Shown one piece after another: positions 1-64,000 of a stretch of 64,000 nt of DNA. A program made the position numbers and the translations under genes. Where the stretch lies: IMG/VR virus record IMGVR_UViG_3300008954_000037, one strand, 5' to 3'. The notes beneath the pieces are model-generated. The model had not been told where the DNA came from. It searched no databases and saw nothing but the letters and a program-made list of their open reading frames with translations. The number at the start of each line of letters is the position of its first letter. Positions within the stretch are counted from its first letter, which is position 1. This stretch comes from an uncultured virus (IMG/VR IMGVR_UViG_3300008954_000037). Its lineage: Duplodnaviria; Heunggongvirae; Uroviricota; Caudoviricetes.

Positions 1-1857
1 GCGCTGCCCATTGTCTCCCATGAGGACTACCGGGCCTCCGAGGTGCGCGGCAACCGGCCTGAGCCGTCCACCAGTGAGATCGCTGAGGAGTACGCCCGTC
101 GCTTTCTCGACCGCATGGGCCCGGCCATCGAGGGCCAGGGCGGCGACACGCACACCTACAACATCTGTTGCGCCATCTGCGTCGGCTACAACTTCCCCTA
201 CGAAGTCTCCTGGGACTTGCTCTCGGACTGGAACAAGACGTGTCATCCCCCGTGGGAGGATGACGACCTGCGGACCAAGATGGGCAACGCCATGCGCTAC
301 GCCAACGAGTCGTGGGGCAACCGGCGGTGTGATGGTATCGCGCTTTGGATCCGCAAGATCAAAGCCGACGCCGCCCAGCGACACGGTACGGTTGTCGATC
401 CCGACGATGAGATCACCGACACCCACAGCCCATGCCGGGGTTGGCGCGGCCCTCGCTACGCCCCCGCCGGGACGGGGCCTGAAGGTCAGCCGCTCCCCCT
501 GCTGAAGCGAGGCGACATCGAGGAGGTGAGCCGCTACATGAAGGAGGAGATCGAACACCGGCTGCCCACCCCTGTCATCGGGGACCGGGGATCTCTGTGG
601 TACTACACCAAGAACAAAGGCGACGACGACACCGAGAACGACGGCATCTGGAAGCAGATCGTCAAAGAGGACGCCTACACCCACGCGCTGTCGTACAGCG
701 GTGAATGGATCCACAAGGGCGAAGACAAGCGGTCCATGCTCAAGATCACCTCCGAAGGCTTCGTCAAAGGTGTCGTCCACGCCATCGAATGGCAGGCCCA
801 TCGCGCAGGCTTCTTCGACAACGCCCCCTACGGCGTGACCCTCCGCAACGGCTTTGTCCGGGTCCGCAACGGCGACATCAAGCTGGAGCCCCACCACCAC
901 AACCAGAGGTCGCTCCGAAAGGTCGAAGCCACCTACCAGCCCGGCAAACGCAGCCCCATGCTCGACACCATGCTCAAAGCCTGCTTTGAGGGTGAGGCCG
1001 ACTGCGACCGGAGGATCCAACTCCTGGGGGAGATCGTCGGCATCGGGCTGATGGGCCTCGCACCCACCTTCCAGAAGGCACTCCTGCTGACCGGCGAAGG
1101 GGCCAATGGCAAGTCCACCTTCGCCAACGTCGTCGAAAAGCTGTTCCCCGTGGTCACCTCGGTGGCCCCGCAAGAGATGCACAGCGAGTACAACCGCGAC
1201 CTGCTCGTCGGCGCCAGCCTCAACTCCGTGCGTGACCTGCCTGAGACCAAGATCAAGAACGTCGGCTACGTCAAGGCAGGCATCACCGGGGAACCCATGA
1301 ACTGCCGCAGTATCTACCAAGCCCCCTACCGAGGGGTCAGCCGCGCCCTGTTCATGTATCTGGCCAACCAACTGCCCAAGGTGGCCGACACCAGCCACGC
1401 CTTCTTCCGCCGTATGCTCATCGTGGACTGGCCCAACATCTTTGAAGGCGACAACGACGACAAAGACCTCGGCCCGCGCATCATCCGCATGGAGTTGGAC
1501 GGGGTGCTGTCCTTCGCCCTGGACTGCGCCAAAGGGGTACTCCAGCGAGGCAAGTACATCGAGTTGCCATCGTCCGCGAAGCAGGTCAAGGACTGGCGCG
1601 AAGACAACGACAGCATCGCTGGATGGGTCGACGACAGGGTCTTGGTCCTCGACACCCACTCACCCAAGAAGAAGGCCACCCTGGCCAAGATGGTCTACAC
1701 CAACTACGCCAAGCACGCGAATTGGCACGGACATGACGCCATCGGACCCCGTGTGTTCTGGCGGCAGGTTGCCCAACGCTTCTCCATCACCCGCAAGAAG
1801 CGGTCGGACGGAGATGGCCAGTATTTCGTGAACATACGGCTCATCAAGGACGAATGA
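1..1857 (+). CDS. Primase-helicase (PriCT-like region + D5/P4-family SF3 helicase), 5' truncated by window edge
   Basis: Frame is open from position 1. Walker A LTGEGANGKST, P4/D5-type ANQLPKVADTSHAFFRR, N-terminal GQGGD...WNKTCHPPW PriCT-like motif, C-terminal winged-helix-like region. Confidence 0.9.
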   Translation, partial: ALPIVSHEDYRASEVRGNRPEPSTSEIAEEYARRFLDRMGPAIEGQGGDTHTYNICCAICVGYNFPYEVSWDLLSDWNKTCHPPWEDDDLRTKMGNAMRYANESWGNRRCDGIALWIRKIKADAAQRHGTVVDPDDEITDTHSPCRGWRGPRYAPAGTGPEGQPLPLLKRGDIEEVSRYMKEEIEHRLPTPVIGDRGSLWYYTKNKGDDDTENDGIWKQIVKEDAYTHALSYSGEWIHKGEDKRSMLKITSEGFVKGVVHAIEWQAHRAGFFDNAPYGVTLRNGFVRVRNGDIKLEPHHHNQRSLRKVEATYQPGKRSPMLDTMLKACFEGEADCDRRIQLLGEIVGIGLMGLAPTFQKALLLTGEGANGKSTFANVVEKLFPVVTSVAPQEMHSEYNRDLLVGASLNSVRDLPETKIKNVGYVKAGITGEPMNCRSIYQAPYRGVSRALFMYLANQLPKVADTSHAFFRRMLIVDWPNIFEGDNDDKDLGPRIIRMELDGVLSFALDCAKGVLQRGKYIELPSSAKQVKDWREDNDSIAGWVDDRVLVLDTHSPKKKATLAKMVYTNYAKHANWHGHDAIGPRVFWRQVAQRFSITRKKRSDGDGQYFVNIRLIKDE

Positions 1858-2037
1858 GAGGCCCCGAGAGGCTCTTTTCCCCGCCAAAAATCGTCTTTTG
1901 CCTGAACGCCTGTACAGTACAGTCCTGCGACCCCCTCAATTTTTTCTCGCAGGGTCTGTTCAGCGTCAGATTTTCGCCGTTTTGCAGGGGGTGGAGAGAC
2001 CATCCGAGCCCGGTTTGGGTGCATCCTGGGGCAAACT

Positions 2038-2618
2038 GGTACAAAACATGGTACATCGAGGTGGGAGCAGGGATTCGGAATCTCAGATCTACAGCGGAAA
2101 AACGGATCTCAGATCTCGACTCAAAAAAATCCTCAGACAAGTCAACAAGTTTTGAACTTCCCCACTCTAAAGTCAACCGCGATGATAAGGAAATATGGAT
2201 CTTGGTCTGTACCGTTTTGAGTTTTTGGGCCTCGAAAACGGTACAAGGTCAAGCTCCGAAAGTTGATTGGTTTCAAAAGGTTCGACGATGTCATGTACCA
2301 GTTGTACCGTGTTGGTCTCACGCGCGCACGCGAGGGCTTATCCCGACTCTCAGATTCCCAGACTAAAAACGGCGCAGACCAAAAATAAAAAAACCTCCGG
2401 CCAACTTCTCTTAAGGGGGTCAGCTTTTGAAACTGGTATAAACGGTACATTTCTTGATTCAACGCCTACATATCCTTGAGGAAAAGAGGTGCTCGTGCCC
2501 AAAAACCAAAACGGTACATGAATCTGAGGTTGGTTTGGAAGGATTTAGAATGTCAGCGCAATTTTAGATGCGTTTATGTACCCAGTCTATTGATCTAAAC
2601 GGTACACAACATGGTACA
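2038..2618. repeat. AT-rich intergenic region with iterated (AAAC)GGTACA/TGTACC motifs; candidate replication origin
   Basis: About 11 copies in both orientations (2038, 2050, 2208, 2240, 2294, 2303, 2444, 2513, 2577, 2601, 2613) directly downstream of the primase-helicase; inverted pair at 2208-2245. Confidence 0.6.
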
Positions 2619-2769
2619 TTTTCCAGACTTGTTCTGAGATCTCGCCTCTGTGACCTAATCTGAAATCTGGAACAATAATAAAACTCAGATTTCGGGTGAA
2701 GTCGTTTATCCAGATTCGACCCCGGAGAAATCGGGGCCATCGTCTTTTTTGGCCTTGGGGGTAGACTAG

Positions 2770-2789
2770 ACCTCCCCTTAAGGGGAGGT
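2770..2789. promoter_or_regulatory. Perfect 20-bp palindrome ACCTCCCCTTAAGGGGAGGT
   Basis: The sequence equals its reverse complement; intergenic, upstream of the VRR-NUC gene. Function unknown. Confidence 0.5.
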
Positions 2790-2829
2790 ATAGGCTAGGG
2801 TCTGTTGGGGCTCAGATTTGGGGGGTGTC

Positions 2830-3183
2830 ATGGGACCAGAATCCACAGAGCAGAGATCGGTGGTTGCGCGTTTGCGGCGGGCCAAGATGTGTTTCTGCGC
2901 GGTCCCCAACGAGCGGGTCAACAAGATCCAAGCCATCCACTTCAAGAGGATGGGTGTGGAGGCTGGTGCCCCGGACCTGCTGATCTTCGATCCCCCTCCG
3001 GCGGTGTGGGGTGCAGTGGGGACCGCTCTGGAGATGAAGAAGGTGGGTGCAACTACGAGTGACGTGAGCGCGGCCCAGACCAAGTTTCATGGGCGCCTGG
3101 AGGCCCTGTCCTGGCACGTCATCGTGGGTAACGGCGCGCAGGATGCTCTGGCCAAGTTACGGGAGGCAGGATATAACCTCTGA
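2830..3183 (+). CDS. VRR-NUC domain (PD-(D/E)xK) nuclease
   Basis: VPNE...MGVEAGAPDLLI...LEMKK...SAAQ pattern typical of phage VRR-NUC proteins. Confidence 0.8.
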   Translation: MGPESTEQRSVVARLRRAKMCFCAVPNERVNKIQAIHFKRMGVEAGAPDLLIFDPPPAVWGAVGTALEMKKVGATTSDVSAAQTKFHGRLEALSWHVIVGNGAQDALAKLREAGYNL

Positions 3184-3377
3184 CGCGAGATCTGACGATT
3201 CCAGCCAGAGGCAACGCCATGGCAGCCCAAAACTTCCAGGACCTTCTCCCGCCACTTCAGATCAGACGCACCGCCGCGCTGTCTGCGACCATCGGTGACT
3301 CCTGTCCCGCGAGGTCTAAACCAAGGAGATGATAGGCTGCTCCGCACTGTTCTCGACTCATAAAGTGGGGGAACCCT

Positions 3378-3947
3378 ATGCAATTCATTGAGAAGCTCGG
3401 AGTGTTCCCGAATAGCAGCACGAGGCCCCGTAAGGCGATCCCACGCCTCATCGTCATCCACTACAGCTACACACACTCCCCGACCAGCACGGTCAACGTG
3501 CTGAACAACAAGGGCCTCTCGACCCACTTTGAGGTCGACAAGTACGGCAACGTCTACAGGTACGTCGACCCCGCCAAGCGGTTCGCCTTCCACGGCGGCA
3601 AGCTGAACAGCCGTAGCATCGGCATCGACGTGACCAGCACGGGCACCTTCACCTCCACCCAGATCGACAGCGTTCGCCGGCTCGTCACCTACCTGTGCAA
3701 CCGCTTCAGCATCCCCCAGGTCGTCGCCCCGGACGGGGTGAAGTACACCAACCTCGGCCAGATCGAAGCAGCCGGTGTGGGCATCCTCCGACACCGCAAC
3801 CTACGCCCCACGCAGTGCCCTGGCACCTTCCCCATGGAGGAAATGGCCAAACCCCTGGGCGAAGGGCTGGCGACGTGGGAGAAGGCCGCCCTGGTCGCCG
3901 CCGGCATGGCCGCGTTCTGGCTGTGGCGCCGAAGGAGACGAACATGA
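3378..3947 (+). CDS. N-acetylmuramoyl-L-alanine amidase (Amidase_2) with C-terminal TM anchor
   Basis: IVIHYS, STHFEV, AFHGG..NSRSIGID, HR..PTQCPG motifs; hydrophobic tail followed by RRRRR. Confidence 0.85.
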   Translation: MQFIEKLGVFPNSSTRPRKAIPRLIVIHYSYTHSPTSTVNVLNNKGLSTHFEVDKYGNVYRYVDPAKRFAFHGGKLNSRSIGIDVTSTGTFTSTQIDSVRRLVTYLCNRFSIPQVVAPDGVKYTNLGQIEAAGVGILRHRNLRPTQCPGTFPMEEMAKPLGEGLATWEKAALVAAGMAAFWLWRRRRRT

Positions 3948-4663
3948 ACGACGAGTGCGCGTGGTGTGGCGCTGAGATCCTCCCCGGACACGACTACCGC
4001 AACCGCCTGGACGAGGTGTTCTGCACCAAAGCTCATCGCAGCGCCAGCAACCGGGCGCTGTCCCGGCTCACCGGCAGAACGATGACCCAGATGGTCAAGG
4101 ACCGTAAATCGAAACTCAGAAAACGTCGCAACCCGGTCCACGCCGCCGGTCCTGGCTGTTACCAGTGGGGCAGCCAGAAGGTGTACTGCGGCCCCGGCGC
4201 CGAGGGCAAGGCCACCCGCCAGGGCCGGGCCATCCGGGCGACGGGCTGGAGGGAACGCAACCCCAAACCCATCGGCCAATGCTTCCCCTGGGCCTACCGC
4301 TACCTCCGCGAACACCCGGACGCCATCTTGCTTCAAGGGACCGTCGAGGAGCCGTTCTCTGACCCTCCGCACCGCTACTGGCATGGCTGGGTGGTCCACG
4401 AAGGCAAGATCAAGGACTGGCAGACGATGGAAGGACCGATGGCGGGCGGCATGAAATACGGGGGCGTGGGCTGGCCCATCCCCCTGTGGATGGACATGCA
4501 CAAGCCTCGTGACGTGAGGGAATACGACCGCGACGAGGCGCTGGATGCCCTCGCCTACTGCCGGCACATGGGTCCGTGGCACGGCCCATACGCTGCCGGC
4601 CTCACCGAAGGAGGGTTCCAGGGTCGGACGCTCCCTGAGCCTGACGACTGGGATGATTGGTAG
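3944..4663 (+). CDS. NP-delimited modular protein: Zn-finger-like N-terminus + papain/transglutaminase-like (C-H-D) domain
   Basis: ATGA overlap with the amidase, RBS aaggag. CAWC..FC; RRNP and ERNP linkers; GQCF..HGWV..DWQT..HMGPW. Confidence 0.65.
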   Translation: MNDECAWCGAEILPGHDYRNRLDEVFCTKAHRSASNRALSRLTGRTMTQMVKDRKSKLRKRRNPVHAAGPGCYQWGSQKVYCGPGAEGKATRQGRAIRATGWRERNPKPIGQCFPWAYRYLREHPDAILLQGTVEEPFSDPPHRYWHGWVVHEGKIKDWQTMEGPMAGGMKYGGVGWPIPLWMDMHKPRDVREYDRDEALDALAYCRHMGPWHGPYAAGLTEGGFQGRTLPEPDDWDDW

Positions 4664-4665
4664 CC

Positions 4666-5730
4666 ATGAGTCGACGACCTGCTGAGGACACCTATCCCAT
4701 CACGCCGGACTACATCCCGTCGCCCGGTGACATGATCTATGTGCGCCGTGACGGCGCCCTGGAGGGCCGCTTCATCCTGGCCACGGACATGGGCATGACC
4801 TCACGCGACGAGCAGCAGTGGCGGGCCCTGTCGGTCACAGGCAAGGCATACGGCGTGGAGTTGTCGAACCACAGGACGCCGACCAAACCTCGGGCCATGC
4901 ACATCGTGCATGTGGAGATGGGGCGATCGTTCTACGGCGACTGGACCAGCACCTACTCACGCCACCACTCGCTGCCCTACACCGACGCCCAGGCGTATAA
5001 CTGGGCGACCAGCCCGCGCCCTCTGCGCCTCAGCGGGCACCGAGACCCCCGTGTCGACGGCATCTTCCGCCGGGCCTATCGCAAGTTTCGCAAGGCATTC
5101 CCCGCGATAGGCGTGGTGAAGCTGGTGCTGACCGACCGGCACTTCTTGCCGCCTGACGAGTTGACGGCGCGGGATGTGGCGTGGTTCGACGACGACCTTC
5201 GCACGGTGTTCATCCACACCGCCGCTCTGGATCACGACGACGCGACGTTGGAGGGGCTCATCTGGCACGAGTTGGGGCACGCCGCCGAAGCGGACCTTGA
5301 CGCGCCGGAGTGCGAAGCCAGGGCTGATCACCTCGCCAAGCTGGCGATCGGGCGCCCCGTTCGCTACACGGAGGGCGGCATGCAAAACTCTCAACGAGGC
5401 GAGCCCGAGCGCCCGGCGTGGCTTCATCGCAACCCGAGGGCCGAGGTCCGCACCATCTTCGTGACCGGCGACGGGGGGCTGTGGCGGCTCAACCGCGCCG
5501 CCATCAAGGCGGTGGCCAGGGGGGCCAACTGGTACGACGTGGGCGTGGAGACAGCGACCTACCAGAGTATCCACACCGGCAAGTGGCACAAGCTGCCCAA
5601 GGCCCTGTACTGGTCCGAGGATATGCGCCACCCCGAGTCAGCAGAGGACGGCGTTCTGGTCGTCTCCTACGACTACCCCGATGAGATCACCGCAGCGGCT
5701 CGCAGGGCTTTCCCCCCGCGCCGGAGGTAG
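4666..5730 (+). CDS. Modular protein with zincin (HExxH) metallopeptidase-like domain
   Basis: WHELGH..CEARAD; an HRNP linker precedes the C-terminal domain. Confidence 0.6.
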   Translation: MSRRPAEDTYPITPDYIPSPGDMIYVRRDGALEGRFILATDMGMTSRDEQQWRALSVTGKAYGVELSNHRTPTKPRAMHIVHVEMGRSFYGDWTSTYSRHHSLPYTDAQAYNWATSPRPLRLSGHRDPRVDGIFRRAYRKFRKAFPAIGVVKLVLTDRHFLPPDELTARDVAWFDDDLRTVFIHTAALDHDDATLEGLIWHELGHAAEADLDAPECEARADHLAKLAIGRPVRYTEGGMQNSQRGEPERPAWLHRNPRAEVRTIFVTGDGGLWRLNRAAIKAVARGANWYDVGVETATYQSIHTGKWHKLPKALYWSEDMRHPESAEDGVLVVSYDYPDEITAAARRAFPPRRR

Positions 5731-5781
5731 CTTGTGGATGACGTAATCGAGGGCTGTCAGCCCATCCCCAGGCCGGTGCCG

Positions 5782-5991
5782 CTACTTGGTGGCGGTGGCG
5801 TCAGCGGGGGCGCTGGTGGCGGTGGCGTCAGCGGGGGAGGCTGTCCCGGTGACCTCCTCGGCCAGCGGCACGTCGCCGTCTGTGACGACGGTGGTGGTGG
5901 GCGTGGCGGCGTCTTCGGACTTGCTGCACTGCCAGCAGGCGAAGGCGCCGAGTAGCAAGATCATGATCAGGATACGTTTCATGGGGTTCAC
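5782..5991 (-). CDS. Small putative lipoprotein, Thr/Ala-rich
   Basis: Basic N-terminus, hydrophobic stretch, Cys (GAFAC). Confidence 0.55.
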   Translation of the reverse strand: MNPMKRILIMILLLGAFACWQCSKSEDAATPTTTVVTDGDVPLAEEVTGTASPADATATSAPADATATK

Positions 5992-6245
5992 TTCTTGAGG
6001 TTGTGGCCGATCAGGAACCCGATGCCGGCGCCGACCAGCAGCGGCAGCACTATCGCGGTCATGCTGAACCTGTCGAGCTTCTCCATGACCTGATGGCCAC
6101 CCTTCGTCTTGCGGACGAAGATGTCGAAGCTGTCGGCCAGAATTGGCGGGGCGTCCTTGGCGGCCTTGGTGGTCACGCTCTTGGACAGCCAGTTGGCGAT
6201 GTCGTCTACGGTTCCGTGGAGACTTGAGCCGGGCTGAAGCTGCAT
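5988..6245 (-). CDS. Small membrane protein
   Basis: C-terminal TM segment; 4-nt overlap coupling with neighbour. Confidence 0.55.
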   Translation of the reverse strand: MQLQPGSSLHGTVDDIANWLSKSVTTKAAKDAPPILADSFDIFVRKTKGGHQVMEKLDRFSMTAIVLPLLVGAGIGFLIGHNLKK

Positions 6246-6248
6246 GGG

Positions 6249-6530
6249 CTACTCCCCAAAGTCCGGCTTGTCGGTCGGCGTGTCCTGGGTGTCGGTCGCG
6301 GTGGCGGTCTCGGTGACGGCGGGCTTGGGGGTGAGGCCAACCTTGTCCTTGGCCTTGCTGCCCCAGTAGGCGGCGATGTCAGCGATACCCTGGGCGCCGA
6401 AGTAGGCGAGCAAGCCATCGTGGAAGATCTGCTCGGGCACGCTGCCGGCGAGGTAGCCCCCAAACACGGCGAGGATGATGATCAGCTTCTTGCCGCCGAA
6501 TCTCTCCCAGATGGAATTGATGATGCTCAT
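6249..6530 (-). CDS. Holin-like two-TM membrane protein
   Basis: GGKKLIIILAV...LAYFGAQGIAD resembles small phage holins; start moved to MSIINS. Confidence 0.5.
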   Translation of the reverse strand: MSIINSIWERFGGKKLIIILAVFGGYLAGSVPEQIFHDGLLAYFGAQGIADIAAYWGSKAKDKVGLTPKPAVTETATATDTQDTPTDKPDFGE

Positions 6531-6769
6531 GGGGCGTCTCCTGTTGCGGTTGCGGGCTTGCTCAGGGCAAAGGTACTGGTGATTTTGGTCTTGCTTCGCA
6601 GGACGTGCCGGTCGACGTGAGCGCCGGAAGTATAGCATCGAATCGTCGCGGTGTATGGGTTGGACTCCGCGTTCTTGTCCTGCCACAGCGCCAAGGTGGC
6701 ACGATCACAGGTCAAAACCGGGCTACACCCGGCAAAAACGAAACTCAGAATTGCGATGAGCCGCTTCAT
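6527..6769 (-). CDS. Putative lipoprotein
   Basis: MKRLIAILSFVFAGC signal peptide with lipobox. Confidence 0.55.
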   Translation of the reverse strand: MKRLIAILSFVFAGCSPVLTCDRATLALWQDKNAESNPYTATIRCYTSGAHVDRHVLRSKTKITSTFALSKPATATGDAP

Positions 6770-7176
6770 TTGTCCCCCCTGATCAGAAACACGACGCCCA
6801 GTTTCGGCACCTTGAGTTGCCACCAGTCCTCGTAGAAGTCGTCTTCGGCGTTGTCCTGGGTGGTTACGAACACCGTGGCGTCGGCGCAGTGATGCTTTTC
6901 GCAGACATGGCACACGTCCGGCGTCGTCCCCGGCAGCGGCCACGACTTCATGAGCCATTCGGCCAGGGCCTTGGCGTTGGGGAGCGACGAATCGACGCAC
7001 GCCTTCTTGTGGTGGATCTGAACCCTGGAGATGGTGCGGTGAAACTTGCGCCGGATGCGGCGCCGCTCCTCGGGTGCGTAGAGCTTGCTGGGTCGGGCGC
7101 GGGGGGTGTGGGTGCCGTTGCTCAGGGCTGCGAGGGCGGTCTGGAGTCCGATGCGGGCGTCTACCAAGCTCGTCAT
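6766..7176 (-). CDS. Hypothetical protein (CxxC..HC)
   Basis: ORF with RBS, coupled to both neighbours. Confidence 0.5.
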   Translation of the reverse strand: MTSLVDARIGLQTALAALSNGTHTPRARPSKLYAPEERRRIRRKFHRTISRVQIHHKKACVDSSLPNAKALAEWLMKSWPLPGTTPDVCHVCEKHHCADATVFVTTQDNAEDDFYEDWWQLKVPKLGVVFLIRGDK

Positions 7177-7448
7177 GAGATCTCCTTGTCCCTGAGTTGT
7201 TCTCGCAACCTGCGGAGCGCCTCGACCCACTCGGACTGGGCGGCAAAGGCTTTCTCCAAGCTGTCGGCGGTCAGGGCCTGGAGTCCCTGGGTGGCAGCCA
7301 CCAAGTCAGCGGTGTGCTGCGCCTGCATCACGTCCTTGTCCTTCTGCAACGCCTCTTTGGCGCGGTACAGGTGGATGCAAACAATGCCAAGGGCTATAAC
7401 CATGGCGATATACGGTGATTGTGACAGGAGCGCGGCCCACCCTTCCAT
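7173..7448 (-). CDS. Single-TM coiled-coil membrane protein (holin-like)
   Basis: N-terminal TM followed by a charged helix. Confidence 0.5.
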   Translation of the reverse strand: MEGWAALLSQSPYIAMVIALGIVCIHLYRAKEALQKDKDVMQAQHTADLVAATQGLQALTADSLEKAFAAQSEWVEALRRLREQLRDKEIS

Positions 7449-7449
7449 C

Positions 7450-8811
7450 CTACCCTCGCAACGCTCTCATACAACGACTTTCGGTGTATCCGACACAATG
7501 AGGCTCGGGAAGCGGGTACCCGTGCCGGTGCCGCTGCCGCTCCGAGGTTACCCATAGATGGGTCACTGGTCTAGCCCAGCCTGGAACGGGACGTGGAGGT
7601 GTGCGTTTAGATTCGGATTTTGAGACTCGCGGTAGAGGGCGGCGTGGTGGGGGCTCCTTCCACCCACAGGCGGGGCACTTGGTGGGTTGGAGGTCGCGCA
7701 GGGCACCGCAGAACCGGCACTCCTTGACCTGCCCCCCGAGGTACATCCCGTGGTTGGCCCAGTCCCGGTCACCGTCTGGCGGCCCGTGGCGGGCGATGTT
7801 GCCGCCGCAGTCGATGACGACGAGGTTCTTCTTGCCGGTGTGCGGCGACAGGCGAAGTCCTCGGCCCACGCACTGGAGGTACTTGGCCAGACTCATGGTG
7901 CCCATGGCCAGCAGCACGCACTCGGTCTCAACGAGGTCGAGCCCTTCGATGAACAGGCCGACGTTGCAGATGGCGTCGATCTCATGTGTGCGGAGCATTT
8001 CCAGCGCATCACTGCGGTCCTTGTCGGAGGTCTTGGCGTCGATGTGGACGGCGCGGAGGCCCGCCTGTGTGAAGGCTGAGACCAGGGCGTGGCTGGCGGT
8101 GACGCCGGCTGCGAACACGATGGTGCGCCTGCCGGCGGCCCGCTTCTGCCACGCCTTGACGATGGCCTGGGCCACGTCCCGCGAGGTGTAGGCGGCCTCC
8201 ATGGCTCGGCGGTCGTAGTCGCCTCGGAGCAGTCGGAGGTGTGACAACTCCGGGCCGCGTTCGATGTAGCAGACGCACGGAACGAGGCGCCCGGTGCGGG
8301 TGAGGTACAGGATGGAGGGGCCAACCACCATCTGGGGTGTGAGGTCGGATAGCTCCCGGCCATCGAGTCGGACGGGGGTGGCGCTGAGGCCGACGACGCG
8401 GCTGTCAAACTCGGTGATGGTGGACTTGTGCTGGTCGAGCAGGCGGTGGATCTCATCGACGATCAGGTACTCGGCGTACCATGCGTCGAAGTAGCCTTCC
8501 TTGATGCGTCGGACGAGGGTGCCGTTGGTGGCCAGGACGACCTTGTGACCTCTCAGCGAGGGTCTTGTGCCGGCGAGCAGGTTGACGTGTTTGAGTCCGG
8601 CGCGCTCAAAGCCGAGGTGGGTCTGGGTGTGGATTTCTTGGGTCGGCACGGTGTACAAGACGCGCCGCAGCCCGGCCCGTTCGACCAGTCTGAGAGCTAT
8701 CCGGGTCTTGCCGCTGCCGGTGGGTGCTTGGATCGTGACCTTGTTGTGGCCACCCGCCTGCAACTTCTCTACCTTGTGGATGATACGTCGCTGATAGGGG
8801 TAGTCGCCCAA
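7450..8811 (-). CDS. SF2 DExH helicase (RadD/YejH-like) with C-terminal Zn finger
   Basis: APTGSGKT, DEIH, SAT, QCVGRGLR, CxxC..CxxC; TTG start at 8811 preceded by AGGAGG. Confidence 0.9.
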   Translation of the reverse strand: MGDYPYQRRIIHKVEKLQAGGHNKVTIQAPTGSGKTRIALRLVERAGLRRVLYTVPTQEIHTQTHLGFERAGLKHVNLLAGTRPSLRGHKVVLATNGTLVRRIKEGYFDAWYAEYLIVDEIHRLLDQHKSTITEFDSRVVGLSATPVRLDGRELSDLTPQMVVGPSILYLTRTGRLVPCVCYIERGPELSHLRLLRGDYDRRAMEAAYTSRDVAQAIVKAWQKRAAGRRTIVFAAGVTASHALVSAFTQAGLRAVHIDAKTSDKDRSDALEMLRTHEIDAICNVGLFIEGLDLVETECVLLAMGTMSLAKYLQCVGRGLRLSPHTGKKNLVVIDCGGNIARHGPPDGDRDWANHGMYLGGQVKECRFCGALRDLQPTKCPACGWKEPPPRRPLPRVSKSESKRTPPRPVPGWARPVTHLWVTSERQRHRHGYPLPEPHCVGYTESRCMRALRG

Positions 8812-8894
8812 AGGGGAGCCTCCTGCACGACAAGCCTTGACGTGCGCGTTACAAGTTTTACCCTGCGCTGGGGATTTCTGATAGGGGAGTATCC

Positions 8895-10439
8895 ATGGCG
8901 ACCAAGCGAAAATCTGCTGCAAACCCTGCCGGGGTTCAGATCTCACCTGAAGATCTGGAGAGAGGACCAGTGACCATCAACCATCAGCACACTGTATCCA
9001 AGGTCGTCGGGGACGGCATTTCCGAGGAGGGAGGCCCGGAGCCCATCACCGCCAGAGATCTGGAGAACATGGAGTGGTTGGTCTACCGCCAGGAGGATGA
9101 CGGCTGGGTGTTCAAGGACAAGTACCCCGGTCGACCCTATGAGCCCGACCTGCGCGACTACTACGGACATGGCCGTTACCGCATCATCCCTGAAGGCCCC
9201 GATGGGCGCCCGATGGAGCAGTTTGCGGTCGTCCTCAAGGTGGGCAGAGCCACCCAACACGCCGACCACGAGGAGGACGAGGAGGGCGAGGTCACTGTCG
9301 TCAACCCGATGCAACAGATGGGCTCCATGATGGACCCCATGCTTCAATTCATGAGCCTCCAGATGCAGATGACCAGCCAGCGTGAGGCCGAGGCGGCACG
9401 TCGCGAGGAGACCCGGCGGCGCGTCGAGCAGGAGCGGGAGCGGGAGCGTCGGATCAGGGATCAGGAGCGGGAGGAAAAACGCCGCGAACGCGAGGAAAAA
9501 CGCGAGGAGGAACGACAGGCCCGCGACGAGGCCCGGCAGGATCGCATGGAACGGGAGGCCCGTGCCAAGGCCGAGGCTGAGACCGAGGAGCGCCGGGCCA
9601 GGGCCGAGGCCGATGCTGAGGAGCGCCGCGCCAAGGCCGAGTCCGACGCTGCGGAGCGACAGGCCCGCATCGACACCGAGGCCGCCAATCGCCACGCCCG
9701 CATGGAGTTGACCAGCACGCTGCTCACCGCCGCTGTCGGCGCGGTGTCGTCGATCGGTGGGGTGCTGCTGGAAAATCGAAACTCAAATCCTGAGCCTCGC
9801 GTCCTGCCGCCGGCCAACGACGGCGTCTCCGAGAAGCTGCTCGACGGCTTCCTCAAGCTCCAGCAGTTTCAGGCCGCCTCTCGGGGGGCTGTGCCCTCCA
9901 GCGGGGCAGAGCCTCGACAGGCGTTTGAGATGTTGGTGCTTCTCGACCAGTTGGCGGCCAACCGGGTCAAGGCGCAGATGCCCGTCTACGAGGAGGCCGA
10001 TGACGATGAGGATGAGGATGACGGCGTGATGGACATGCTCATGAAGGCGGCTCCGGTGTTGCAGATGCTCCGGGGCGGCGCGGGCGGGATGATGCCCGGA
10101 CAGGAGGCTACAGCCGGTCAGGTGGATCACACTGAGTTGGCCAGCGCGCTGATCTCCAATCCCCAGGCGCTCGCTGCTGTCGCCATGCAAGACCCTGACG
10201 GGGCGGCGTCCAGCTTCATCGCAGCGGTCAAGGGTAACCCCACTCTGGAGGCGGCTGTGGCCCGCGCGATGGAGAACGCCGAGGAGATCGAGCCGGCGAT
10301 CGGAGATCCCCAGCAGAGTGTGATCTACGACGTGCCGGAGGACGACGAGGAGGTCGAAGACGAGGAGGAGGGTGCAGTTGAGTTCATGTCTGGTATGGTG
10401 GGCGGCATGGGCGGCGGCGACGGTAGCGCCGTTGGCTGA
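8895..10439 (+). CDS. Large acidic/coiled-coil protein
   Basis: 514-aa ORF with an E/R-rich coiled coil and acidic tracts; first gene of the long + strand operon. Confidence 0.75.
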   Translation: MATKRKSAANPAGVQISPEDLERGPVTINHQHTVSKVVGDGISEEGGPEPITARDLENMEWLVYRQEDDGWVFKDKYPGRPYEPDLRDYYGHGRYRIIPEGPDGRPMEQFAVVLKVGRATQHADHEEDEEGEVTVVNPMQQMGSMMDPMLQFMSLQMQMTSQREAEAARREETRRRVEQERERERRIRDQEREEKRREREEKREEERQARDEARQDRMEREARAKAEAETEERRARAEADAEERRAKAESDAAERQARIDTEAANRHARMELTSTLLTAAVGAVSSIGGVLLENRNSNPEPRVLPPANDGVSEKLLDGFLKLQQFQAASRGAVPSSGAEPRQAFEMLVLLDQLAANRVKAQMPVYEEADDDEDEDDGVMDMLMKAAPVLQMLRGGAGGMMPGQEATAGQVDHTELASALISNPQALAAVAMQDPDGAASSFIAAVKGNPTLEAAVARAMENAEEIEPAIGDPQQSVIYDVPEDDEEVEDEEEGAVEFMSGMVGGMGGGDGSAVG

Positions 10440-10468
10440 CCCTCGCACGGCTTCGGGCCGGAGGCACC

Positions 10469-11116
10469 ATGTACGGCTACAGCGTGGCACACACCCGCAC
10501 GGGAATACAGGGAATACTCGACAAGTTGGCCCTCATCGAGTCCATGGGGGAGGAGTACGCCCAGGACCGGCGGATTCAGCAACTATCTCTGGAGATTTGT
10601 AGGGACACCGGCAATTCCGCATCTCAGATCGTTGACGCCCTTGAGGAATATGTCGAGGGGCTCAAATACAGGCGCGAGTACGCTGAGATTCTACGCAATC
10701 CCGTCCACACGGCGCTTGTCGCCAAGGGTGGCGACTGCGATGATCTGACCACCCTGTTCCTGGCCATGGCCATGGCGCAGGGGCTCCCTGCACGCGGGGA
10801 GGTGGTCGCCAACGAGAAGGGTCAGGGGTTCCACATTCGTTCTGTGGTAGGGTTGCCGCCGCTCCAGCCCACGTTTGAGCGGGTGGTGGACCCCGTGTGG
10901 AAGTCGGAGGCGCAATGGAACATGAAGATCCCGCAGTCCGGCGGTTCCGCGAACGCATCGAGGCAACACCCTTCGGTTTTTACGGCTCCAGGCATCCGGC
11001 CACCCACACCAGAGGACTGGTGGGAGGCACACTCGGAGCCGAACTGGGTCTGGAGAGGGGTGGCGATAGCGGCGATCGGCATCCTGATCGGGCGCTTCCT
11101 GGGCCGGAAGAAGTAG
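10469..11116 (+). CDS. Transglutaminase-like cysteine protease fold protein with C-terminal TM anchor
   Basis: GGDCDDL...FHI...VVDP Cys-His-Asp pattern; TM followed by RKK. Confidence 0.75.
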   Translation: MYGYSVAHTRTGIQGILDKLALIESMGEEYAQDRRIQQLSLEICRDTGNSASQIVDALEEYVEGLKYRREYAEILRNPVHTALVAKGGDCDDLTTLFLAMAMAQGLPARGEVVANEKGQGFHIRSVVGLPPLQPTFERVVDPVWKSEAQWNMKIPQSGGSANASRQHPSVFTAPGIRPPTPEDWWEAHSEPNWVWRGVAIAAIGILIGRFLGRKK

Positions 11117-11142
11117 TACAGCCCACCATTGTCGAGCCCGAG

Positions 11143-11355
11143 GTGGTGGAGCCACAGACGGTCGGTGAGATCACAGTGGTTGAGCCGGTGGAAGCCAGAA
11201 CGGAGGCCAGGGCAGCTTTTCACAACTCAGATTTCATCGAGGCCGAGGTGGTCCCGCCACCGACGCTGGGCGATGAGATCGTGAACCTGGGGCGCCGCGC
11301 CGTCCGTCGTGCCGTCCTTGATGTCCATGAGGCCGTCGAAGGCTGGGGAGATTGA
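11143..11355 (+). CDS. Possible small acidic hypothetical protein (start uncertain)
   Basis: Fills the gap between operon genes; VEP-rich; GTG start guessed. Confidence 0.35.
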   Translation: MVEPQTVGEITVVEPVEARTEARAAFHNSDFIEAEVVPPPTLGDEIVNLGRRAVRRAVLDVHEAVEGWGD

Positions 11356-11356
11356 C

Positions 11357-11944
11357 ATGGGATTCGCAGTCAAAGGCAATGGCATCGTCAAAACCATGGG
11401 TAGTGACCCTCTGGGGCTGCTCACCGCCAAGGCGAGCCCTGACACCCCGGTCGCCAAGCAATTCACGCAACGCCTCGGCGCGCTCGGCAACAAGCCCTGG
11501 ACGGTACCCCTGGCCAACCTCGCGGAGGTAGGCAAGGCCAACTACGCCATCGGGCCATGGCTGTTCCCCGAGGAGTCCTGTGCGATTGCCAACTGGTTGG
11601 GTGGCGGCGGCGCAGATGTGCCGGGCACGTTTCTGGGCACCGACTACCTCGATGTGGACAACATCGAGATCGAGTGCGAAGGCAAGGACGTGGACCTGAA
11701 CAACGCCCTGTTCAAGCTCCGCAAACGCAACCCGTGGGCCCATCGCTGGGTGGTCGCCAAGGGCTTCGCCAAGGCGATCGAGAAGCAGCGCGACATGCAG
11801 CGGAACGTCGATGAAGACACCGCCGCGTTCTGGCGCAAGGTGGGCTCCTGGGCGTTCAGTTTGAAGGGCGGGCTCATCCCGCTGGTCATTGCCGGCGTGC
11901 TGGTCTGGAAGTTTTCCGGCAGCAGTGGAGGAATCAAGAGATGA
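11357..11944 (+). CDS. Hypothetical protein with C-terminal TM
   Basis: RBS ggggag; LIPLVIAGVLVWKF tail. Confidence 0.7.
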   Translation: MGFAVKGNGIVKTMGSDPLGLLTAKASPDTPVAKQFTQRLGALGNKPWTVPLANLAEVGKANYAIGPWLFPEESCAIANWLGGGGADVPGTFLGTDYLDVDNIEIECEGKDVDLNNALFKLRKRNPWAHRWVVAKGFAKAIEKQRDMQRNVDEDTAAFWRKVGSWAFSLKGGLIPLVIAGVLVWKFSGSSGGIKR

Positions 11945-12717
11945 CGGACACATGGGACAAGATCGCCAACGGTTTCGGGCGAGTGGTGAAGAACGCCGCG
12001 CACCAAAAGGTCAACGAGGTGGCCTCGACAGCGTTCGGTATCGACACCGCCTACGTCCCCCCTCGCATCAACCCCGAGGACGATGAGGTCGAGGAGGAGG
12101 AGGAGTACGAGGCCGCCGAAGACGAAGAATACGAGGACGAAGACGACAACGGAGTCGAAAGCCCGGCGTGGGCGTTTGAGTATGACGCCCCCGAGGACAA
12201 CCTCTCCTGCGCGGCGGCGGCCTACCGGATGCTCGGCCACGACGAGGACATTATTGCTCGGCACGACAAGACGGGCAGGGCGTTTTTTGGGAGCGAGTCC
12301 GAGCTGGTCGAATACTGCTCTCAGATCAATTTGGACACCGATGGGTGGGAGGTCTGGACGGAACCCGACGAGATCTTGAGCCTTGAATATGATCAGGATA
12401 CAATGCGCCAGATTTCAAACCAGTGGCGCGAAGAAGCCTTCAAATCTGCGGAGGAGCAATTTGAAGGATTCCACTGGGGCGACAAGTCGAAAACCGTTGC
12501 AGTGCGGGAGTTTCCGAACCCCGACACCCCTTTCACCCTCCTGGGGGTCGCTGAGGAAATCCACTACGGCGCCAAGAAGAACGGCAAGTTCGTCCACTAC
12601 TACCACGAGCATGGCGAGGAGTCGGGCACCTTCCCGATGATTTATGCTTGGGGTCCGGGGTGTTACGTCGTTATCGGCGGCAAAATGCGTATCGAGGATC
12701 GTGGAATCGTTGACTGA
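11941..12717 (+). CDS. Acidic hypothetical protein with C-terminal beta-rich domain (YxHxHxE...GG...RGIVD)
   Basis: Coupled ORF in the structural region. Confidence 0.7.
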   Translation: MTDTWDKIANGFGRVVKNAAHQKVNEVASTAFGIDTAYVPPRINPEDDEVEEEEEYEAAEDEEYEDEDDNGVESPAWAFEYDAPEDNLSCAAAAYRMLGHDEDIIARHDKTGRAFFGSESELVEYCSQINLDTDGWEVWTEPDEILSLEYDQDTMRQISNQWREEAFKSAEEQFEGFHWGDKSKTVAVREFPNPDTPFTLLGVAEEIHYGAKKNGKFVHYYHEHGEESGTFPMIYAWGPGCYVVIGGKMRIEDRGIVD

Positions 12718-12805
12718 TCGCTGTTGCTCTCCCTCAGATTGTGTGCATCCTAGATGACGCGAGATCTCAGAATCTCGACCACAGAATCTCAAGGGAGTTG
12801 ACCAC

Positions 12806-13639
12806 ATGGCCACGAAGCGACTTGGAGCGGCGAAGAAGCGCCGTCGTAACTCGACCCTGATCGCCAACCCTCGTCGCAAGAAGCGCAAGCGCAAGGCCAA
12901 CCCCACCGCCAAGCATCGTCGGCGCAAGTCGGCAGCCCCCAAGCGTCGGCGCAAGACGACCCTGGCCAAGCGGGGCAACCCCCGCCGCAAGCGCGCTCTC
13001 GCGCGCCGCAAGGCACGTCGGAATCCCGGCGGCAACGGCAACTTCAAGTCCATGCTGAAAGACCTGCCGATCTTGGAGATCGCGGTCGCAGGCGCGACAG
13101 CCATCTTCGTGTCCAACCTCGTCGCAGGCGTCCCCTTCGTGTCGAAGAAGATCGGTGAGATGGAGGAAGGCACCACCAAGGACATCGTCGGCGGCCTCGT
13201 CGGCCCCACCGTCACCTTCGCGGCAGGTCTGGGCGTGATGCACTTCGCCAGCAAGCAGAAGTCGGCCAAGGCCAAGAAGATCGGTCAATTCATCGCCTAC
13301 GCGGCGCTGTTCCAGGCCACCAACGCCGTCGTCGGCGCGCAGGTCAAGAAGGGTGTCGCGTCCGTTCTCAAGACCATCGCGGGCGACGAGGACGCCCCCA
13401 CTGCCCCCACTGCCCCCACTACCACTTCGGGCAAGAAGGGTACCGATCTTGATGGCGGTTTCGGCGGCGCGTGGATCGGCCCGAGCGGCGCCCAGTACGG
13501 CGGTCTGCTCGGCGCGGCTGCGTACTTCACCCCCGACGACGACGACTTCGGTGGCGCCTATATGTCGGACGACTTCGGTGGCGCCTATATGTTGCCTGAC
13601 ACCCCCATCAAGATCGCCGGATTCGGCGGCTTCAACTAG
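12806..13639 (+). CDS. Putative core/DNA-condensing membrane protein (R/K-rich NP-repeat N-terminus, hydrophobic middle, FGGAY repeats)
   Basis: Extremely basic first ~75 aa with four NP motifs; 2-3 hydrophobic helices; DDFGGAYM twice (13541-13592); directly upstream of the putative capsid gene. Confidence 0.7.
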   Translation: MATKRLGAAKKRRRNSTLIANPRRKKRKRKANPTAKHRRRKSAAPKRRRKTTLAKRGNPRRKRALARRKARRNPGGNGNFKSMLKDLPILEIAVAGATAIFVSNLVAGVPFVSKKIGEMEEGTTKDIVGGLVGPTVTFAAGLGVMHFASKQKSAKAKKIGQFIAYAALFQATNAVVGAQVKKGVASVLKTIAGDEDAPTAPTAPTTTSGKKGTDLDGGFGGAWIGPSGAQYGGLLGAAAYFTPDDDDFGGAYMSDDFGGAYMLPDTPIKIAGFGGFN

Positions 13640-13708
13640 GTCGTCTGACGACCTGCAAACCCTCGGGCGAGCGAGAAGCTGCCCCTGACCTCGACACGGA
13701 GAATCAAG

Positions 13709-14443
13709 ATGGCTCTCAACGAGAAAACGGTCTTTGCCGACCTCGCACCCTTCAGCAAGATGGTCGTTGACGCGGGCAAGGGAATCCTTGTCAGCGACAC
13801 CACCTTCGCCAGCGCATCCGACCTCTGGTCCACTGGCGCCTTCACCCTGGCTGCCAACATCCTGACGGGCGGGCAGACGGTCAAGTTGTTCTCGATCGCT
13901 CGTGGGCAGGGGGGGCAGGGTTTCACCCCTTCCGCGTCCTATGCCCAGACGAACGTCGTCTTCAACAACGGCCAGATGAGCGCCAACCAGACCTACCTGG
14001 GGATCAAGACCGGCTTCACGCTGTACTGGGTCACCAGCGCGGCTGCCGCCGCGCATACCATCCCGCAGTACCTCGACGGCGAGGCCGATCTGCTGGGCGT
14101 CCAGAACGACATCGTCTGGAAGCTGAAGGTGGGCGACAACATCCAGCGCACCATCGGCACCCTGGCCGACTACCCGCAGGGTAACGGCGTCTGGGGCTTC
14201 CCGGTCGGCGTCGGTGGGGCCACCCCCAACACGGTCACCTACGAGTTCCAGCAGAACGGCGGTCCCATCAGCACCCGTCGCGCGCTGCCGCTGCCGGTGA
14301 TCTGGCCGCCCCTGGTGCAGGTCGACATCGAGTTGGAAGTTGGCAACAACATCACCACGACCGGCATGGCCGCTACGGCTGGCGTCTGCGTCAAGCAGAC
14401 GTTTGAGGGCTACCTGATGACGCTGCCCACTGTCGGCGGCTAG
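13709..14443 (+). CDS. Putative major capsid protein (single jelly-roll-like)
   Basis: Beta-rich 244 aa; LFS..GQ..QTN..GQM pattern reminiscent of jelly-roll capsid proteins of tailless viruses; followed by a strong hairpin. Fold is inferred. Confidence 0.55.
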   Translation: MALNEKTVFADLAPFSKMVVDAGKGILVSDTTFASASDLWSTGAFTLAANILTGGQTVKLFSIARGQGGQGFTPSASYAQTNVVFNNGQMSANQTYLGIKTGFTLYWVTSAAAAAHTIPQYLDGEADLLGVQNDIVWKLKVGDNIQRTIGTLADYPQGNGVWGFPVGVGGATPNTVTYEFQQNGGPISTRRALPLPVIWPPLVQVDIELEVGNNITTTGMAATAGVCVKQTFEGYLMTLPTVGG

Positions 14444-14476
14444 TCCACGACGCCCGCCACGTCAAGACGACCGACT

Positions 14477-14507
14477 GGGGGCGGGTGCCATCTCGGCGCT
14501 CGCCCCC
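14477..14507 (+). terminator. GC-rich stem-loop after putative capsid gene
   Basis: GGGGGCGGGTGCC-atctc-GGCGCTCGCCCCC 13-bp stem with G-U pairs; weak U tail. Confidence 0.55.
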
Positions 14508-14530
14508 TCGTCGTTCTAACGGAGTGAACC

Positions 14531-15064
14531 GTGGACAAGAATTGGCAGACAAAATACGGCCCCTGCGCTCCTGAGTTTGCTCGCTACGGTGATGCTGAGG
14601 GCGCCAAGCTGACTCGGTGGCTGTACGCTGATCCGGTCGGCAACCCCCGCACCCACAACAAGCCGGACGAGTGGTACAACACTGCGGCCATCATCTCGGT
14701 GAAGCGCCGGTTGTTCTATGACAATCTGGCGACGGGCGCCAACTCCATCCTCCGGTTCAATCCGGGAGGTGGCAAGAATTGCATCCTGATGGATCGGCGG
14801 GCGACCGCCATCCGCACCGCGCCTGCGGCGCAGGTCGATCTGGCGTTGGTCAACTGCAACATCATCCGTGAAGACCAGTTGATCGTCATCGAAGACACGC
14901 CGATGTTTCTCAACTTTGGCAGCGGCGCGTGGCCGGACGTGGACTTCGTGCCTGAGACCTTCTTGGGCAACCTTGCGTACAACGTGCAGGCCACCAACAA
15001 CAGCGGTCTGACCCTCGACATCTACATGGAGTGGTCGGTCCTCATGCTGGATCTGGGTCGGTAG
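14531..15064 (+). CDS. Beta-rich putative structural protein (second capsid protein candidate)
   Basis: 177 aa, GTG start with RBS ggag, alternating hydrophobic pattern. Confidence 0.55.
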   Translation: MDKNWQTKYGPCAPEFARYGDAEGAKLTRWLYADPVGNPRTHNKPDEWYNTAAIISVKRRLFYDNLATGANSILRFNPGGGKNCILMDRRATAIRTAPAAQVDLALVNCNIIREDQLIVIEDTPMFLNFGSGAWPDVDFVPETFLGNLAYNVQATNNSGLTLDIYMEWSVLMLDLGR

Positions 15065-15111
15065 CAGCAACGCGAGCGTAGCCGCTGCCGCCCGCCCATA
15101 GGAGCGCAGCG

Positions 15112-15582
15112 GTGAGAAGCCTGATCTCAACGAAGACGCAAAAGCTGTTCATGCCCATCAACGGCGCCATGACGCCGGAGTCGCCCATCATCCGGCAGCC
15201 GTGGCCGGGTAACCCCTCGTTGGGTGGCGCTGCGGCTGACGGGGTGGCAGCCAGTGAGCCGCGTGTGACGTTCACGGTCTGGGCCGACACCCAGGCGCTG
15301 CTGGGCACGCTGACGGCGGTTCTCCAGACGATCATCTACCCGTCCGGGGCTGGTGTGGCGCCCTACACGATGACCGAGGACGTGACGGGCTCGCTGCTTC
15401 TCGGGCGCGGCACCCTGGTCTATGATTTGGGGCCCTGGGCGGTGGTGAAAGTTGGCCTGCTGCTGACCAACCGCCACACCGCAGCCCAGACTGTTCGTGT
15501 GCAGACGCAGTTGCACGGTGTGCAGGTCGTTGTGCCCGGTGAGGGTGACGAAGACGTGCAGACTGTGAGGGTGGTGGCCTGA
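15112..15582 (+). CDS. Beta-rich putative structural protein
   Basis: V/T-rich ORF in the structural operon; RBS aggag. Confidence 0.55.
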   Translation: MRSLISTKTQKLFMPINGAMTPESPIIRQPWPGNPSLGGAAADGVAASEPRVTFTVWADTQALLGTLTAVLQTIIYPSGAGVAPYTMTEDVTGSLLLGRGTLVYDLGPWAVVKVGLLLTNRHTAAQTVRVQTQLHGVQVVVPGEGDEDVQTVRVVA

Positions 15583-15944
15583 TGCTCGGTGCAGTCCTCA
15601 ACAAGCTGGTCCGAATCCTGCCGATGGTCACGGAGGCCGAAGCGCGTGACCAGTCGGCGGTATCGTCTGGCGGCGGCACGACGACCTCGATCATCGCCTC
15701 GCTGCCCACCATCCACGCCAGGGAGTTGGCGGTGGCGGTGGCCAGCGATCAGGATGTCACGCTGGTCAAGCGCATCAAGGGCTTGGCTCGGGGCATCACC
15801 GTCGATCGGACGGTGGCGGTGACTGGCGGCACCAACCTGTTCAATCAGGACACGGATGGTCTCGGGCAGGAAGTTGAGATCTTGGTCACCAACTCCAGTG
15901 GCAGCACGGCGACGGTGAGCATCTGGGCAGCGGCCCGCATGTAG
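15582..15944 (+). CDS. Beta-rich putative structural protein
   Basis: TGATG coupling; VTNSSGSTATVSIW strand pattern. Confidence 0.55.
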   Translation: MLGAVLNKLVRILPMVTEAEARDQSAVSSGGGTTTSIIASLPTIHARELAVAVASDQDVTLVKRIKGLARGITVDRTVAVTGGTNLFNQDTDGLGQEVEILVTNSSGSTATVSIWAAARM

Positions 15945-15953
15945 GAGAACGAG

Positions 15954-16379
15954 ATGGCGCAGGGAACGATGATTGCTGAGAAGGATGTGCTGTTCAACAG
16001 CATGTCGGCCATGATCGCTCGCGAGTACGTCGCCAGCGACACGCAGCCCGTTCTGGAGGGTCTGTATCGCGTCCCCGTCTCGGCTACCGGCAACACCGAC
16101 ATCGACGTGGACCGCAACATCGAGGTGATCGATGCGTGGTGCGCCAAGGTCGGGGGAGCGGGCGCGGGCGGCGACACGGTGACGGTCCAGAACGCGGGCA
16201 ACGCCATCACGAACGCGATGTCTGTCAACATCGCGGACACGGCGGTGGTGCGTGCCGGGCAGATCAACGACGCCAACTATCAGATCGCCAGCGGGGGCAC
16301 GCTCCGCATCGCTGCTGCGGGTGCTGACGCGAGTGTTGATTGTGTCTGCTACGTCAAGGTACTGTTCTACACCAGCTAG
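15954..16379 (+). CDS. Putative structural protein, paralog A
   Basis: Clearly homologous to 16389..16811 (EKDVLFNSMS, GDTVTVQNAGNAIT, RAGQINDANYQIA). Confidence 0.75.
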   Translation: MAQGTMIAEKDVLFNSMSAMIAREYVASDTQPVLEGLYRVPVSATGNTDIDVDRNIEVIDAWCAKVGGAGAGGDTVTVQNAGNAITNAMSVNIADTAVVRAGQINDANYQIASGGTLRIAAAGADASVDCVCYVKVLFYTS

Positions 16380-16388
16380 AGGGAAGCC

Positions 16389-16811
16389 ATGGCAGAGTCT
16401 GGAGCAAAGCTGGGTGAGAAGGATGTGCTGTTCAACTCCATGAGCGGCATGATCGCCCGTGAGTACGTCGCCAGCGACACTCAGCCGGTGATGTTTGGGA
16501 TCTACCGACAGGTGATTTCGGGCGCCGGCACGATCAACATCCCTGTGGCGCGCAACGTCGAAGTGGTCGATTCGTGGTGCGTCAAGACGGGAGCTATTGG
16601 CGGTGTGGGTGACACGGTGACGGTCCAGAACGCCGGCAACGCCATCACCGACGCCATGAGCCTGAACGCTGCTGACACGTCGGTGGCGAGGGCTGGTCAG
16701 ATCAACGACGCCAACTATCAGATCGCCGCAGGCGGCCAGCTTCGCCTCGTGACGGCTGAAGTGACCGACTCCAACTGCATCTGCTACGTCCGGGTGGCGT
16801 TCTACACCTAG
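16389..16811 (+). CDS. Putative structural protein, paralog B
   Basis: Tandem duplicate of 15954..16379. Confidence 0.75.
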   Translation: MAESGAKLGEKDVLFNSMSGMIAREYVASDTQPVMFGIYRQVISGAGTINIPVARNVEVVDSWCVKTGAIGGVGDTVTVQNAGNAITDAMSLNAADTSVARAGQINDANYQIAAGGQLRLVTAEVTDSNCICYVRVAFYT

Positions 16812-16826
16812 AGAGGATTCTGAGTT

Positions 16827-17219
16827 GTGATTTTTGGACTGCTGAGGTGGGCGATACTGGGGGGCGTGGTGCTGGCTGCGTGGAGTGCATACGCACGCCC
16901 TCAGTGGATCGACGACGTGCTGCTCCGGGGCTTCTCGGCAGACCACGTCAGCCAGAAGGCCGCCAAGGATCCCAACTTTGAGGAGGCGTCCAAGGTCGCC
17001 GCCGAGGCCGGGCTGCCGGTGACCTGGGTGCTGGCGTTGATGAAGGCAGGCGTGAAGCTGGCCGACATCGAACCCGCCGCCAAGAGCGTGGTGCAGACGA
17101 TGAAGAACATGGGCGTACCCGTCGACATGCTGCCCGAGACCCTGGCCGCCTACCGCGACAAGGTGCTGAGTGTGGTGGCAGGTTCCTACGCGAAAGCGAA
17201 GGGTCACAAGGAGGACTGA
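16827..17219 (+). CDS. Membrane-anchored helical protein
   Basis: N-terminal TM. Confidence 0.6.
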   Translation: MIFGLLRWAILGGVVLAAWSAYARPQWIDDVLLRGFSADHVSQKAAKDPNFEEASKVAAEAGLPVTWVLALMKAGVKLADIEPAAKSVVQTMKNMGVPVDMLPETLAAYRDKVLSVVAGSYAKAKGHKED

Positions 17220-17220
17220 T

Positions 17221-17766
17221 ATGGCGGCTGTAAGCGCAGCAATCGTTGGGGCAATCACCAACGCAATCAAGCACCTGCTCGATGACACCCTCGACACTGT
17301 GAGCGCCGTGCAGAACAACTCCTGTATCTGGCAGAAGATGTCGATCTCGGAGTTGGCGTGGCGCATCGCCAAGGACGAGTCCGAGAAGCTCACGGGCTTC
17401 CCCAAGAGCGGCAGCGGGCCCGGCGCCCGGTGCGCGATGTACTCCTTCGACACGGGCAAAAAGTGCAAGGTGCCATACTACGCGCTGTACTCGATCCGCG
17501 CCAAGATCTTCAAGGGCTTCGACAACCACAAGCAGGCCGCGTACTGGTCCAAGAAGGCCAAGAAAACCAAGCTGGTCTACGACATCAAGCAGAAGAATCT
17601 GGGCAAGAAGCCCGACCCCAACACCGCGCTGCCGCCAGATCAGGGCGGCAAGGGAAGCAACAAGTGGAGTGGCGGCGGCGGCGGCGGCGGAAACCAGCAG
17701 ACGCTGATTTACGTTGCCGGGGGGCTCTTGGGCCTCCTCATCATCATGAACGCGACCAAGAAATAG
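17221..17766 (+). CDS. Basic protein with Gly linker and C-terminal TM
   Basis: RBS aggagg; poly-Gly linker; TM + KK tail. Confidence 0.65.
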   Translation: MAAVSAAIVGAITNAIKHLLDDTLDTVSAVQNNSCIWQKMSISELAWRIAKDESEKLTGFPKSGSGPGARCAMYSFDTGKKCKVPYYALYSIRAKIFKGFDNHKQAAYWSKKAKKTKLVYDIKQKNLGKKPDPNTALPPDQGGKGSNKWSGGGGGGGNQQTLIYVAGGLLGLLIIMNATKK

Positions 17767-17787
17767 GTCGCCAAACAGGAGACAATC

Positions 17788-18198
17788 ATGCCCAGGACTA
17801 CACCCGCAGAAGCACGAGCCCAGACCCGCGCCCAGAACGCCCTCATGAAGAAGAAGCTGATGCAGAAGCGCGCCATGCAGGAGCATCAGGCTGTGAAGGC
17901 ACAGGCCCAGGGGCAGGCTGCGAAGGCACAGGCCCAGTCGGCGGCAGCGAAACAGAAGAAGAAGCAGTTGGAGGCGATGCTTCATGCAGATCTGACCAAG
18001 ATGATCTATCACATGAAGACGGCCCAGCAGCACTGGTTGACCGCCATGAAGATCTTTGCTGCGGCCAACGACAAGATCAAAGCCTATGGCGCCCAACCCA
18101 TGTCCACTAACTTCTACAAGAACCTCTCGTACATCGACGACGTGTATGAGGGTATGGGCATGTTCATCAACAAAGCCAAAGAGACGCTGAAGCTCTAG
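17788..18198 (+). CDS. Helical basic hypothetical protein
   Basis: RBS aggag; A/Q/K-rich. Confidence 0.7.
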   Translation: MPRTTPAEARAQTRAQNALMKKKLMQKRAMQEHQAVKAQAQGQAAKAQAQSAAAKQKKKQLEAMLHADLTKMIYHMKTAQQHWLTAMKIFAAANDKIKAYGAQPMSTNFYKNLSYIDDVYEGMGMFINKAKETLKL

Positions 18199-18207
18199 GA
18201 GGCCGTC

Positions 18208-18696
18208 ATGGCTCTGGCAACACTTGAGACCCTGTACTCGACCGCCAACGGTCTGAGGATCCGCTCGATCCCCTCCACCAACCCTGAGAGCAAGGTGGTG
18301 GGCAAGCTCACTCGTGGCGACGTGGTCAAGGCGGTGTTTGGGGGCACCAAGAACATCGAGGTCAAAGGCGAACTCTGGGAGATCCCATCCCCCTGGGCCA
18401 TCGAAGCTGGGGACACCAACATCGGCCTCGGAGACACCAAAGGCATCACCTGGGTCTACGTCAGCCAACCCAAGAAGGGCTGGGTCGCCATGGAGGTGGG
18501 CAAGAAGGTCTACCTGCAAGACACGCCGCCCAAGGCGGGCACCCCCGCCGAGAAGGCCCCCACCATCGCCCCCACCGCGTTCACCGCGCCCCAACCCAAG
18601 AAGGCCGGATTCCCCATCATCGCCTTGGTCGCCCTGGGTGGCCTCGCGGCGTGGGCGTGGACGATCTTCGACGAGAACAAAAGGAAGAAGCGATGA
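18208..18696 (+). CDS. SH3b-like domain protein with C-terminal TM
   Basis: LRIRSIPST...VVGKLTRGDVV...WVYV..KGWVA..YL resembles bacterial SH3; TM + basic tail. Confidence 0.6.
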   Translation: MALATLETLYSTANGLRIRSIPSTNPESKVVGKLTRGDVVKAVFGGTKNIEVKGELWEIPSPWAIEAGDTNIGLGDTKGITWVYVSQPKKGWVAMEVGKKVYLQDTPPKAGTPAEKAPTIAPTAFTAPQPKKAGFPIIALVALGGLAAWAWTIFDENKRKKR

Positions 18697-19040
18697 AGAC
18701 GGGACAATGGGCACTGCTGGCTGCTGTTGTTGTGGGTGGCGCGCTGGCGCTCCAAAGCGGCGACAAGAACAAGAAGAAGGGCTCCACCCCCTCCGGTGGC
18801 GGCAAGAAGGGCTCCACCCCCTCCGGTGGCGGCAAGAAGTGGACCGCCGCCCAGGTCAAGGCGGCCAATGACGAGGCAGCGGCCTCGGTGGCCTACTGGA
18901 AGAAGCAGCACCCCGGTCAGATCGCTGAGATCACAAACTTCCCGATCATCGTGGACGGGCAAGTCGTGGGGCGCAAGGTGACGGTCACCCTCAAGGACGG
19001 CACACACAGCCAGTCAGGCTTCCCGTATGCCGCCATGTAA
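18693..19040 (+). CDS. N-terminally anchored protein with 30-bp tandem repeat (KKGSTPSGGG x2)
   Basis: Signal/TM N-terminus; exact repeat at 18774-18833. Confidence 0.6.
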   Translation: MKTGQWALLAAVVVGGALALQSGDKNKKKGSTPSGGGKKGSTPSGGGKKWTAAQVKAANDEAAASVAYWKKQHPGQIAEITNFPIIVDGQVVGRKVTVTLKDGTHSQSGFPYAAM

Positions 19041-19052
19041 CTCATCAGACGG

Positions 19053-19667
19053 AATCTGAGTTGCGAAATTGGAGAACAGACGATGAAGATTCAAGATCTG
19101 GACGGGGTCGCATACGACCGAGCCCTGGCGTGGTTGGCTGAGGTTGCGGTGGAGTACGAGTGGTGGGATTTCATCTACGATGACATCAAGAACGCAGGCG
19201 ATTTGATGGGTATTGACGTTGAGGAGATCTTCTTCACGCTCAACCCCGTGGGCGTCGGTCTCGGAGGCACCTACTACTACAAGAAGGGTGGCGTGAAAGC
19301 CGTCACGTTGGAGTTTCCGCGAGACCACACCCTGCTCCGCATTGCCCACGACTTGCAGGACATCCAGAAGCGAAACTTCTATCAACTGATGACGAGCTTC
19401 CGCAGCAGCAGTCGGGGAACATCGACTGAGGTGTGGGAGGTTGAGCGCGACGACGAGTACGCGGCGCCCACTGCTGACGCTGAGGATGCGGTGGAGGATG
19501 CGTTGCAGGAGTTTGTTGGCTGGGCGGGAACCCAGCTTGACGAGGGGTACGATTACCTCACCTCAGAGGAGATGCTGCTGGAAAACGCCGACGCCAACAG
19601 GTACGAGTTCGACGAAGACGGGTACCTTGAGTAATCGAAATCTGAGTTGCGAAATTGGAGAACAGAC
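19053..19667 (+). repeat. 29-bp perfect direct repeats (19053-19081, 19639-19667) bracketing one gene
   Basis: AATCTGAGTTGCGAAATTGGAGAACAGAC on both sides of 19083..19634. Confidence 0.9.
19083..19634 (+). CDS. Acidic mobile-element protein (family often labelled 'antitoxin of TA stability system'); DNA-mimic candidate
   Basis: EWWDFIYDD...LQDIQKRNFYQL...YDYLTSEE..NADANRYEFDEDG pattern recognised from plasmid/phage proteins. Confidence 0.6.
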   Translation: MKIQDLDGVAYDRALAWLAEVAVEYEWWDFIYDDIKNAGDLMGIDVEEIFFTLNPVGVGLGGTYYYKKGGVKAVTLEFPRDHTLLRIAHDLQDIQKRNFYQLMTSFRSSSRGTSTEVWEVERDDEYAAPTADAEDAVEDALQEFVGWAGTQLDEGYDYLTSEEMLLENADANRYEFDEDGYLE

Positions 19668-19694
19668 TCTGAAGCGACCTACAAGGAACAGACG

Positions 19695-20168
<474 letters not shown>

Positions 20169-20474
20169 ATGAGCAAGTGGACGACCAAGTATAAGGACGC
20201 GCTGCCTGACAGCGCCTTCATGTATGTTGCGCCGGGTGGCAAGAAGCTCAAGGGCCGGACGCGACCTCTGTGGAAACGACACTTGCCCTACCGCAACCAC
20301 CTGGGCAACGTCAGCGTCAGCCACGTCCGCAACGCCCTGGCGCGGCTCGATCAGGTTATCGCGCTTGAGGGCAAGCCGGCCAAGGTGCGAGCCATTCGGG
20401 CCAAGCTGGAGCGCATTCTGGACCGTTATGACAGCAGCCACAAGAACCCGTCAACGGGTATGTCGACGGGATAG
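20169..20474 (+). CDS. Small basic protein, DUF6582-like
   Basis: LPDSAF...RHLPY...HVRNALAR motif. Confidence 0.6.
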   Translation: MSKWTTKYKDALPDSAFMYVAPGGKKLKGRTRPLWKRHLPYRNHLGNVSVSHVRNALARLDQVIALEGKPAKVRAIRAKLERILDRYDSSHKNPSTGMSTG

Positions 20475-20484
20475 GGGATTTGAG

Positions 20485-21255
20485 ATGAGCAAGAAAGATC
20501 AGTGCTGGCAGGTTGAAGTTGGGCTTCTGGGCGCATCGAGGTACGGCGCTTTGTTCCTGGGTGCCCGGAAAAACTCGCGAGGTAAGTGGACGCGCAAGGG
20601 CGCCGATGTGCCGGCCCACGTCGCTGAATACCTCATGCTCTACAAGACTTCTGGGGATGCCGGCAACTGGCGGCTCAGTGGTGTAGATACGGCGCTGCTG
20701 GAGGACTCCGCTGAGGTGACCCTTCAGCGGGGCAGTACCGCATCCAAGGCGAAGTTTCTGGTCAAGATTCCAGAGCCCGACTACGGCCTCCCTGCCCGCG
20801 ACTTCAAGGAATACTCCATCGATCTGAAGTGGTCGTGCTGGTCGACGGATGCGGGTGTCTGGAACAGCTACGCCAAGACGGCCTACACCGCCATCAAGCG
20901 GGCGCTTCAGGGTAAAGGTCCGGCGATCCGCATCCGGTCGGCGCCCCGTAAGGAAATCCGCTACATGACGGTGGAGATCGTGCCAGACGGTAAGAGCGCC
21001 CTGATCGACGTGTCCTGCTCTGTTGAGTGGGACGACTGGTTCGATCTGGAAGATACGCTGGGCCTCCCCGAAGGGGCCCTCGTGGATCAGGCCGAGTTTC
21101 TGCCGCACACTGATGGGGGACACCCTGGCGTGACTGTGGGGGACGCCTTCAAGTCCCGTGGCGCGGCGGCGATGCGGAAGATTGACCACGTCGAGAACCA
21201 GACCATCGAGGATAGCGCGGATGCGTGGAAGGATCTGACAGCGCAGTACGAGTAA
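20485..21255 (+). CDS. Hypothetical protein
   Basis: ORF from MSKKDQ, in frame within the 20224 ORF. Confidence 0.65.
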   Translation: MSKKDQCWQVEVGLLGASRYGALFLGARKNSRGKWTRKGADVPAHVAEYLMLYKTSGDAGNWRLSGVDTALLEDSAEVTLQRGSTASKAKFLVKIPEPDYGLPARDFKEYSIDLKWSCWSTDAGVWNSYAKTAYTAIKRALQGKGPAIRIRSAPRKEIRYMTVEIVPDGKSALIDVSCSVEWDDWFDLEDTLGLPEGALVDQAEFLPHTDGGHPGVTVGDAFKSRGAAAMRKIDHVENQTIEDSADAWKDLTAQYE

Positions 21256-21300
21256 ACACAATCTGAGTCCCGTTTTCTGACGGGCGACAGGAGATTTGAA

Positions 21301-22116
21301 ATGAGTTGGTCACGAGTATCTGAGATGCTGTCCGAAGCAACCGACTTCGGTGAGCCTGACGACTTCACCGAGGCATCCTATGGCGGCATCGGCGGTGGGC
21401 GTGTATTCGACGGCCCTGGCCGGAGTCAGTGGCTGGTCTTTGAGGACGCCGACGACGCCGAGAGCGCCGCTGTGGACTACGTCAAGGACATGCTGGATGA
21501 CGACGCCAGCATGTTCAACCAGACGTGGCTGTCCAATTTCATCTCGGTCAGCCCGACCGACGCCCGCATCATCGCCCAGGAGAACGCCGACAGCTACTGG
21601 GGAAATCTGGACGACGATCGCGCCATCGAGGAGGCCAACTTGGAGGACGAGTTGGAGGAGTTGACCGACGAGCGCGACGAGGCCGAGGAGAAGATGGCCG
21701 AGGCCGAGGAGAAGCACGGCGACACCGAAGACAAGGTGTACGAGGCCAAGGAAGGCTCCCCCCGGTGGCGGAATCTGGTTGACCGGATCGACAAGCTGGA
21801 CAAGAGGATCGCTGAGAAGGAGAAGATCATCGACGCCTTCGACGACAAGGTGGAGAAGTTGGCAGAGCAGGCGCGGGAAGACGGCGCCGAGGCCATGGCC
21901 AGCGAGGAGTACGAGTACATCCGCCGCGATCCCCTCGGGTGGTGGGAAGACCAGGGGCTGGACGGATCGCTGATCGACCAAAACTTCGGCTGGCTCGACT
22001 TCGACGCCGCCGCGCAGGACGCGGTGGACACCGATGGCGTGGCCCACTTCCTGGCCGGGTACGACGGCAACGAATACGACTTGGAAGACGACTTCGTCGC
22101 CTTCCGCCAAAACTAG
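21301..22116 (+). CDS. Highly acidic protein, ArdA-like C-terminus (anti-restriction DNA mimic candidate)
   Basis: D/E-rich; ends LDFDAAAQDAV...DFVAFRQN, resembling the ArdA C-terminal pattern. Confidence 0.5.
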   Translation: MSWSRVSEMLSEATDFGEPDDFTEASYGGIGGGRVFDGPGRSQWLVFEDADDAESAAVDYVKDMLDDDASMFNQTWLSNFISVSPTDARIIAQENADSYWGNLDDDRAIEEANLEDELEELTDERDEAEEKMAEAEEKHGDTEDKVYEAKEGSPRWRNLVDRIDKLDKRIAEKEKIIDAFDDKVEKLAEQAREDGAEAMASEEYEYIRRDPLGWWEDQGLDGSLIDQNFGWLDFDAAAQDAVDTDGVAHFLAGYDGNEYDLEDDFVAFRQN

Positions 22117-22128
22117 AAGGAACACGAC

Positions 22129-22473
22129 ATGGCAGACGACACACGCAAAGACTACTTCGACAGCGTTCGCGCGACCGCTGCGGAGATCCAAGAGGCCATC
22201 GCTGATGGTGAGTACACCGACCGAGATGATGTGGAGGAGAGGATCTGGGAGGAGGCCGACGGCTCCTACTGGGTCATCTACCACCACGCCAACCTGTCAT
22301 GCCTGCGGTTCTCGGACAACTGGCTGGCGATTGACGATGTGGGCGATGAGATCTCAGGGGACTCCCTGACCGACGTTCTCGTGCGGGCGGCGTTCTACGC
22401 CTACCACGCCGACATCACCGAGTACGTCGGGGACATCGACGACCTGTTGGAAGCCGCCGAGGACGACGAATAG
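22129..22473 (+). CDS. Ocr-like (T7 gp0.3-like) DNA mimic
   Basis: 114 aa, very acidic; DDVEERIWEEADGSYWVIYH parallels Ocr DDLHDAIHMAADNAVPHYY; acidic C-terminal tail. Confidence 0.6.
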   Translation: MADDTRKDYFDSVRATAAEIQEAIADGEYTDRDDVEERIWEEADGSYWVIYHHANLSCLRFSDNWLAIDDVGDEISGDSLTDVLVRAAFYAYHADITEYVGDIDDLLEAAEDDE

Positions 22474-22542
22474 GAGTCTTCCATGTCCGCACAGCAGGAA
22501 TACAAGGCCATCGCCGCAGAGCGGCTGTAGAAGGAGAACGCC

Positions 22543-22866
22543 ATGAACGGCAACGTGTTTCCCAAGAACGAGACCATGGAGCAGGCGGCCATCCACGCCG
22601 CCGCCGTCGAGGCGGTCGATCGTCTGGACAAGGAGCAGGGCTTCGACTTCACGACTGGCGCGGCCTTGTACCCGTCCAGCATCGCCTTGGAGCAGATGGG
22701 TGGGGCCAGCTTCTCGACCGACGCTGCCCGGTACCCCTCTGGCATGGACCTGGGCGCCCTGGCCGGTGAGGACGAGGACAAGGGCAACAAGTGGATCTGG
22801 GCAGCCCTTCTTCTGGGTGGAGGCTACTGGGCCTGGAAGAAGTACGGCAAGAAGGGCCGCAAGTAG
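22543..22866 (+). CDS. Small protein with C-terminal TM + basic tail
   Basis: RBS aaggag; KWIWAALLLGGGYWAWKK. Confidence 0.7.
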   Translation: MNGNVFPKNETMEQAAIHAAAVEAVDRLDKEQGFDFTTGAALYPSSIALEQMGGASFSTDAARYPSGMDLGALAGEDEDKGNKWIWAALLLGGGYWAWKKYGKKGRK

Positions 22867-22926
22867 AAGAAGAAGAAGCATGGCGGCGTACACCATCGGC
22901 ATTTCGGGATCACATAGGAGCCCCTC

Positions 22927-23253
22927 ATGAGCTACTACGACAACACCGACATCGACGACTACGCCTTGACGAAGGCGCAGCGCAAGAAGGCCGAGAAGGT
23001 CATCGACAGGCACGGTAGCGGCATCGACGACGACTGGACCTCAACCCTTCTCAAGAACGGCAAGGTGGTACTGCACAACAGCTTCCACGCCATGAACGAG
23101 TGGGGCATGTATATCGGCTGGATCGACTTCAACGTCAAGATCGATAAGAAGGGGGAGATCGAGGCGGTCACCCTCTCCACCAACAGCACAGGGCGCTACC
23201 ATGCCGAGCGCATCGGTCTGATCGACTATCTCTGGGGTACCTTCTCGTGGTGA
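22927..23253 (+). CDS. Phage-type hypothetical protein (FHAMNEWGMYIGW motif)
   Basis: RBS aggag; complete ORF. Confidence 0.7.
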   Translation: MSYYDNTDIDDYALTKAQRKKAEKVIDRHGSGIDDDWTSTLLKNGKVVLHNSFHAMNEWGMYIGWIDFNVKIDKKGEIEAVTLSTNSTGRYHAERIGLIDYLWGTFSW

Positions 23254-23599
23254 TCAGACGGAGACAACGACGAAGGCCAAGACACGCAAATGGCTCTGGA
23301 TCGGCGGGGGCGCCCTGGCGGCGCTCGGAGGCTGGTACTACTTCATCCGTGACGATTTCGCCGGCCTCTCGATGTCCCAGTTGAAGCACATCAAGGCAGC
23401 CTTCGGGCCCGAGGCCACCATCAGCACCGCCACCGATGGGAAATATCAGGGTGTGATGGTGCGGGTGATCAACGGCAAGACCATGGGCGGCAAAAGTGTG
23501 TCCTTCGTCTACCCCCTCAGCGGCACCGTATCCCAGGGGACGGTGCTGCCGCACGCGCTGGTCCACAACGTGATGAAGGGGACGCTGGTGGCGCCGTAG
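23252..23599 (+). pseudogene. Membrane-protein reading frame lacking a start codon ahead of its TM segment
   Basis: Frame opens after a stop at 23219-23221 and encodes DQTETTTKAKTRKWLWIGGGALAALGGWYYF before the first ATG at 23372. Confidence 0.4.
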
Positions 23600-23610
23600 G
23601 AGATGAGTCC

Positions 23611-24024
23611 GTGTACCCCCTCTCAGACCCCAGGTGCAGCAACCGCGAGGCCGCGAAGCACTGCATTTTGCTGGAAGAACACCTCAACATCCCCGCCAAA
23701 AGGTGCCCTGACTGCATTCAGAAGCACTTTCTCGCCCTGGAGGGCTACGTCGAGGAGGGAATCAACCTCGACAACACGGGCAGATTCAGCGACCCTCACA
23801 TGGCGCGCTGCATCAAGATGCTTGAGCAGTCCTGGCGCAGAGGGGTCGACCCCTCCAAGGTAGCCCACGAGGTTCGACGGCTGCGAAAGCGGCTGACCCA
23901 CGGGTGGCTGGCTGGCGACACGCCGTCCCTGCACACTCACCCAGATGACGACTCCAAGCTGGGACTGTGGATTCTGGGAGGCGGAATCGGGTTGTGGCTG
24001 TGGTGGCGGCGAAATCAAATCTGA
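23611..24024 (+). CDS. CxxC helical protein (LLEEHL..KRCPDCIQKHFL) with C-terminal TM
   Basis: GTG start after aggag; TM + RR tail. Confidence 0.65.
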   Translation: MYPLSDPRCSNREAAKHCILLEEHLNIPAKRCPDCIQKHFLALEGYVEEGINLDNTGRFSDPHMARCIKMLEQSWRRGVDPSKVAHEVRRLRKRLTHGWLAGDTPSLHTHPDDDSKLGLWILGGGIGLWLWWRRNQI

Positions 24025-24034
24025 GTTTCGATTT
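24017..24034 (+). promoter_or_regulatory. Representative copy of dispersed motif AAATCTGAGTTTCGATTT
   Basis: Identical copy at 43387-43404 and about 20 variants across the window; AAATC-N8-GATTT inverted arms. Confidence 0.7.
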
Positions 24035-24046
24035 TAGGAGGCCAAG

Positions 24047-24178
24047 ATGAAGACCAAGAACCTGATCATCCTTCTGGGTGTCGGCGGCGTGCTGCTGTAC
24101 TTCATGAAGCCCAAGGTGTCGGATGTCACGGGCCTCGGCGGCGCCTATGCCAAAGCCAAACCACGACGCATCCTGTAG
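24047..24178 (+). CDS. 43-aa membrane peptide (not in ORF track)
   Basis: RBS aggagg; MKTKNLIILLGVGGVLLYFMKPKVSDVTGLGGAYAKAKPRRIL. Confidence 0.65.
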   Translation: MKTKNLIILLGVGGVLLYFMKPKVSDVTGLGGAYAKAKPRRIL

Positions 24179-24187
24179 GGGCCCAGC

Positions 24188-24973
24188 ATGGCAACCAACA
24201 AGTATCGCTACCGCGTCACCGGCCCTCGGGGCGGCAAGTACCTGACCACCACCCGCGCAGAAGCGGAGAAGCTGACCCGCCACGGCGGCAGCTTCCGTGC
24301 GCTGGGCCAGAAGAAGGCCAGCCGGGTCAAGAATCCTCAAGGGGTATGGGACGAGTCGTTCAAGGCGGGCTACGCTGCCGCCAAGCGGCTGTTGGCTAGG
24401 GTGGATCCCTGGACTCTGGACAGCACGGACGCAGCCCGCCGCTACAAGGCGGTGCGCCGCAAACACGGTGTGGATTGGAAGGAGGGCTTCATTGCGGCCA
24501 TCGACGAGGCCCGTGGCGCCTACGGCCAGTCTGGGGTGCGCCGGGCCCAGCGGCTCCATCGCAACCCCCTTCCGTGGTGCCTGCCCCCTTCCGAGGTGTC
24601 TGCGCTGTTCGCGGAGGGCCGGGTGAGCAAGGGTGAGTTGCGTGAGATCTACCCCGAGTGGTTTGACGGCAAAGGCAAGCAGATCGCCGGGTTCTTCCGC
24701 ATCACGGTCGAATCTCGGGGCGCCGATGGCAAACCCATCAAGGTCGGCGTTGCCATCCCCCTCCGCGCCAAAGAGGTGTTCTCGCGCCAGTGGCGTGGGA
24801 TCACCAAGCATTGGGGTTTCCGCAAGAAGGAGTCCTTCGCAGACATCAAGAAGGCCCTGATGACGGGCTACTACTTCGACGTGCTGGAGTTGTGTGAAGC
24901 CGACCACCCGCACCCCTACGACGCCGCCATCACCATCTTCCTGGGGAGGATGGAGAAGTACACCAAACGCTAG
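24188..24973 (+). CDS. Tagged modular protein 1 (tag-NP-module-NP-module)
   Basis: MATNKYRYRVTGPRGGKYL...RVKNP; internal HRNP. Confidence 0.85.
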   Translation: MATNKYRYRVTGPRGGKYLTTTRAEAEKLTRHGGSFRALGQKKASRVKNPQGVWDESFKAGYAAAKRLLARVDPWTLDSTDAARRYKAVRRKHGVDWKEGFIAAIDEARGAYGQSGVRRAQRLHRNPLPWCLPPSEVSALFAEGRVSKGELREIYPEWFDGKGKQIAGFFRITVESRGADGKPIKVGVAIPLRAKEVFSRQWRGITKHWGFRKKESFADIKKALMTGYYFDVLELCEADHPHPYDAAITIFLGRMEKYTKR

Positions 24974-24998
24974 AGAGATCTGAGCGAGGAGAACACCA

Positions 24999-25802
24999 AT
25001 GGCCAACTACAAGTACCGCGTCACCGGCCCCCGTGGCGGCAAATACCTCACCTCCACCCGCAAGGAGGCCGAGAAGCTCACGCGCCACGGCGGCAGCTTC
25101 CGGGCGCTGGGCCAGAAGAAGGCGTCGAAGGTGAAGAACCCTAAGATGGTCGTGGACTGGAAACGGCTGACCAAAGTTATCGGTTACGCACACCCAAAGG
25201 GGTCGTGGACGGTGGCGAAGGTCAAGGCGGCATTCAAGGAATACCACGCCACGGTCACGGACGCGGAGGCGCGGGCGCTGGTGAAGCGGTACAACGCAGG
25301 CGCCAGCAAGGTCAAGAACCCGGCGCGCGATGGCATGTATAGCAGCATGAATCCCAAGATCGAGGTCTGGATCGAGGGGTCCAGCCGGGTGACCACGACC
25401 CAGTGGTACAGCACCGTCAAAGCCGCCAAGGCGGCGGCGAAGCGGGCACACCCTGGCAAGAAGGTCGAGGCGTGGATTGCAGATAGCTCGGAGCGGGGCT
25501 CGGGTGGCAGGCGGCGCAACCCCAGGGCGCCTATTGGCGTGTGGGTCAAGCACGACTACAGCGACGGCAGCGGGAGTTGGTACACGATGGCGTTCAGGGG
25601 CCCTCCGACTGCCAGCGGAGTCTACGGCGGCGAGGTGGTGTGGGGGGACGACCCCTACAGCGACGGTTTGGTCTGGTTGCCCAAGATCCATGTCCTCGGT
25701 GGCGGCGATGTCTCAATCCCGCCGTATCACAAGACCTACAACACCCCCGAGGCGGCCAAGGCAGCCTTGGAAGCCTACGCTCGCCGGAAGCGTTACATCT
25801 GA
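24999..25802 (+). CDS. Tagged modular protein 2
   Basis: Tag + KVKNP; internal KVKNP and RRRNP; RBS aggag. Confidence 0.85.
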   Translation: MANYKYRVTGPRGGKYLTSTRKEAEKLTRHGGSFRALGQKKASKVKNPKMVVDWKRLTKVIGYAHPKGSWTVAKVKAAFKEYHATVTDAEARALVKRYNAGASKVKNPARDGMYSSMNPKIEVWIEGSSRVTTTQWYSTVKAAKAAAKRAHPGKKVEAWIADSSERGSGGRRRNPRAPIGVWVKHDYSDGSGSWYTMAFRGPPTASGVYGGEVVWGDDPYSDGLVWLPKIHVLGGGDVSIPPYHKTYNTPEAAKAALEAYARRKRYI

Positions 25803-25830
25803 GTTTCGATTTGCGAGAGGAGACAACACC

Positions 25831-26907
25831 ATGGCAGGCAAGTACAAGTACCGCGTGACCGGCCCTCGGGGCGGCAAATACCTCACGACCACCCGCCGCG
25901 AGGCCGAGAAGCTGACTCGCAACGGCGGCACCATCCGGGCGCTGGGCCAGAAGAAGGCGTCGAAGGTGAAGAACCCCGATCGACCCACACGGGGGGCGTT
26001 CAGCGAGACCGGCCTCGCCGCTGGGTGGATGCAGTCTGACGCGGAGGCGATTGATGAGGCGTGGGGCAACAACGACTGGGGCGAGTTGCATCGCATGGGC
26101 GTGATCAGCAACCGAGACATGGCGACCATCAAACGCCTGATGGCCAAGGAGGCCGCTGGGCGAATGATGACCGAGGGCGAGGACGAGGTGATGGGCATGA
26201 TCGGCGCGAAGGTGCGCCGGGCGGTGGATCACTACCGGGCAGAGGCGCGAGACTTCCGCCGACACTCCAATCGCAACCCTGGCATTGAGATCTTGTGGGG
26301 CGGCGGCGGCCAGGGCTTCATCAAGGGTGAGATCCCCGGCAGCCACGACCTGTTCACCATTGAGAAGGCCCACCTCACGGCGCCGTGGGTGTTGAAGTTC
26401 TACGAAGACGGCAGGATGCCGCCCCGTGTGCTGGACTACGGTAACAACGCCAACAAGCTCAAGAAGGCCGCCCAGCGGTACGTCGACACCGTGGCTGACC
26501 ATGTGCCGACGTTGGCCAAGTATCGGCGCAACCCCGACACTCGGATCGATTCTACTTTGCGTGGACTTTTGGAGGCCGCGTTGTGGAGCAGTTCTGACGA
26601 AGACGATGAGCCGCTCGACTCCAACTACAGCATCTACGACATTGATGAAGATTCCTTGGGCGTGATGTCTGGCAAGGTCGCGAAGTGGGAAGACGCCAAC
26701 TACGACCTCATCGAGAGGGCGATGTATTCCACCGGGCAGGACTACGAGCAGTTGGGGCACGATCTGTGGCTCACCTCTGCTGGTCATGGCGCCGGTTTCT
26801 GGGATGGAGATTGGGATCCCTACGGTGACGAGTTGACCGACGCAGCCAAGGAGTTCGGGGAGAAGTGGGTGTACGTCGGAGACGACGGCAAGCTGCACTT
26901 CCAGTAG
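25831..26907 (+). CDS. Tagged modular protein 3; acidic C-terminal module with GHDLWLTSAGHGAGFWD motif
   Basis: Start at MAGKYK with RBS gaggag; NRNP and RRNP linkers. Confidence 0.85.
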   Translation: MAGKYKYRVTGPRGGKYLTTTRREAEKLTRNGGTIRALGQKKASKVKNPDRPTRGAFSETGLAAGWMQSDAEAIDEAWGNNDWGELHRMGVISNRDMATIKRLMAKEAAGRMMTEGEDEVMGMIGAKVRRAVDHYRAEARDFRRHSNRNPGIEILWGGGGQGFIKGEIPGSHDLFTIEKAHLTAPWVLKFYEDGRMPPRVLDYGNNANKLKKAAQRYVDTVADHVPTLAKYRRNPDTRIDSTLRGLLEAALWSSSDEDDEPLDSNYSIYDIDEDSLGVMSGKVAKWEDANYDLIERAMYSTGQDYEQLGHDLWLTSAGHGAGFWDGDWDPYGDELTDAAKEFGEKWVYVGDDGKLHFQ

Positions 26908-26953
26908 TCGGAATCTGAGTTTCAATTTGTAGAAGTAGAGGGAGAGCAACATC

Positions 26954-28207
26954 ATGGCAGGCAAGTACAAGTACCGCGTGACTGGTCCCAGGGGCGGCAA
27001 GTATCTCACCTCCACCCGCAAGGAGGCAGAGAAGCTCACGCGCCACGGCGGCACCATCCGGGCTCTGGGGCAGAAGAAGGCGTCCAAGGTGAAGAACCCC
27101 CGCAAACACGACTACAGCGTGGTCCTCGCCAAGATCAAGACGGCCAACCGCTGGGCCGGCAAATACAACCGGGCGGTCAAGGCTGCGTTCGCCAAATACG
27201 GCAACGGAAACGGTCAGACAATTTCCGGCGTGGTGCGCGACCACTTCCCCTCCTCGGTCAAGGACGAACTGCGAAGGCTCATGCGGGGCTTCAACAACGC
27301 ACAGGACGCCGTGGGGGCGGCGTGGCACGCCGTCCACCCTCGCACCGATTTCTACCGCGCCGCCAAGGCAGCACCGTTCCGTGACAAGATGACGCAGGCG
27401 GGCTACTACGGCACGGGGCGCCGCAAGCGCCGCAACCCTGGCATTGAGATCTTGTGGGGCGAGGTGGGGACGTTGGTACGGTTCAAGGATCTGAAGGTGG
27501 GGGACCGTTTCAGAGTTCCGCACTCGTCGGCTTTGCTTGAGAAGGTGGGGGACAGCGGGTACATCTACATTCCGATGGAGGCAGGGGATCAGGTGCGAGA
27601 CTGGCATCTACCTCTCAAGGAAGTGATCCGCGTGGACGGTCGCAGGCGGAATCCCGCCGCCGACAAGAAGTGGCACGGTTTCGGTCCCGGCAGCCTGGAG
27701 TCGGTCAAGTGGAAGTGGCGCAAGCACCGGGGTGTTGATGAGGGCTGGACCGGCTCGTCTCAGATCGAATACTACGGTAGCTACACGGTCCACGGGCAGT
27801 TCGGGGAGACCGATGTGGGGGTGAGCGGCACCATCAACTTCCCCAGCGCGCCGCACAGGGTGAGCGAGGATGAGATCTTCGACGCCATCACCGAGAGCAT
27901 CGGCCACACACTTTCCGAAGGTGGCTGGGAGCCCGATTGGTGGTTTGAAGGCGGCGGTGATTTCGATCCGTCCGACGTGACGTGGTACTACGACGCCTTC
28001 TACGATGACGAGGATCCCGAAGCGGTCGTCACCATCTACACCCAAACCCCTCACGCCAACGAGGTGAAGGACGAGGTGCAGAGCGTGGCCGGATCGATGC
28101 TGGAGCAGGACGGTGACATGGTGTACGCCGTCGTGATGACTCACGATCTCCGGGCGGCGGTTGAGGAGTTGGTAGGCCATGGCTACGCCGTGGACGAGGA
28201 ATACTAG
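26954..28207 (+). CDS. Tagged modular protein 4; acidic C-terminal module
   Basis: Tag; two RRNP linkers. Confidence 0.85.
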   Translation: MAGKYKYRVTGPRGGKYLTSTRKEAEKLTRHGGTIRALGQKKASKVKNPRKHDYSVVLAKIKTANRWAGKYNRAVKAAFAKYGNGNGQTISGVVRDHFPSSVKDELRRLMRGFNNAQDAVGAAWHAVHPRTDFYRAAKAAPFRDKMTQAGYYGTGRRKRRNPGIEILWGEVGTLVRFKDLKVGDRFRVPHSSALLEKVGDSGYIYIPMEAGDQVRDWHLPLKEVIRVDGRRRNPAADKKWHGFGPGSLESVKWKWRKHRGVDEGWTGSSQIEYYGSYTVHGQFGETDVGVSGTINFPSAPHRVSEDEIFDAITESIGHTLSEGGWEPDWWFEGGGDFDPSDVTWYYDAFYDDEDPEAVVTIYTQTPHANEVKDEVQSVAGSMLEQDGDMVYAVVMTHDLRAAVEELVGHGYAVDEEY

Positions 28208-28217
28208 GAGCAACATC

Positions 28218-29333
28218 ATGGCAGGCAAGTACAAGTACCGCGTGACTGGTCCCAGGGGCGGCAAGTACCTCACCTCCACCCGCAAGGAGGCTGAGAAGCT
28301 GACCCGTCACGGCGGCACCATCCGGGCTCTGGGGCAGAAGAAGGCGTCCAAGGTGAAGAACCCCCGGCGCCGCAAGGCCGCCAAGACGCCCAAGTACCGC
28401 TGTGAGGTGTGCAGTCGTCCGCTGAAGAAAGGCGAGCAGATCACATGCCAGCCCTGCCACAACGAGCGGATCCAGGGCCTCCTGGGCAGTCCCGAGTGGA
28501 TGGAGGTGCGCGGCAGAACGCTCGTCGAACCCGATGGCCCCCGCTTCCGCAAGCCCGGCTGGACGCTGGCCAACGAGATGCGCTCGGAGATCCGAAACCC
28601 CCGAGGAGGCTACAACTACTGGATCACCTACGACTTCGTCACCCCCGAGAGCGCCGAGTACGGGGACGTGGAGCATCGAGGATTCTACCGCCCCGGCTGG
28701 GGTATGTACCCCTCTGACAAGTACGGTGAGGAGGCCAAGAAGGAACACGACGACGAGCGCCACCACGCCGCCAACATGCCCGAGTTGGTCAGCGATGTCG
28801 GACACTCGATGTACTGGCTGGAGTGGAGTAGCTCGCCTCCGTCCTCGGGCGATTGGCTCATCAGCGACTCCGAGGAGTTGGAGGACGACGACGGCAAGTG
28901 GGGATACATGAGCTTGGCGCTGCACATCGAGCGCGCCGATGGCAAGCCGCTGACCGTCGAGGAGATGCAGTACCTGCACGACAAGCTCGGCTTGATGGGC
29001 CCGAAGCCCACCGGGAAGAAGCATCGGTCTGGCAAGCGCAACCCCGGCGACTGGGCCGGGCGCGGCATCGACTTCAAGAACAAGTACCTCAACGACTTCT
29101 TCGCGGAGAAGGAGGTGCCCATCAAGACGTGGACCATCAAGGCGCCCTCCGGCATGGCGCACATCATCAACAGTCAGGCGGTGTTGGAGCATGTTGCTGT
29201 GGCGAGTCGAGGGGAGAAGAAGCAGATCTCAGACATGCTCCGACGCATCGACTTCGCCAACGGCGACGTGAACCACTTTCTGAAACACCTCGCAGGGGCC
29301 ATCGCCGCCAGCTACGAGTCGGACATCTTCTAG
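28218..29333 (+). CDS. Tagged modular protein 5 (C4 Zn-finger, VTPESAEYGD module, IDFANGDV module)
   Basis: Tag identical in protein to that of 26954; IRNP and KRNP linkers. Confidence 0.85.
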   Translation: MAGKYKYRVTGPRGGKYLTSTRKEAEKLTRHGGTIRALGQKKASKVKNPRRRKAAKTPKYRCEVCSRPLKKGEQITCQPCHNERIQGLLGSPEWMEVRGRTLVEPDGPRFRKPGWTLANEMRSEIRNPRGGYNYWITYDFVTPESAEYGDVEHRGFYRPGWGMYPSDKYGEEAKKEHDDERHHAANMPELVSDVGHSMYWLEWSSSPPSSGDWLISDSEELEDDDGKWGYMSLALHIERADGKPLTVEEMQYLHDKLGLMGPKPTGKKHRSGKRNPGDWAGRGIDFKNKYLNDFFAEKEVPIKTWTIKAPSGMAHIINSQAVLEHVAVASRGEKKQISDMLRRIDFANGDVNHFLKHLAGAIAASYESDIF

Positions 29334-29342
29334 GAGCCCGCC

Positions 29343-29975
29343 ATGGCCCGTGACAAGTACCGATACCGCGTGACCGGACCCAAGGGTGGCAAGTACCTGA
29401 CCACCACGCGCGCCGAAGCCGAGAAGCTCACGCGCAATGGCGGTAGTTTCCGCGTCATCGGACAGCGCAAGGCGTCCAAGGTCAGCAACCCCCACAAAGA
29501 GCAGGAATGCCCTGGTTGCGGCGGCTGGGGCCACGACGGAACCTGCGGCTGGTGTGGCGGCTCGGGGACCGTCCCGCCGCGCTCTGAGGCGTATCGCTTC
29601 TACGAGTGGGCTCACGGCCTCAGCAACGTCGACCTGTACCACTACTGGGCCCAGGCGCTCGATGTGCGCCACCAGAGCCCCCGCAACCTCGCCAAGTGGA
29701 AGGCCCTGTCAGCCGAGGTGGAGCGGCGCAAGAAGAACAAGCGCAGGGCGAAGAACCCCGGACACGGAGGGCTGGCGAAGATCCTCAAGCGCCGCAACCC
29801 AGACCTGTCCAACATCCCCACCGAGACCCTGGCCAGCTACATGGATATGCTGCAACAGTCCCACGGCGTCAACAGAGACGCCTACACGGCCCAGGAGCGC
29901 GAAGGCGCCAAAATCATAGGCAACGAGTTGCGAAGCCGAGGCTACGACGACCTGCCCGCATTTGCACGGCGTTAG
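29343..29975 (+). CDS. Tagged modular protein 6 (CxxCxGxG Zn-binding module)
   Basis: Tag variant; CPGCGGWG..CGWCGGSG; AKNP and RRNP linkers. Confidence 0.85.
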   Translation: MARDKYRYRVTGPKGGKYLTTTRAEAEKLTRNGGSFRVIGQRKASKVSNPHKEQECPGCGGWGHDGTCGWCGGSGTVPPRSEAYRFYEWAHGLSNVDLYHYWAQALDVRHQSPRNLAKWKALSAEVERRKKNKRRAKNPGHGGLAKILKRRNPDLSNIPTETLASYMDMLQQSHGVNRDAYTAQEREGAKIIGNELRSRGYDDLPAFARR

Positions 29976-29987
29976 AAGGAGAGACCA

Positions 29988-31892
29988 ATGACACGACGAC
30001 GCAACCCCCCGGCAGCATGGACGATGCACAATCCTTCCGGGCGCAGGGCGCCCGCCTCGCGTCGTCGAGGCAAGCGCCGCAACGCCGAGGAGATGGGCAG
30101 CACGGAGAACGTGGGCTGGTCGACCCTCAAGGAGTACGGCGACACATGGAAGGAGGCGTACTGGCGTGAGTTGGTTCAGAACAGCGTGGACGCCGGGGCG
30201 ACTCAGATCGACCTGTACGTCGAGGAGATCGGAGACGGCAACTTCATCGCCGGCTGCAAGGACAACGGCCACGGCATGACCGAGGAGGTCTTCCGGGGTA
30301 AGTTTCTCAAGCACGGTGGCACGACCAAGGTGTCGGGCTCTGGCGCCGCAGGAGGCTTCGGCGCCGCCAAGCGGCTGCTCCTGGCGCCGTGGGTGCAGTG
30401 GCAGATGCGCTCGGGCGACGTGGTGGCGGTGGGCCAGATGAGCCGGCACGAGGTCTGGGTCAGGGGCGAGCGCGTCACCCAAGGCCCCCAGGAGTTCAAC
30501 TTCCCGCCGCAGTGGCGGGGCAAGCCGTCCGTCAAGGGCGTCATCTTTGAAGCCGTCATGTCGCCTGAGCGGCACACGGACGCGGTCGCCGCACGGACGT
30601 GGCTGTCCAAGTGCTACCTGCCCCGCATCACGGTGAAGGTGGACGGCGTCAAGGCGCATGCACGGCTGAACCCACGCTCTGAGATGGGCACGGCCTTCTC
30701 GGTGCCCGTGATCGGCTACTCCATCAAGAACAAGTCGCCCTTTGACGACTCCTATGTGCTGGTCCGCACGGTCAGCGGGCCCAAGAAGGATAAGAAGCTG
30801 GCGATGTTCACCCAGAGGATCAGCAACAAGGTCGGGCGCGTCGTCGTGCTGGAGTTGCAGAGCCATAGCGTCAAATACCTCAAGGCCAGCCGCAACGACG
30901 CCGATGGGTGGTTTCGATACGAGATGTTGGAGTTGATCCAGAAGCTCAACATCAACCCCCGCAGCGCCATCAAGGGGCCCGAAAAGTACCAGAAGATCTT
31001 TTGGGGACCGGACGGCAACTACCGGGCCAGGATCAAAGCCGCAGAACGCGCCGACGCGATCAAGTCTGCTGCGGTTCTGGGGCCCACCGGAGAGGTAGGG
31101 GGCGGCCTCTCCGGTGAGCAGGCCGAGACCATCGAGGACGCGGTCGAGCGGGTGCGTGGAGAGGTGCAGAAGGAGGAGCGCGAAAAGTCGAAGTGGGAGA
31201 AGGAGGAGGACAAGAAGGAAAAGACCTTCCAGCCCGCCACCGAGGCCGCGACGAAGGTGATCGTGCAGGAGGCCGGCATCGACACCCCGGAGCAGCAGGA
31301 GGCGTTGGTGCGCCAGTTGGTCTGGACGCCCAACTTCTTCCTGTACAGCGACATCGACGGCTACAAGGTGCCGCGCAAGTATCGCCCGGTGACCATGGGC
31401 AAAGGGCCCAAGGAGTTGATGGAGGCGTGGGTTGAGATATGCCGCTACGTTCTCGTCCTGCTCGGCTGCCCCTTCCAGTACGGCGTGGGCTACATCTTCA
31501 GCGACAGCACCGCCGCCGCGTACACCTACCAGGGCGACGAGAATGGCCCCAACACGCACTGGCTGCTGCTGAACCCGCACAAGGACTTCAAGGAGATCTT
31601 GACAGGCAAACCACCGCTGTGGAACCTCAAAAAAGAAGAAGACTTGCGCTGGGTCTACGCCTGCGCGGTCCACGAGGCCACACACATGGCCAACGGCATC
31701 TCCGACCACGATGAGGAGTTCACCAGCGCGTTCACGCACAACATCGCCAAGTGCGCTGATGGGTTCACTCGCGTCAAAGAGCTGCTCGGTTACGCGCCGC
31801 CCAAGAAGGCTGACCGCTCAGGCCGGCTGCCGGCGCGGCGGGGACGGCGGGTCACTGTCGATCCCAAGCAGCGTGGCCTGTTCGATTTCTGA
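29988..31892 (+). CDS. GHKL (HSP90-like) ATPase fused to C-terminal HExxH metallopeptidase-like domain
   Basis: RELVQNSVDAG, DNGHGM, GGFG motifs; VHEATH..HDEEF; basic RRNP leader. Confidence 0.8.
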   Translation: MTRRRNPPAAWTMHNPSGRRAPASRRRGKRRNAEEMGSTENVGWSTLKEYGDTWKEAYWRELVQNSVDAGATQIDLYVEEIGDGNFIAGCKDNGHGMTEEVFRGKFLKHGGTTKVSGSGAAGGFGAAKRLLLAPWVQWQMRSGDVVAVGQMSRHEVWVRGERVTQGPQEFNFPPQWRGKPSVKGVIFEAVMSPERHTDAVAARTWLSKCYLPRITVKVDGVKAHARLNPRSEMGTAFSVPVIGYSIKNKSPFDDSYVLVRTVSGPKKDKKLAMFTQRISNKVGRVVVLELQSHSVKYLKASRNDADGWFRYEMLELIQKLNINPRSAIKGPEKYQKIFWGPDGNYRARIKAAERADAIKSAAVLGPTGEVGGGLSGEQAETIEDAVERVRGEVQKEEREKSKWEKEEDKKEKTFQPATEAATKVIVQEAGIDTPEQQEALVRQLVWTPNFFLYSDIDGYKVPRKYRPVTMGKGPKELMEAWVEICRYVLVLLGCPFQYGVGYIFSDSTAAAYTYQGDENGPNTHWLLLNPHKDFKEILTGKPPLWNLKKEEDLRWVYACAVHEATHMANGISDHDEEFTSAFTHNIAKCADGFTRVKELLGYAPPKKADRSGRLPARRGRRVTVDPKQRGLFDF

Positions 31893-31912
31893 GTTTCAAA
31901 ATTGGACGTGAC

Positions 31913-34129
31913 ATGAGCAAGTGGAAATATGAGATCTACGTCCGGGGAGCCCTCTTTGCCAGGGCCACCACGCGCCGGGAGGCCGATCAGGTCGCCCTGG
32001 AGTATGGCGGCACCGTCAAGGTCAAGAGGTCGCCCAAGCGCAACCCTCTGGACGCCTCACCGAAGACGGTCAGGCGCAAGCCGTCGCGCCAGCAGGTCGA
32101 TCCGAAGGTCGCCAGCCAGATGACGCTCGGATTTGGCGGCCCGATGCAGGCCCAGATGGAGACGAAGCAGGCCCAGAAGGAGCGCGCCAGGATGCTGTCT
32201 TGGAAGCGCGCCTCTCGGGCCAAGAAGGGTAAGATCCAATACCAGAGCGTGGCGCCGCCTCGACCCCCCTACCGCTCCAACATCGAGGTGCGGGACGCGG
32301 GCAACGAGGTCGAGGTGCTGATGGATCGGGGGCCGGACTGGTCCCGCATGTGGGGCGTCATCGGCCCGGCGGCTGGGGAGTTGGGCAAGCCGACCAAGGC
32401 GCGCAACAGTTGGCTCGTGCTGAAGCGTGACTGGCCTACGGTGGGCAAAGACCTGCTGGACATCCCCGGCCTGGACCCAACCAACGTAGAGGCGCTGAAC
32501 AAAGCCCTGGAGAGGGAAAATCGCGCCGCGCACAAGCTGGCCAGGGCGGCCCGGTACACCCCGCTGGAGATGTCTTCCGACATCAAGCTGCTGCCGTGGG
32601 ACGAGAATGGGGATCCCATCCCTGGCGGCTATCAAGAGGAGGGCATCAGGTTTTTGATGGCTCGGGCCACCGCGTTGCTGGGCGACGACATGGGCCTGGG
32701 CAAGACCCTTCAGGCCATCGTGGCGGCTGACAACGCGCCGGGGATCAAGCGTGAGCAGATTCTGGTCCTGTGCCCGCCCTCCGTCGCCCAAAACTGGGCC
32801 ACCGAGATCGTCAAGTTTGTCGGTAAGACCGTCTACGTCATCCGCAACACCACCGACGTGCCGCCTGTGCGTACCCGGTTCGTGGTCTGCGGTTACGCCG
32901 CCGCGTTCTACGCCACCGGCACGGTCAAGCCTTGGATCTTGAACCACGACTGGGGCCTCACCATTCTGGACGAGGCGCACAGCGCCAAGAAGCCGCGCAC
33001 GCTCATCCACGGGCTCGTCCACAAGTTGGAGACGAAGCGTCTGTGGCTGTTGACCGGCACGCCGATCCCCAACAAGGTCATAGACTTGTACGGCCAGCTT
33101 CGCTTGGGGCGTCACGAGTTGGGTCAGAGCCGCGAGCAATTCATGAAGCGGTACGGCAAGCGGATCACGAGCCCGCTGACCGGGGACACCAACTTCGACG
33201 AGTTGGCTGACCGTATGAGCGGCTGGATGCTGCGCCGGACCAAGGCCGAGGAGTTGGAGGATTTTCTGCCGGAGAAGATCGTGAGCGTGGTGCCGGTCGA
33301 GGTGCCCACGACGCTCAAAAAGGGTCGCGAGGGTTTGAAGCTCGGTGTTGTTGAGCAGTTGCGCGGCAAGCTGGCCAAGGCCAAGGCCAAGGGGACGTGG
33401 GACTTCGCGCTCAAGGTTCTCAAGGCTGGCAAAGGCAAGAATTGGAAGGGCCCCCAAGGTCGCAAGATCGTCCTGTTCAGCGGCTACAACGCCCCCCTGG
33501 ACTACTTCAAGGCCAAGGCCAAGAAGGCGGGGCTGAACGCGGTTGAGATCCGAGGCGATGTCACCGACCCGGACCAGCGGGAGATCGCCAAGCGTATGTT
33601 CCAGGGCGAGAGCCTGCTGCTGGACACAGTTGATGCGGACGGCAACATCGTGCCCGACAACCGGCTGCTCAAGAAGGCCAAACGCAAGTACGGGGCCTCG
33701 GCGTTCACGCCAGACGGGAGGACCAAGATCAACGTCCAGATCTTCCTGGGCAACCTCGTCAGCGCGGGTGAGGGCATCACCCTGACGGCGGCGCAAGATC
33801 TCATTTTCAATGATCTCGACTACATGCCTTCAAGGCACCTCCAGGCCGAAGACCGCGTGTACAGGGTGGGGGCCGACAAGGACAAGGATGTCAACATCTA
33901 CTACATGCTCAGTGAGTCCGTGCTGGACACCGATCTGTGGGAGATGATCAAGGACAAGATCCAAGACACCGTCGACATCTACGAGGGTCTCGGTGACCCC
34001 GAAGCCGCCTCACAGGCCGCCCGCGCAGAGTTTCATCGCCGGCTCACCGGCAAGGCCATCAAGAACCCGGCCCACCGCAACCCCTACGATGGTTGGCGTC
34101 AGCGCGTCATGACCACAAAATTTGAGTAA
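31913..34129 (+). CDS. SNF2-family helicase 1 with degenerate N-terminal tag
   Basis: DDMGLGKT, DEAH, LTGTPIPN, RRTK, GEGITLT, QAEDRVYRVG. Confidence 0.9.
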   Translation: MSKWKYEIYVRGALFARATTRREADQVALEYGGTVKVKRSPKRNPLDASPKTVRRKPSRQQVDPKVASQMTLGFGGPMQAQMETKQAQKERARMLSWKRASRAKKGKIQYQSVAPPRPPYRSNIEVRDAGNEVEVLMDRGPDWSRMWGVIGPAAGELGKPTKARNSWLVLKRDWPTVGKDLLDIPGLDPTNVEALNKALERENRAAHKLARAARYTPLEMSSDIKLLPWDENGDPIPGGYQEEGIRFLMARATALLGDDMGLGKTLQAIVAADNAPGIKREQILVLCPPSVAQNWATEIVKFVGKTVYVIRNTTDVPPVRTRFVVCGYAAAFYATGTVKPWILNHDWGLTILDEAHSAKKPRTLIHGLVHKLETKRLWLLTGTPIPNKVIDLYGQLRLGRHELGQSREQFMKRYGKRITSPLTGDTNFDELADRMSGWMLRRTKAEELEDFLPEKIVSVVPVEVPTTLKKGREGLKLGVVEQLRGKLAKAKAKGTWDFALKVLKAGKGKNWKGPQGRKIVLFSGYNAPLDYFKAKAKKAGLNAVEIRGDVTDPDQREIAKRMFQGESLLLDTVDADGNIVPDNRLLKKAKRKYGASAFTPDGRTKINVQIFLGNLVSAGEGITLTAAQDLIFNDLDYMPSRHLQAEDRVYRVGADKDKDVNIYYMLSESVLDTDLWEMIKDKIQDTVDIYEGLGDPEAASQAARAEFHRRLTGKAIKNPAHRNPYDGWRQRVMTTKFE

Positions 34130-34135
34130 CGAAAA

Positions 34136-34402
34136 ATGACCACACCCGCCGCCACATTCAACGCCTCGCAGCTTATCAACAAGAAGCTCACCTGGGATCA
34201 CATCACGAAGCTGGTGAAGTTTTGGCAGGCGCGGCATGGGCTGACGATCGACGGCAAGGCAGGCAACGAGGAGACCATCCCGCATCTGGAGGCCACGCCT
34301 GTGTCGACCGACGTTGACAAGGTACCAGCCGCGCTGGTGCCGATCGAGGTCGTGGTCGAGGGCGAACCCTTCACGGTGTATGTCGAGGACAAAGGGGGTT
34401 GA
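34136..34402 (+). CDS. Small protein with peptidoglycan-binding-like motif
   Basis: VKFWQARHGLTIDGKAG resembles the PG_binding_1 signature. Confidence 0.5.
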   Translation: MTTPAATFNASQLINKKLTWDHITKLVKFWQARHGLTIDGKAGNEETIPHLEATPVSTDVDKVPAALVPIEVVVEGEPFTVYVEDKGG

Positions 34403-34407
34403 GATGA

Positions 34408-34665
34408 GTGAGAAGCGATGGCGACCCCGACTGGGATACCCCTGTCCGTGCCATCGTCGAGAAGGATGAAGGGTTGTGGCAGGTTGCGGTGTGGCACACA
34501 CCTCGCCTGGGTGCGGAGACTCATTTGGGGGCATACCGGACCCTCAAGCGGGCCAAGGCTGAGGCTGTGAAGTTCTGGCGCAAAGGCACCAAGATGGGCA
34601 GCGCCTTCGTGAAGATGGGCCGAGGCCGCCTCAAGCGCAAGCCCAAGTGGGCCGACGAGGACTGA
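34408..34665 (+). CDS. Small basic beta-alpha protein
   Basis: LGAYRTLKRAKAEA motif resembles modules in the tagged proteins. Confidence 0.55.
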   Translation: MRSDGDPDWDTPVRAIVEKDEGLWQVAVWHTPRLGAETHLGAYRTLKRAKAEAVKFWRKGTKMGSAFVKMGRGRLKRKPKWADED

Positions 34666-34666
34666 T

Positions 34667-37600
34667 ATGAGCGATGTTCGGACAGCGAAGGGTTGGTACA
34701 AGGGCGGTTGGCGCTATCACGCCACGTCGTCTGATGGTCAGATCGCGCTCACCACGACGATGGCCGAAGCGGTCAAGATCGGCGGGGGCAACCGCGTCTG
34801 TCAGATCACCGCCGCCGGCAAGCTCAAGCCCCTGCGGCGGGAGCAGATGAAGAAGGCCAACCCTCGACGCCCCACCGCCGCGCAGACGTTCTACCTCGAC
34901 GGGGAGAAGACGACCTGGGCGCAGTTTGCCAAGGCCAACAAGGACGACCCGGACACGCTGGCAGAGGTGCAGGAGTGGCTCCAGGGCCCGGCCCCGGACC
35001 TGTGGCTCGGTGGTGGCGCCTGGGCCAGCTACTTCCTGACCAAGCGGCGCTCCAACCCCGACGACGCGGCGCCCAAGGCCAAGCCCAAGAAGCGCAAATG
35101 GAAGAAGTCCACCCACACGGCCCGCGTGCTGGAGCCTCGGACGCTGACCCACGCTGAGATCGGAGCCCTCACCCACGCCGCCGCGTGGCTGTACGACGCT
35201 CAGATCGACGCCCAGAAGATCAAGGACGACACAGGCTTCTCCAACGCCGACCTGACCGTGGGCGCCATCGCCCGAGAGCCCGAGTTTTGGACCACCGCCG
35301 ACCCCGAGGTGATGGCTGGCGCAGCCCTGGTCATGCGGAAGTACCGCGATCAGGCCGGACCCGAGGTCTATGACGCAGCGCGGCAGGCCATGGTCAACGC
35401 TGGCGTGGACGAGTTGGACAAGGCGCAGGCGAAAAGGGCGCGCAAGGCCATCAGCCACGTCGCCAAGCGGCGCACCATCACCACATCCAAGACCCGCGCC
35501 AACGAGTTGAAGCGGGTCTACGTCGAGCGGGAGGGCGCCGTCCTCGACATCTTCCGTGACGCGGCGAGCAAGGCGCTGGGCAACATCATCAGGGACGTGT
35601 GGCCTCGTGGCCGCTACATGATGAACCGCAGCAACTGGCACTGGGAGGTGGCCTACACCACCGCCAGCGAGTGGCAGGAGTTTGTGCGACAGGTGCGGGA
35701 CGCCGGGTGGACCATCGTGTTCCCCGACGACACCGAGGCCACCGCACGGGCGACCTACTCCAGCCAGTTGGACTTGGATGGGCTGGCTGAGACCGAGGAC
35801 GAGGCCGCTGCGAAATCTGACTTTGAGATTTTGGGCCTCCGCAACCTCAAGGCGGAACACGCCCTGACCATCATCTGGCCTAACAACAAGCCACAGAGCA
35901 AGGATGTCAACGCGGTCCTCAAGGGCAAGGGCTGGGGCTGGCAGTTTGGTCAGCAGCTTCAGGGGCGCGACGGCAAGTTGCACGACTCCAACAGCGCCAA
36001 CATCCCGTATCGGAGGGTGTTTGAGATCCTCAAGACCTTCGTTCAGAAGGGTTGGCTCGACGTGGAGCGTGGCAACAAGGCCCTGGAGGTCATCGGCAGC
36101 AGCTACCGCCTTGCTGAGGGTGGCGAGCTTGTGGACTTGGAGCCGGACGCGGCGCCTGTGGTCACCGCCACCGTTGAGGTCCGGGGGCGTAGCATTCTGG
36201 TACGCTGGCTCAACGACAGCGACGACAAGTGGGGCTTCCAGGGCGCGTTCAAGGGTAGCGGCTTCAAGTGGGATTGGAAGTCGGACCCGGCCTGGACAGA
36301 GGTGAAGGGCCCGGCCACCAAGTGGGCCAAGTTTGTGGACATCCTCAGCCGGAGCCCGCAGCCCGCGCTGGCGCAGACGCTCAAGGAGGCGTTGGGTCAG
36401 TCCATCGGCCCTGCCGTGGACCCGACCAGGGCCAAGCTGGTCATGCCGGCGCGCGTCAAGCTCTACGACCATCAGGAGCCGGGCATCCGCTTCCTCATGG
36501 GGCGCGACACCGCGCTGTTGGCTGACGACATGGGCCTGGGCAAGACGTTGGAGGCCATCATCGCCGCTGAGACGGTGGTGCCGGCTGGCAAGAAGATTCT
36601 GGTCGTCTGCCCCGCCTCGGTGACCCACAACTGGGCTGAGGAGGTGCTGAAGTGGTCGGACGTGCCCGCCAGCAAGATCAACGTCCTGATCAGCAAACCC
36701 GTCCAGAAGCGCCCCATCGAGTCCAGCACCATCAAGCGCAACGCGCGCTGGGTCATCGTCAGCTACGCCTCGGGGCGCAAGACGATGAAGAAGAAACTCG
36801 ACGCGGTGGACTGGGGCGCGGTCATCTTCGATGAGGCGCACCGCACCAAGAACACCAAGACGCAGAACCACAAGATGGCCGCTGGCCTGCACGCAGGGCG
36901 CAAATGGCTGTTGACCGGCACCGCGATGCAAAATCGACCCGCCGATCTCTGGGGGATCATTCGGGTTTTGGACCATCCGCTCACCCGCATGAGAGAGCGG
37001 CTGTGGATGGATGGGATCACCTCCTACGGCGAGCGGACCCGGCGCGGCGGCGGCAAGCGTGAGTTTAGGGGTTGGGAAGCCTTCATGGTCAAGTACGCCG
37101 ATGGTTGGCAGGGCAAGTGGGGCTGGGAGACCAAGGGCGCCAGCAACACCGCCGACCTGTCGGCCAAGATGTCGGATGCCATGTTGCGTCGGACCAAGGA
37201 CGAGGTCTTGGACCTGCCCGGCAAGAATCGCATCGATCGGCGCGTCATCGTGCCTTCGGGGCTGGCCAACAGGGGTTTCAAGGACATCGGTGAGTTGTCC
37301 AAGCTGCGCGGTCAGTTGGCGGCGGCCAAGGCGTCGGCCACCATCGAGGCGGTCAAGGACGTGCTGGAGGCTGAGGACAAGGTGGTGGTGTTCAGCGGCT
37401 ACATCAAGGTGCTGGACGACCTTCAGAAGGCGTTGACCAAGGCTGAGATCGGCTGGGTTCGCGTGGATGGCAGCGTCACTGGGGCTGCTCGTCAGCGGGC
37501 CGTCAAGGCGTTCCAGACCGATCCCAGCGTCCGGGTGTTCATCGGTCAGATCGTGGCCGCTGGTGAGGGCATCACGTTGACCAAGGCTCGGACGGTCATT

Positions 37601-37879
37601 TTCAACGACTACGCGCTTGTGCCGGCCACCCACAGCCAAGCGGAAGACCGCATTTATCGCATCGGCCAGACGGCGTCACAGCCGGTGTCGATCGTGTACA
37701 TGGAGTCTAATGCGACGTTGGATGAGATCGTGGGCGACATGCTCAAGCATAAGATGTCGATGATCGACAGGTTTGAGGGGGGTCTGGTGCCTCCGGGGGC
37801 CGGTGAGATCACCTTCGCAGATCTCCGCGCCGCCATGGCTTCCGAGTCACAGAGAAACCCAAAGCGATTGTGGAGGTAG
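34667..37879 (+). CDS. SNF2-family helicase 2 (1070 aa) with degenerate tag and NP-delimited N-terminal modules
   Basis: ADDMGLGKT, DEAH, LTGTAMQN, GEGITLT, QAEDRIYRIGQ. Confidence 0.9.
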   Translation: MSDVRTAKGWYKGGWRYHATSSDGQIALTTTMAEAVKIGGGNRVCQITAAGKLKPLRREQMKKANPRRPTAAQTFYLDGEKTTWAQFAKANKDDPDTLAEVQEWLQGPAPDLWLGGGAWASYFLTKRRSNPDDAAPKAKPKKRKWKKSTHTARVLEPRTLTHAEIGALTHAAAWLYDAQIDAQKIKDDTGFSNADLTVGAIAREPEFWTTADPEVMAGAALVMRKYRDQAGPEVYDAARQAMVNAGVDELDKAQAKRARKAISHVAKRRTITTSKTRANELKRVYVEREGAVLDIFRDAASKALGNIIRDVWPRGRYMMNRSNWHWEVAYTTASEWQEFVRQVRDAGWTIVFPDDTEATARATYSSQLDLDGLAETEDEAAAKSDFEILGLRNLKAEHALTIIWPNNKPQSKDVNAVLKGKGWGWQFGQQLQGRDGKLHDSNSANIPYRRVFEILKTFVQKGWLDVERGNKALEVIGSSYRLAEGGELVDLEPDAAPVVTATVEVRGRSILVRWLNDSDDKWGFQGAFKGSGFKWDWKSDPAWTEVKGPATKWAKFVDILSRSPQPALAQTLKEALGQSIGPAVDPTRAKLVMPARVKLYDHQEPGIRFLMGRDTALLADDMGLGKTLEAIIAAETVVPAGKKILVVCPASVTHNWAEEVLKWSDVPASKINVLISKPVQKRPIESSTIKRNARWVIVSYASGRKTMKKKLDAVDWGAVIFDEAHRTKNTKTQNHKMAAGLHAGRKWLLTGTAMQNRPADLWGIIRVLDHPLTRMRERLWMDGITSYGERTRRGGGKREFRGWEAFMVKYADGWQGKWGWETKGASNTADLSAKMSDAMLRRTKDEVLDLPGKNRIDRRVIVPSGLANRGFKDIGELSKLRGQLAAAKASATIEAVKDVLEAEDKVVVFSGYIKVLDDLQKALTKAEIGWVRVDGSVTGAARQRAVKAFQTDPSVRVFIGQIVAAGEGITLTKARTVIFNDYALVPATHSQAEDRIYRIGQTASQPVSIVYMESNATLDEIVGDMLKHKMSMIDRFEGGLVPPGAGEITFADLRAAMASESQRNPKRLWR

Positions 37880-37883
37880 GGTG

Positions 37884-40727
37884 ATGGCTCCGACCCCAAA
37901 TCAAGTCGCACAGTGGACCGCCGAGGGGTGGCGCTACTACGTCCCCTCAGCCGGCGTGCTGACGACCACCAAGCGCGAGGCCGAGAGGTACGCGAAGGGG
38001 TCGAAGATCTACGCCCTGGTCAAGCCCGGCAAGGCGAGGGTGCGACACGCCTCCCGCAAGACTGACCGCTTCGACGAAGACCCCGGCGTGTGTGGCCAGT
38101 GCGGCGACCCCATGCACTACTGCCAGTGCGATTTCGGCTGGAACACCCACTACGAGGGCTGGGGCAAGGACCACCAGTACGAGGGCGAAGCCGCCCGGAA
38201 GCGCCGCCAGCGCCGGGACAAGGCCGGCAACCCCATCGCCCCCGACTGGTGGTGGGATGCGTGGAAGGTGATTGACAAGGAGGCCGACAAGCTCGTCAAG
38301 ATCAAACGCGCCACCGGCAACCGCTCGGCCCAGGCGCTCAAGCAGAAGGCCAAGGTCGAGAAGTTGGAGAGGGCCGCCTACGCCCGCCGTGAGCGACTTT
38401 TGGCGGAAAAGGGCAACAAGAACCCCCAGAGGGGCAACAAGAGGGGTCGTGCTGCCCCCTCGGCCTCCAGGCGTCGGCGCAACCCGAAGCGGGTGCCTGT
38501 CGGAGACTGCTTCGCCTGGGCTTCCAAGCGGGTGGGCGAGAGGGACATCGACTGGTCTGACCCGGACATCAACGTGGTTCACGCCACCGTCGCGCCGAAG
38601 TGGCACGACCGCCCCTACGAACACGCCTGGGTGGAGATGCACGGCAAGGCGTTCGACTGGCAGACGCACAGTACCAAGCCCGAGGGCCTCTCGATCAAGG
38701 ACTTCTACGATCACTATCAGCCGATCAAGGCCACCATTCAGCGATACTCTCCAGAGGAGGCGGTGCTGTATCCGATGCCCGCACATGCGGGGCACTACGG
38801 CCCCTGGACGGACACTCCCCGCCCTAAAGGGCGCATCAAGCGGCGCAACCCTGCCGATCAGGTCGACCTGTTCGCCGGATTCGCTCAGAAGCCGCGTAAG
38901 GCCCGCAAGGCGTCCAAGGCGTCCACCAAAGCGTCCAAACCCCCGAAAACGGCTCCAGCGCGCTCTCAGGCGCCGCAACCGGGTGTTCTGTGCGACCCTG
39001 GACCTCTGATCAAGGAGCGCACGTCGGCGGGTCCGATTTCGGACGCGGCTCTGCCCGACCACAGCATCGCGGAGACAACGTGGAAGGTGGTGGACCTGTC
39101 CAAGCTGTTGTGGAGCAACCAGTGGAACAACGGCGAGACCATCACCGCCTACCCCAAGGTCTACCAGCCTCGGGATCGGCGCCGCCCGTCCTACCGCGAC
39201 CAGCACCGCGACATCGTCAAGTATTTCAACCCTGAGATCTTGATGTGGGCCGCTACCGCCCAGCAGGGCGCCCCCATCGTGGTGGACGACCCGAAACTGT
39301 CCAAGAAGCTCATCGTGGCCAGTGGCAACGGTCGGACGATGGCCCTGGCCGAGATCTACCTCCGCACAAAGCCCGGCAGCAAGACCGCCCCGGTGTGGCC
39401 TGGGAAGCAGAAGGCGTACAGGGACGAGTTGAACCGCTGGTCGAGCCTGCTGGGTATCACGATCCCGGCCAACATCAAGCATCCGGTCCTCGTTCGGGTA
39501 CTCGACAGCAGCGTGGACGGCCCGCACTTCGCCCGGTTGGCCAACGAGACCCTCATCGCGGAGTTGAACGCCACCGAGCAGGCCATCAAGGACGCCAACA
39601 AGATGTCGTTCGCGGTGGCCGACAAGTACGTCCCGTTCACCGCCAAGACGGACAAGGAGACGGGCATTGTCACCTACAAACCTGTCAACGTGGGCGGCCC
39701 GAAGAACAAGCCTTTCGTGGAGGCGTTCATCCGCACGGTGGCCGGCGAGGGTGCCCGAAACGAGTTGATGACGGTCACCCCACAGGGGAAGCCGAAGTTG
39801 TCCGACACCGGCATCCAGCGCATCGAGTACGCGCTGTTCCGATTCGCCTACGGGTCGGCGGTGGACGATGTGCTGATCTACCTGACGGAGCAGGAGGTGC
39901 CTACGGCATCGTCGCTGTTGCGCGGGTTGATGTGGTCGGCGGCGTACTGGATCGCCTTTGAGCGTGAGGTGCGTGAGGGTCGTATGGAGGAGCGGTATGA
40001 CCTGCGGAAGTCGTTGGTCACGGCGGTGCTGAGGGCGATGCGGTCCAAGGAAAACTTCGGCCTGACCCCCATCGAGGCGGCGTGGAGCCACGACCTGTAT
40101 GCGGGGGATGTGGAGTCTGACAACATCGAGGTGTACTGGATGCGGGCGTTCTACCGGGCGATCCCTGGGAAGATCTCCAACACCTCCCTGGCCGACGTGT
40201 GCCGCGAATACTGCGCCGAGGCCATCGCCATCTCCTCGCCGGCTGCGCTGGCCAGCACGCAAAACTTCGACCTGTTCGGCGTTGTCGGAGAGGTCAAGGA
40301 ACGCGCCGCTGCGGCGGCGACGTTGCCCCCTTCGGAGTTTCTGGCCCGGTCTATCGCCACCGCGTTGTTCAACGAACCGTTCGCCCCGCGCTTCACCAAG
40401 ACGGGCAAGGTTGTGCGTGACGTTGAGACCAAGCTGATGCCCACGTCTCTGGCTGATGTGGCCCGGTCGGCTGGAGAGACCCTGTGGGAGATCTGTCAAT
40501 TCTGGGACACCCAGTGGCAGGGTTGGCTCATCGACTGGGCCACCGCCGTCAAGGGGTCCAAACGGCGCCTGACGTTCAAGGCGGCCCGCAAGGAGGCTTG
40601 GCGCTGGTTCCAGATTGGCGTGCGCCCCAACCAGCGGCAGGACAACATCAAGGCGTTCGACAGGCACATCAAAGGCAACGCAGTCTACGCCGCAGCAGAC
40701 AAGGCGTGGAAGGCATCGCTCAAGTGA
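37884..40727 (+). CDS. Polyvalent protein: degenerate tag, Zn finger, papain-like domain, DdrB-like ParB domain
   Basis: Start MAPTP with RBS ggagg; YQPRDR..GAPIV..SGNGRTMAL..PVLVR..FARLAN ddrB-ParB pattern; GDCF..HAWV..DWQT. Confidence 0.8.
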   Translation: MAPTPNQVAQWTAEGWRYYVPSAGVLTTTKREAERYAKGSKIYALVKPGKARVRHASRKTDRFDEDPGVCGQCGDPMHYCQCDFGWNTHYEGWGKDHQYEGEAARKRRQRRDKAGNPIAPDWWWDAWKVIDKEADKLVKIKRATGNRSAQALKQKAKVEKLERAAYARRERLLAEKGNKNPQRGNKRGRAAPSASRRRRNPKRVPVGDCFAWASKRVGERDIDWSDPDINVVHATVAPKWHDRPYEHAWVEMHGKAFDWQTHSTKPEGLSIKDFYDHYQPIKATIQRYSPEEAVLYPMPAHAGHYGPWTDTPRPKGRIKRRNPADQVDLFAGFAQKPRKARKASKASTKASKPPKTAPARSQAPQPGVLCDPGPLIKERTSAGPISDAALPDHSIAETTWKVVDLSKLLWSNQWNNGETITAYPKVYQPRDRRRPSYRDQHRDIVKYFNPEILMWAATAQQGAPIVVDDPKLSKKLIVASGNGRTMALAEIYLRTKPGSKTAPVWPGKQKAYRDELNRWSSLLGITIPANIKHPVLVRVLDSSVDGPHFARLANETLIAELNATEQAIKDANKMSFAVADKYVPFTAKTDKETGIVTYKPVNVGGPKNKPFVEAFIRTVAGEGARNELMTVTPQGKPKLSDTGIQRIEYALFRFAYGSAVDDVLIYLTEQEVPTASSLLRGLMWSAAYWIAFEREVREGRMEERYDLRKSLVTAVLRAMRSKENFGLTPIEAAWSHDLYAGDVESDNIEVYWMRAFYRAIPGKISNTSLADVCREYCAEAIAISSPAALASTQNFDLFGVVGEVKERAAAAATLPPSEFLARSIATALFNEPFAPRFTKTGKVVRDVETKLMPTSLADVARSAGETLWEICQFWDTQWQGWLIDWATAVKGSKRRLTFKAARKEAWRWFQIGVRPNQRQDNIKAFDRHIKGNAVYAAADKAWKASLK

Positions 40728-40768
40728 GATATGCTCTCGGGCGCGAAATCTGAGTTTGGAGATTTACG

Positions 40769-42724
40769 ATGATCAAGCTGAAAGGACACCACAAATCGGG
40801 ACTTTTCGGTCTGGGTGCTGCCGAAGACGGCGACGAGGGCCAGTCCTTGTACGGCTTGGGTGGTCCTGGGCCGGTCCTGGGCCCCGGCGGTATGGTGAAC
40901 ATGCTTCCATCCAGCGCAGGCGGCACCGGAGGTAAGAAGGGGCGCCAGCAGAAGCAGCAGATGCTGTTGAGCCCGATGCTGAGGAATCAGGCGCTGGTGA
41001 TCTCCACGGCGGTGCAGGAGAAGGCGATCGAGGAGGAGGCCGACAAGACGCTTGCGGCGATCAAAATGGCGTCCCTCAAGATGTGCAACTGGATGAACAA
41101 CAAGGAAATCGTCAAGGACATGGCGGAAGACTACGAGGACTACAAAGCCCGGATGGAGAGTGGCGCGCTGGTGGTGGGGAAGCTCAAGGAATGGTTCAAG
41201 GGTTACGACCACAGGGTGGGCGCCTTGATCCTCTGGATCCCCAGGCTCTACGACATGATCGTGTCCATGCGTAAGAGCGTGAAAATGGGGCCGTTTGGGG
41301 ACTACACCAAGGAGCCGTGCGCCTTCTGGTCTCACCCTGACTGCACCCCCTACAAGCATTATGGAGGGTCAAACTCTCTGTGGTGGCGCTCTATCAAGAT
41401 GTCGAAGGTGGACGGCGGCGTTCTGGGTTTCAGCACCCCCAAACATATGTCGATGTTCTGGGGGTTGGGATCAGAGACAGAGCTTGCAAAGGCCCCTGAC
41501 TGGTACTTGGGGCTGGATGAGACGTTCAACCCGCCGGGGAAGCTGTCAGGCAAGGTTGTGAAGGACAACAGCCTGAGCGGGATGGTCACGCGGATCAAGG
41601 CGTGGGAGAAATACTACGAAGACACCAAAGCACTCAACCCTTTGAACTTCCCCACTGGCTGGCCGGAGTGGATCGTCAAGGCGCGGAAGCAGAAGGTGCC
41701 CCACTCCTGGGAGATGATAATGGACACCGCGATGGTCTACGCTGGGGGGCACTTCAAGACGCTGGTGCAGAAGAAACAGGTGGCGCTGGCGCAGGCTGGC
41801 AACCAGTTGGAGTCCATGCGCGTGGGGGCTCTGGCCGCGATGGATGCTCTGGAGGGTGGGGGACCGACCGGCAACTTCTCCAAGTGGTTGCAGGGCAGCT
41901 ACATGGGGGCCGGTGCTGCGGACTTCAAGCTGGCCATGGAGGCTGCTGAGGCGTGCCACAGCAAGGACATGGCGCTCTATTCCTCCAAGATGGCTGCGAA
42001 GCTGGCCGCCGAGGTCAAGAAGGCCAAGGAACACATCCAGCAGCAGAACGCCTATCGCGAAGGGATTAAGGCCAAGGTGTTGGATTTGGAGGATCAGGTC
42101 CAGAAGCTGGAAGCAGAGCAGCAGGAGATCTTGGCTGACTGGGACGGCAAAGGTGATATGCCCGACAAGATATACGACGCCTGGGAGGCCCTCAACAAGC
42201 AGATTAAGGGTATACTCAAGCAGATCGAAGCCTACGAGGGTGAAGTCGAGGGGCTGATCGAGTATCTGGTCGACAAGCGCACCGACCTTGTCCTCAAGCG
42301 CAAGGCCGTCGTGGACGCCATCAAGAAGGCCAAGGAGGCCAAGAACAACTACGACAACAGTGACCCGAAGGACAAAGACCCCGAGACTGACGCAGAGATG
42401 GACGGGGTTGACGACTCCTTGGAGGACTCCAAGAGTGAGGTCGAGGATGCCGGAGCGGCGGTCATCGAGATTGGCGACTCGATGCTCGACACCATCGAGA
42501 AGCTGGGCATCGACGTGCCAGATCTGATCGTCAAGATTAAGAAAAATTCCAATCAGGCCCAGAAGAACATCGACGACCTCAACCCCGTCGAGACCAAAGC
42601 CCAGGTGCCGTGGCTGACCATTGGCGCCGTGGGTCTGGGCATCGCGGGCGTTATCCCCGCCGGCATCGCAGCCGCCGCCGCAGCGGGTGGTTTGCTGCTC
42701 TACACGAAGGCGACGGAGGAGTAG
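40769..42724 (+). CDS. Large coiled-coil protein with C-terminal TM hairpin
   Basis: 651 aa; long heptad-like region; hydrophobic C-terminus; N-terminal GLG motifs. Confidence 0.75.
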   Translation: MIKLKGHHKSGLFGLGAAEDGDEGQSLYGLGGPGPVLGPGGMVNMLPSSAGGTGGKKGRQQKQQMLLSPMLRNQALVISTAVQEKAIEEEADKTLAAIKMASLKMCNWMNNKEIVKDMAEDYEDYKARMESGALVVGKLKEWFKGYDHRVGALILWIPRLYDMIVSMRKSVKMGPFGDYTKEPCAFWSHPDCTPYKHYGGSNSLWWRSIKMSKVDGGVLGFSTPKHMSMFWGLGSETELAKAPDWYLGLDETFNPPGKLSGKVVKDNSLSGMVTRIKAWEKYYEDTKALNPLNFPTGWPEWIVKARKQKVPHSWEMIMDTAMVYAGGHFKTLVQKKQVALAQAGNQLESMRVGALAAMDALEGGGPTGNFSKWLQGSYMGAGAADFKLAMEAAEACHSKDMALYSSKMAAKLAAEVKKAKEHIQQQNAYREGIKAKVLDLEDQVQKLEAEQQEILADWDGKGDMPDKIYDAWEALNKQIKGILKQIEAYEGEVEGLIEYLVDKRTDLVLKRKAVVDAIKKAKEAKNNYDNSDPKDKDPETDAEMDGVDDSLEDSKSEVEDAGAAVIEIGDSMLDTIEKLGIDVPDLIVKIKKNSNQAQKNIDDLNPVETKAQVPWLTIGAVGLGIAGVIPAGIAAAAAAGGLLLYTKATEE

Positions 42725-42727
42725 ATC

Positions 42728-43387
42728 ATGGGATGTACAGTTTGCATGGCGGCGCTTGCGGGGATCACCGATACCAAGGTCGGCTGGACCGTCAAGAAGG
42801 TGGTCAAGCCGGTCAAGTACAGCAACGGGGCCGGGACCAAGATCTTGGGCACCTTCAAGGTCGGCACAGTCCTGCGGGTCTACACCAACTGGCCCGGCGC
42901 CGGCAAAGGGCTCGTCATGTTTGAGCGCGCCCCCCCGCCCGGTGGCTACTGGTCCACCTACGTCGAAGGCAAAGGCCCCAACCACTCCGCGTGGATGGCT
43001 GACGAGGCCAACATCCTCAAGCGCATGGGTTGGACCCTCAAGAGCGCCCTCGGCCCCGTCAGCCCATACGAAGCCTCCAAGACGGGGGGCGTGAGCAGTG
43101 GCGGGACCGGCGACGGCCAGAGCGCCAGCGACACTGAAGGGCAGGGATCTGAGGACACGGTCGGGGAGGAGGGCACCCCCGGCAGTAGCATCGGCATGGG
43201 CTCCGAAGTAGGCCCCGGCAGCACCACCTTCAAGAAGGAGGAGTTGGACCAGTATCTGCCGACCCCGAGCCAGGGGCCCATGGGAGTCCCGTGGTGGATC
43301 TACGCCGCCATTCCCGCCGGAGTGGTGTGGGGCGCCCCCGCTGCGCTGGCGGCAGGGGGCATCACCTGGGCCGTGACCCGTAGCTGA
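42728..43387 (+). CDS. Membrane-anchored protein with G/S linker
   Basis: C-terminal hydrophobic segment. Confidence 0.7.
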   Translation: MGCTVCMAALAGITDTKVGWTVKKVVKPVKYSNGAGTKILGTFKVGTVLRVYTNWPGAGKGLVMFERAPPPGGYWSTYVEGKGPNHSAWMADEANILKRMGWTLKSALGPVSPYEASKTGGVSSGGTGDGQSASDTEGQGSEDTVGEEGTPGSSIGMGSEVGPGSTTFKKEELDQYLPTPSQGPMGVPWWIYAAIPAGVVWGAPAALAAGGITWAVTRS

Positions 43388-43422
43388 AATCTGAGTTTCG
43401 ATTTCCGAGAGAGGAGAACAAA

Positions 43423-44406
43423 ATGACTGTCAAGTTTCTGAACCCTGCCGTGGCATCTGAGGCTGTCATCAGCCACGCCGCCAACATGCTCCCCGAGGCC
43501 AACCCGGCGCCCGACAACGCCGAGGAGTTGCACATCGTCGACTACGACCGTGAAGCCGTGCTGCTCCAGGCGCCGTCTGGCTGGGTGCCCGGTGAGGAGG
43601 CCGACTTCCGAGGTCAGGGTCCGAAGGGTGAGTTGTCCAAGGCCGCCCGCGAACACGCCAAGGAAGAAAACCTGAAGCTGTACAGCGGCAACAAGCGGAT
43701 CAATCCCTCCAGGCCCCGTGGTCGAGCCATCACGCTCAATCAGGCCAAGAAGCTGCGCCATGGCCAGATCATCTACATGCGCTCCAACCTCAACGCGGAC
43801 GGCACGGCGGTGCGCTGGCGCGTCACCGGGACACCCAAGGTGTGGGTGCGGTCGCCGGAGCGCGTCTCGGTACCCCTCAAGCACGGGATGCGGCATTACG
43901 GTCACCTGACTGAAGACAACCTGAGCCACTTCACCCTCAAGGAGCCGCCACAGGTCAAGAAGGGCCGCAAGCGCAACCCCTCCAGTGACGTACTCTGGGA
44001 GAAGGGCCAGTGGACCTTGCAGGCCATCCCTGTGGGTGACTACGGGCGTACACGGCTGATGCTTGAGAAGACGGGCAAGGACGGTTGGGCCGACGTGATT
44101 GACTACCCGACGCATTACGGCGATGGCAAGATGGGTTATGACCGGCCCGAGGTGATCCCGAAGTCCGTCCAGAAGGCGGTCAGCAAGACCCTGGTCGAGA
44201 TGACAAGGCGTTCTATCGATCACGGCCAGGACAAGAAGGGTCGCAAGAGCCGCAACCCGGCCAAGGGCAAGAAGGCGCCGATCTACCGCTACCACGTCAC
44301 CGGGCCCAGGGGCGGCAAGTACCTCACCTCGACGTTCGACGAGGCGCGGGCGTTGACCAAGAACGGTGGCACCATCAAGAAGTTGAAGAAGCCCTGTAAG
44401 GGATAG
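43423..44406 (+). CDS. NP-delimited modular protein with C-terminal copy of the tag
   Basis: Ends IYRYHVTGPRGGKYLTSTFDEARALTKNGGTIKKL; INP, KRNP and SRNP linkers. Confidence 0.85.
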   Translation: MTVKFLNPAVASEAVISHAANMLPEANPAPDNAEELHIVDYDREAVLLQAPSGWVPGEEADFRGQGPKGELSKAAREHAKEENLKLYSGNKRINPSRPRGRAITLNQAKKLRHGQIIYMRSNLNADGTAVRWRVTGTPKVWVRSPERVSVPLKHGMRHYGHLTEDNLSHFTLKEPPQVKKGRKRNPSSDVLWEKGQWTLQAIPVGDYGRTRLMLEKTGKDGWADVIDYPTHYGDGKMGYDRPEVIPKSVQKAVSKTLVEMTRRSIDHGQDKKGRKSRNPAKGKKAPIYRYHVTGPRGGKYLTSTFDEARALTKNGGTIKKLKKPCKG

Positions 44407-44415
44407 GAGATCATC

Positions 44416-44808
44416 ATGGCACAGAACAAATGGAAGCGTGGCAAGGACTACCCTGGTGGAGAGACCCAATACTCGTGGTGGAAAGGTGGGCGGGCCATTG
44501 CCCACGTCACCAAGCGCGGGAACGTCTGGAGTCTGTCGTTCGGGGGATCCAACCACGGGACGTTCCCCACCGCCAAGGCGGCCAAGGCCGATGCGGAAGC
44601 AACACAGGCCCGCATGGAGGCGAGGGCCCGTCGCCACAGGCGTAACCCCTGCAAGGCGCGCAACCCGGCCAAGGGCAAGAAGATCTACAAGTACAAGGTC
44701 GTCGGGCCCAGGGGCGGCAAGTACCTCACCTCGACCATGGCCGAGGCGCGGGCGCTGACCAAGAACGGTGGCACCATCAAGAAGCTGAAGAAACCCCGCA
44801 AGGGGTAG
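44416..44808 (+). CDS. Small modular protein with C-terminal copy of the tag
   Basis: RRNPCKARNP, then IYKYKVVGPRGGKYLTSTMAEARALTKNGG. Confidence 0.85.
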   Translation: MAQNKWKRGKDYPGGETQYSWWKGGRAIAHVTKRGNVWSLSFGGSNHGTFPTAKAAKADAEATQARMEARARRHRRNPCKARNPAKGKKIYKYKVVGPRGGKYLTSTMAEARALTKNGGTIKKLKKPRKG

Positions 44809-44817
44809 GAGGACAAC

Positions 44818-45285
44818 ATGACCGAGTACAGGGCGGGCACGAAGGTGGCCCTGATGGGCGGCACTGGTGTGGTGCTGAAGAAGTTTGAGCCCAACAACCC
44901 CCATGATGACCGCTACACGGTGGCGACGAAGGGGATCACCACCCCCGGCTTCCCCGCCGAGTACACGGGCACGTTCTTCGGGGCGGATTTCGTGGTGCTG
45001 GAAGATGCGCCGCCGGAGCCCAAACGCAAACCCCGACTGTCGCGCAAGCCCGAAAAGCTGCTCAAGGTGCCCTTCCAGCCACCTGTGGACCCCGAGCCCG
45101 AGCCTGTCGTGGCGCCTTCTGCACTGGATGCCCCCGAGCCGGAGCCGGAGCCGGAGCCCGAGCCGGAGCCCGATCTGGGCAGCCTCTCCTACTTGGATTT
45201 GCGCCGGCTGGCCAAGGGTATGGGCTTGAAGGCCAATGGCTCTCGCGCCAAGTTGACGGAGCGGATCCTCGCTGCCCGAGGGTGA
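44818..45285 (+). CDS. Protein with (EP)n linker and C-terminal SAP/HeH-like motif
   Basis: LSYLDLRRLAKGMGLKANGSRAKLTERI. Confidence 0.65.
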   Translation: MTEYRAGTKVALMGGTGVVLKKFEPNNPHDDRYTVATKGITTPGFPAEYTGTFFGADFVVLEDAPPEPKRKPRLSRKPEKLLKVPFQPPVDPEPEPVVAPSALDAPEPEPEPEPEPEPDLGSLSYLDLRRLAKGMGLKANGSRAKLTERILAARG

Positions 45286-45286
45286 A

Positions 45287-45457
45287 ATGAAGGGTCAGAA
45301 CGTCAGGTTGATGGATGTGTTCCTGCTCGGACCCTTCATGGTCTGGGCCGGGTACAAGTCTCGTGACCTGCCGCAGTGGGCGCGCACGACGATGGTGGTG
45401 TCCGGCGTGGGCACCATCGTCTACAACGGGTTCAACTACCTGACCTTTGAGGGGTGA
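45287..45457 (+). CDS. 56-aa two-TM membrane protein (not in ORF track)
   Basis: MKGQNVRLMDVFLLGPFMVWAG...GVGTIVYNGFNY; GTGA overlap with the next gene. Confidence 0.65.
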   Translation: MKGQNVRLMDVFLLGPFMVWAGYKSRDLPQWARTTMVVSGVGTIVYNGFNYLTFEG

Positions 45458-46095
45458 CAGCCGTGGCGATGACCAAGCGCGAGAAATTGATGGCGATTGC
45501 GCTCGCTGCCGGCGCCGTGATTTGGTGGGCTCTCCGAGACAAGCTCGCCATCCCGGTAGGCGGCCATTTCCCCGCCAACACTCAGAAGGCTGTGGACCTG
45601 TTCAACGCAGCGGCTGTGAGCGCAGGGCTGCCGACGCAGTGGGCGACAGACCCCGCCCTGCACTACATCCTGCACAACGAGTCCAAGGGCCGAGTCGGAA
45701 TCCCCAACTACCAGTTGCGGAAGGCGGGGCTGTACCCGAAGAAGGGGGACTGGCCGAAGGCGTGGGCGCTGATCAAGGAGGTTGGCAACAGGCGGATGTC
45801 TGAGGGTACGAACGTGCCCTTCCCCACCTCCAGCAGCGCCACCGGGCTCGGCCAGTTGACCGCGCTACCTATCTGGAAGAACGGCAAGCTCCACAAGAGC
45901 AACGTCCAGATCTTCTACCCTCACGGCTTTGACAGTCTCGGTGTCCCCCTGGATGAAGCCATCGGGATGCTGCGCTACATCAAGAGCCGCTACGGCAACC
46001 CCGCCGTCGCCCGCAGCATGTACGGCAAGACCGGCTCCTACGTCCACGCCATCACCGGCAAGACCAAGCACAAGGGCTACAAGGAAGGGTACTGA
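45454..46095 (+). CDS. Lytic transglycosylase (SLT-like) with N-terminal TM
   Basis: HNES catalytic Glu, SSATGLGQL, MLRYIKSRYG. Confidence 0.75.
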   Translation: MTAVAMTKREKLMAIALAAGAVIWWALRDKLAIPVGGHFPANTQKAVDLFNAAAVSAGLPTQWATDPALHYILHNESKGRVGIPNYQLRKAGLYPKKGDWPKAWALIKEVGNRRMSEGTNVPFPTSSSATGLGQLTALPIWKNGKLHKSNVQIFYPHGFDSLGVPLDEAIGMLRYIKSRYGNPAVARSMYGKTGSYVHAITGKTKHKGYKEGY

Positions 46096-46754
46096 TGGCT
46101 CTGAACGTCCTCATCTTCGGTGACAGCCAGACCAAGCACACGGGCAAGGAGGTCGAGAAGCTCCTCAAAGCCCGAGGTGCGACTGTCAAGCGCATCGTTC
46201 GGTCGGGCAGGAGTACGACCAAGCTGGCCAACATCGCCGCAGGTCTCCCCCGCGCCTGGAACGAGGTCTACCTGTTCTCTGGTGGCAACGACGGCTCGGT
46301 GCAGGTCGAGGCCCTGCGGAAGCTGCTGACCCACTTCGCGCCCAGCACCAAGGTGGTCTACGCCGGCCTGCCGCCGGCCACGACCATCACCAACGTGCCC
46401 CTGGCCAAGAAGGTCTGGGGGTCGGCCAGCCCGATGAAGTTTTTTCCCAAGACGGCGGCCTTCCGAGAGAAGAAAGATGTTGCATATCGGCAGGTTGCAG
46501 CGGAGTTTCCCAACGTGACGATGCGTAACTTCCGAGATGCGCCGGTCAGCGGGGCAGTACAGCAGCCCTCTGGGGTGGTATATCCGAGCCAGCCGGACGG
46601 CATCCACACGACCGGCAACACGGCCAAAGAGGTGGCCGCGTACATGGTCAGCGCCGTGAAGGGGCGGATGCCCCTGGTCACGACTATCCTGGCTGTGGCG
46701 GCGGGTGCGGCGGCGGCGCTGTGGTGGACTCGGCGCAAGAAGGGGAGGGCGTAA
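46095..46754 (+). CDS. SGNH/GDSL hydrolase with C-terminal TM
   Basis: GDS, GGND and DGIH blocks; TM + basic tail. Confidence 0.8.
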   Translation: MALNVLIFGDSQTKHTGKEVEKLLKARGATVKRIVRSGRSTTKLANIAAGLPRAWNEVYLFSGGNDGSVQVEALRKLLTHFAPSTKVVYAGLPPATTITNVPLAKKVWGSASPMKFFPKTAAFREKKDVAYRQVAAEFPNVTMRNFRDAPVSGAVQQPSGVVYPSQPDGIHTTGNTAKEVAAYMVSAVKGRMPLVTTILAVAAGAAAALWWTRRKKGRA

Positions 46755-46755
46755 C

Positions 46756-46935
46756 ATGAAGCTGCGACAGGCCAAGAAGGTGGCTCAGAAGTCGAGGGGG
46801 CGGATGTATCCGATCCGCACCCTCTCCAGGGCGTTGAGGCGGCTCCCCGACGAGTACCACCGCACCTACGGCGGGGGCGGCCCCGTAAATCCCACGACGG
46901 GGATGGTCTATATGTGGATCTGGCACATCGGATAG
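46756..46935 (+). CDS. Small basic hypothetical protein
   Basis: ATG after ggaggg; fills an operon gap. Confidence 0.45.
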   Translation: MKLRQAKKVAQKSRGRMYPIRTLSRALRRLPDEYHRTYGGGGPVNPTTGMVYMWIWHIG

Positions 46936-46944
46936 GGGCCCGTG

Positions 46945-47166
46945 ATGGCAAAGGCCAAGAAGCACACTGCGACCTGCATCCGTCTGTCGGTCCATGAGTT
47001 GGATCTGATCAATGAGGGTTTGTGGGAGTTGGACGACTACCTTGAGCGGATGCTGGGTGACCACGCCGAGGATTACTCCTCCGATGAGCTTGCTGCCAAA
47101 AGGCGCAAGGTGGTCCGCACTCAGAAGCTGATGAACAAGATCCGCGCAGAATTGAGGAGAAGATGA
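46945..47166 (+). CDS. Small helical hypothetical protein
   Basis: Coupled ORF. Confidence 0.5.
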   Translation: MAKAKKHTATCIRLSVHELDLINEGLWELDDYLERMLGDHAEDYSSDELAAKRRKVVRTQKLMNKIRAELRRR

Positions 47167-47690
47167 TGAGTTTGTACGGACTGGGTGGCAAAGACGACAA
47201 GTACGCGCAGGCGTCGGATCTGCTGACGAAGGCTTCGGGCCTGTTCAAAGGCAAGGACCACGCCAAGGCGGGCGACCTGTTCATCAAGGCATGGACCCTG
47301 CTCAAGCCCCAGGGGCCGGACACCCTGTGGAACGCCGGGGTGGCCTACGAGCAGGCAGCGGCAGACCAGAAGGAGACTCTGGCCTTCCGCCGCACCAACG
47401 CCTACAGCGCCAAGGCGGCGTTCACCGAGTGGCAGGGACTCAAGATTCCTGGCAGTGGTGGCAAGAAGGTGGGCCAGAGGATCGCAGCCCTCAAGACCTT
47501 CATCGCCAAACTCGACAAGGCCATGGAACAGGGCAAGAAGAAGGACGATCTGCCTGCCACCAAGAAGAAGGACGATCTGCCTGCCACCAAGAAGAAGGCC
47601 AGCTTCCCGATGGCCCTGGTGATCATCGGGCTGGTGGGCGTCATTGGCTTCGTGGCTCTGGGCAAGAAGAAGGGGAAGAAGGGGGCGTAA
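47163..47690 (+). CDS. TPR-like helical protein with C-terminal TM
   Basis: LFKGKDHAKAGDLF..LWNAGVAYE; KKKDDLPAT twice; TM + basic tail. Confidence 0.7.
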   Translation: MMSLYGLGGKDDKYAQASDLLTKASGLFKGKDHAKAGDLFIKAWTLLKPQGPDTLWNAGVAYEQAAADQKETLAFRRTNAYSAKAAFTEWQGLKIPGSGGKKVGQRIAALKTFIAKLDKAMEQGKKKDDLPATKKKDDLPATKKKASFPMALVIIGLVGVIGFVALGKKKGKKGA

Positions 47691-48026
47691 GTGCGACCAC
47701 CGTGCGAGGAGCAGAGGCGTCGGATGCAGAGCGTGGCTCGTGCAGCGGCGGCGATCTGTCCGCAGTACGGCGTCGACCCACGGCGATGCCTTCTGGACGC
47801 CATCGTGATGTCGACAGGCGGCAAGTTTGCGATCTATCACAACTATTGGAACCTGGGCGGTGAGGGCGACCGTGGCCACGTCAAGGTTGTCAAAATGCGC
47901 CGAGTAGCTGATGCTGGCGACGGCGGCGGCGTGAAATCTGAGATCCGAAAAGTGGCTCGGTTCTCCACAGACGCCGCAGGAGTCGTTGGCTACTGTCAGG
48001 CGGTCAACAACAGGAGTACACCATGA
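47691..48026 (+). CDS. Glucosaminidase (GH73)-like protein, apparently degenerate
   Basis: YGVDP..AIVMSTGG..HNYWNL..RFST pattern; the expected catalytic ES reads MS. Confidence 0.45.
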   Translation: MRPPCEEQRRRMQSVARAAAAICPQYGVDPRRCLLDAIVMSTGGKFAIYHNYWNLGGEGDRGHVKVVKMRRVADAGDGGGVKSEIRKVARFSTDAAGVVGYCQAVNNRSTP

Positions 48027-48691
48027 TCAAGGGCGCACTGACAGGTCTGGGCGGCATGGGGGGCGGCAGCCCCTCCGACACCGGCTACAACCAATCCATC
48101 TACATCAAGGGAGCCGGTGGCGCACCCGTGAAGCTGCCCACCGGCTTGATGGGCCCGGAGATGCCCCCGCCGACCTCCACAACGTCTGAGGACGAAGTGG
48201 ACGGCGTCCCCGGCCTCGGCCCCTGGCCCAAGACCTCCAACCCCATCACCGCCGCGCAGTACCCGCAGTTGGTGCAATGGACCAAGGCCATGACGTGGGC
48301 GCAGTGGCGGCAGAGTGCCATCCAGTACGCCTACCAACTCTATGATAAGTTTGGGAAAATCACGAACCCCCAGGCTGACATGGAGTGGATCAAGGACTTC
48401 GCAGACCAGTCGTTCACCAAGTACCCTGTCAAGGGCGGGGTGGGCGACAGCAAGGAGATCTTGATCAAAGGTAAGGACGGTGACCAGAAGCTGTACTACG
48501 CCATCGTCGAGAAGATGATGGGCGGCGCGGGCGGCCACCTCCCCAACTCCGAATTGTCCAGCGACAAGAAGGGTGGCACAGACGGCGCCCCTGGTGGCGG
48601 CCCGCTGGGGCTGTCCTGGCTGTGGTGGGGCATCGCTGGCGGCTTGGGCGTGTACTTTGCGTTCGGCAAGAAGAAGAAGAAGTCCAAGTAG
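48023..48691 (+). CDS. Membrane-anchored protein
   Basis: Gly-rich N-terminus; TM + KKKKK tail. Confidence 0.7.
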   Translation: MIKGALTGLGGMGGGSPSDTGYNQSIYIKGAGGAPVKLPTGLMGPEMPPPTSTTSEDEVDGVPGLGPWPKTSNPITAAQYPQLVQWTKAMTWAQWRQSAIQYAYQLYDKFGKITNPQADMEWIKDFADQSFTKYPVKGGVGDSKEILIKGKDGDQKLYYAIVEKMMGGAGGHLPNSELSSDKKGGTDGAPGGGPLGLSWLWWGIAGGLGVYFAFGKKKKKSK

Positions 48692-48698
48692 GTACTGG

Positions 48699-49655
48699 AT
48701 GTCTCCTCGTCCTCGGGTGCTGCTCTGCTTTGAGGAGCAGCGTCGTAGCCCGGTGGCTGCGCGCCTGTATCGTGCGCTTGAGCAGAGCCCGGAGTTGGAC
48801 CTCCGCATCGTCCCACACGCGCTGACCATCACTGAGGCCCGAGAGCATTTCGGCGGCCTGCTACCCCACTTCGTCTACATCGGTTTCGGGGGTCGGCGGC
48901 AGTGGCAGCGCATCGTCGAGGAGCCGGAGCCCTACTTGAGTGGACAGGTGCTGTTGATGAGTGAGATCGCAGACGCTCAATACTTCTGCCGAAAGTTTCA
49001 GCGGCAGGCGTGGGTCGGCCTCATCTCCGTGCTGGTGGGACGGATGCTTGTGGACTGGGGCGGCTACACGGAGTTGTTCGCCAGCGTGGAGGCTGACCCC
49101 TCCACGCAGTACCTTCAGGTGCCGTGGGGGGTGGACCCGGAGTTGTACGCGCCGGCAGAGGTGGGGGACATCGACGTGGCGTTCATCTGCACCCGGTCTA
49201 ATTCCTTCATGGCCCATGAGAACCGGATGGGGATAGAGCGGGCGCTGATGGATTGGCACGGGGCCCATCCAAAGCGGGTTGTTGCTCGTAGATGTCTGTA
49301 CGGCGACGAGTATCGAGCGGTGTTGGGGCGCAGCAAGATCTCGATCGTGGACACCTCCAGCCGCGCCGCGCTCACCCAGAAGTACGTCGAGGGGGCGGCT
49401 TCTGGAGCCTTGCTGTTCGGTGACCACCCCTACGACCCTGACAACTTGCTGGAGCCGGGGGTGTCATTCGTCACGACCACCCCAGAAACGCTGGCAGCAG
49501 ACCTTGATATGTGGTTGGATGCCCCAGATGCGGCAGCGCAGGTCGCCGCTGAGGGCCGGCGACGTGTACTGGAGCGGCACAGCCTGTCGGTAGCAGTGCA
49601 GGCCCTGACCAACTACTTCCACACCACGCTACAGGACGCCCTACATGAAATCTGA
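48699..49655 (+). CDS. Glycosyltransferase (GT-B, CgeB/Glyco_trans_1_2-like)
   Basis: PWGVDP..DVAFI..YGDEY..SKI..KYVEGAASGA..IAxxG-like AEGRRRVLERHS. Confidence 0.75.
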   Translation: MSPRPRVLLCFEEQRRSPVAARLYRALEQSPELDLRIVPHALTITEAREHFGGLLPHFVYIGFGGRRQWQRIVEEPEPYLSGQVLLMSEIADAQYFCRKFQRQAWVGLISVLVGRMLVDWGGYTELFASVEADPSTQYLQVPWGVDPELYAPAEVGDIDVAFICTRSNSFMAHENRMGIERALMDWHGAHPKRVVARRCLYGDEYRAVLGRSKISIVDTSSRAALTQKYVEGAASGALLFGDHPYDPDNLLEPGVSFVTTTPETLAADLDMWLDAPDAAAQVAAEGRRRVLERHSLSVAVQALTNYFHTTLQDALHEI

Positions 49656-50145
49656 GTTTCCAAATGTGACGATTGAGCCGGGTGCTGTGATTGGCAACGA
49701 GTCTCTTGACATCAAGGCCAGCCGACGAATCAACCAGACGGGGGTCGTGTTCATTGGCGACGGCAGCTTCATCGGCGCCAACACCACCATCGCCTTGGGT
49801 CGAAGCCCTGACGAGCCAACCATTATCGGTGCGAACGTCAACATCGCCCCCCTGGTCATGATCGGACACGGCTGCATCATCGAAGATGACGTGATCATCC
49901 ACGGCGGGGCGCGGCTGGCGGGGTTCGTCACGGTCCACAAGGGTGCCAGGATCGGCATGGGCGCCTGCATTCGCAATCGGGTCACCATCGGCAAGGGTGC
50001 CATGGTCGCGCTCGGCGCGGTGGTCACCAAGGATGTGCCCCCCTTTGAGATCTGGGGCGGCGTGCCGGCCCGCAAGCTCAGGGACCGCGAGGTGTTCCCC
50101 TCGGATCCAATGGACTCTGTGCTGCCGTCCAGCCCCTCAATCTAG
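49645..50145 (+). CDS. Hexapeptide-repeat (LbH) acyltransferase
   Basis: IG hexapeptide repeats; GAVVTKDVP..GGVPAR. Confidence 0.85.
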   Translation: MKSEFPNVTIEPGAVIGNESLDIKASRRINQTGVVFIGDGSFIGANTTIALGRSPDEPTIIGANVNIAPLVMIGHGCIIEDDVIIHGGARLAGFVTVHKGARIGMGACIRNRVTIGKGAMVALGAVVTKDVPPFEIWGGVPARKLRDREVFPSDPMDSVLPSSPSI

Positions 50146-51104
50146 CGTGTCCGGTGGTTACACAGGCACCGGGTGCTGCACTCATCGAGGCCCCGGTCGT
50201 ACATCGTCTGATTGATGGCGGCGTAATTCTGCAAGATCTGCTCGGGCGTGTGTGTGTGGACGTTGCCCAGGCTGCGCTCAAGCTCCACAAACTGCCCACA
50301 GGGGGGCACCTCCCCCGAAGCGTCGATGCGGATGGAGCCCTTGACGCAGTGGACGGCCTGCGGGTGAATGTAGACGTACTCACCCATCTCGGTCGGCACA
50401 ACACGGTTGCCCCGCCACATGAACGGGGGCACCTCGGAGCTTGGGACTCTATCGTAGCGGCGGTAGCGAAGCTCGTCGGCCAGCCACTCGTCAGCCATGG
50501 CCTCGCTGATGACCAGTTGACCGTCGATGGTGGGCCATCGGAAGTGCAATTCAAATCCGACGCTTCTGGCAAGGCGTAGAAACTTGTCCCTGTGCTTCTC
50601 GTTGTACTTGAACATCAACACTTTGACGCGCTTGCGGCAGTCGGGCGCGTCGATGTCGGCGGCGACGTTCAGGCAGTCCACCAACCAGTCCCACCGGGCG
50701 CCGACACGGTAACGGGACAACTCATCGCCCCACCCATCTACGGCGACCGCGTACATGGACGAGGACTGAAGGAGCCGGGTCATGTACTGCTCATCGCCGC
50801 AGAAGCGGGTGACGCCGTTGGTCGAGGTGATGGACTCGATACCCTCGGCGGCCAACCGCTCGGTGATGTCGGGCAGTTTGGGGTGGACACAGGGGTCTCC
50901 GCGCCAGTAGGTTTGAATCCGCTTGGCGCCGACTGCCCGGAGCAGCGGCAGCGCCGCCTCCAGGGTTTCCATTGATAGGAAATCCTTACCTTTGTCGGTC
51001 CAGGCTACGCAAGATCGGCAGCGTAGATTGCAGGAATTGCTCACCTCGATAGCAGCAGTCGGCAACAGCCTCCGGGCCAGTGAAGAAAGGAGAGTCTGCA
51101 TCAT
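50142..51104 (-). CDS. Radical SAM protein with SPASM/twitch-like C-terminus
   Basis: CNLRCRSC motif; C..IDASGEVPPC..LGNV..C..C. Confidence 0.85.
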   Translation of the reverse strand: MMQTLLSSLARRLLPTAAIEVSNSCNLRCRSCVAWTDKGKDFLSMETLEAALPLLRAVGAKRIQTYWRGDPCVHPKLPDITERLAAEGIESITSTNGVTRFCGDEQYMTRLLQSSSMYAVAVDGWGDELSRYRVGARWDWLVDCLNVAADIDAPDCRKRVKVLMFKYNEKHRDKFLRLARSVGFELHFRWPTIDGQLVISEAMADEWLADELRYRRYDRVPSSEVPPFMWRGNRVVPTEMGEYVYIHPQAVHCVKGSIRIDASGEVPPCGQFVELERSLGNVHTHTPEQILQNYAAINQTMYDRGLDECSTRCLCNHRTR

Positions 51105-51681
51105 GCACCTCTGGGGCTGCGCGGGCGACCCCTCTGCACAGCCAAGATTTCCCCACGGGGGTGACAGTGAGCCCGTAGAGCAGACGGTCGTAGCGGTCTC
51201 TCACGTCCTGCTCAGTGGGGAACCATCGGACGTGGCTCCTGCTGTCGAACGTCGGGATCGTGAACACTACCAGCCTGCCGGCCAGCTTGGCGATGAGCTT
51301 GCGGTCTTCCGCCAGATGCTCAAACACCTCGCAGGCAACGATGACCCCAAACTTGGAGGCGAGGGTGGGGGAGAGGCGCCGCAAGTCCCGTCGCTGGAAC
51401 ACCGCTCCAGGGATGTTTCGATCTTTGGCGATGGCCAGTGCCGTCCGCGAAAAATCGACGCCCAGGTAGCGGCAGTGGTTGCCTTGAGATCTGAGGACTT
51501 CTGCGAAGCGCCCAGTCCCACACCCCAAATCCAAGATGCGGGCCTTCTCTGGCAGCGCGCTTGCCAGCGCCGTCCACCGCCGTTGGAGCGCCTCCGAGGT
51601 GGTCACCAACGCCCTTCGATGCTCGCGCTCTCTCTTGGCGTACTCGTTGTCGTACCACGAGGCTTTGCGGACCTTGCCCAC
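50986..51681 (-). CDS. Class I SAM-dependent methyltransferase
   Basis: ILDLGCGTG, GVDFS, EVFEHL. The 3' end overlaps the radical SAM start by about 119 nt. Confidence 0.85.
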   Translation of the reverse strand: MGKVRKASWYDNEYAKREREHRRALVTTSEALQRRWTALASALPEKARILDLGCGTGRFAEVLRSQGNHCRYLGVDFSRTALAIAKDRNIPGAVFQRRDLRRLSPTLASKFGVIVACEVFEHLAEDRKLIAKLAGRLVVFTIPTFDSRSHVRWFPTEQDVRDRYDRLLYGLTVTPVGKSWLCRGVARAAPEVHDADSPFFTGPEAVADCCYRGEQFLQSTLPILRSLDRQR

Positions 51682-51683
51682 GG

Positions 51684-52130
51684 TCAGCCTACTTTTCGGA
51701 TGGGTTGCCCGACGTAGACGCCGGGCTCGGTGATGTCCTTGTTGACGAAGGACATGGCGCCGATTGTGACGCCATCGCAGATCTCAACGCCGGGCATGAT
51801 GATCGAGCTCGCGCCGATGAAGCAGTTGCGACCGATGATGGTGGGGCTGGTCACCTTCTCGTTGTTGTGCGCGCCCAGGCAGACTACGTTCGGGCCAACG
51901 AAGGTGTAGGCCCCGATGTGGGTCTTGGCGGTGAGTATGACGCCGATCTTGATCGTCGCACGGGTGCCGATGATGCACTTGGAGGCGAACCGTGCGCGCC
52001 CCTGGATGACGGTGTGGTCACCGATGACGCAGCCGTCACCGATCTCGTTGAAATGCCCCAGAACGACCCCCACGCCGATGGTCAGGTCGGCCCCGAGGAC
52101 GTTGTACTGCCCTTGTGTTGCGGTGGTCAT
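51684..52130 (-). CDS. LbH N-acetyltransferase (WbpD-like)
   Basis: Hexapeptide repeats; GAMSFVNKDI..GVYVGQP. Confidence 0.8.
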   Translation of the reverse strand: MTTATQGQYNVLGADLTIGVGVVLGHFNEIGDGCVIGDHTVIQGRARFASKCIIGTRATIKIGVILTAKTHIGAYTFVGPNVVCLGAHNNEKVTSPTIIGRNCFIGASSIIMPGVEICDGVTIGAMSFVNKDITEPGVYVGQPIRKVG

Positions 52131-52333
52131 GTCGTTGCCCCATCAGTCGTGTCTTGACGTTTGATCTTACGCTCCATGCTCTTGACGCCGATGGCGATGC
52201 TCCGGCGCAGGATGGACGCTCTGCTGGTTTGAGCCTCGCCGGCCTCGTCGGCCACGTCACGCAGCCGCTCCACCCGTTCCAGCAGTGCAGTGGGGATGTG
52301 TAGGGAGATGAGTTTGGTGCCTGAGAGCTTCAT
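52127..52333 (-). CDS. Ribbon-helix-helix (CopG-like) DNA-binding protein
   Basis: LISLHIPTALLERV...SRASILRRSI. Confidence 0.65.
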   Translation of the reverse strand: MKLSGTKLISLHIPTALLERVERLRDVADEAGEAQTSRASILRRSIAIGVKSMERKIKRQDTTDGATT

Positions 52334-52821
52334 TTCAACTTCACCACCTTGGCACCCTCCTCCTCGTCGTCGTCGTCGTCGGAAGCCTCTGGATCCTCGG
52401 TGCCGAGGTCGTTGTCGTTGTTGTCCGCGTCCGGCACGCTTGTGCCCTCCACAGACGCCATGCCGTTCCGCAGGAGGTTGACATCGGAGAGATTGACCTC
52501 GCCGCGCCAATGCCACGTCAACTTGCCGCCGCTGGTGCTGTACTTGGCGCCGATCATCGGGATCAGCGAGGGAATCTGGATGGGTCTGCCATCCGGTGTG
52601 GTCCCGCTCACGCCAGGGTCCGTGAAGGCACGTCCGTTGACGATCCTGCCGTCCACGGAGCCCATCGAAGTGATCTTGGCCGCCATGGGGACGGTCGGTG
52701 TGCCGATCGCCGTGGGGTTGCCGTACATGAAAATCACATCCGCCCCCACATAGGGCTTCTTGCTCGGCACGTTGCTGTGCCCGGTCTTCTTCTTCTTCTT
52801 GAGTCGTTTGGACTTACTCAT
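52330..52821 (-). CDS. Hypothetical protein (basic N-terminus, acidic C-terminus)
   Basis: Coupled ORF. Confidence 0.65.
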   Translation of the reverse strand: MSKSKRLKKKKKTGHSNVPSKKPYVGADVIFMYGNPTAIGTPTVPMAAKITSMGSVDGRIVNGRAFTDPGVSGTTPDGRPIQIPSLIPMIGAKYSTSGGKLTWHWRGEVNLSDVNLLRNGMASVEGTSVPDADNNDNDLGTEDPEASDDDDDEEEGAKVVKLK

Positions 52822-53223
52822 CTACCACTCCTCTGCGGGCGCGTCGGCACCCTGTCCAATGGTCTTGACGTAGGTGGCCAGCGGCGACGGCGCCACGGGC
52901 GCTGCAAACTCGATCTTGTCGCCGCGCATCACCACGTCGCAGAACGAGGGCAACTCGTCCACCCACGCCTCAAAGCGATTCTCAGGGTCCAGCTTGCACC
53001 ACAGAGCCTCAGACTCGTAACCGAAGCCGCTGGCGTGCTTGTGCAGCGGGAAGCCCATGATGCGGACGAAGGTACCCTTGGTGGGGTGGATGATGCGACG
53101 AATGGGGCGACCAACACGGGTGCAGCCCAGCAACTCTGACCTGTCGATGGACATGGGTACAGAGACAAAGTCAGGAGGGGCCGGGAAGTTGGTGGGGCTG
53201 TCTGTAGGGGGTGTGGTTGTCAT
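52822..53223 (-). CDS. Hypothetical protein
   Basis: Start MTTTPP coupled to the GT2 stop. Confidence 0.55.
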   Translation of the reverse strand: MTTTPPTDSPTNFPAPPDFVSVPMSIDRSELLGCTRVGRPIRRIIHPTKGTFVRIMGFPLHKHASGFGYESEALWCKLDPENRFEAWVDELPSFCDVVMRGDKIEFAAPVAPSPLATYVKTIGQGADAPAEEW

Positions 53224-54200
53224 ATCTTGACTCCGAGCATGGCGGCGACGTGCCCGACGTTGGCTGTGAAGGGGTGGCACCGTTGGCCCATGCCGAAGTA
53301 GTTGGCACCCTTGTCCAGAGACTCCACCCAGGCACGGAAGGCGGCGACCAGCACCGCGTACCTGCCGTCAGGGTGGTGCGGATGGGCCTTGAGAAGGCGA
53401 TGCAGGGCCAAGTCCGTTTTCCGATCATCACCTTGGATGGTGTAGCCCGTAATCAGGGCCATCGCGACCTGTGCCCAACGGAGGTCTGCCGGATCCATCA
53501 GGTCGAACAACACATCTGCCCATCTCTCGACCTCGTCCCAGTCTTGGACGCTCTCGGCCATACGCAGCAGAAACCACGCCGCGTGGGGGTCTTCGGGGCA
53601 CTCTTGGTGGAGCTTGAGCAGCATCGGGCGGCTACGGGCGTGCTTGGCCTCCAGACGCCCTTCGCCACCGTAGTCCGACAACACCTCAGCCGCCCCGGAC
53701 ACGCCCACAGGCTCGATGATGCCGACCTTCTGGTTGTGGATCGGATACTTCCACCGTATGGAGCCATCGTTCTTGAGCATCCGGGGTTGGACGAAGCGTT
53801 CCATTGGGGCGCCGTCTCGATGGGCGGTGACCCAGATGGCGGCGCAGTTGCCTCCTCTGTCGATGGCGTATTGACACAACAGGTCTACATCCCCCTCAAC
53901 CTCCTCGTCGCCGTCCATGGTGAACAGCCACTGCCCGGTGGCGTGTGACCTCGCCCTATTGCGGCAGGCGCCAAAGTCGATGCGGGGGAGCCCGTCTGGC
54001 GTCTCATCGGCGGTCATGTACAGGACCGTCGCACCCTCGATGACCTTGCAGCCGTAGTCCTTGGCGATTTCCACGCTGCGGTCGGTGCTGCCCGTGTCCA
54101 ACACCACGATTTCCGTGATGCTGGGCTGGGCACGGAGAGAATCCAAGGCCCTCGGAAGGCGTTGCTCCTCGTTTTTGATGATCATAGGGACGCTGATCAC
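53220..54200 (-). CDS. GT2 glycosyltransferase with TPR-like C-terminus
   Basis: ISVPMIIKNEE, VLDTGSTDRS, DFGACRN, MDGDE. Confidence 0.9.
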   Translation of the reverse strand: MISVPMIIKNEEQRLPRALDSLRAQPSITEIVVLDTGSTDRSVEIAKDYGCKVIEGATVLYMTADETPDGLPRIDFGACRNRARSHATGQWLFTMDGDEEVEGDVDLLCQYAIDRGGNCAAIWVTAHRDGAPMERFVQPRMLKNDGSIRWKYPIHNQKVGIIEPVGVSGAAEVLSDYGGEGRLEAKHARSRPMLLKLHQECPEDPHAAWFLLRMAESVQDWDEVERWADVLFDLMDPADLRWAQVAMALITGYTIQGDDRKTDLALHRLLKAHPHHPDGRYAVLVAAFRAWVESLDKGANYFGMGQRCHPFTANVGHVAAMLGVKI

Positions 54201-54320
54201 GCGGATACCTCCGTATCAGGGCGATGCCGGCGGTTGTAGCAGCGTGCGCGTGGAGGTGCAAGGATTTGAGTTTCAAAAAATGTGGCAGGCCAGAGTATCA
54301 GGCCACTCAAATCTCGTGAG

Positions 54321-54725
54321 CTACGGGTTATCCTCGTTCTCGGACTCGTCGGACATGATGGGGTCTTTGTCGTCGGGCACGTCGGCGGGCGGGTCTGCGT
54401 GGAGGTGGTCGCCGCGCTGTTGCAGTTGTGCCAACACACCATCCAGATCGAAGCCACCAAAATCGGCGCCCCGTTTGAGGCACCCCTGGATGAGGTTCGC
54501 GAAGGGGGCGCCTTTGAGGTCGAGGTCGTCGGGTGGGAAGACGCCGGGCACGTCATCAGAGGCGTCAGGCATATTGGTGGTGGCGAGGACCGCCAAGAGG
54601 GGGAGCAATGGCTCCAGCCTGTCGAGCAGGGTCTTGCGTGGGTGCTTTCTGGCCAGGAGGTGCCCGAGACAGACGCCAGCGATGCCGGCAAGGAGGAGGT
54701 CGGTGTTGTTGTTGTTGTCGGACAT
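54321..54725 (-). CDS. Hypothetical acidic protein
   Basis: ORF with plausible composition. Confidence 0.5.
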   Translation of the reverse strand: MSDNNNNTDLLLAGIAGVCLGHLLARKHPRKTLLDRLEPLLPLLAVLATTNMPDASDDVPGVFPPDDLDLKGAPFANLIQGCLKRGADFGGFDLDGVLAQLQQRGDHLHADPPADVPDDKDPIMSDESENEDNP

Positions 54726-54848
54726 GGAAAATCCTGTGGAGCGGGTGGAGACTCCGAATACCTACATATTCGACAGCCGCCGACGCTTCTACCAGAGGGC
54801 CGCGTCAACTACAACATCTTGAGTTTCAAAATCGACCTACCACCGCGC

Positions 54849-55568
54849 CTACGAAGTCTCCAATTCGGAGCCAAAGTCGGTATCTGACTGCTCACCCCAG
54901 TCCACACAGTTTTCCCACTCAGGCAGGAACCTCCGCGCGCCGACCCAGCGGCATCCGTTGCGGGGGATGTATCGGGGGGCGATGGGCCAGATGTGCGGGG
55001 GATCTATGGGGGGCCCATAGGCCCTGGACTGGATGGGTGTGCTGTCACCCCTGTGCGTGGCGAGCCCACGCCGCTCAAGCACTGTCTCGACCACCGCCTC
55101 GCTCAGAGCGATGACCTGCCGCCCTGGGCGGGGCAGCGTCTCCATCACGGCGGCCCACTCCGGCCACGTTCGGAGGGTCTCGCGGGCCTGTAGCTCGGAC
55201 TCCACCTCGGTGGGGGTCAACATCTCAACGGCGCGCTCCACCAAGAACACCCAGGCAGCCCGACGACGCTGTGTGAGTACCTTGTCGGACGGTAGACCCA
55301 CCTTCCGCCTGTAGGTGGCGCGGCCCTTGGCGGCGGCCTTCCGCCGCTTCTCCCGGTGAGCCTTCATCTTCGCGTCGGCAACGGCACGACTTTCCGCCTT
55401 CCGGCGCCGCTCGCGCTCGTGGAGGGCGTCCCGGCGCCGGCAATACTCGGCCCACTCCTCGTCGGTGTAGTGAGGGGCGGTGACAGGGGGGACGCCCGCA
55501 ATCGCCATCTCGATCACGGCGGGGCGCTTGCTGGCGGGTGTGACTTCTTGTTGGAGGGTCTCAGCCAT
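54849..55568 (-). CDS. Hypothetical basic protein
   Basis: 239-aa ORF with an R-rich helix. Confidence 0.55.
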   Translation of the reverse strand: MAETLQQEVTPASKRPAVIEMAIAGVPPVTAPHYTDEEWAEYCRRRDALHERERRRKAESRAVADAKMKAHREKRRKAAAKGRATYRRKVGLPSDKVLTQRRRAAWVFLVERAVEMLTPTEVESELQARETLRTWPEWAAVMETLPRPGRQVIALSEAVVETVLERRGLATHRGDSTPIQSRAYGPPIDPPHIWPIAPRYIPRNGCRWVGARRFLPEWENCVDWGEQSDTDFGSELETS

Positions 55569-55610
55569 GGGCAGACACTAACATATCACGGCAGAAAGCT
55601 GCAACCGGCT

Positions 55611-55853
55611 TCAGTGTTCTTCGCCGTGCATGGCTACGGTGATGTTCCACCCGCACTCCTGTTTCTCCACCAGCAGCGCCTTGAGCTTGTCAGGGTCGAG
55701 CGTGGTGCCGGTCTGGAAATTGTAGAATTGGCACAGGTGTTCGATCAGGGCAAGGGCGACGATGTTGATGGGTTTTCTGTCCAGCACCTTGCCGATCTGG
55801 TCGTAGAGGTCTTGGATCTCTTTGAGGTCGTCGTCATCCCATTGAAACTTCAT
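55611..55853 (-). CDS. Hypothetical protein
   Basis: ATGA-coupled to the recombinase. Confidence 0.55.
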   Translation of the reverse strand: MKFQWDDDDLKEIQDLYDQIGKVLDRKPINIVALALIEHLCQFYNFQTGTTLDPDKLKALLVEKQECGWNITVAMHGEEH

Positions 55854-56881
55854 AGACCAATCCCCGCTGCGGCGTTGTCATCCCAGAGCCCCTCGTCGCG
55901 GATGTAGCGCATGATCATCTCGACCGACCTGTGCCGGGTCTGGCGCATGATGGTGTGGACGGGCTTGCCGGCCTTGGCGGCGGCAGTGGCCAGACCTGCA
56001 CGGAGGCTGTGCCCAGAGATTCTACCCTGCACCCCGGCCCTCTTGGCGGCCCGCTGGACGACCTTAGCGATGGCCCGTGGGGAGAGGGTCTTGTTCAAGA
56101 TCTCACCATTGCGAAGGATGGGCCGAAACACCGGCCCGCTGGCCTCCTTACCACCGACCACGCCCCGCCACGCCAGCAAGGAGCGAACAGGACAGGTAGA
56201 GAGTTGGCCGCCGTAAGGGAGCCCGACAACGTGCCCCACCCGCTCCTGATCCGTCTTGGACTTGCGGATGGTGACGCGCAGACCCTCGTCCACCAACTCG
56301 ATGTCGCGCCAGCACAGGTCCGAAAGCTCAGAGCGGCGAAAGGCGCCAGCGAAGCCAACGGTCAGCAGTGCCCGGTCGCGGATACTGTAGCTGTTGTAGG
56401 TGTCGATGAGCGGGGAGGGGGGCGCATTTGGATTCTCAGGGGCCGGGTTGAGGGTCTTGCGACCGATCTCCACCATCAGGCGCAGGTCCACAGGCAAAAT
56501 CGGAGAGGCACGATCCTGTTCCCTTCCCAAGGTGCGGCGCACGCCCTTCATCACCCGCCGGACCACCGGGGTCATGCGGGGGCTGTCGTAGCCTTGGACG
56601 CCGTAGGCGTAGGCGATGGAGGACAACGCCCGGTCCACCGTCGAGAGCTTCTTGCCCGCGTCGGCCAGGGTGGCGAGATAGATGGCCACCACCGGGGGCT
56701 GGTCGAACGCGGGGTCGATGTTCCGTGATTGGCACCACACGTCGAAGCGCCCCCAGTCAGATCTGTAGGCGCGTTTGGTCTCGGGCGCCAACTCCGCGTC
56801 GAGATAGAAGTCTGCTCTGGCCACGTCAGCGATCAACGCCGGGGTGGCCTCGGCAGGCAGTTTGGTCAATTCATTCGTCAT
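55850..56881 (-). CDS. Cre-like tyrosine recombinase/integrase
   Basis: TKRAYRSDW N-domain; RDRALL..GAFRRSEL, KSKTDQ, HSLRAG, RH..MRY catalytic residues; start MTNEL. Confidence 0.92.
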   Translation of the reverse strand: MTNELTKLPAEATPALIADVARADFYLDAELAPETKRAYRSDWGRFDVWCQSRNIDPAFDQPPVVAIYLATLADAGKKLSTVDRALSSIAYAYGVQGYDSPRMTPVVRRVMKGVRRTLGREQDRASPILPVDLRLMVEIGRKTLNPAPENPNAPPSPLIDTYNSYSIRDRALLTVGFAGAFRRSELSDLCWRDIELVDEGLRVTIRKSKTDQERVGHVVGLPYGGQLSTCPVRSLLAWRGVVGGKEASGPVFRPILRNGEILNKTLSPRAIAKVVQRAAKRAGVQGRISGHSLRAGLATAAAKAGKPVHTIMRQTRHRSVEMIMRYIRDEGLWDDNAAAGIGL

Positions 56882-57107
56882 CTTCAAGGCTCCCGCATAG
56901 CTCACACAATGGATTCTCAGGCACGTCACGGGCCGCGCCAATGGGTACGCCGCACTCCTGGCAGCGCACTACGATAGTTGCAAAACATCCCTGACATAGC
57001 ACCCCACCCCTCACCAAAGGGTATCCGCAGAGGGTACAGGTCCACGCAGGTCGCTGGATGCGGAACGGCGACGGGGGCCTCGTGCGGATGGGGAGGGCTT
57101 GGGGCAC
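56871..57107 (-). CDS. Small Cys-rich (Zn-finger) protein
   Basis: Four CxxC pairs. Confidence 0.5.
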   Translation of the reverse strand: MPQALPIRTRPPSPFRIQRPAWTCTLCGYPLVRGGVLCQGCFATIVVRCQECGVPIGAARDVPENPLCELCGSLEDDE

Positions 57108-57427
57108 TACGCCACCTCACCCTGGAAGAAGGTATCGTCGTCGTCGTCGTGGCGGAACGTGGGCGTGCCTTCACCCATCCAGGCCCCGGAGGTGTTGAAG
57201 TCGAACCACGTCACCGCCTCCTCGTAGTTGCAGTCCATCCACTTCTCAATGGCCTTGATGCACAGGTCGGCGTCGTAGATGAACACCCATTCTCGGGCTG
57301 TACGAGGCCAGTGATCCTTGGGGTCACAGGTCCGACCGACGATGGCCACGTCGTACACGTCCCGAGGCTCCAGCAGCAGCGCGTCTGGGGCGTTATCCTC
57401 CATCCACTTCAAGATCTCAAGCCGCAT
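57107..57427 (-). CDS. Phage-type hypothetical protein (AIVG..YD..EEA..FDFN..GAWMGEGTP)
   Basis: Motif recalled as common in uncultured phage proteins. Confidence 0.65.
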   Translation of the reverse strand: MRLEILKWMEDNAPDALLLEPRDVYDVAIVGRTCDPKDHWPRTAREWVFIYDADLCIKAIEKWMDCNYEEAVTWFDFNTSGAWMGEGTPTFRHDDDDDTFFQGEVA

Positions 57428-58347
57428 CGGTCACCCCCCTGTCGATTCTGAGTTTTGTTTTCCGCAAGCTCGATCCACCCCGAGGGGGCATTGGCGGCGG
57501 CCTTTTGGATCCTCTCGACGAGCGTGATGGCGGGGCGGGCGTCCTCCACCCCGAAGCCGTCGCGAACCAGGGTGCGCTTGTAGACCTGGGTGTGCAGGTC
57601 GCCAAAGCCGGTGGACAGGTCGACCGTCACATCCCCCACCGACAGGCGCCGGTAGGAGGCCCCCACCCCCTCGGGGATGTCGCTGGCCCGCAGAGACAGA
57701 AACCACTTCACGTCCACGTCACGCAGCGCCAGGACGCCACGCATGCAGTCCGGCTCGGCGGTGGACACCACGAACCGCTGCACCGGCCCGAAAAGCATGA
57801 TGAGCAGGTCGAAGAAGTGGACTCCGATGTTCATGGCCACGCCGCCAGAGAGCTTGGGGTCTCCCTTCCACGACTCGTGGTACCACGGGCCTCGGCGGGT
57901 GATGTAGGTGATGTCGACGTTGCGGCGCCGGCCAGCCGGGGCGCCCACCTTCAACAGGGCCTCGTGCAGCCGCAGTTGCAGGACACAGAAGGCCCGCTGC
58001 CCGGTTTCCGCCTCCACCGCTGCGATGTTGTCCAACTCCCCTGTGGTCAGGGCCATGGGCTTCTCGGACAGGACGTTGGCCCCGGCGCGCATGGCCCTGT
58101 TGATCTGAGCGGTGTGGTGATGGTTGGGTGAGCAGATGACCACCCAATCCACCTCCAAAGCCTCCACACGGCCCCAGAACACCTCCTCGTCGGTGGTAAA
58201 CTCAGCCTCGGGGAAGTGTTGGTCCAACACCCCCACCGAGTCATGGGGGTCGTGAGCCAGCACCAGCTTGTTGCCAGTCGCGTGAATGGCTTGGAGGTGT
58301 CTGGGGGCAACGAAGCCCGCTGCCCCCAGCAGCGCAAAGGTCAGCAT
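57409..58347 (-). CDS. wbpB: Gfo/Idh/MocA oxidoreductase, UDP-GlcNAcA 3-dehydrogenase-like
   Basis: FALLGAAGFVAPRHL, DSVG, EKP, RGPWYHESWKGD..SGGVAMNIGVHFFD match WbpB-type enzymes. Confidence 0.8.
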   Translation of the reverse strand: MLTFALLGAAGFVAPRHLQAIHATGNKLVLAHDPHDSVGVLDQHFPEAEFTTDEEVFWGRVEALEVDWVVICSPNHHHTAQINRAMRAGANVLSEKPMALTTGELDNIAAVEAETGQRAFCVLQLRLHEALLKVGAPAGRRRNVDITYITRRGPWYHESWKGDPKLSGGVAMNIGVHFFDLLIMLFGPVQRFVVSTAEPDCMRGVLALRDVDVKWFLSLRASDIPEGVGASYRRLSVGDVTVDLSTGFGDLHTQVYKRTLVRDGFGVEDARPAITLVERIQKAAANAPSGWIELAENKTQNRQGGDRCGLRS

Positions 58348-58510
58348 TTCTTCGCCTCCTCGACCCGTTGGAGATGCCCCTCGATGGCGGCGTTGGGGTC
58401 GGGTTCGTCCAGGGCGAAGATGCGCGGGCTGTCGACGTTGGCGACCTTGTGTGTGGTGATTTCCCTCATTTGCTCTCTCCTTCGCAGAAGACGATCAGGT
58501 CTGTGCCCAT

Positions 58511-58780
58511 CTACCCCTCCTCGGCGGCTTCACGCTTGGCGTCCCAAACCTGGGCCTCCTCGTAGGTCAGACCATCTGGCACGGGGTCACGCTTCATGCG
58601 GCGGCGCTCCTTGGCGAAGCCGGCCTCGGTCTCGGTCTGCATCCGCATGCGGGGGGCCTGCAAGATCTGAATGGCCCGCACACCACCACACTCCGGGCAC
58701 GGCTTCACGTCCTGGCTCGGACGCTTCCAGATGATGAATCGGGCGTTGCAACCCTTGCACTTCACGTCGTAACTCGGCAT
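58511..58780 (-). CDS. FmdB-family zinc-ribbon protein
   Basis: MPSYDVKCKGC...CPECG. Confidence 0.7.
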   Translation of the reverse strand: MPSYDVKCKGCNARFIIWKRPSQDVKPCPECGGVRAIQILQAPRMRMQTETEAGFAKERRRMKRDPVPDGLTYEEAQVWDAKREAAEEG

Positions 58781-58799
58781 CTCAATTCTCCTTCCCGCC

Positions 58800-59453
58800 T
58801 CAGCGGAGCCCTCCAGGCTTTTGCAAGTCCCAGCCACGCATCACCACGAGCCCTCGGGTGACGCCCTCAGCGCCCTCGACTTCAACGGTCGCGGGCTTGC
58901 CGGCGACGATCACCTTGGGGAAGGACAACAGCGGCAGCCGGTCGCGGGTGGGTGCGTGTTCGATGGAGAGGGTCTCCAACTGCTGATCCATCCGACACAT
59001 CCAAACTTCGATCCGGGCCATCACGTCCCAGACAGGGTCGCCGGAGGGGGTGGCCGGGGTGGCGGGAGGGGTTTGACCGGGCACCAGCCACAGGCTGGCC
59101 AGCTTCCAAGTGATCTTGTCGCTCTCGTATGCAGTCACCCGGAACCGGGTCTCGGAGTCGTCGCCCAGCAGCATGGGAACATCGTCAGCGCCCCACAGCA
59201 GGATGCCCACACGGGTGATGACGCGCACCACGCAGGCGTCGACATTCTGCGACAGCATCACCGGAGAGTCGCGACCCTCAAAGGTCACCCACTCCTCCAC
59301 CACAGACGAGAACAGGCACTCACCAAGACGCATCCCCATATCCGGGTCCACCACCAAGTACGAATATGGGGTCAACTCCTCCAAGACCTTGCACTTCGGC
59401 ACGCCCTCTCGACCGCTCAAAACCTTCTGCCCAGGCTGAATCGAACCACTCAT
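58800..59453 (-). CDS. Hypothetical protein
   Basis: Start MSGSIQ with RBS. Confidence 0.5.
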   Translation of the reverse strand: MSGSIQPGQKVLSGREGVPKCKVLEELTPYSYLVVDPDMGMRLGECLFSSVVEEWVTFEGRDSPVMLSQNVDACVVRVITRVGILLWGADDVPMLLGDDSETRFRVTAYESDKITWKLASLWLVPGQTPPATPATPSGDPVWDVMARIEVWMCRMDQQLETLSIEHAPTRDRLPLLSFPKVIVAGKPATVEVEGAEGVTRGLVVMRGWDLQKPGGLR

Positions 59454-59675
59454 TTCGCCCTCCACGCCTTGAGTCGCAATCCACGTTCCGTGGCCAGGAC
59501 GCCCATCGCGGCACCCACTGCCGCAACCACCACGCCCCGTTGCCGGCCAGACGCCTTGAGCAACTCCGTATCCCCCTCGTGGACCATCGCCCACCAGTCG
59601 CCCTTGCCCGCAGGCAAGTGCAGGTTGTTCCAGAGCCGGACCCGGAACGGCCCCCACTTGGTGTCGAGGTTGGAA

Positions 59676-60173
59676 TCACTCGTAGATGCCATCGGTGGCC
59701 TCCGGCAGATCATCGGTGAAGGTCACCTTCTCACCCTCGTATCCCACGGTGCGGTTGTTGTAGACGAGGACGTGAGAGTCCACCGTCATCCCCTCGTTGA
59801 CGAAGCGACCACCGTTGCGGGTAGGCACCCACCAGCCACGCGCTTTTTGACTGGCCAACCCCCACTTCTCCAAGAAGCTGTAGTCGCGGCTGCGAACGTA
59901 GGGGCGGGGAGCCTCAGTGTTGAGGTGGTAGGCCCGTGCATCGCGGTCGAAGGCGTCCACCAGCCAGCCCAGAATCTGGGCAAAGCCCGCCCGGAAGGGG
60001 CGGCGGTAGACCTTGGCCTTCTGGCCGCAGCAGGGGCAGACGACCCCGTGCGGGGTGAGGGCCTCCCTGGCGACGTATTTGCGCGCATCGGCCATCTCCA
60101 CACGCTCCATGCCGCGAGGCAGGATCGACCACAGCGACAATTTGAGTTTCGATTTCTCCGTACCGTTGACCAT
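59676..60173 (-). CDS. Hypothetical protein (CPCC, winged-helix-like)
   Basis: RBS aggag; CPCCGQKAKVYRR. Confidence 0.6.
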   Translation of the reverse strand: MVNGTEKSKLKLSLWSILPRGMERVEMADARKYVAREALTPHGVVCPCCGQKAKVYRRPFRAGFAQILGWLVDAFDRDARAYHLNTEAPRPYVRSRDYSFLEKWGLASQKARGWWVPTRNGGRFVNEGMTVDSHVLVYNNRTVGYEGEKVTFTDDLPEATDGIYE

Positions 60174-60559
60174 CTGACTCTCCTAATCTGAAATGTCGGT
60201 GGGGCGCCCTTCCATGCAGGAACGCTCTGACGACGCCACCGATCGCCGCTCACTTGCTGATGCCTCGATGTCCCTTGGGCCGAGAGGCTTACGGCTTCCC
60301 CTATGTTGGGCGGGCCGTGAGCGACCCGAGGAGGTGCGGCCCTCCACTTGGTGGTTGCCGAGCGCGGCCAGGATGGCATCGCCCAGACGATCGAACAGGT
60401 CACCACCCCTGCGAAGCTGTGTCGCCCGGTGGTCCAGGCGGTCAGCGGTGTTGTGGCAGAGGTTGCGGCCAACCTCGCAGACGACGGCAGCGCCCAGAGG
60501 GGTGAACAGCTTGGTGATCAGGCCCGCAGTGAAGATCAGCCGCCCTGGGAGGTCACGCA

Positions 60560-60793
60560 TCAGATGTCTCCTTTCCAGAGGCCGAAGGCGAGTCCACAGG
60601 CCCCGATCACGACTGCCACCACCACTGCCAGAACGATCCCAGCGACGACCACCACAACGGGCACCCAGAGCGGCGACAATACCCACAGCCACGACCAGTC
60701 GATGACGCCGACGAGTTTCAAGCCGATGAACAGCATCAGCAGCATAGACGCCGTGCTGGTGCTGTGGCCCACTACGGAGGGGTTGTCGCGCAT
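60560..60793 (-). CDS. Small membrane protein (LKLxGVIDWSWLWVLSPLW)
   Basis: Common phage two-TM motif. Confidence 0.65.
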   Translation of the reverse strand: MRDNPSVVGHSTSTASMLLMLFIGLKLVGVIDWSWLWVLSPLWVPVVVVVAGIVLAVVVAVVIGACGLAFGLWKGDI

Positions 60794-61001
60794 CGAGAGC
60801 CTCCTTTCTGTTTGGTGACCAGAGCCTCGACCCCCTCGTAAGGCGGCGGATCAGCGCCCATCGCGACGTACATGAGGTGCAGGTTCACCAGATGGTTCAG
60901 GCACGGGATGCAGGTCACCTTGTGCCAGTCAGGCGCGATGCGCCGGGCCTGGGGGTGGTTGCAGAGCGGGTTCATGGTCGGGCCGTTGATGTAGTGGGTC
61001 T

Positions 61002-61421
61002 TCACGCTGTCTCCTGCGCGGCCCACCACCCCTCGACGGCGACCATGGCATCGACGCGGCTGCCGTAGCGGGGCGTCATCTCCTCGTCGGTGGCCTCCTC
61101 GCCGCAGACGTACCAGAGCCCCCCTTCCACGTCGGCCACACAGCGTCCGCTGGCAGCGTGTTGCCTCATGGCTCCGTATGTTTCGGCCTTGATCCAACCC
61201 TCCCGCTCCGGCGACGGGATGCCCAGGATGACCTCGTCCCACTCAGCCATGGTGCCGTCGATGTCGACGTAAGTCTGGTCGCCGTCCGCATCTGCCATGG
61301 GTTGATAGAGCCTCAACCCACCATCCCTCATCGTAAAAACCTCGGTGACGAGGGAGAGGTTCACACGGACGGAGAGCCCGTTGAGGGTCTCGCCCACCAG
61401 CCAGTCAGCGTAGCGTTTCAT
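61002..61421 (-). CDS. Hypothetical protein
   Basis: Coupled ORF in the minus-strand cluster. Confidence 0.5.
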   Translation of the reverse strand: MKRYADWLVGETLNGLSVRVNLSLVTEVFTMRDGGLRLYQPMADADGDQTYVDIDGTMAEWDEVILGIPSPEREGWIKAETYGAMRQHAASGRCVADVEGGLWYVCGEEATDEEMTPRYGSRVDAMVAVEGWWAAQETA

Positions 61422-61702
61422 CCCATCCTCACTTCGCCCCGTTGGGCCTTGTCACGGGCCTTGGTCAGCGCGTCGATGAGGGTAGTGGCCTTGGCGCTGA
61501 CCTCGGCGCGCTCCTCGGGCGCTCCCAGGCCGTCGCCAGAGGGGGTCGAACGGGTGTGCCAGACGGTCACCCTCCACCCCCCATCGGCCCAGGCGGTGAT
61601 CTTAACGGTGACGAGCTTGACGCTGACCTTGAACGCCTTGGCGGCGGCCTTCATCAGGTCGTTGCGGGCCTTGCTGATGTACGCGGTTGCCAGACGGCTC
61701 AT
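61418..61702 (-). CDS. Hypothetical protein
   Basis: RBS aaggag; coupled. Confidence 0.55.
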   Translation of the reverse strand: MSRLATAYISKARNDLMKAAAKAFKVSVKLVTVKITAWADGGWRVTVWHTRSTPSGDGLGAPEERAEVSAKATTLIDALTKARDKAQRGEVRMG

Positions 61703-62868
61703 GCTTTCTCCTTGCTGTTGTGGAACGCCATGGCGACCTCCAATACGTCCTTGTCGACGGACAGCAGCGCCTTGGCGGCGGCAAGGGTGGCGCCACTGGT
61801 GCCCATCTTCCAGCCGAAGGCCAGCGTGTGCTGGATACGATCTGGAGACACCGACCGGGCATCCGAGAGCAGCGCCAACGCCACCTTCAACTCGGCCTTG
61901 ACCTTGTCCTTCGTGGACCGCAGCCCGTCTCGCTCGGTCTGCGTGGCGGTGTAGTCGACAATGACCGCGTCATGCTTGGCGCGGAGATCTGCCAACGCCT
62001 CCTGCGCGCACTTCAACTCAAACGACAGGTCGTTGCAGTTGGTAGCCAGGGTGGTGTGGGCGACTTCGACATCCTTCAGCTTCGCCTCCAGGGTCTTGAC
62101 CTGGGCTTCGGCCTCATCAGCGCGCTCGGAGTGCTTGACCGCCATCGCCAGCGCCTCCTCGACCTCCTCGGAGCCTGCGGCTGCCGTGGGGAGAGGTGGT
62201 GGTGCTGGGGTGGTCGCTGCCGCCTCAGATGGGGCCTGTGACTGTGACTCCATGGCCACCCGCATGTCTCGGGTGGACGCCGACAAGGGGCCGCCGCCCG
62301 CCACGAATGCCTCCACCGCCGCATGTAGGACGTTCCTACCGCCGTACTGCTTAACCAGGGCGCTGTAGTATTTAGCGAGCCGCTTGTTGGGCTTGTCGAT
62401 GGCTTTGCCAATCTCGACCCAGCCCCGACCCTCACCCTTGAGGCGACACATCGTCAAGACTTGGCCCACTGTCCATGTACGGGTATTGGACGCCTTTTGG
62501 GATGGCACCACCGTCAATGTGGGTACCGCTGGCTTGGTGACTGCAAGGCCCAGGGTCTCTGCGACTCGGTGGGCGTCCGAGTGCTGTAGACGTACCACCT
62601 TGAGGCCAAGATCTGAGGCCACGCCCGACGCCGACGCATCGGCGCCGTGACCCATCCAACGGGTCAGCAGCACCATGTGGCTTGGGGCTGGGGTGGTGTC
62701 GGAGTAGATGGTCTCCCACTTCATTCGCCCATCACCGGGCCACCATCGGCTCACGATGACGCCCACCTTTTTCCACCGGGCGAATAGCTCCATGTTTTGT
62801 CGGCGCTGGCCACCTGTGACCCAGACCACGACCTTGGTCGGACTCTTTGTTTTGCGTTGTGCGTTCAT
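61699..62868 (-). CDS. Multi-domain protein with C-terminal coiled coil
   Basis: Start MNAQRK after aaggag; heptad-rich C-terminus. Confidence 0.65.
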   Translation of the reverse strand: MNAQRKTKSPTKVVVWVTGGQRRQNMELFARWKKVGVIVSRWWPGDGRMKWETIYSDTTPAPSHMVLLTRWMGHGADASASGVASDLGLKVVRLQHSDAHRVAETLGLAVTKPAVPTLTVVPSQKASNTRTWTVGQVLTMCRLKGEGRGWVEIGKAIDKPNKRLAKYYSALVKQYGGRNVLHAAVEAFVAGGGPLSASTRDMRVAMESQSQAPSEAAATTPAPPPLPTAAAGSEEVEEALAMAVKHSERADEAEAQVKTLEAKLKDVEVAHTTLATNCNDLSFELKCAQEALADLRAKHDAVIVDYTATQTERDGLRSTKDKVKAELKVALALLSDARSVSPDRIQHTLAFGWKMGTSGATLAAAKALLSVDKDVLEVAMAFHNSKEKA

Positions 62869-63077
62869 CCTACTCTCCTTTGCTTGCGTTTTGGGCGTCG
62901 GCAACCGTTGCTTCTGCCCCGAATCTGAGTTTTGATTCTACTTCCGCACCACCTCAAACACTGACGTAGGTGCAGCCGCCATGATCAGGTCGTACACCCG
63001 ATGGTTGTGCGGATAGACGGTGTGTTGGAGGTGGTAGCGGTCGCGGCAGAATAGGGTCGCTGGATGGGGTTGGTTCA

Positions 63078-63275
63078 TCAGATGTCCTCCTGGGTGCCGG
63101 CATTCTTGTCAGGGACGGCGTGCAGAAGCAGAAGCTCCAGCAGGGAGGCGATATGGTCCAGATCCCCAGGCATCACGCTCACCGTCCGTTTGTTCTCGCG
63201 GGCCACCTCGGCCTGCTGCCGGAGCCACCGAATCTTGTTCTCCGCAACCGCCTTCAAATCAACAGACATCGTCAT
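63078..63275 (-). CDS. Small hypothetical protein
   Basis: ORF with RBS ggagg. Confidence 0.45.
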   Translation of the reverse strand: MTMSVDLKAVAENKIRWLRQQAEVARENKRTVSVMPGDLDHIASLLELLLLHAVPDKNAGTQEDI

Positions 63276-63379
63276 CCCTCCCAGAGCGCCGACGCGCCCA
63301 GAACCATGAGACCCCGGCGAACACGACCAGAACCCCTACGGGGACCGCCGCCAGAAGGGCGTAGCCCCACATGGGAAAC

Positions 63380-63562
63380 TCAGCCGTCATCGCTACCCTC
63401 CGGGCCGCAGCCGTCATCGAGCGGCGGCAACTCCGTCCCCACCTTGCAGCGGCTGTGCCCGCAGACTCGACACTGACCCCGTTGGATGCCGTTGTAGATG
63501 TTGCACTGGCAGCATCCCCAGCCAGGGGCCAAATGGGGGATGTCTTCAAGGCTCTTGCACAT
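63380..63562 (-). CDS. Small Cys-rich protein
   Basis: WGCCQC..N..CRVCGH Zn-finger-like pattern. Confidence 0.5.
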   Translation of the reverse strand: MCKSLEDIPHLAPGWGCCQCNIYNGIQRGQCRVCGHSRCKVGTELPPLDDGCGPEGSDDG

Positions 63563-63760
63563 GGTTCGTCTCCATCCACACCCCCCGCCCGGCCAGCAGG
63601 CCCCGTTGCCTGCCGGCCAGGAGGGGAGCGCCAGTGTAGCCGGAGCCCTGACAACCCCTGACCACGTCCTTTACTTTGTCCTCCAAGACAATCCCGGCCC
63701 CCACGAGCAGCGTCTTCGGATGCTCCTCACGCGGCACCTAGGGCTGCGGTAGTCGGCGCG

Positions 63761-64000
63761 TTACCGACCGAACAACCGCTGCTGCACACCCTGCTCGCGG
63801 ATTCGAGACAGCCCGTAGTGGAAGTACGTGCCGTCGATCTCACAGCCGTAGGCACGCCGCTCAAGCTCTCGCACCGCTACGCAGGCCGTGAACAAGCCGC
63901 CGAAGGGTTCCCACACCACGTCACCGGGGTTGCTTGACGCCTCAATGACCCTCCGCACAAGGTCGAGTGGCTTCTGGTTCAGGTGGACAGCCCGCCCGTT
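63761..64000 (-). CDS. DNA (N4/N6) methyltransferase, C-terminal part (truncated by window edge)
   Basis: HLNQKPLDL..IEASSNPGDVVWEPFGG..GCEID, a beta-class MTase pattern. Confidence 0.85.
   Translation of the reverse strand, partial: NGRAVHLNQKPLDLVRRVIEASSNPGDVVWEPFGGLFTACVAVRELERRAYGCEIDGTYFHYGLSRIREQGVQQRLFGR

Follow-up and report, generated by a model that had tools for sequence, protein, structure and literature searches.

A basic Asn-Pro motif separates shuffled modules in a tag-bearing protein family of an uncultured phage-like element

Results

The window analysed here is a 64-kb stretch of DNA from an uncultured virus, for which we made our own gene calls from position-specific GC content. 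Genes 3944 and 4666 and the 24.2-44.8 kb block appear to encode the 'cargo' chains of a mobile element that resembles a phage. These chains are strings of autonomous modules, and most of them share one strongly basic tag, placed N- or C-terminally. Modules and tag are nearly always connected by linkers that are short and hydrophilic and end in basic-x-basic-Asn-Pro (the joint), with the next module starting a few residues past the Pro. Helicase, nuclease and peptidase-like proteins are among those assembled in this way, and in brief the motif is two or three basic residues ahead of Asn-Pro. The genes, named by their first position, are as follows.

3944..4663, + strand: untagged chain, 239 aa; Zn ribbon, 43-aa mini-module and papain/transglutaminase-like module; joints at aa 63 and 106
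4666..5730, + strand: untagged chain, 354 aa; HExxH (HELGH) module, LHRNP at aa 256, C-terminal module; ends ...PRRR
12806..13639, + strand: membrane protein, 277 aa; its N-terminal 75 residues are Arg/Lys runs interrupted by four NP (0.55 expected)
24188..24973, + strand: tagged putative cargo, 261 aa; N-terminal tag (24188-24331; tag HMM 5.4e-24) and two modules, jointed at aa 49 (RVKNP) and 126 (LHRNP); two [RK]NP against 0.03 expected
24999..25802, + strand: tagged putative cargo, 267 aa; N-terminal tag (24999-25136) followed by three modules; the joints at aa 47, 107 and 174 are basic, the NP at 118 is not
25831..26907, + strand: tagged putative cargo, 358 aa; tag, helical, beta/alpha and acidic modules; joints at aa 48, 149 and 234
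26954..28207, + strand: tagged putative cargo, 417 aa; joints at aa 48, 161 and 233
28218..29333 (alternative start 28179), + strand: tagged putative cargo, 371 aa; joints at aa 48, 127 and 275
29343..29975, + strand: tagged putative cargo, 210 aa; joints at aa 49 (KVSNP), 138 and 152; C-terminus ...ARR
29988..31892, + strand: untagged GHKL ATPase with C-terminal HExxH module, 634 aa; begins MTRRRNP, HNP at aa 15; HATPase_c_3 1.3e-7 and a match to the MutL/PMS2 N-terminal domain; has an L001 orthologue
31913..34129, + strand: SNF2 helicase, 738 aa (SNF2-rel_dom 9.7e-34); joints at aa 44, 718 and 723
34667..37879, + strand: SNF2 helicase, 1070 aa (SNF2-rel_dom 6.8e-37); joints at aa 65, 130 and 1064, every one conserved in the L001 orthologue
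37884..40727, + strand: polyvalent protein of 947 aa that starts with a degenerate tag and a Zn-finger/coiled region; these are followed by a papain/transglutaminase-like module (aa 200-321, between RRRNP and KRRNP) and a DdrB-type ParB (ddrB-ParB match 2.7e-19)
43423..44406, + strand: putative cargo, 327 aa; C-terminal tag (44254-44403; tag HMM 6e-22) after KSRNP; further joints at aa 94 and 185; relatives P0022 and an L001 protein
44416..44808, + strand: putative cargo, 130 aa; C-terminal tag (44662-44805; tag HMM 2.2e-22) after HRRNP and KARNP; weak matches to DUF7196 (E 7e-4, below cut-off) and phrog_2069 (E 7e-4)

The conserved basic tag of about 45 residues is present in eight window proteins, six times at the N-terminus and twice at the C-terminus, and its predicted fold is ββαβ. 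Only 51 matches to it were found among the 1.84 billion proteins searched, and the phage-like element that carries the tag family is rare and uncultured. The motif flanks the tag at whichever end it stands, and it lies on both sides of the internal tag of P0033. In P0025, a relative of 29988, the tag sits exactly between an HNP corresponding to that of 29988 and a KNP. Degenerate N-terminal tags are seen in 31913, 34667 and 37884. That of 31913 is matched by the A1 tag profile (P0026), but 31913 is itself an A1 member and the independent A3 profile is marginal (E 16); that of 34667 scores E 0.23 with the A3 profile.

The initial annotation had counted some 35-40 motifs by eye in the 15 proteins listed above. 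These contain 48 NP dipeptides, of which 33 are [RKH]NP and 39 have a basic residue no more than two positions upstream. The enrichment is borne out by per-protein residue shuffles of the 14 of them that remain without 12806 (3944, 4666, 24188-29343, 29988, 31913, 34667, 37884, 43423 and 44416): [RK]NP is observed 31 times against 1.7 expected, the highest count in any of 1000 shuffles being 8, and NP 44 times against 10.4. Some of these sites are paralogous copies, namely the joints of six N-terminal and two C-terminal tags and a module that occurs twice; without such copies about 24 independent sites remain, which is still many more than the 1.7 expected. The other 63 called window proteins have three [RK]NP against 2.5 expected. 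None occurs in genes 13709 to 24024, and none in the called genes from 44818 to 62904, in agreement with the near-absence described for the 48-64 kb genes. Membrane-anchored proteins, too, largely lack the motif as had been stated, with the exceptions of 10469 and 11309 (one site each, the RNP of 10469 at aa 77 falling within a Transglut_core match) and of 12806 with its four NP. The earlier wording 'genome-wide' is thus too broad, as the motif is limited to one functional class of proteins.

Outside the window, the 41 further tag matches contain 86 [RK]NP against 5.0 expected. With the tags masked, NP tops all 400 dipeptides for over-representation (z 24.5) and RNP is the top tripeptide (84 against 3.9 expected). 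The basic-NP motif is therefore a property of the tag-bearing protein family. A basic residue stands at -3 to -1 in 196 of the 224 NP found in the 64 family proteins; the mean charge of the joint linkers at these positions is 0.47-0.65 per residue, position -1 being basic at only 63-73% of sites. NP near the N-terminus shows a small excess (9 of 60 proteins against 5.2 expected), and in some proteins the initiator region precedes the motif (MTRRRNP, MARRRNP).

The NP is retained in 44 of 61 aligned homologue pairs (72%), with a flank identity of 46%. At the nucleotide level, the Asn and Pro codons of the motif follow general usage, 34 sites use 13 different 9-mers, and the CGC that precedes the motif in 20 of 25 cases is similarly frequent for Arg before any Asn (25 of 39). 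This codon use shows that selection at the joints acts on the protein and not on the DNA.

The motif had been proposed to fall between compositionally distinct modules, and homology breakpoints speak for this. In an all-against-all blastp of the 64 family proteins, from which alignments including a tag were left out, 62 of 195 breakpoints (32%) lie within five residues of a basic-NP site, compared with 8% for random positions, and alignment ends accumulate on the Pro. Hydrophobic residues are scarce from -6 to +5 of the joint and are back at +6/+7. Many NP precede the start of a predicted helix or strand, and these starts differ between modules, some being helical and some strand. All three joints of 25831 lie at pLDDT below 50 in its AlphaFold model, which is weak evidence because 55% of the model is below 50. 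The motif also follows the last domain of both helicases, as had been noted (aa 718 and 723 of 738 in 31913, aa 1064 of 1070 in 34667), and there short conserved tails lie downstream of the last joint.

Moreover, three modules also occur elsewhere as stand-alone proteins starting at the joint. The acidic last module of 25831 corresponds to positions 8-137 of 141 in phrog_1915, that of 28218 to positions 5-87 of 88 in phrog_6004, and the papain-like module stands alone as the 106-aa P0056. Stand-alone phage homologues of 25831 begin at query residues 227-265, and the order tag, helical, beta-alpha and acidic that had been read from its sequence agrees with these PHROG matches and with the AlphaFold model (ββαβ tag, helices at 62-146). 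Modules are found in other orders or with other partners in P0002, P0013, P0014, P0047, P0053-P0055 and L001. P0002 fuses the front half of 25831 to 26954 at a module shared by both after the joint, and originated by recombination within this duplicated module. The modules of 24999 reappear in other orders in P0005, P0012 and P0013. The relatives P0053-P0055 of 3944 have exchanged modules at joints, P0055 linking the HExxH module of 4666 via HRNP to the Zn-ribbon module of 3944, and P0032, the homologue of 29343, runs on with NPEIF beyond the point where 29343 ends in ...ARR. In the L001 orthologue of 37884, joints of this kind enclose other modules. Taken together, these results confirm the grammar, in that the motif stands between modules which are autonomous and have been shuffled.

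Peptidase-like modules sit within the motif-jointed chains. In the papain/transglutaminase-like module Cys8, His42 and Asp53 are invariant (alignment A8), and in its AlphaFold model the Cys stands at a helix's N-end, with the His inside a strand. VIA structure matches are mostly papain/transglutaminase-like hydrolases (best match 3c9q_A, Z 7.0, rmsd 3.8, 108 residues aligned), but the best fold matches also include amidases and deamidases and all have Z below 8; Foldseek gave no match for the module at E <= 0.001. Domain match and fold results agree with the suggested arrangement of 37884, in which this module lies between two RRNP joints and is followed by ParB; it is absent from the L001 ParB orthologue. 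The window chains contain two HExxH modules, neither of which matched a Pfam family. The cargo types comprise SNF2 helicases, DdrB-type ParB, GHKL ATPase, HExxH, papain/transglutaminase-like and acidic phrog_1915 domains, Zn ribbons and many small domains of unknown kind. These cargo types match those of 'polyvalent', virion-delivered phage proteins. No capsid, portal, terminase or prohead-protease family was recognised in the 64-kb window, and the virion context is therefore itself something that we infer.

Discussion

How might such joints be read? The best reading that we can offer, and one that we hold tentatively, is that tag-addressed chains are putatively cut at the joints by a peptidase which the element itself encodes. 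The tag would direct the chain to the particle or transfer complex. The basic-NP joints would be the recognition sites of the peptidase, for which the papain-like module within the chains and one or other HExxH module are candidates, and the enzyme would strip the tag and free single effectors. The cut would probably fall at N|P or just past P, because the residues after the Pro are free to vary. Joints and tag thus look like a loading-and-cutting grammar for delivered proteins, in which we infer the tag addressing, the cleavage, the responsible enzyme and the delivery into the host. The incomplete conservation of a basic residue at -1 counts against cleavage, since it is loose for a protease reading the P1 position, and the tails after the last helicase joint fit a 'unit separator' no less than a cleavage site. 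Further points against it are the absence of a recognised prohead protease from the window and of the papain-like module from the L001 ParB orthologue, the ambiguous fold matches of that module, the lack of Pfam matches for the HExxH modules, the small N-terminal excess of NP and the RNP inside the Transglut_core match of 10469.

The second option of the initial annotation, a recurring signal for docking or packaging, fits the data about as well as cleavage. Here the motif would be an uncut short linear motif: the chains stay intact and each basic-x-basic-NP is a docking or tether site for a common partner such as a chaperone, a portal or an inner-core protein, or for the packaged DNA. In the DNA version, the basic tag and linkers would keep the cargo on the genome, so that it travels along. 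This is a serious rival, albeit a doubtful one in our estimate. The strong basicity of tag and linkers, the protamine-like N-terminus of 12806 interrupted by NP, the short conserved tails past the last joint, motifs at the very N-terminus, where a cut would free nothing, and the lack of a detected protease family in the window all argue for it. Plain electrostatic DNA binding, however, needs no invariant Asn-Pro, and the AT-hook core RGRP is found 0 times in the 64 proteins. Moreover, it would be unusual for a docking motif to recur at every junction, however the modules are arranged, and to flank a tag at whichever end this lies, and such a motif leaves the motif-flanked peptidase-like modules to be explained otherwise.

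We consider it unlikely that the joint is a structural connector without any reader, in which a charged spacer is followed by an Asx-Pro turn or cap that insulates the folding of the modules, and that it was spread by recombination copying modules plus connectors. The many NP ahead of predicted helix or strand starts, the extensive shuffling and the recombinational origin of P0002 are as expected for such a connector, but NP is better kept than its flanks, the joints show no conservation at the DNA level, and ordinary interdomain linkers are less uniform across non-homologous junctions. As the modules after the joint start variously as helix or strand, a single capping role is unlikely too.

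Self-cleavage, in which the Asn side chain attacks its own carbonyl to form a succinimide and no protease is needed for the break at N|P, perhaps speeded up inside the particle or on DNA, is very improbable. Asn and Pro are the sole invariant residues of the motif and FlhB autocleaves at N|P, but uncatalysed Asn-Pro cleavage is slow. N|P autocleavage is also established in RsgI, but there the NP is described as lying within a folded domain, in the turn from one strand to another (PMC10328401). Those of the window lie in hydrophilic linkers ahead of many unrelated modules, and only 1 of the 224 NP is NPTH.

Several known systems resemble the arrangement in the window. Adenovirus and African swine fever virus process polyproteins with a packaged cysteine protease of the papain superfamily, which cuts core proteins, some of them very basic and DNA-condensing, at a short motif that recurs; these motifs are of the Gly-Gly-X type, however, and the hosts are eukaryotic. 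FlhB/YscU autocleave Asn-Pro at NPTH. The RsgI cut has been likened to the Asn42-Pro43 cut of reovirus mu1 and aquareovirus VP5 (PMC10328401). These autocleaving proteins share with the window the invariant Asn-Pro, which there is the breaking point, but in them it lies in a turn of one conserved fold and the fragments stay together, whereas in the window it lies in basic linkers between unrelated modules.

In T4, IPIII carries a capsid targeting sequence and the prohead protease gp21 processes it. The SPN3US prohead protease gp245 is reported to cut 9 head proteins after A-X-E, at 14 sites in all, and to process many ejection proteins at this short motif (PMC10052503). Similar to the scheme proposed here, a short terminal address is thus cut off by a protease reading a three-residue motif, and many head and ejection proteins are cut, some of them several times. 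The motif differs, being basic-x-basic-N-P in the window and x-x-Glu in T4/SPN3US, as does the tag, which with its some 45 residues is predicted to fold as a domain and may stand at either terminus. The window yielded no prohead protease of the T4 or HK97 type, and the joints divide functional modules whereas the T4/SPN3US cuts trim propeptides.

Phage P1 offers a further parallel. Its DdrB is a head protein, and DarB's 30 N-terminal residues are enough for capsid targeting (PMC9024508). Like the window, the P1 Dar system combines a DdrB-type ParB with large helicase proteins that are likely packaged and injected, and it uses a terminal packaging signal; unlike the window, P1 as described there has single giant chains, with no shared tag family or known repeated joint motif. 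There is also a likeness with the polyvalent proteins that phages and conjugative elements encode (Iyer, Burroughs, Anand, de Souza and Aravind 2017; PMC5512222). These are predicted to be delivered along with the invading DNA and split into single units by built-in peptidases, and P1 DdrB is stated to be processed prior to head packaging. They share with the window the SNF2 helicase, the DdrB-type ParB, built-in zincin- or papain-like peptidases and mosaic architectures. In the part of that source drawn on here no cleavage or junction motif is given, unlike for the window chains, and the window HExxH modules differ in matching no Pfam model. The window also spreads its domains over about a dozen shorter chains, with one end tag and one invariant joint.

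Results

Asn-Pro joints in the window and in its relatives

Proteins are named here by the starts of their genes in our own gene calls, which were based on position-specific GC content. The initial annotation had described a basic motif ending in Asn-Pro that recurs through the modular proteins of the window, and the counts bear this out: the 15 proteins it listed contain 48 Asn-Pro (NP) dipeptides, of which 33 read [RKH]NP and 39 have a basic residue no more than two positions upstream. The motif is likewise in clear excess over shuffled controls. In the 14 proteins that group together (3944, 4666, 24188-29343, 29988, 31913, 34667, 37884, 43423 and 44416; the list of 15 adds 12806) [RK]NP occurs 31 times as compared to 1.7 expected from per-protein shuffles (maximum of 1000, 8), and in the remaining 63 window proteins it occurs 3 times with 2.5 expected on the same basis. 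Paralogous copies account for about 7 of the 31 sites, which leaves about 24 independent ones.

The tag, a small basic end module shared by several of these proteins, served as profile for finding relatives and retrieved only 51 proteins at E <= 0.001 among 1.84 billion representative proteins. Subtraction of seven window proteins, of P0002 (a close recombinant of two window proteins) and of P0039 and P0045, which were left out as doubtful multi-stretch matches, gives 41 relatives from outside the window. These contain 86 [RK]NP against 5.0 expected (1000 shuffles, maximum 13), the set being one of 50%-identity representatives several of which are still homologous to one another. The joint grammar is a property of the family. 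When tags are masked in 64 family proteins, NP ranks first of all 400 dipeptides (220 against 50.7 expected, z 24.5), followed by RN (z 7.8), and among tripeptides RNP leads (84 against 3.9). The sequence logo shows basic residues at positions -3, -2 and -1 in about 60, 47 and 63-73% of sites, then Asn and Pro, and afterwards a weak preference for small or basic residues; at least one basic residue at -3 to -1 is found in 196 of 224 family NP sites and an acidic one in only 22. Known motifs of similar appearance were considered and discarded: the NPTH autocleavage-type motif accounts for one of the 224 NP sites, the NPGP of 2A-like skipping peptides (D-x-E-x-NPGP) for three, with no [DE]xExNPG among them, and the RGRP core of AT-hooks is absent from the 64 proteins.

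A metagenome scan yielded a single true relative of the element, the syntenic locus L001, whose ParB protein is about 79% identical to that of the window. L001 shares gene order and joints, but in its ParB protein other modules lie between them. No match was found to the 24-44 kb region (megablast) or to 44416 (tblastn) in phage records, or to 43423 in plasmids (tblastn); scans of IMG/VR contigs with the tag and ParB alignments gave no confirmed relative. Among 185,579 species genomes the 26954 protein found no relative, and the tag alignment (A3) returned only L002, where some 20 residues of an unrelated protein in a Ruminococcus assembly match by chance. Among the relatives, P0002 begins like 25831, changes over to 26954 in the module common to both and continues with the rear part of the latter; it is a natural deletion variant that arose by recombination between duplicated modules. 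The members of a distant branch of tag proteins (P0040, P0043, P0044, P0048, P0050 and P0051) have the N-terminal tag and in addition end in a conserved module of some 50 residues that follows NP and may be a second shared end module.

Joints coincide with module boundaries

Also the claim that the motif falls between modules holds. Of 195 homology breakpoints, determined by all-against-all blastp with tag alignments excluded, 62 have a basic-NP site no more than five residues away, as compared to 8% of random positions, and alignment ends accumulate on the Pro of the joint. Rearranged relatives illustrate the exchange of modules: P0013 unites modules of 24999, 24188 and 25831 in one chain, in P0014 the tag is followed immediately by modules three and four of 25831, in P0047 the 43-residue mini-module of 3944 replaces the Zn-finger and papain-like modules of 37884, P0055 combines the HExxH module of 4666 with the Zn ribbon of 3944, and in P0025 two NP sites enclose a tag that 29988 lacks at this place. 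Three modules have stand-alone equivalents, namely phrog_1915 (residues 8-137 of 141), phrog_6004 (5-87 of 88) and the papain-like P0056 (106 amino acids), and homologues of the acidic module that exist as separate phage proteins begin close to the joint at 234 (query residues 227-265). Hydrophobic residues are scarce between -6 and +5 and reappear at +6/+7, so that the joint would close a short linker on its downstream side. In the AlphaFold model of 25831 all three joints lie in segments with pLDDT below 50, which is weak evidence since 55% of the residues of this model fall below 50 (mean 51.6). The VIA matches of the 25831 model were generic helical bundles and were set aside, as was a weak PsiB row (Z 6.2) in a region with pLDDT of about 50.

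A shared tag adjoins the joint at either protein end

The tag, of about 47 residues, opens the six consecutive genes 24188 to 29343 with 78-82% mutual identity and closes two others, 43423 and 44416; degenerate tags begin 31913, 34667 and 37884, for which an independent profile gives marginal values (E 16, 0.23 and 1.1, respectively). It is very basic, and its AlphaFold model has a strand-strand-helix-strand order (pLDDT 60-78). At whichever end of the protein the tag is located, the motif stands between tag and cargo. In the tag-coding DNA synonymous sites differ, and similarity ends directly after the Asn-Pro codons. The tagged genes are preceded by GGAG-like ribosome-binding sites. Assignment of the tag to DUF7196 (PF23826) was rejected, as the best match, to one C-terminal tag, reached 20.2 bits (E 7e-4) with a gathering cut-off of 27 bits and six other tags were unmatched; a literature search found no published work on this nearest Pfam family. 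The score against the 68-residue phrog_2069 was weak.

Selection acts on the protein

NP is retained in 44 of 61 aligned homologue pairs (24 non-tag sites) with a flank identity of 46%. The Asn and Pro codons at the motif follow general usage, and 13 different 9-mers occur over 34 sites. Arg directly before the motif is encoded by CGC in 20 of 25 cases, but since CGC is also used for Arg before any other Asn in 25 of 39 cases we regard this preference as a codon-context effect. Selection thus acts on the protein, and a DNA repeat or recombination site can be dismissed because wobble positions vary, codon use at the motif equals background and the CGC bias is one of context.

Module identities and candidate peptidases

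Protein 37884 comprises a Zn-finger region, a papain-like module and a DdrB-type ParB domain (PF18763, 2.7e-19), 29988 an HExxH module that follows a GHKL ATPase similar to the MutL N-terminal domain, and 25831 four modules in one chain; the two SNF2 helicases match PF00176 at 9.7e-34 and 6.8e-37. The HExxH modules of 4666 and of the C-terminal part of 29988 have no Pfam, PHROG or NCBIfam match, and the only homologues found with the 4666 protein are itself and P0055.

The papain-like module, present in 3944 and 37884, has invariant Cys8, His42 and Asp53 in the four sequences of its alignment (A8). In the predicted structure (core pLDDT about 80-88) Cys8 is the first residue of helix 8-18, and strand 39-47 contains His42. 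The top match in the VIA search, which does not depend on Foldseek, is 3c9q_A (NTAQ1; Z 7.0, rmsd 3.8, 108 residues aligned), and the list otherwise comprises LapG (Z 4.9), protein-glutaminase, PeiW, SseI, transglutaminases, staphopain, C39 peptidases and NlpC/P60, that is, nearly all papain/transglutaminase-like proteins, amidases and proteases both, every Z being below 8. Foldseek gave nothing at E <= 0.001, and the module has no Pfam match and no PDB profile match below E 0.5. A relation to YunG or Phage_YunG-like proteins (Atlas 0.90) is no more than a lead, the 146-161 shared features being fewer than the guide value of 170. A papain/transglutaminase-like fold is likely for the module, whose peptidase activity is putative.

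Gene content and type of element

The window has a G+C content of 59-65% and a train of plus-strand genes from about 8.9 to 50 kb. Pfam, PHROGs and NCBIfam identified the following features:

43-1857, D5/DUF5906-type primase-helicase
3378-3947, Amidase_2 endolysin-like gene
7450-8946, minus strand, DEAD helicase
55850-56941, minus strand, tyrosine integrase
48573-55568, sugar-modifying genes adjoining the integrase (glycosyltransferase-like, two hexapeptide acyltransferases, radical SAM/SPASM protein, second glycosyltransferase)

The sugar-modifying cluster could be cargo of the element or host flank. As none of the same three collections gave a match to a capsid, portal, terminase, tail or prohead-protease family in the window, we call the element no more than phage-like. 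A tRNA scan of the window found none.

Several gene starts deserve comment. The calls at 25477 and 3695 are over-long, the real starts being 25831 and 3944. The ORF 20224-21255 (plus strand) has a non-coding look over its first 85 or so residues, which are rich in Arg, Ser and Thr, and translation probably begins at the internal Met that precedes SKKDQCW. G+C is 0.589 in window 1-4000 as against 0.61-0.65 elsewhere, and the ORF 1854-2366 has a poor, low-complexity translation; a non-coding or regulatory stretch may here separate the primase from a small phrog_824 gene.

Other proteins of the window are of unusual composition. About 75 N-terminal residues of 12806-13639 (plus strand) are Arg/Lys runs broken by four NP, like protamine in blocks, followed by membrane segments and C-terminal DDFGGAYM-type repeats. 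The 514-residue product of 8895-10439 (plus strand) has acidic ends and contains a very long Glu/Arg-rich helical stretch and five NP, none with a basic residue at -1; it has no family match, and its Atlas neighbours are exclusively unnamed viral clusters with scores below 0.9. The adjacent genes 15954-16379 and 16389-16811 (plus strand) encode paralogous proteins of about 140 amino acids rich in Gly, Ala, Val and Thr. Together with 13709, 14531, 15112 and 15582, which like them match no family in Pfam, PHROGs or NCBIfam (13709 also lacks a PDB sequence match), they could be particle proteins. Ten plus-strand genes (10469, 11309, 17170, 18208, 19647, 22543, 23611, 46095, 47163 and 48023) end in a hydrophobic helix with a Lys/Arg tail and look tail-anchored; small proteins of this kind are unusually numerous, which suggests that the particle or its site of assembly is associated with a membrane. 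One of them, 19647-20168, has about 24 Gly-Asn repeats ahead of its membrane helix and a weak TrAA12-like Pfam match (8.5e-9), and an N-terminal segment related to it is encoded at 8096-8599 of L001.

Discussion

What is the joint for? The initial annotation had proposed protease cleavage sites or else docking or packaging signals. We tentatively consider it most likely that the proteins are tag-addressed cargo chains whose joints would be read and cut by a peptidase encoded by the element itself, though we would put this at somewhat less than even. Cutting is favoured by a strict dipeptide with free positions after it, by the location of the motif on that side of the tag which faces the cargo, by its occurrence after the initiator region in some proteins and by the peptidase-like modules embedded in the chains. 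Against it speak the loosely defined position -1, the short conserved tails beyond the last joints, the fact that the papain-like module is missing from the ParB protein of L001, and the failure to detect a known protease family in the window.

The joint may instead be a motif that stays uncut and serves for docking or as a tether to DNA, a reading that we consider rather unlikely while taking it seriously. Less probable still, and by a good distance, is a connector without any reader; if uncut, the joint would be an unusually strict interdomain motif in need of one. Autocleavage between Asn and Pro, a smaller variant of the cutting model, is very improbable: the self-cutting Asn-Pro bonds of RsgI and of reovirus-type outer capsid proteins are described as sited inside folded domains (PMC10328401), whereas, different from RsgI, FlhB/YscU and reovirus mu1, the NP of the window proteins lies in hydrophilic linkers ahead of unrelated modules.

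Cutting by an element-encoded peptidase can be carried further, to a portable two-part grammar in which an address domain at either end is combined with an Asn-Pro joint cut by a chain-borne peptidase of new specificity, a step that we regard as doubtful. The small basic address domain would fit either end of any cargo, and the universal basic-x-basic-Asn-Pro joint would be cut at Asn-Pro, with the papain/transglutaminase-like module or an HExxH module, both carried inside the chains, as candidate enzymes. Dozens of freely shuffled anti-host effectors might in this way be loaded together and, following entry, set free individually.

For the polyvalent proteins of phages and plasmids, delivery together with the DNA and cleavage into individual effectors are assumed, and the present family supplies a candidate cutting signal and a candidate address tag that are legible straight from the sequence. 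Because every junction is marked, module boundaries, the list of substrates, the candidate enzymes and the effects of NP-to-AA exchanges become simple bench questions. If the joints are cut, they would point to a protease of new specificity and to a natural plug-and-play way of packing proteins into particles, and many small modules would be marked as probable anti-defence effectors.

How does the element compare with known systems? For polyvalent proteins of phages and conjugative elements, DNA-coupled delivery and processing by built-in peptidases were predicted by Iyer et al. 2017 (PMC5512222), who also describe P1 DdrB as processed before head packaging; those portions of this founding paper on which we draw name no junction motif or cutting signal. 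The window proteins have the same domain set, with several unrelated effector domains per polypeptide in 37884, 29988 and 25831, and the signature DdrB-like ParB and SWI2/SNF2 helicase are present. Two further features of the class are a zincin-like MPTase domain and a gene location among the late or virion genes of a phage. For the first, the HExxH motifs of 4666 and 29988, which match no Pfam, PHROG or NCBIfam family, are candidates; with regard to the second, the window encodes an amidase of endolysin type, a D5-type primase and an integrase, and no capsid, portal, terminase or tail family was recognised in it.

Address and cleavage are also combined in the capsid targeting sequence of T4 (cited in PMC10052503 and PMC9024508), the N-terminal 30 residues of P1 DarB are reported to act as address (PMC9024508), and the SPN3US protease gp245 is reported to cut after A-X-E at 14 sites in nine head proteins (PMC10052503). 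Different from such T4- and phiKZ-like prohead-protease systems, the window contains no T4 gp21-like, HK97-like or ClpP-like family (three scans, which covered 55, 67 and 53 window proteins), and its joint is basic-x-basic-N-P rather than the x-x-E cleavage motif. Literature searches on phage ejection proteins and polyproteins led only to the known systems treated here, and those for RRNP or KRNP as a cleavage site found no published account, the matches being unrelated papers on rRNP. The proteins would belong to a known kind, that of packaged or delivered multi-effector proteins; what is new here is the explicit joint motif together with the tag.

Follow-up and report, generated by a model that had tools for sequence, protein, structure and literature searches.

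A small basic domain at the ends of many modular proteins of an uncultured marine virus-like element

What might one small basic domain be doing at the ends of many otherwise different proteins, themselves built from shuffled modules, in an uncultured marine virus-like element? The question arises from a 64,000-nucleotide stretch of its DNA (the window), for which a preliminary description had reported that the same peptide (the tag) opens six consecutive genes and closes two more. A search of all 1130 six-frame ORFs of at least 30 aa in the window with a tag HMM bore this out, recovering exactly eight strong matches (E = 3.5e-24 to 9.9e-33), all on the + strand. The six N-terminal copies lie at 24188..24337 (amino acids 1-50 of gene 24188..24973, ending in K-N-P with the NP at residues 49-50; E = 9.9e-33), 24999..25142 (gene 24999..25802, NP at residues 47-48; E = 7.5e-32), 25831..25977 (gene 25831..26907, NP at residues 48-49; E = 5.5e-32), 26954..27100 (gene 26954..28207; E = 1.1e-32), 28218..28364 (gene 28218..29333; E = 1.8e-32), and 29343..29492 (gene 29343..29975; E = 1.5e-31), each of these genes being preceded by a GGAG-like ribosome-binding site. 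The two remaining copies form the C-terminal ends of genes 43423..44406 (tag at 44260..44406, preceded by S-R-N-P with the NP at residues 278-279; E = 2.5e-25) and 44416..44808 (tag at 44668..44808, preceded by A-R-N-P; E = 3.5e-24); as first described, the tag is thus portable and independent of position, being found at either protein end. It is about 45-48 aa long and very basic, with 11-13 K/R against 2 D/E in 44 residues (about 9-11 net positive charges) and a conserved G-P-R-G-G loop, and is predicted to constitute an independently folding β-β-α-β mini-domain of about 45 residues.

The tag is conserved through selection on the peptide, as had been proposed: dN/dS is 0 to 0.31 in all 15 pairs of N-terminal tags (dS 0.17 to 1.27), and in many pairs dS is near saturation (0.9-1.27), the peptide nonetheless being kept. 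The tags of 26954 and 28218 differ by five synonymous and no non-synonymous changes in 44 codons, and the pairs originally listed (TAT/TAC, GCA/GCT, CTC/CTG, ACG/ACC, CGC/CGT) are all exact. DNA similarity among the copies begins approximately 10 nt 5' of the ATG and ends directly after the NP codons, with two tag pairs being 90-96 % identical in DNA across the tag. Tags are joined out of order in some contigs from other runs, which fits either repeat recombination or assembly artefacts.

Degenerate tags had also been suggested at the N-termini of two SNF2 helicases and a ParB-family protein. When scored with an HMM trained on 58 tags of the family with the degenerate copies left out, these three rank 9th to 11th of the 1130 ORFs, the next ORF following at E = 2.6. 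The version heading the SNF2 helicase 31913..34129 (31913..32047, + strand; E = 0.12) ends in K-R-N-P; its orthologs in the related contigs L003 and L005 carry degenerate tags with E = 0.02-0.03, and the SNF2 protein of L011 starts with an intermediate form (E = 0.0044). The version in the SNF2 helicase 34667..37879 (34667..34864, + strand) scores E = 2.2e-4; the core of this protein is homologous to that of the tag-bearing P0039 (E = 1e-36), and BLAST aligns both N-termini too. The match at the start of the ParB protein 37884..40727 (37884..38060, + strand; E = 0.14) is marginal and represents a possible tag. The case for the degenerate copies is weaker than that for the eight strong ones, and the intermediates in related contigs help it.

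No curated family matches the tag above threshold, in keeping with the earlier remark that it was not recognized as a described family. There is a weak likeness between the C-terminal tags and two profiles of ~68 residues whose function is not described, namely Pfam DUF7196 (PF23826), which matches one of the 11 tag copies, and phrog_2069, which matches two, both C-terminal; isolated tags score E = 1.7e-4 and 2.5e-4 against them, and the match of 44416..44808 to DUF7196 (18.8 bits) falls below the curated cut-off of 27. We found no mention of DUF7196 in the literature searched. The tag is rare: a search of 1.84 billion proteins yielded 64 true cluster representatives, and there were no carriers among the annotated phages, plasmids, and species genomes searched. 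Of these representatives, 44 carry it at the N-terminus, 13 at the C-terminus, and three internally, while four (57-71 aa) consist of the tag as a stand-alone protein; it is thus terminal in 57 of the 60 fused forms. One protein has two tandem tags. Six tagged genes stand in a row in L002 and likewise in L003, giant SNF2 proteins of L007, L009, and L010 (1572, 1629, and >1117 aa, respectively) start with a clear tag, as do the SNF2 proteins P0039 and P0062, and members with about 50 % identity occur in distant lineages and across architectures, some of them having lost the basic character (e.g., P0070). Partners include SNF2 helicases, DdrB-type ParB, a GHKL-ATPase/HExxH protein, PcfJ-like, DUF2958, and GNAT domains, and many modules of unassigned type. 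The recurrence check that had been called for thus places the tag on variable cargo in related contigs, which rules out a one-off duplication.

The cargo itself revealed a point that the preliminary description had missed, namely that its modules are shuffled at basic-N-P junctions. In the array of six tagged genes (24188..29975, + strand), a module map resolves the bodies into modules of ~60-185 aa (typically ~80 aa) joined by (K/R)(K/R)(K/R)-N-P. After the K-N-P of the tag the six genes indeed diverge at once, continuing with six different module families; the body of 29343..29975 contains a CxxCxGxG-type zinc-finger motif, which is also found 3' of the tag in P0045. The motif [KR]NP occurs 28 times in the window's cluster versus 1.8 ± 1.3 in shuffles, and 152 times versus 8.2 ± 2.7 in 71 family proteins, where NP is the most enriched dipeptide (4.7-fold), with 2-5 per protein, between modules. 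Further, 713 of 1367 BLAST block ends fall within 5 aa of an NP (156 ± 12 at random), and codon use at NP equals background, the signal therefore lying at the peptide level. In all, 29 module families recur in varied neighbor contexts, with new combinations across relatives; modules K and G have matches in phrog_1915 and phrog_6004, which are stand-alone families of phages, the match starting just after an NP. The (K/R)3-N-P junctions are the exact points at which the tag is gained or lost, and the tag is the single constant, terminal module of these 'beads-on-a-string' proteins. Of the preliminary description, the portable, selected unit recurring on variable cargo stands. The claim that the cargo proteins are unrelated was wrong, as they are mosaics of common modules bounded by basic-N-P, and nothing was found in favor of the guessed L9-N or RNase H1 hybrid-binding fold, which is not a refutation.

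The tag-linked genes form one co-oriented cluster, whose context, judged by its predicted domains (DdrB-ParB, SNF2, LPD1, ArdA, and a GHKL-ATPase with HExxH), is Dar-like or polyvalent-protein-like; ArdA and LPD1 genes adjoin in relatives, ArdA lying immediately 5' of a tagged gene in L010 and LPD1 being present in all three genes downstream of the SNF2 gene at distant loci. Directly 3' of the array in the window, L003, and L005 is a gene for a GHKL-type ATPase (HATPase_c_3; 29988..31892, + strand; Pfam E = 1.3e-7), which starts with M-T-R-R-R-N-P and has a C-terminal HExxH...HD motif that is conserved in the alignment of orthologs at 30 % identity. One ortholog, P0031 (E = 3e-75), keeps the HExxH and carries a tag between two NP junctions, and P0042 combines a tag with an HExxH motif. 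The protein 37884..40727 matches ddrB-ParB (Pfam E = 2.7e-19); its core (39000..39950, + strand, ~aa 375-690) aligns in tblastn with phages D6, P7, and others at 29-34 % identity (E down to 3e-21). It also contains a Cys...His...Asp module (38481..38858, + strand) with R-R-N-P on both sides, which lacks a Pfam match and has a paralog within 3695..4663 (BLASTP E = 3e-9, the alignment beginning at NP in both). The HExxH and Cys/His regions match no peptidase family, including the Pfam MPTase models. Several of the upstream genes (8895-10439, 11941-12717, and 21301-22116) encode very acidic or coiled-coil proteins; neither MuF or other known trafficking domains nor toxin domains were recognized.

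Support for the element being a virus is weak and comes from a low-confidence jelly-roll model of the protein encoded by 13709-14443 (mean pLDDT 58.7), whose best match is the SPV1 capsid protein (Z = 7.6, all Z < 8), with phage cement proteins and non-viral β-sandwiches scoring similarly; the nearest Atlas clusters of this protein are 86-100 % viral. Scans of 103 ORFs of the window found no capsid, portal, terminase, packaging ATPase, or conjugation families, and among plausible genes a Walker A motif occurs solely in the primase-helicase. The related contigs are absent from the viral-contig collection.

By analogy with the packaged P1 Dar proteins, T4 internal proteins, and polyvalent proteins, we tentatively favor the proposal that the tag is a common packaging or delivery handle and that the NP junctions are processing sites. 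Trafficked effectors usually consist of a constant terminal domain attached to variable bodies, and the same arrangement is noted for secreted toxins in the relevant passages of PMC5512222. Through binding to the packaged DNA or to a structural receptor, the tag would carry each chain into a particle or transfer apparatus, such that an anti-restriction (anti-host-defence) arsenal would enter the next host along with the DNA. The basic-N-P junctions would then be cut, freeing the modules and removing the tag, either by an element-encoded peptidase, for which the HExxH protein 29988 and the Cys/His modules are candidates, or by self-cleavage at Asn-Pro. Against such processing, basic-NP is also found at the extreme N-termini of 29988, P0028, and P0058, where cleavage would free nothing useful.

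The main rival to the handle, possible if rather doubtful, is that the tag is a small nucleic-acid-binding domain tethering enzymes and modules to the element's DNA or to host nucleic acid in the cell, with any co-packaging a side effect of DNA binding instead of receptor recognition. So positively charged a domain, with its conserved loop, on DNA-acting SNF2 and ParB-family proteins could simply bind DNA, and the stand-alone forms and the tandem duplicate are more readily explained by an autonomous binding domain than by a pure signal. Moreover, the passages of PMC5512222 on ArdC-N indicate that this DNA-binding domain likewise favors the N-terminus of polyvalent proteins. However, the strictly terminal placement is needless for a DNA-binding domain, the basic character is gone in several distant members, and there is no evident reason for the same DNA anchor on six heterogeneous multi-module proteins; that the tag matches no known nucleic-acid-binding fold or family does not count as a negative. 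An unlikely alternative is a protein-protein docking module that engages something other than a receptor on a virion or transfer apparatus, or one for co-assembly of the arsenal: its partner might be a host factor, an acidic protein resembling a scaffold, or the GHKL-ATPase/HExxH protein, which would serve as chaperone, loader, or activator. The position of the GHKL/HExxH gene next to the array, the upstream acidic or coiled-coil proteins that could pair with a basic tag, and the terminal position, which suits a handle, are consistent with this, but the GHKL/HExxH ortholog P0031 bears a tag itself, which is odd for a receptor. It is very improbable that the tag lacks a common function and is the conserved leader of tandem paralogs that recent duplication or gene conversion has kept similar, as the tandem genes, the two near-identical tag pairs, and the perhaps artefactual out-of-order contigs might suggest, since this is already largely refuted by the dN/dS values, with the peptide kept at high dS, and by the spread of the tag across lineages and architectures, including C-terminal positions and SNF2, ParB, GHKL, PcfJ, DUF2958, and GNAT proteins.

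Returning to the handle, the parallel with the Dar (defence against restriction) system of P1, in which DarB, DdrB, and their partners are packaged in the head, proves stronger than had been noted, the window's ParB core being homologous to the DdrB region of P1/P7/D6 phages; in both, large anti-restriction proteins are encoded together, including a DdrB-type ParB and a helicase-containing protein. According to the passages of PMC9024508 on these proteins, residues 1-30 of DarB suffice for capsid targeting, and BLAST reveals to the P1 authors no common N-terminal consensus among Dar proteins. Here, in contrast, one recognizable, predicted-folded module occurs on 8 to 11 proteins at either end, the helicases are of the SNF2 type, and no methyltransferase domain was detected in the window; packaging is proven for DarB and putative here. 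As to the junctions, an invariant Asn-Pro is the scissile bond in bacterial RsgI and in reovirus mu1/aquareovirus VP5 in the part of PMC10328401 that concerns them. There, the NP occurs once per protein in a specific folded context, whereas here it follows a basic run several times per protein between modules, with cleavage being putative.

MuF-fused polymorphic toxins and their like combine a constant terminal trafficking domain with variable, recombining bodies. This general syntax of effectors is described in the pertinent passages of PMC5512222; unlike those toxins, the proteins here have no detectable MuF domain. The T4 capsid-targeting sequence (CTS) is a ~10-residue, exclusively N-terminal peptide that is cut at (L/I)xE. 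It is presented in the relevant passage of PMC9024508 as an N-terminal address that several injected proteins have in common and that is removed after assembly at a protease site adjoining it. The tag resembles it as a shared, putative address on several proteins, and differs in being a ~45-residue, predicted-folded domain at either terminus, with a basic-N-P after or before it at which cleavage is putative. Finally, the sections of Iyer et al. 2017 (PMC5512222) on polyvalent proteins portray SNF2, DdrB-ParB, LPD, and peptidase domains in extensively shuffled multi-domain chains that are predicted to enter the host with DNA and be cleaved into separate units. Between them, the window and its syntenic relatives also have LPD1, ddrB-ParB, and SNF2, whereas the majority of the modules fall outside the described LPD families. 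The uniform (K/R)3-N-P junctions further set the present system apart, section 8 and the searched passages of PMC5512222 mentioning neither motif nor tag. Instead of one giant protein, the arsenal is distributed here over many medium-sized genes, each headed by a tag.

Six consecutive plus-strand genes of the window (starting at 24188, 24999, 25831, 26954, 28218 and 29343) begin with approximately 48 nearly identical residues and then diverge, and the same module closes two more genes, 43423..44406 and 44416..44808. The ORF listing thus bears out the arrangement given in the preliminary description, and a hidden Markov model (HMM) of this tag recovers only these eight (E=3.5e-24 to 9.9e-33) among the 1130 six-frame ORFs of at least 30 aa. 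Each of the six N-terminally tagged genes has its own GGAG-type ribosome-binding site, and the DNA similarity between copies starts about 10 nt upstream of the ATG and stops abruptly after the K-N-P codons. The copies at 26954 and 28218 differ by five synonymous and no non-synonymous changes over 44 codons, exactly the codon pairs that had been listed, and the accompanying claim of selection on the peptide holds for 15 of 15 pairs of N-terminal copies (dN/dS 0 to 0.31; Nei-Gojobori). As dS is 0.9-1.27 in seven of these 15 pairs, the copies are old and their peptide has been kept by selection, and recent duplication alone is insufficient to account for them. The tag is strongly basic, with 11-13 K/R against two D/E per 44 residues.

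A profile of 21 tags run against 1.84 billion cluster representatives (E<=1e-3) matched 66 proteins, of which two (P0064 and P0065) are false positives, being repeat proteins (fn3, cadherin and SpaA) matched over many short stretches. The tag is N-terminal in 44 of the remaining 64, C-terminal in 13, internal in three and stand-alone (57-71 aa) in four, and one protein carries a tandem double tag. Among the 54 representatives scanned with Pfam, 41 contain no Pfam family at all; the partners in the others include SNF2 (three), PcfJ-like (three), LRV repeats (two), and ddrB-ParB, DUF2958 and GNAT (one each), and one representative (P0042) combines the tag with an HExxH motif. With arrays of six consecutive tagged genes in two related metagenome contigs (L002 and L003), the tag recurs on variable cargo in related genomes; it is a selected, portable, terminal and basic mini-domain. 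It was not found in 50,697 phage or 72,556 plasmid records (tblastn, E<=1), in one genome each of 185,579 species (six pattern matches, none confirmed) or in 2.9 million viral contigs, where the single locus retrieved (L001) was discarded as matching by chance over 12 residues (HMM E=9.5e-4 to 7e-3). Likewise, megablast of positions 24000-45000 against phages gave no match, and no relatives of the GHKL-ATPase protein of the cluster or of ORF 8895 were found in viral contigs. Metagenome runs of two marine or seawater studies contain the array of the window with hardly any change, and one of these studies is possibly its source; no RNA run is listed among the public sequencing runs with this array.

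No curated family reaches threshold for the tag, in line with the initial view that it is not a recognised, described family. One or two C-terminal copies match DUF7196 (PF23826) and phrog_2069 below threshold, the best whole-protein score of DUF7196 being 18.8 bits (gathering cut-off 27 bits), with a match to one of 11 isolated copies (E=1.7e-4); a remote kinship with DUF7196 is conceivable. No mention of this family was found in the literature searched. AlphaFold2, given a 21-sequence alignment, predicts a β-β-α-β fold (strands 7-10, 16-19 and 34-37, helix 22-28; mean pLDDT 75.8) with a floppy basic tail. With this model, Foldseek found nothing in the PDB at E<=1e-3, and the VIA-wide comparison returned 27 matches at Z>=2, the best of which (Z 3.0) is a designed EEHE mini-protein. 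The RNase H1 hybrid-binding domain and L9-N, guessed at earlier, are absent from the Foldseek PDB results and from these 27 matches, a domain of this size being too small for a firm answer. Profile searches of the PDB retrieved only designed repeat proteins through a generic motif; the dTor repeats among them were rejected as relatives, for the match is a 22-residue strand/helix-cap motif repeated 9-12 times. The best ESM Atlas score (0.80) lies in the chance range, and a complex prediction for two tag copies (score 0.05, mark 0.42) counts neither way.

The preliminary description had further placed degenerate tags at the start of both SNF2 helicases (31913 and 34667) and of the DdrB-ParB protein (37884). 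When the 1130 ORFs were scanned with an HMM of 58 family tags from which the degenerate copies had been left out, these three ranked 9th to 11th, each N-terminal in its protein, with E=2.2e-4 for the SNF2 protein at 34667, 0.12 for that at 31913 and 0.14 for the ParB protein, the next ORF scoring 2.6. For the SNF2 pair the claim is strengthened by relatives: clear tags occupy the N-terminus of SNF2 proteins in L007 (1572 aa), L009 (1629 aa) and L010 (>1117 aa); the clearly tagged P0039 is homologous to the helicase core of the protein at 34667 (E=1e-36), with the N-termini of both also aligned by BLAST; the SNF2 protein of L011 has an intermediate N-terminus (tag HMM E=0.0044); and the orthologues of the protein at 31913 in L003 and L005 retain the same degenerate form. 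All three are credible, if weaker, copies, that of the ParB protein remaining marginal.

The cargos had been described as unrelated, which proved wrong: BLAST blocks and module clustering indicate that the bodies of the tagged proteins, in the window and its relatives, are built of common blocks in differing order, every block being delimited by a run of basic residues followed by Asn-Pro (NP). The 17 proteins of the cluster (24188-44808) hold 28 [KR]NP motifs against 1.8 ± 1.3 in 1000 within-protein shuffles (maximum 7), and the 42 other window proteins hold six against 1.7 ± 1.3. Over 71 family proteins (27,058 residues; a non-independent set, including the window's own proteins and close variants), [KR]NP occurs 152 times against 8 ± 3 and NP 245 times against 52 ± 7 expected, a 4.7-fold enrichment that is the highest among all 400 dipeptides. 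The NP is invariant at the junctions, whose consensus is (K/R)(R/K)(R/K)-N-P followed by a small or variable residue, and their median spacing is 83 residues. In 36 non-identical tagged proteins, 713 of 1367 internal BLAST block ends, the tag's own end included, lie within five residues of an NP, against 156 ± 12 for random positions. Splitting at the basic-NP motifs and clustering yields 29 module families with at least two members and 34 singletons; each tagged protein comprises three to five NP-bounded modules, and many families have multiple neighbour contexts (four each for families D, E and F). Two modules match stand-alone phage families directly after the NP (phrog_1915, E=4e-24; phrog_6004, E=3e-11). 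Uniform basic-NP junctions and module shuffling are features of these proteins. The codons used for N and P in the motif match the gene background, so that the signal is at the peptide level, and a DNA-level recombination signal was rejected for this reason.

The tag is itself one such module, its N-terminal copies ending in K-N-P and its C-terminal copies being preceded by R-N-P. Direct evidence that it moves as a cassette at these junctions comes from P0031, a full-length orthologue (30% identity, E=3e-75) of the GHKL-ATPase protein (29988..31892), which carries, precisely between two NP junctions, an inserted tag that the window protein lacks. The basic-NP motif also lies at the extreme N-terminus of several proteins (29988, P0028 and P0058), which speaks against simple cleavage at NP; such motifs could be remnants of gene fission at a junction. 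In other marine runs (X2-X4), the contigs covering positions 24000-30100 break at the tag repeats and show a few out-of-order joins (25933 to 25099 in two runs, 28207 to 26944 in one), and one run has a 2416-base skip from 25819 to 28236 whose shorter side is only 23 letters; they could reflect genuine variants or joins made by the assembly at repeats. In P0004, a natural hybrid, the genes at 25831 and 26954 meet at a common junction. Together with the out-of-order joins it suggests recombination between the repeats, although assembly artefacts are conceivable.

Several proteins encoded in the window might process the junctions. The GHKL-ATPase gene directly follows the array in the window, L003 and L005, and its product has a C-terminal HExxH...HD motif conserved in orthologues, including P0031; another putative orthologue, L007:1465-3381, was rejected (24% identity, gappy alignment, no Pfam hit). 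A Cys...His...Asp module is duplicated between residues 200-322 of the ParB protein (38481-38858, plus strand) and the plus-strand ORF 3695-4663 (BLASTP E=3e-9), the alignment beginning directly after R-N-P in both; the module, which no Pfam model matches, is a possible papain- or transglutaminase-like peptidase. A further zincin-like peptidase may be encoded by the plus-strand ORF 4657-5730 (357 aa), in which an HExxH (H-E-L-G-H) and a single H-R-N-P occur and for which there is no family match. As no Pfam peptidase model matches the HExxH or Cys/His regions, all of these are candidates only. Alternatively, there is precedent for self-cleavage at Asn-Pro in RsgI, reovirus mu1 and aquareovirus VP5, which requires a folded context according to the part of the account considered here (PMC10328401). 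Our proteins share with these the conserved Asn-Pro, here at putative cleavage junctions. The plus-strand ORF 12806-13639, a neighbour of the candidate jelly-roll gene described below, encodes a 277-aa protein whose first ~85 residues are nearly pure Lys/Arg with four NP motifs interspersed; the remainder comprises a hydrophobic segment and a Gly-rich tail. Were its NP junctions cut, it would yield protamine-like basic peptides that might condense DNA.

The cluster, all of whose genes share one orientation, has a Dar-like and polyvalent-protein context. It encodes the GHKL-type ATPase (HATPase_c_3, E=1.3e-7), the two SNF2 helicases (Pfam SNF2, E=1e-33 to 7e-37) and the 947-aa ParB protein (ddrB-ParB, E=2.7e-19). 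By tblastn, the core of the latter (residues ~375-690) has homologues in the DdrB region of phages D6 and P7 and in a protein bearing the annotation 'DarB-like antirestriction protein' (29-34% identity, E down to 3e-21, 28-33% of the query covered). The ParB protein matches 593 plasmids, 568 of them non-mobilizable, which we take to be P1-like phage-plasmids. In distantly related, syntenic contigs, LPD1 ('large polyvalent protein-associated domain 1') occurs in the gene after SNF2 in three of three loci (L007, L009 and L011), an ArdA anti-restriction gene lies directly upstream of a tagged gene of L010, and a GH25 lysozyme gene precedes the tagged SNF2 gene of L007. Pfam detects no methyltransferase in the cluster, and the NCBIfam results are limited to noise below threshold (MutL, SNF2 and coiled-coil). 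The last tagged gene is immediately followed by one for a small protein (44818-45285, plus strand) with a Pro/Glu-rich repeat and, at its C-terminus, a DNA-binding motif of SAP-like type (Pfam SAP E=0.005, below cut-off). The tagged protein of 29343-29975 (plus strand) has a CxxCxGxG-type (DnaJ-like) zinc-finger motif directly after the tag (residues ~56-78), which also follows the tag in the otherwise different P0045, there succeeded by a PcfJ-like domain. Three plus-strand ORFs elsewhere in the window (8895-10439, 11941-12717 and 21301-22116) encode strongly acidic, coiled-coil, scaffold-like proteins with a long E/R-rich helix and poly-D/E runs, which could be electrostatic partners of the basic tag.

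As to the nature of the element, the window encodes a D5-type primase-helicase, a DEAD helicase, a tyrosine integrase (55850..56941, minus strand) and sugar-modifying genes; among plausible genes, that of the primase-helicase is alone in having a Walker A motif. Neither strict nor relaxed thresholds revealed a capsid, portal, terminase or conjugation family, and searches for tRNAs and Rfam families in the window found none. The plus-strand ORF 13709-14443 encodes a candidate capsid protein of the jelly-roll type: its nearest Atlas clusters are 86-100% viral, the sole Pfam-bearing neighbours there being the PM2-P2 and PRD1-P3 capsid families at a low score (~0.77), and AlphaFold models it as a jelly roll (mean pLDDT 58.7) that best matches capsid proteins of internal-membrane viruses, namely SPV1 (VP4; Z 7.6, 148 residues aligned), followed by HCIV-1, HHIV-2 and P23-77. 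Phage cement proteins and non-viral sandwiches score similarly, with every Z below 8. Small β-rich ORFs follow, including 14531-15064 and the clear paralogues 15954-16379 and 16389-16811. The layout from 13709 to 16811 is reminiscent of internal-membrane viruses whose two capsid proteins are single jelly rolls; at ~75 kb, however, the element would be far larger than the known viruses of this kind. Overall, we consider it fairly likely that the element is a virus.

Also in favour of a virus, many small membrane proteins flank the cluster, as do the lytic-transglycosylase-like and SGNH-like ORFs described next. Directly after the C-terminally tagged genes, the plus-strand stretch 45287-46754 holds three ORFs, for a 56-aa membrane protein, a membrane-anchored protein with a lytic-transglycosylase-like motif (by eye; no Pfam hit), and one that begins with a G-D-S motif (weak SGNH match, E=0.08) and ends in a membrane helix; the three may form an entry or lysis module. 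In the plus-strand ORF 19647-20168, a run of over 20 Gly-Asn dipeptide repeats leads up to a C-terminal membrane helix; its Pfam TrAA12 hit is probably a low-complexity artefact. Around the integrase (48573-58347) lie glycosyltransferases, two hexapeptide acyltransferases, a radical-SAM enzyme and a GFO/IDH/MocA oxidoreductase, belonging to the element or its host; no tRNA or attachment repeat was found.

We tentatively favour the reading that the tag is a common address handle, which would load the chains into a particle or transfer apparatus, with the junctions serving as processing sites. If so, injected effectors of uncultured viruses could be sought by means of its sequence, foreign proteins could be loaded into particles with a cassette design taken from nature, and about thirty new candidate anti-defence modules would become available for testing. 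The main rival, which we regard as somewhat unlikely, is that this basic tag simply binds nucleic acid; it would then be a new mini-domain with a very unusual distribution, and the two readings overlap if DNA binding is itself the means of co-packaging. That the tag docks some other partner appears quite improbable, and a functionless duplicated leader is largely excluded in view of the selection on old copies. Returning to the address reading, its fullest form would have one address domain take a chain of ~80-aa effector modules into the particle of a large bacterial virus, its candidate capsid protein perhaps being of the jelly-roll type. The invariant (K/R)3-Asn-Pro junctions would be cleavable linkers. 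Either the GHKL-ATPase/HExxH protein encoded alongside or the Cys/His modules would cut them or, alternatively, Asn-Pro self-cleavage would occur, as in RsgI and reovirus mu1. A single packaged chain would thereby release several independent anti-defence factors in the new host, and the uniform junctions would permit free swapping of modules by recombination. All these steps taken jointly are unlikely to hold; if they did, the injected proteins would form a plug-and-play system of standardised cassettes.

Protein arsenals injected together with DNA are known from the Dar proteins of P1, the internal proteins of T4 and the polyvalent proteins, and an injected anti-restriction arsenal of polyvalent proteins is thus a kind of system already known. 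The way in which many different proteins find the particle is understood in few such systems. In the portions of their study considered here, Iyer et al. describe multidomain 'polyvalent proteins', confine DdrB-ParB to those of the phage type, for which packaging and injection are predicted, and suggest that polyvalent proteins are divided into units by peptidase domains (Iyer et al., 2017, PMC5512222). The present proteins resemble these in having several modules per chain, in an element with an integrase and a primase-helicase, and in the hallmark DdrB-ParB and SNF2 of the window and LPD1 of its syntenic relatives. For DarB of P1, the first 30 residues suffice to target a reporter to the capsid, and, in the corresponding part of that report, a BLAST search for a shared N-terminal consensus among Dar proteins revealed none (Gonzales et al., 2022, PMC9024508). 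The likeness to the P1 system lies in the DdrB homologue (the ParB core). A T4-type capsid-targeting sequence is likewise followed by a cleavage site, for which the NP junction is the candidate here; however, it is a short N-terminal peptide, which suffices for packaging and is taken off by the prohead protease, whereas our tag spans ~45 aa, is predicted to fold and is C-terminal in 13 of 64 proteins. Our non-exhaustive search of partially accessible literature found no description of a shared folded tag at either terminus, an invariant (K/R)3-N-P junction or arrays of tagged genes. The present system differs from those known in that the same recognisable and portable domain is found on a whole set of proteins throughout a lineage and that their modules are bounded by a uniform junction motif.
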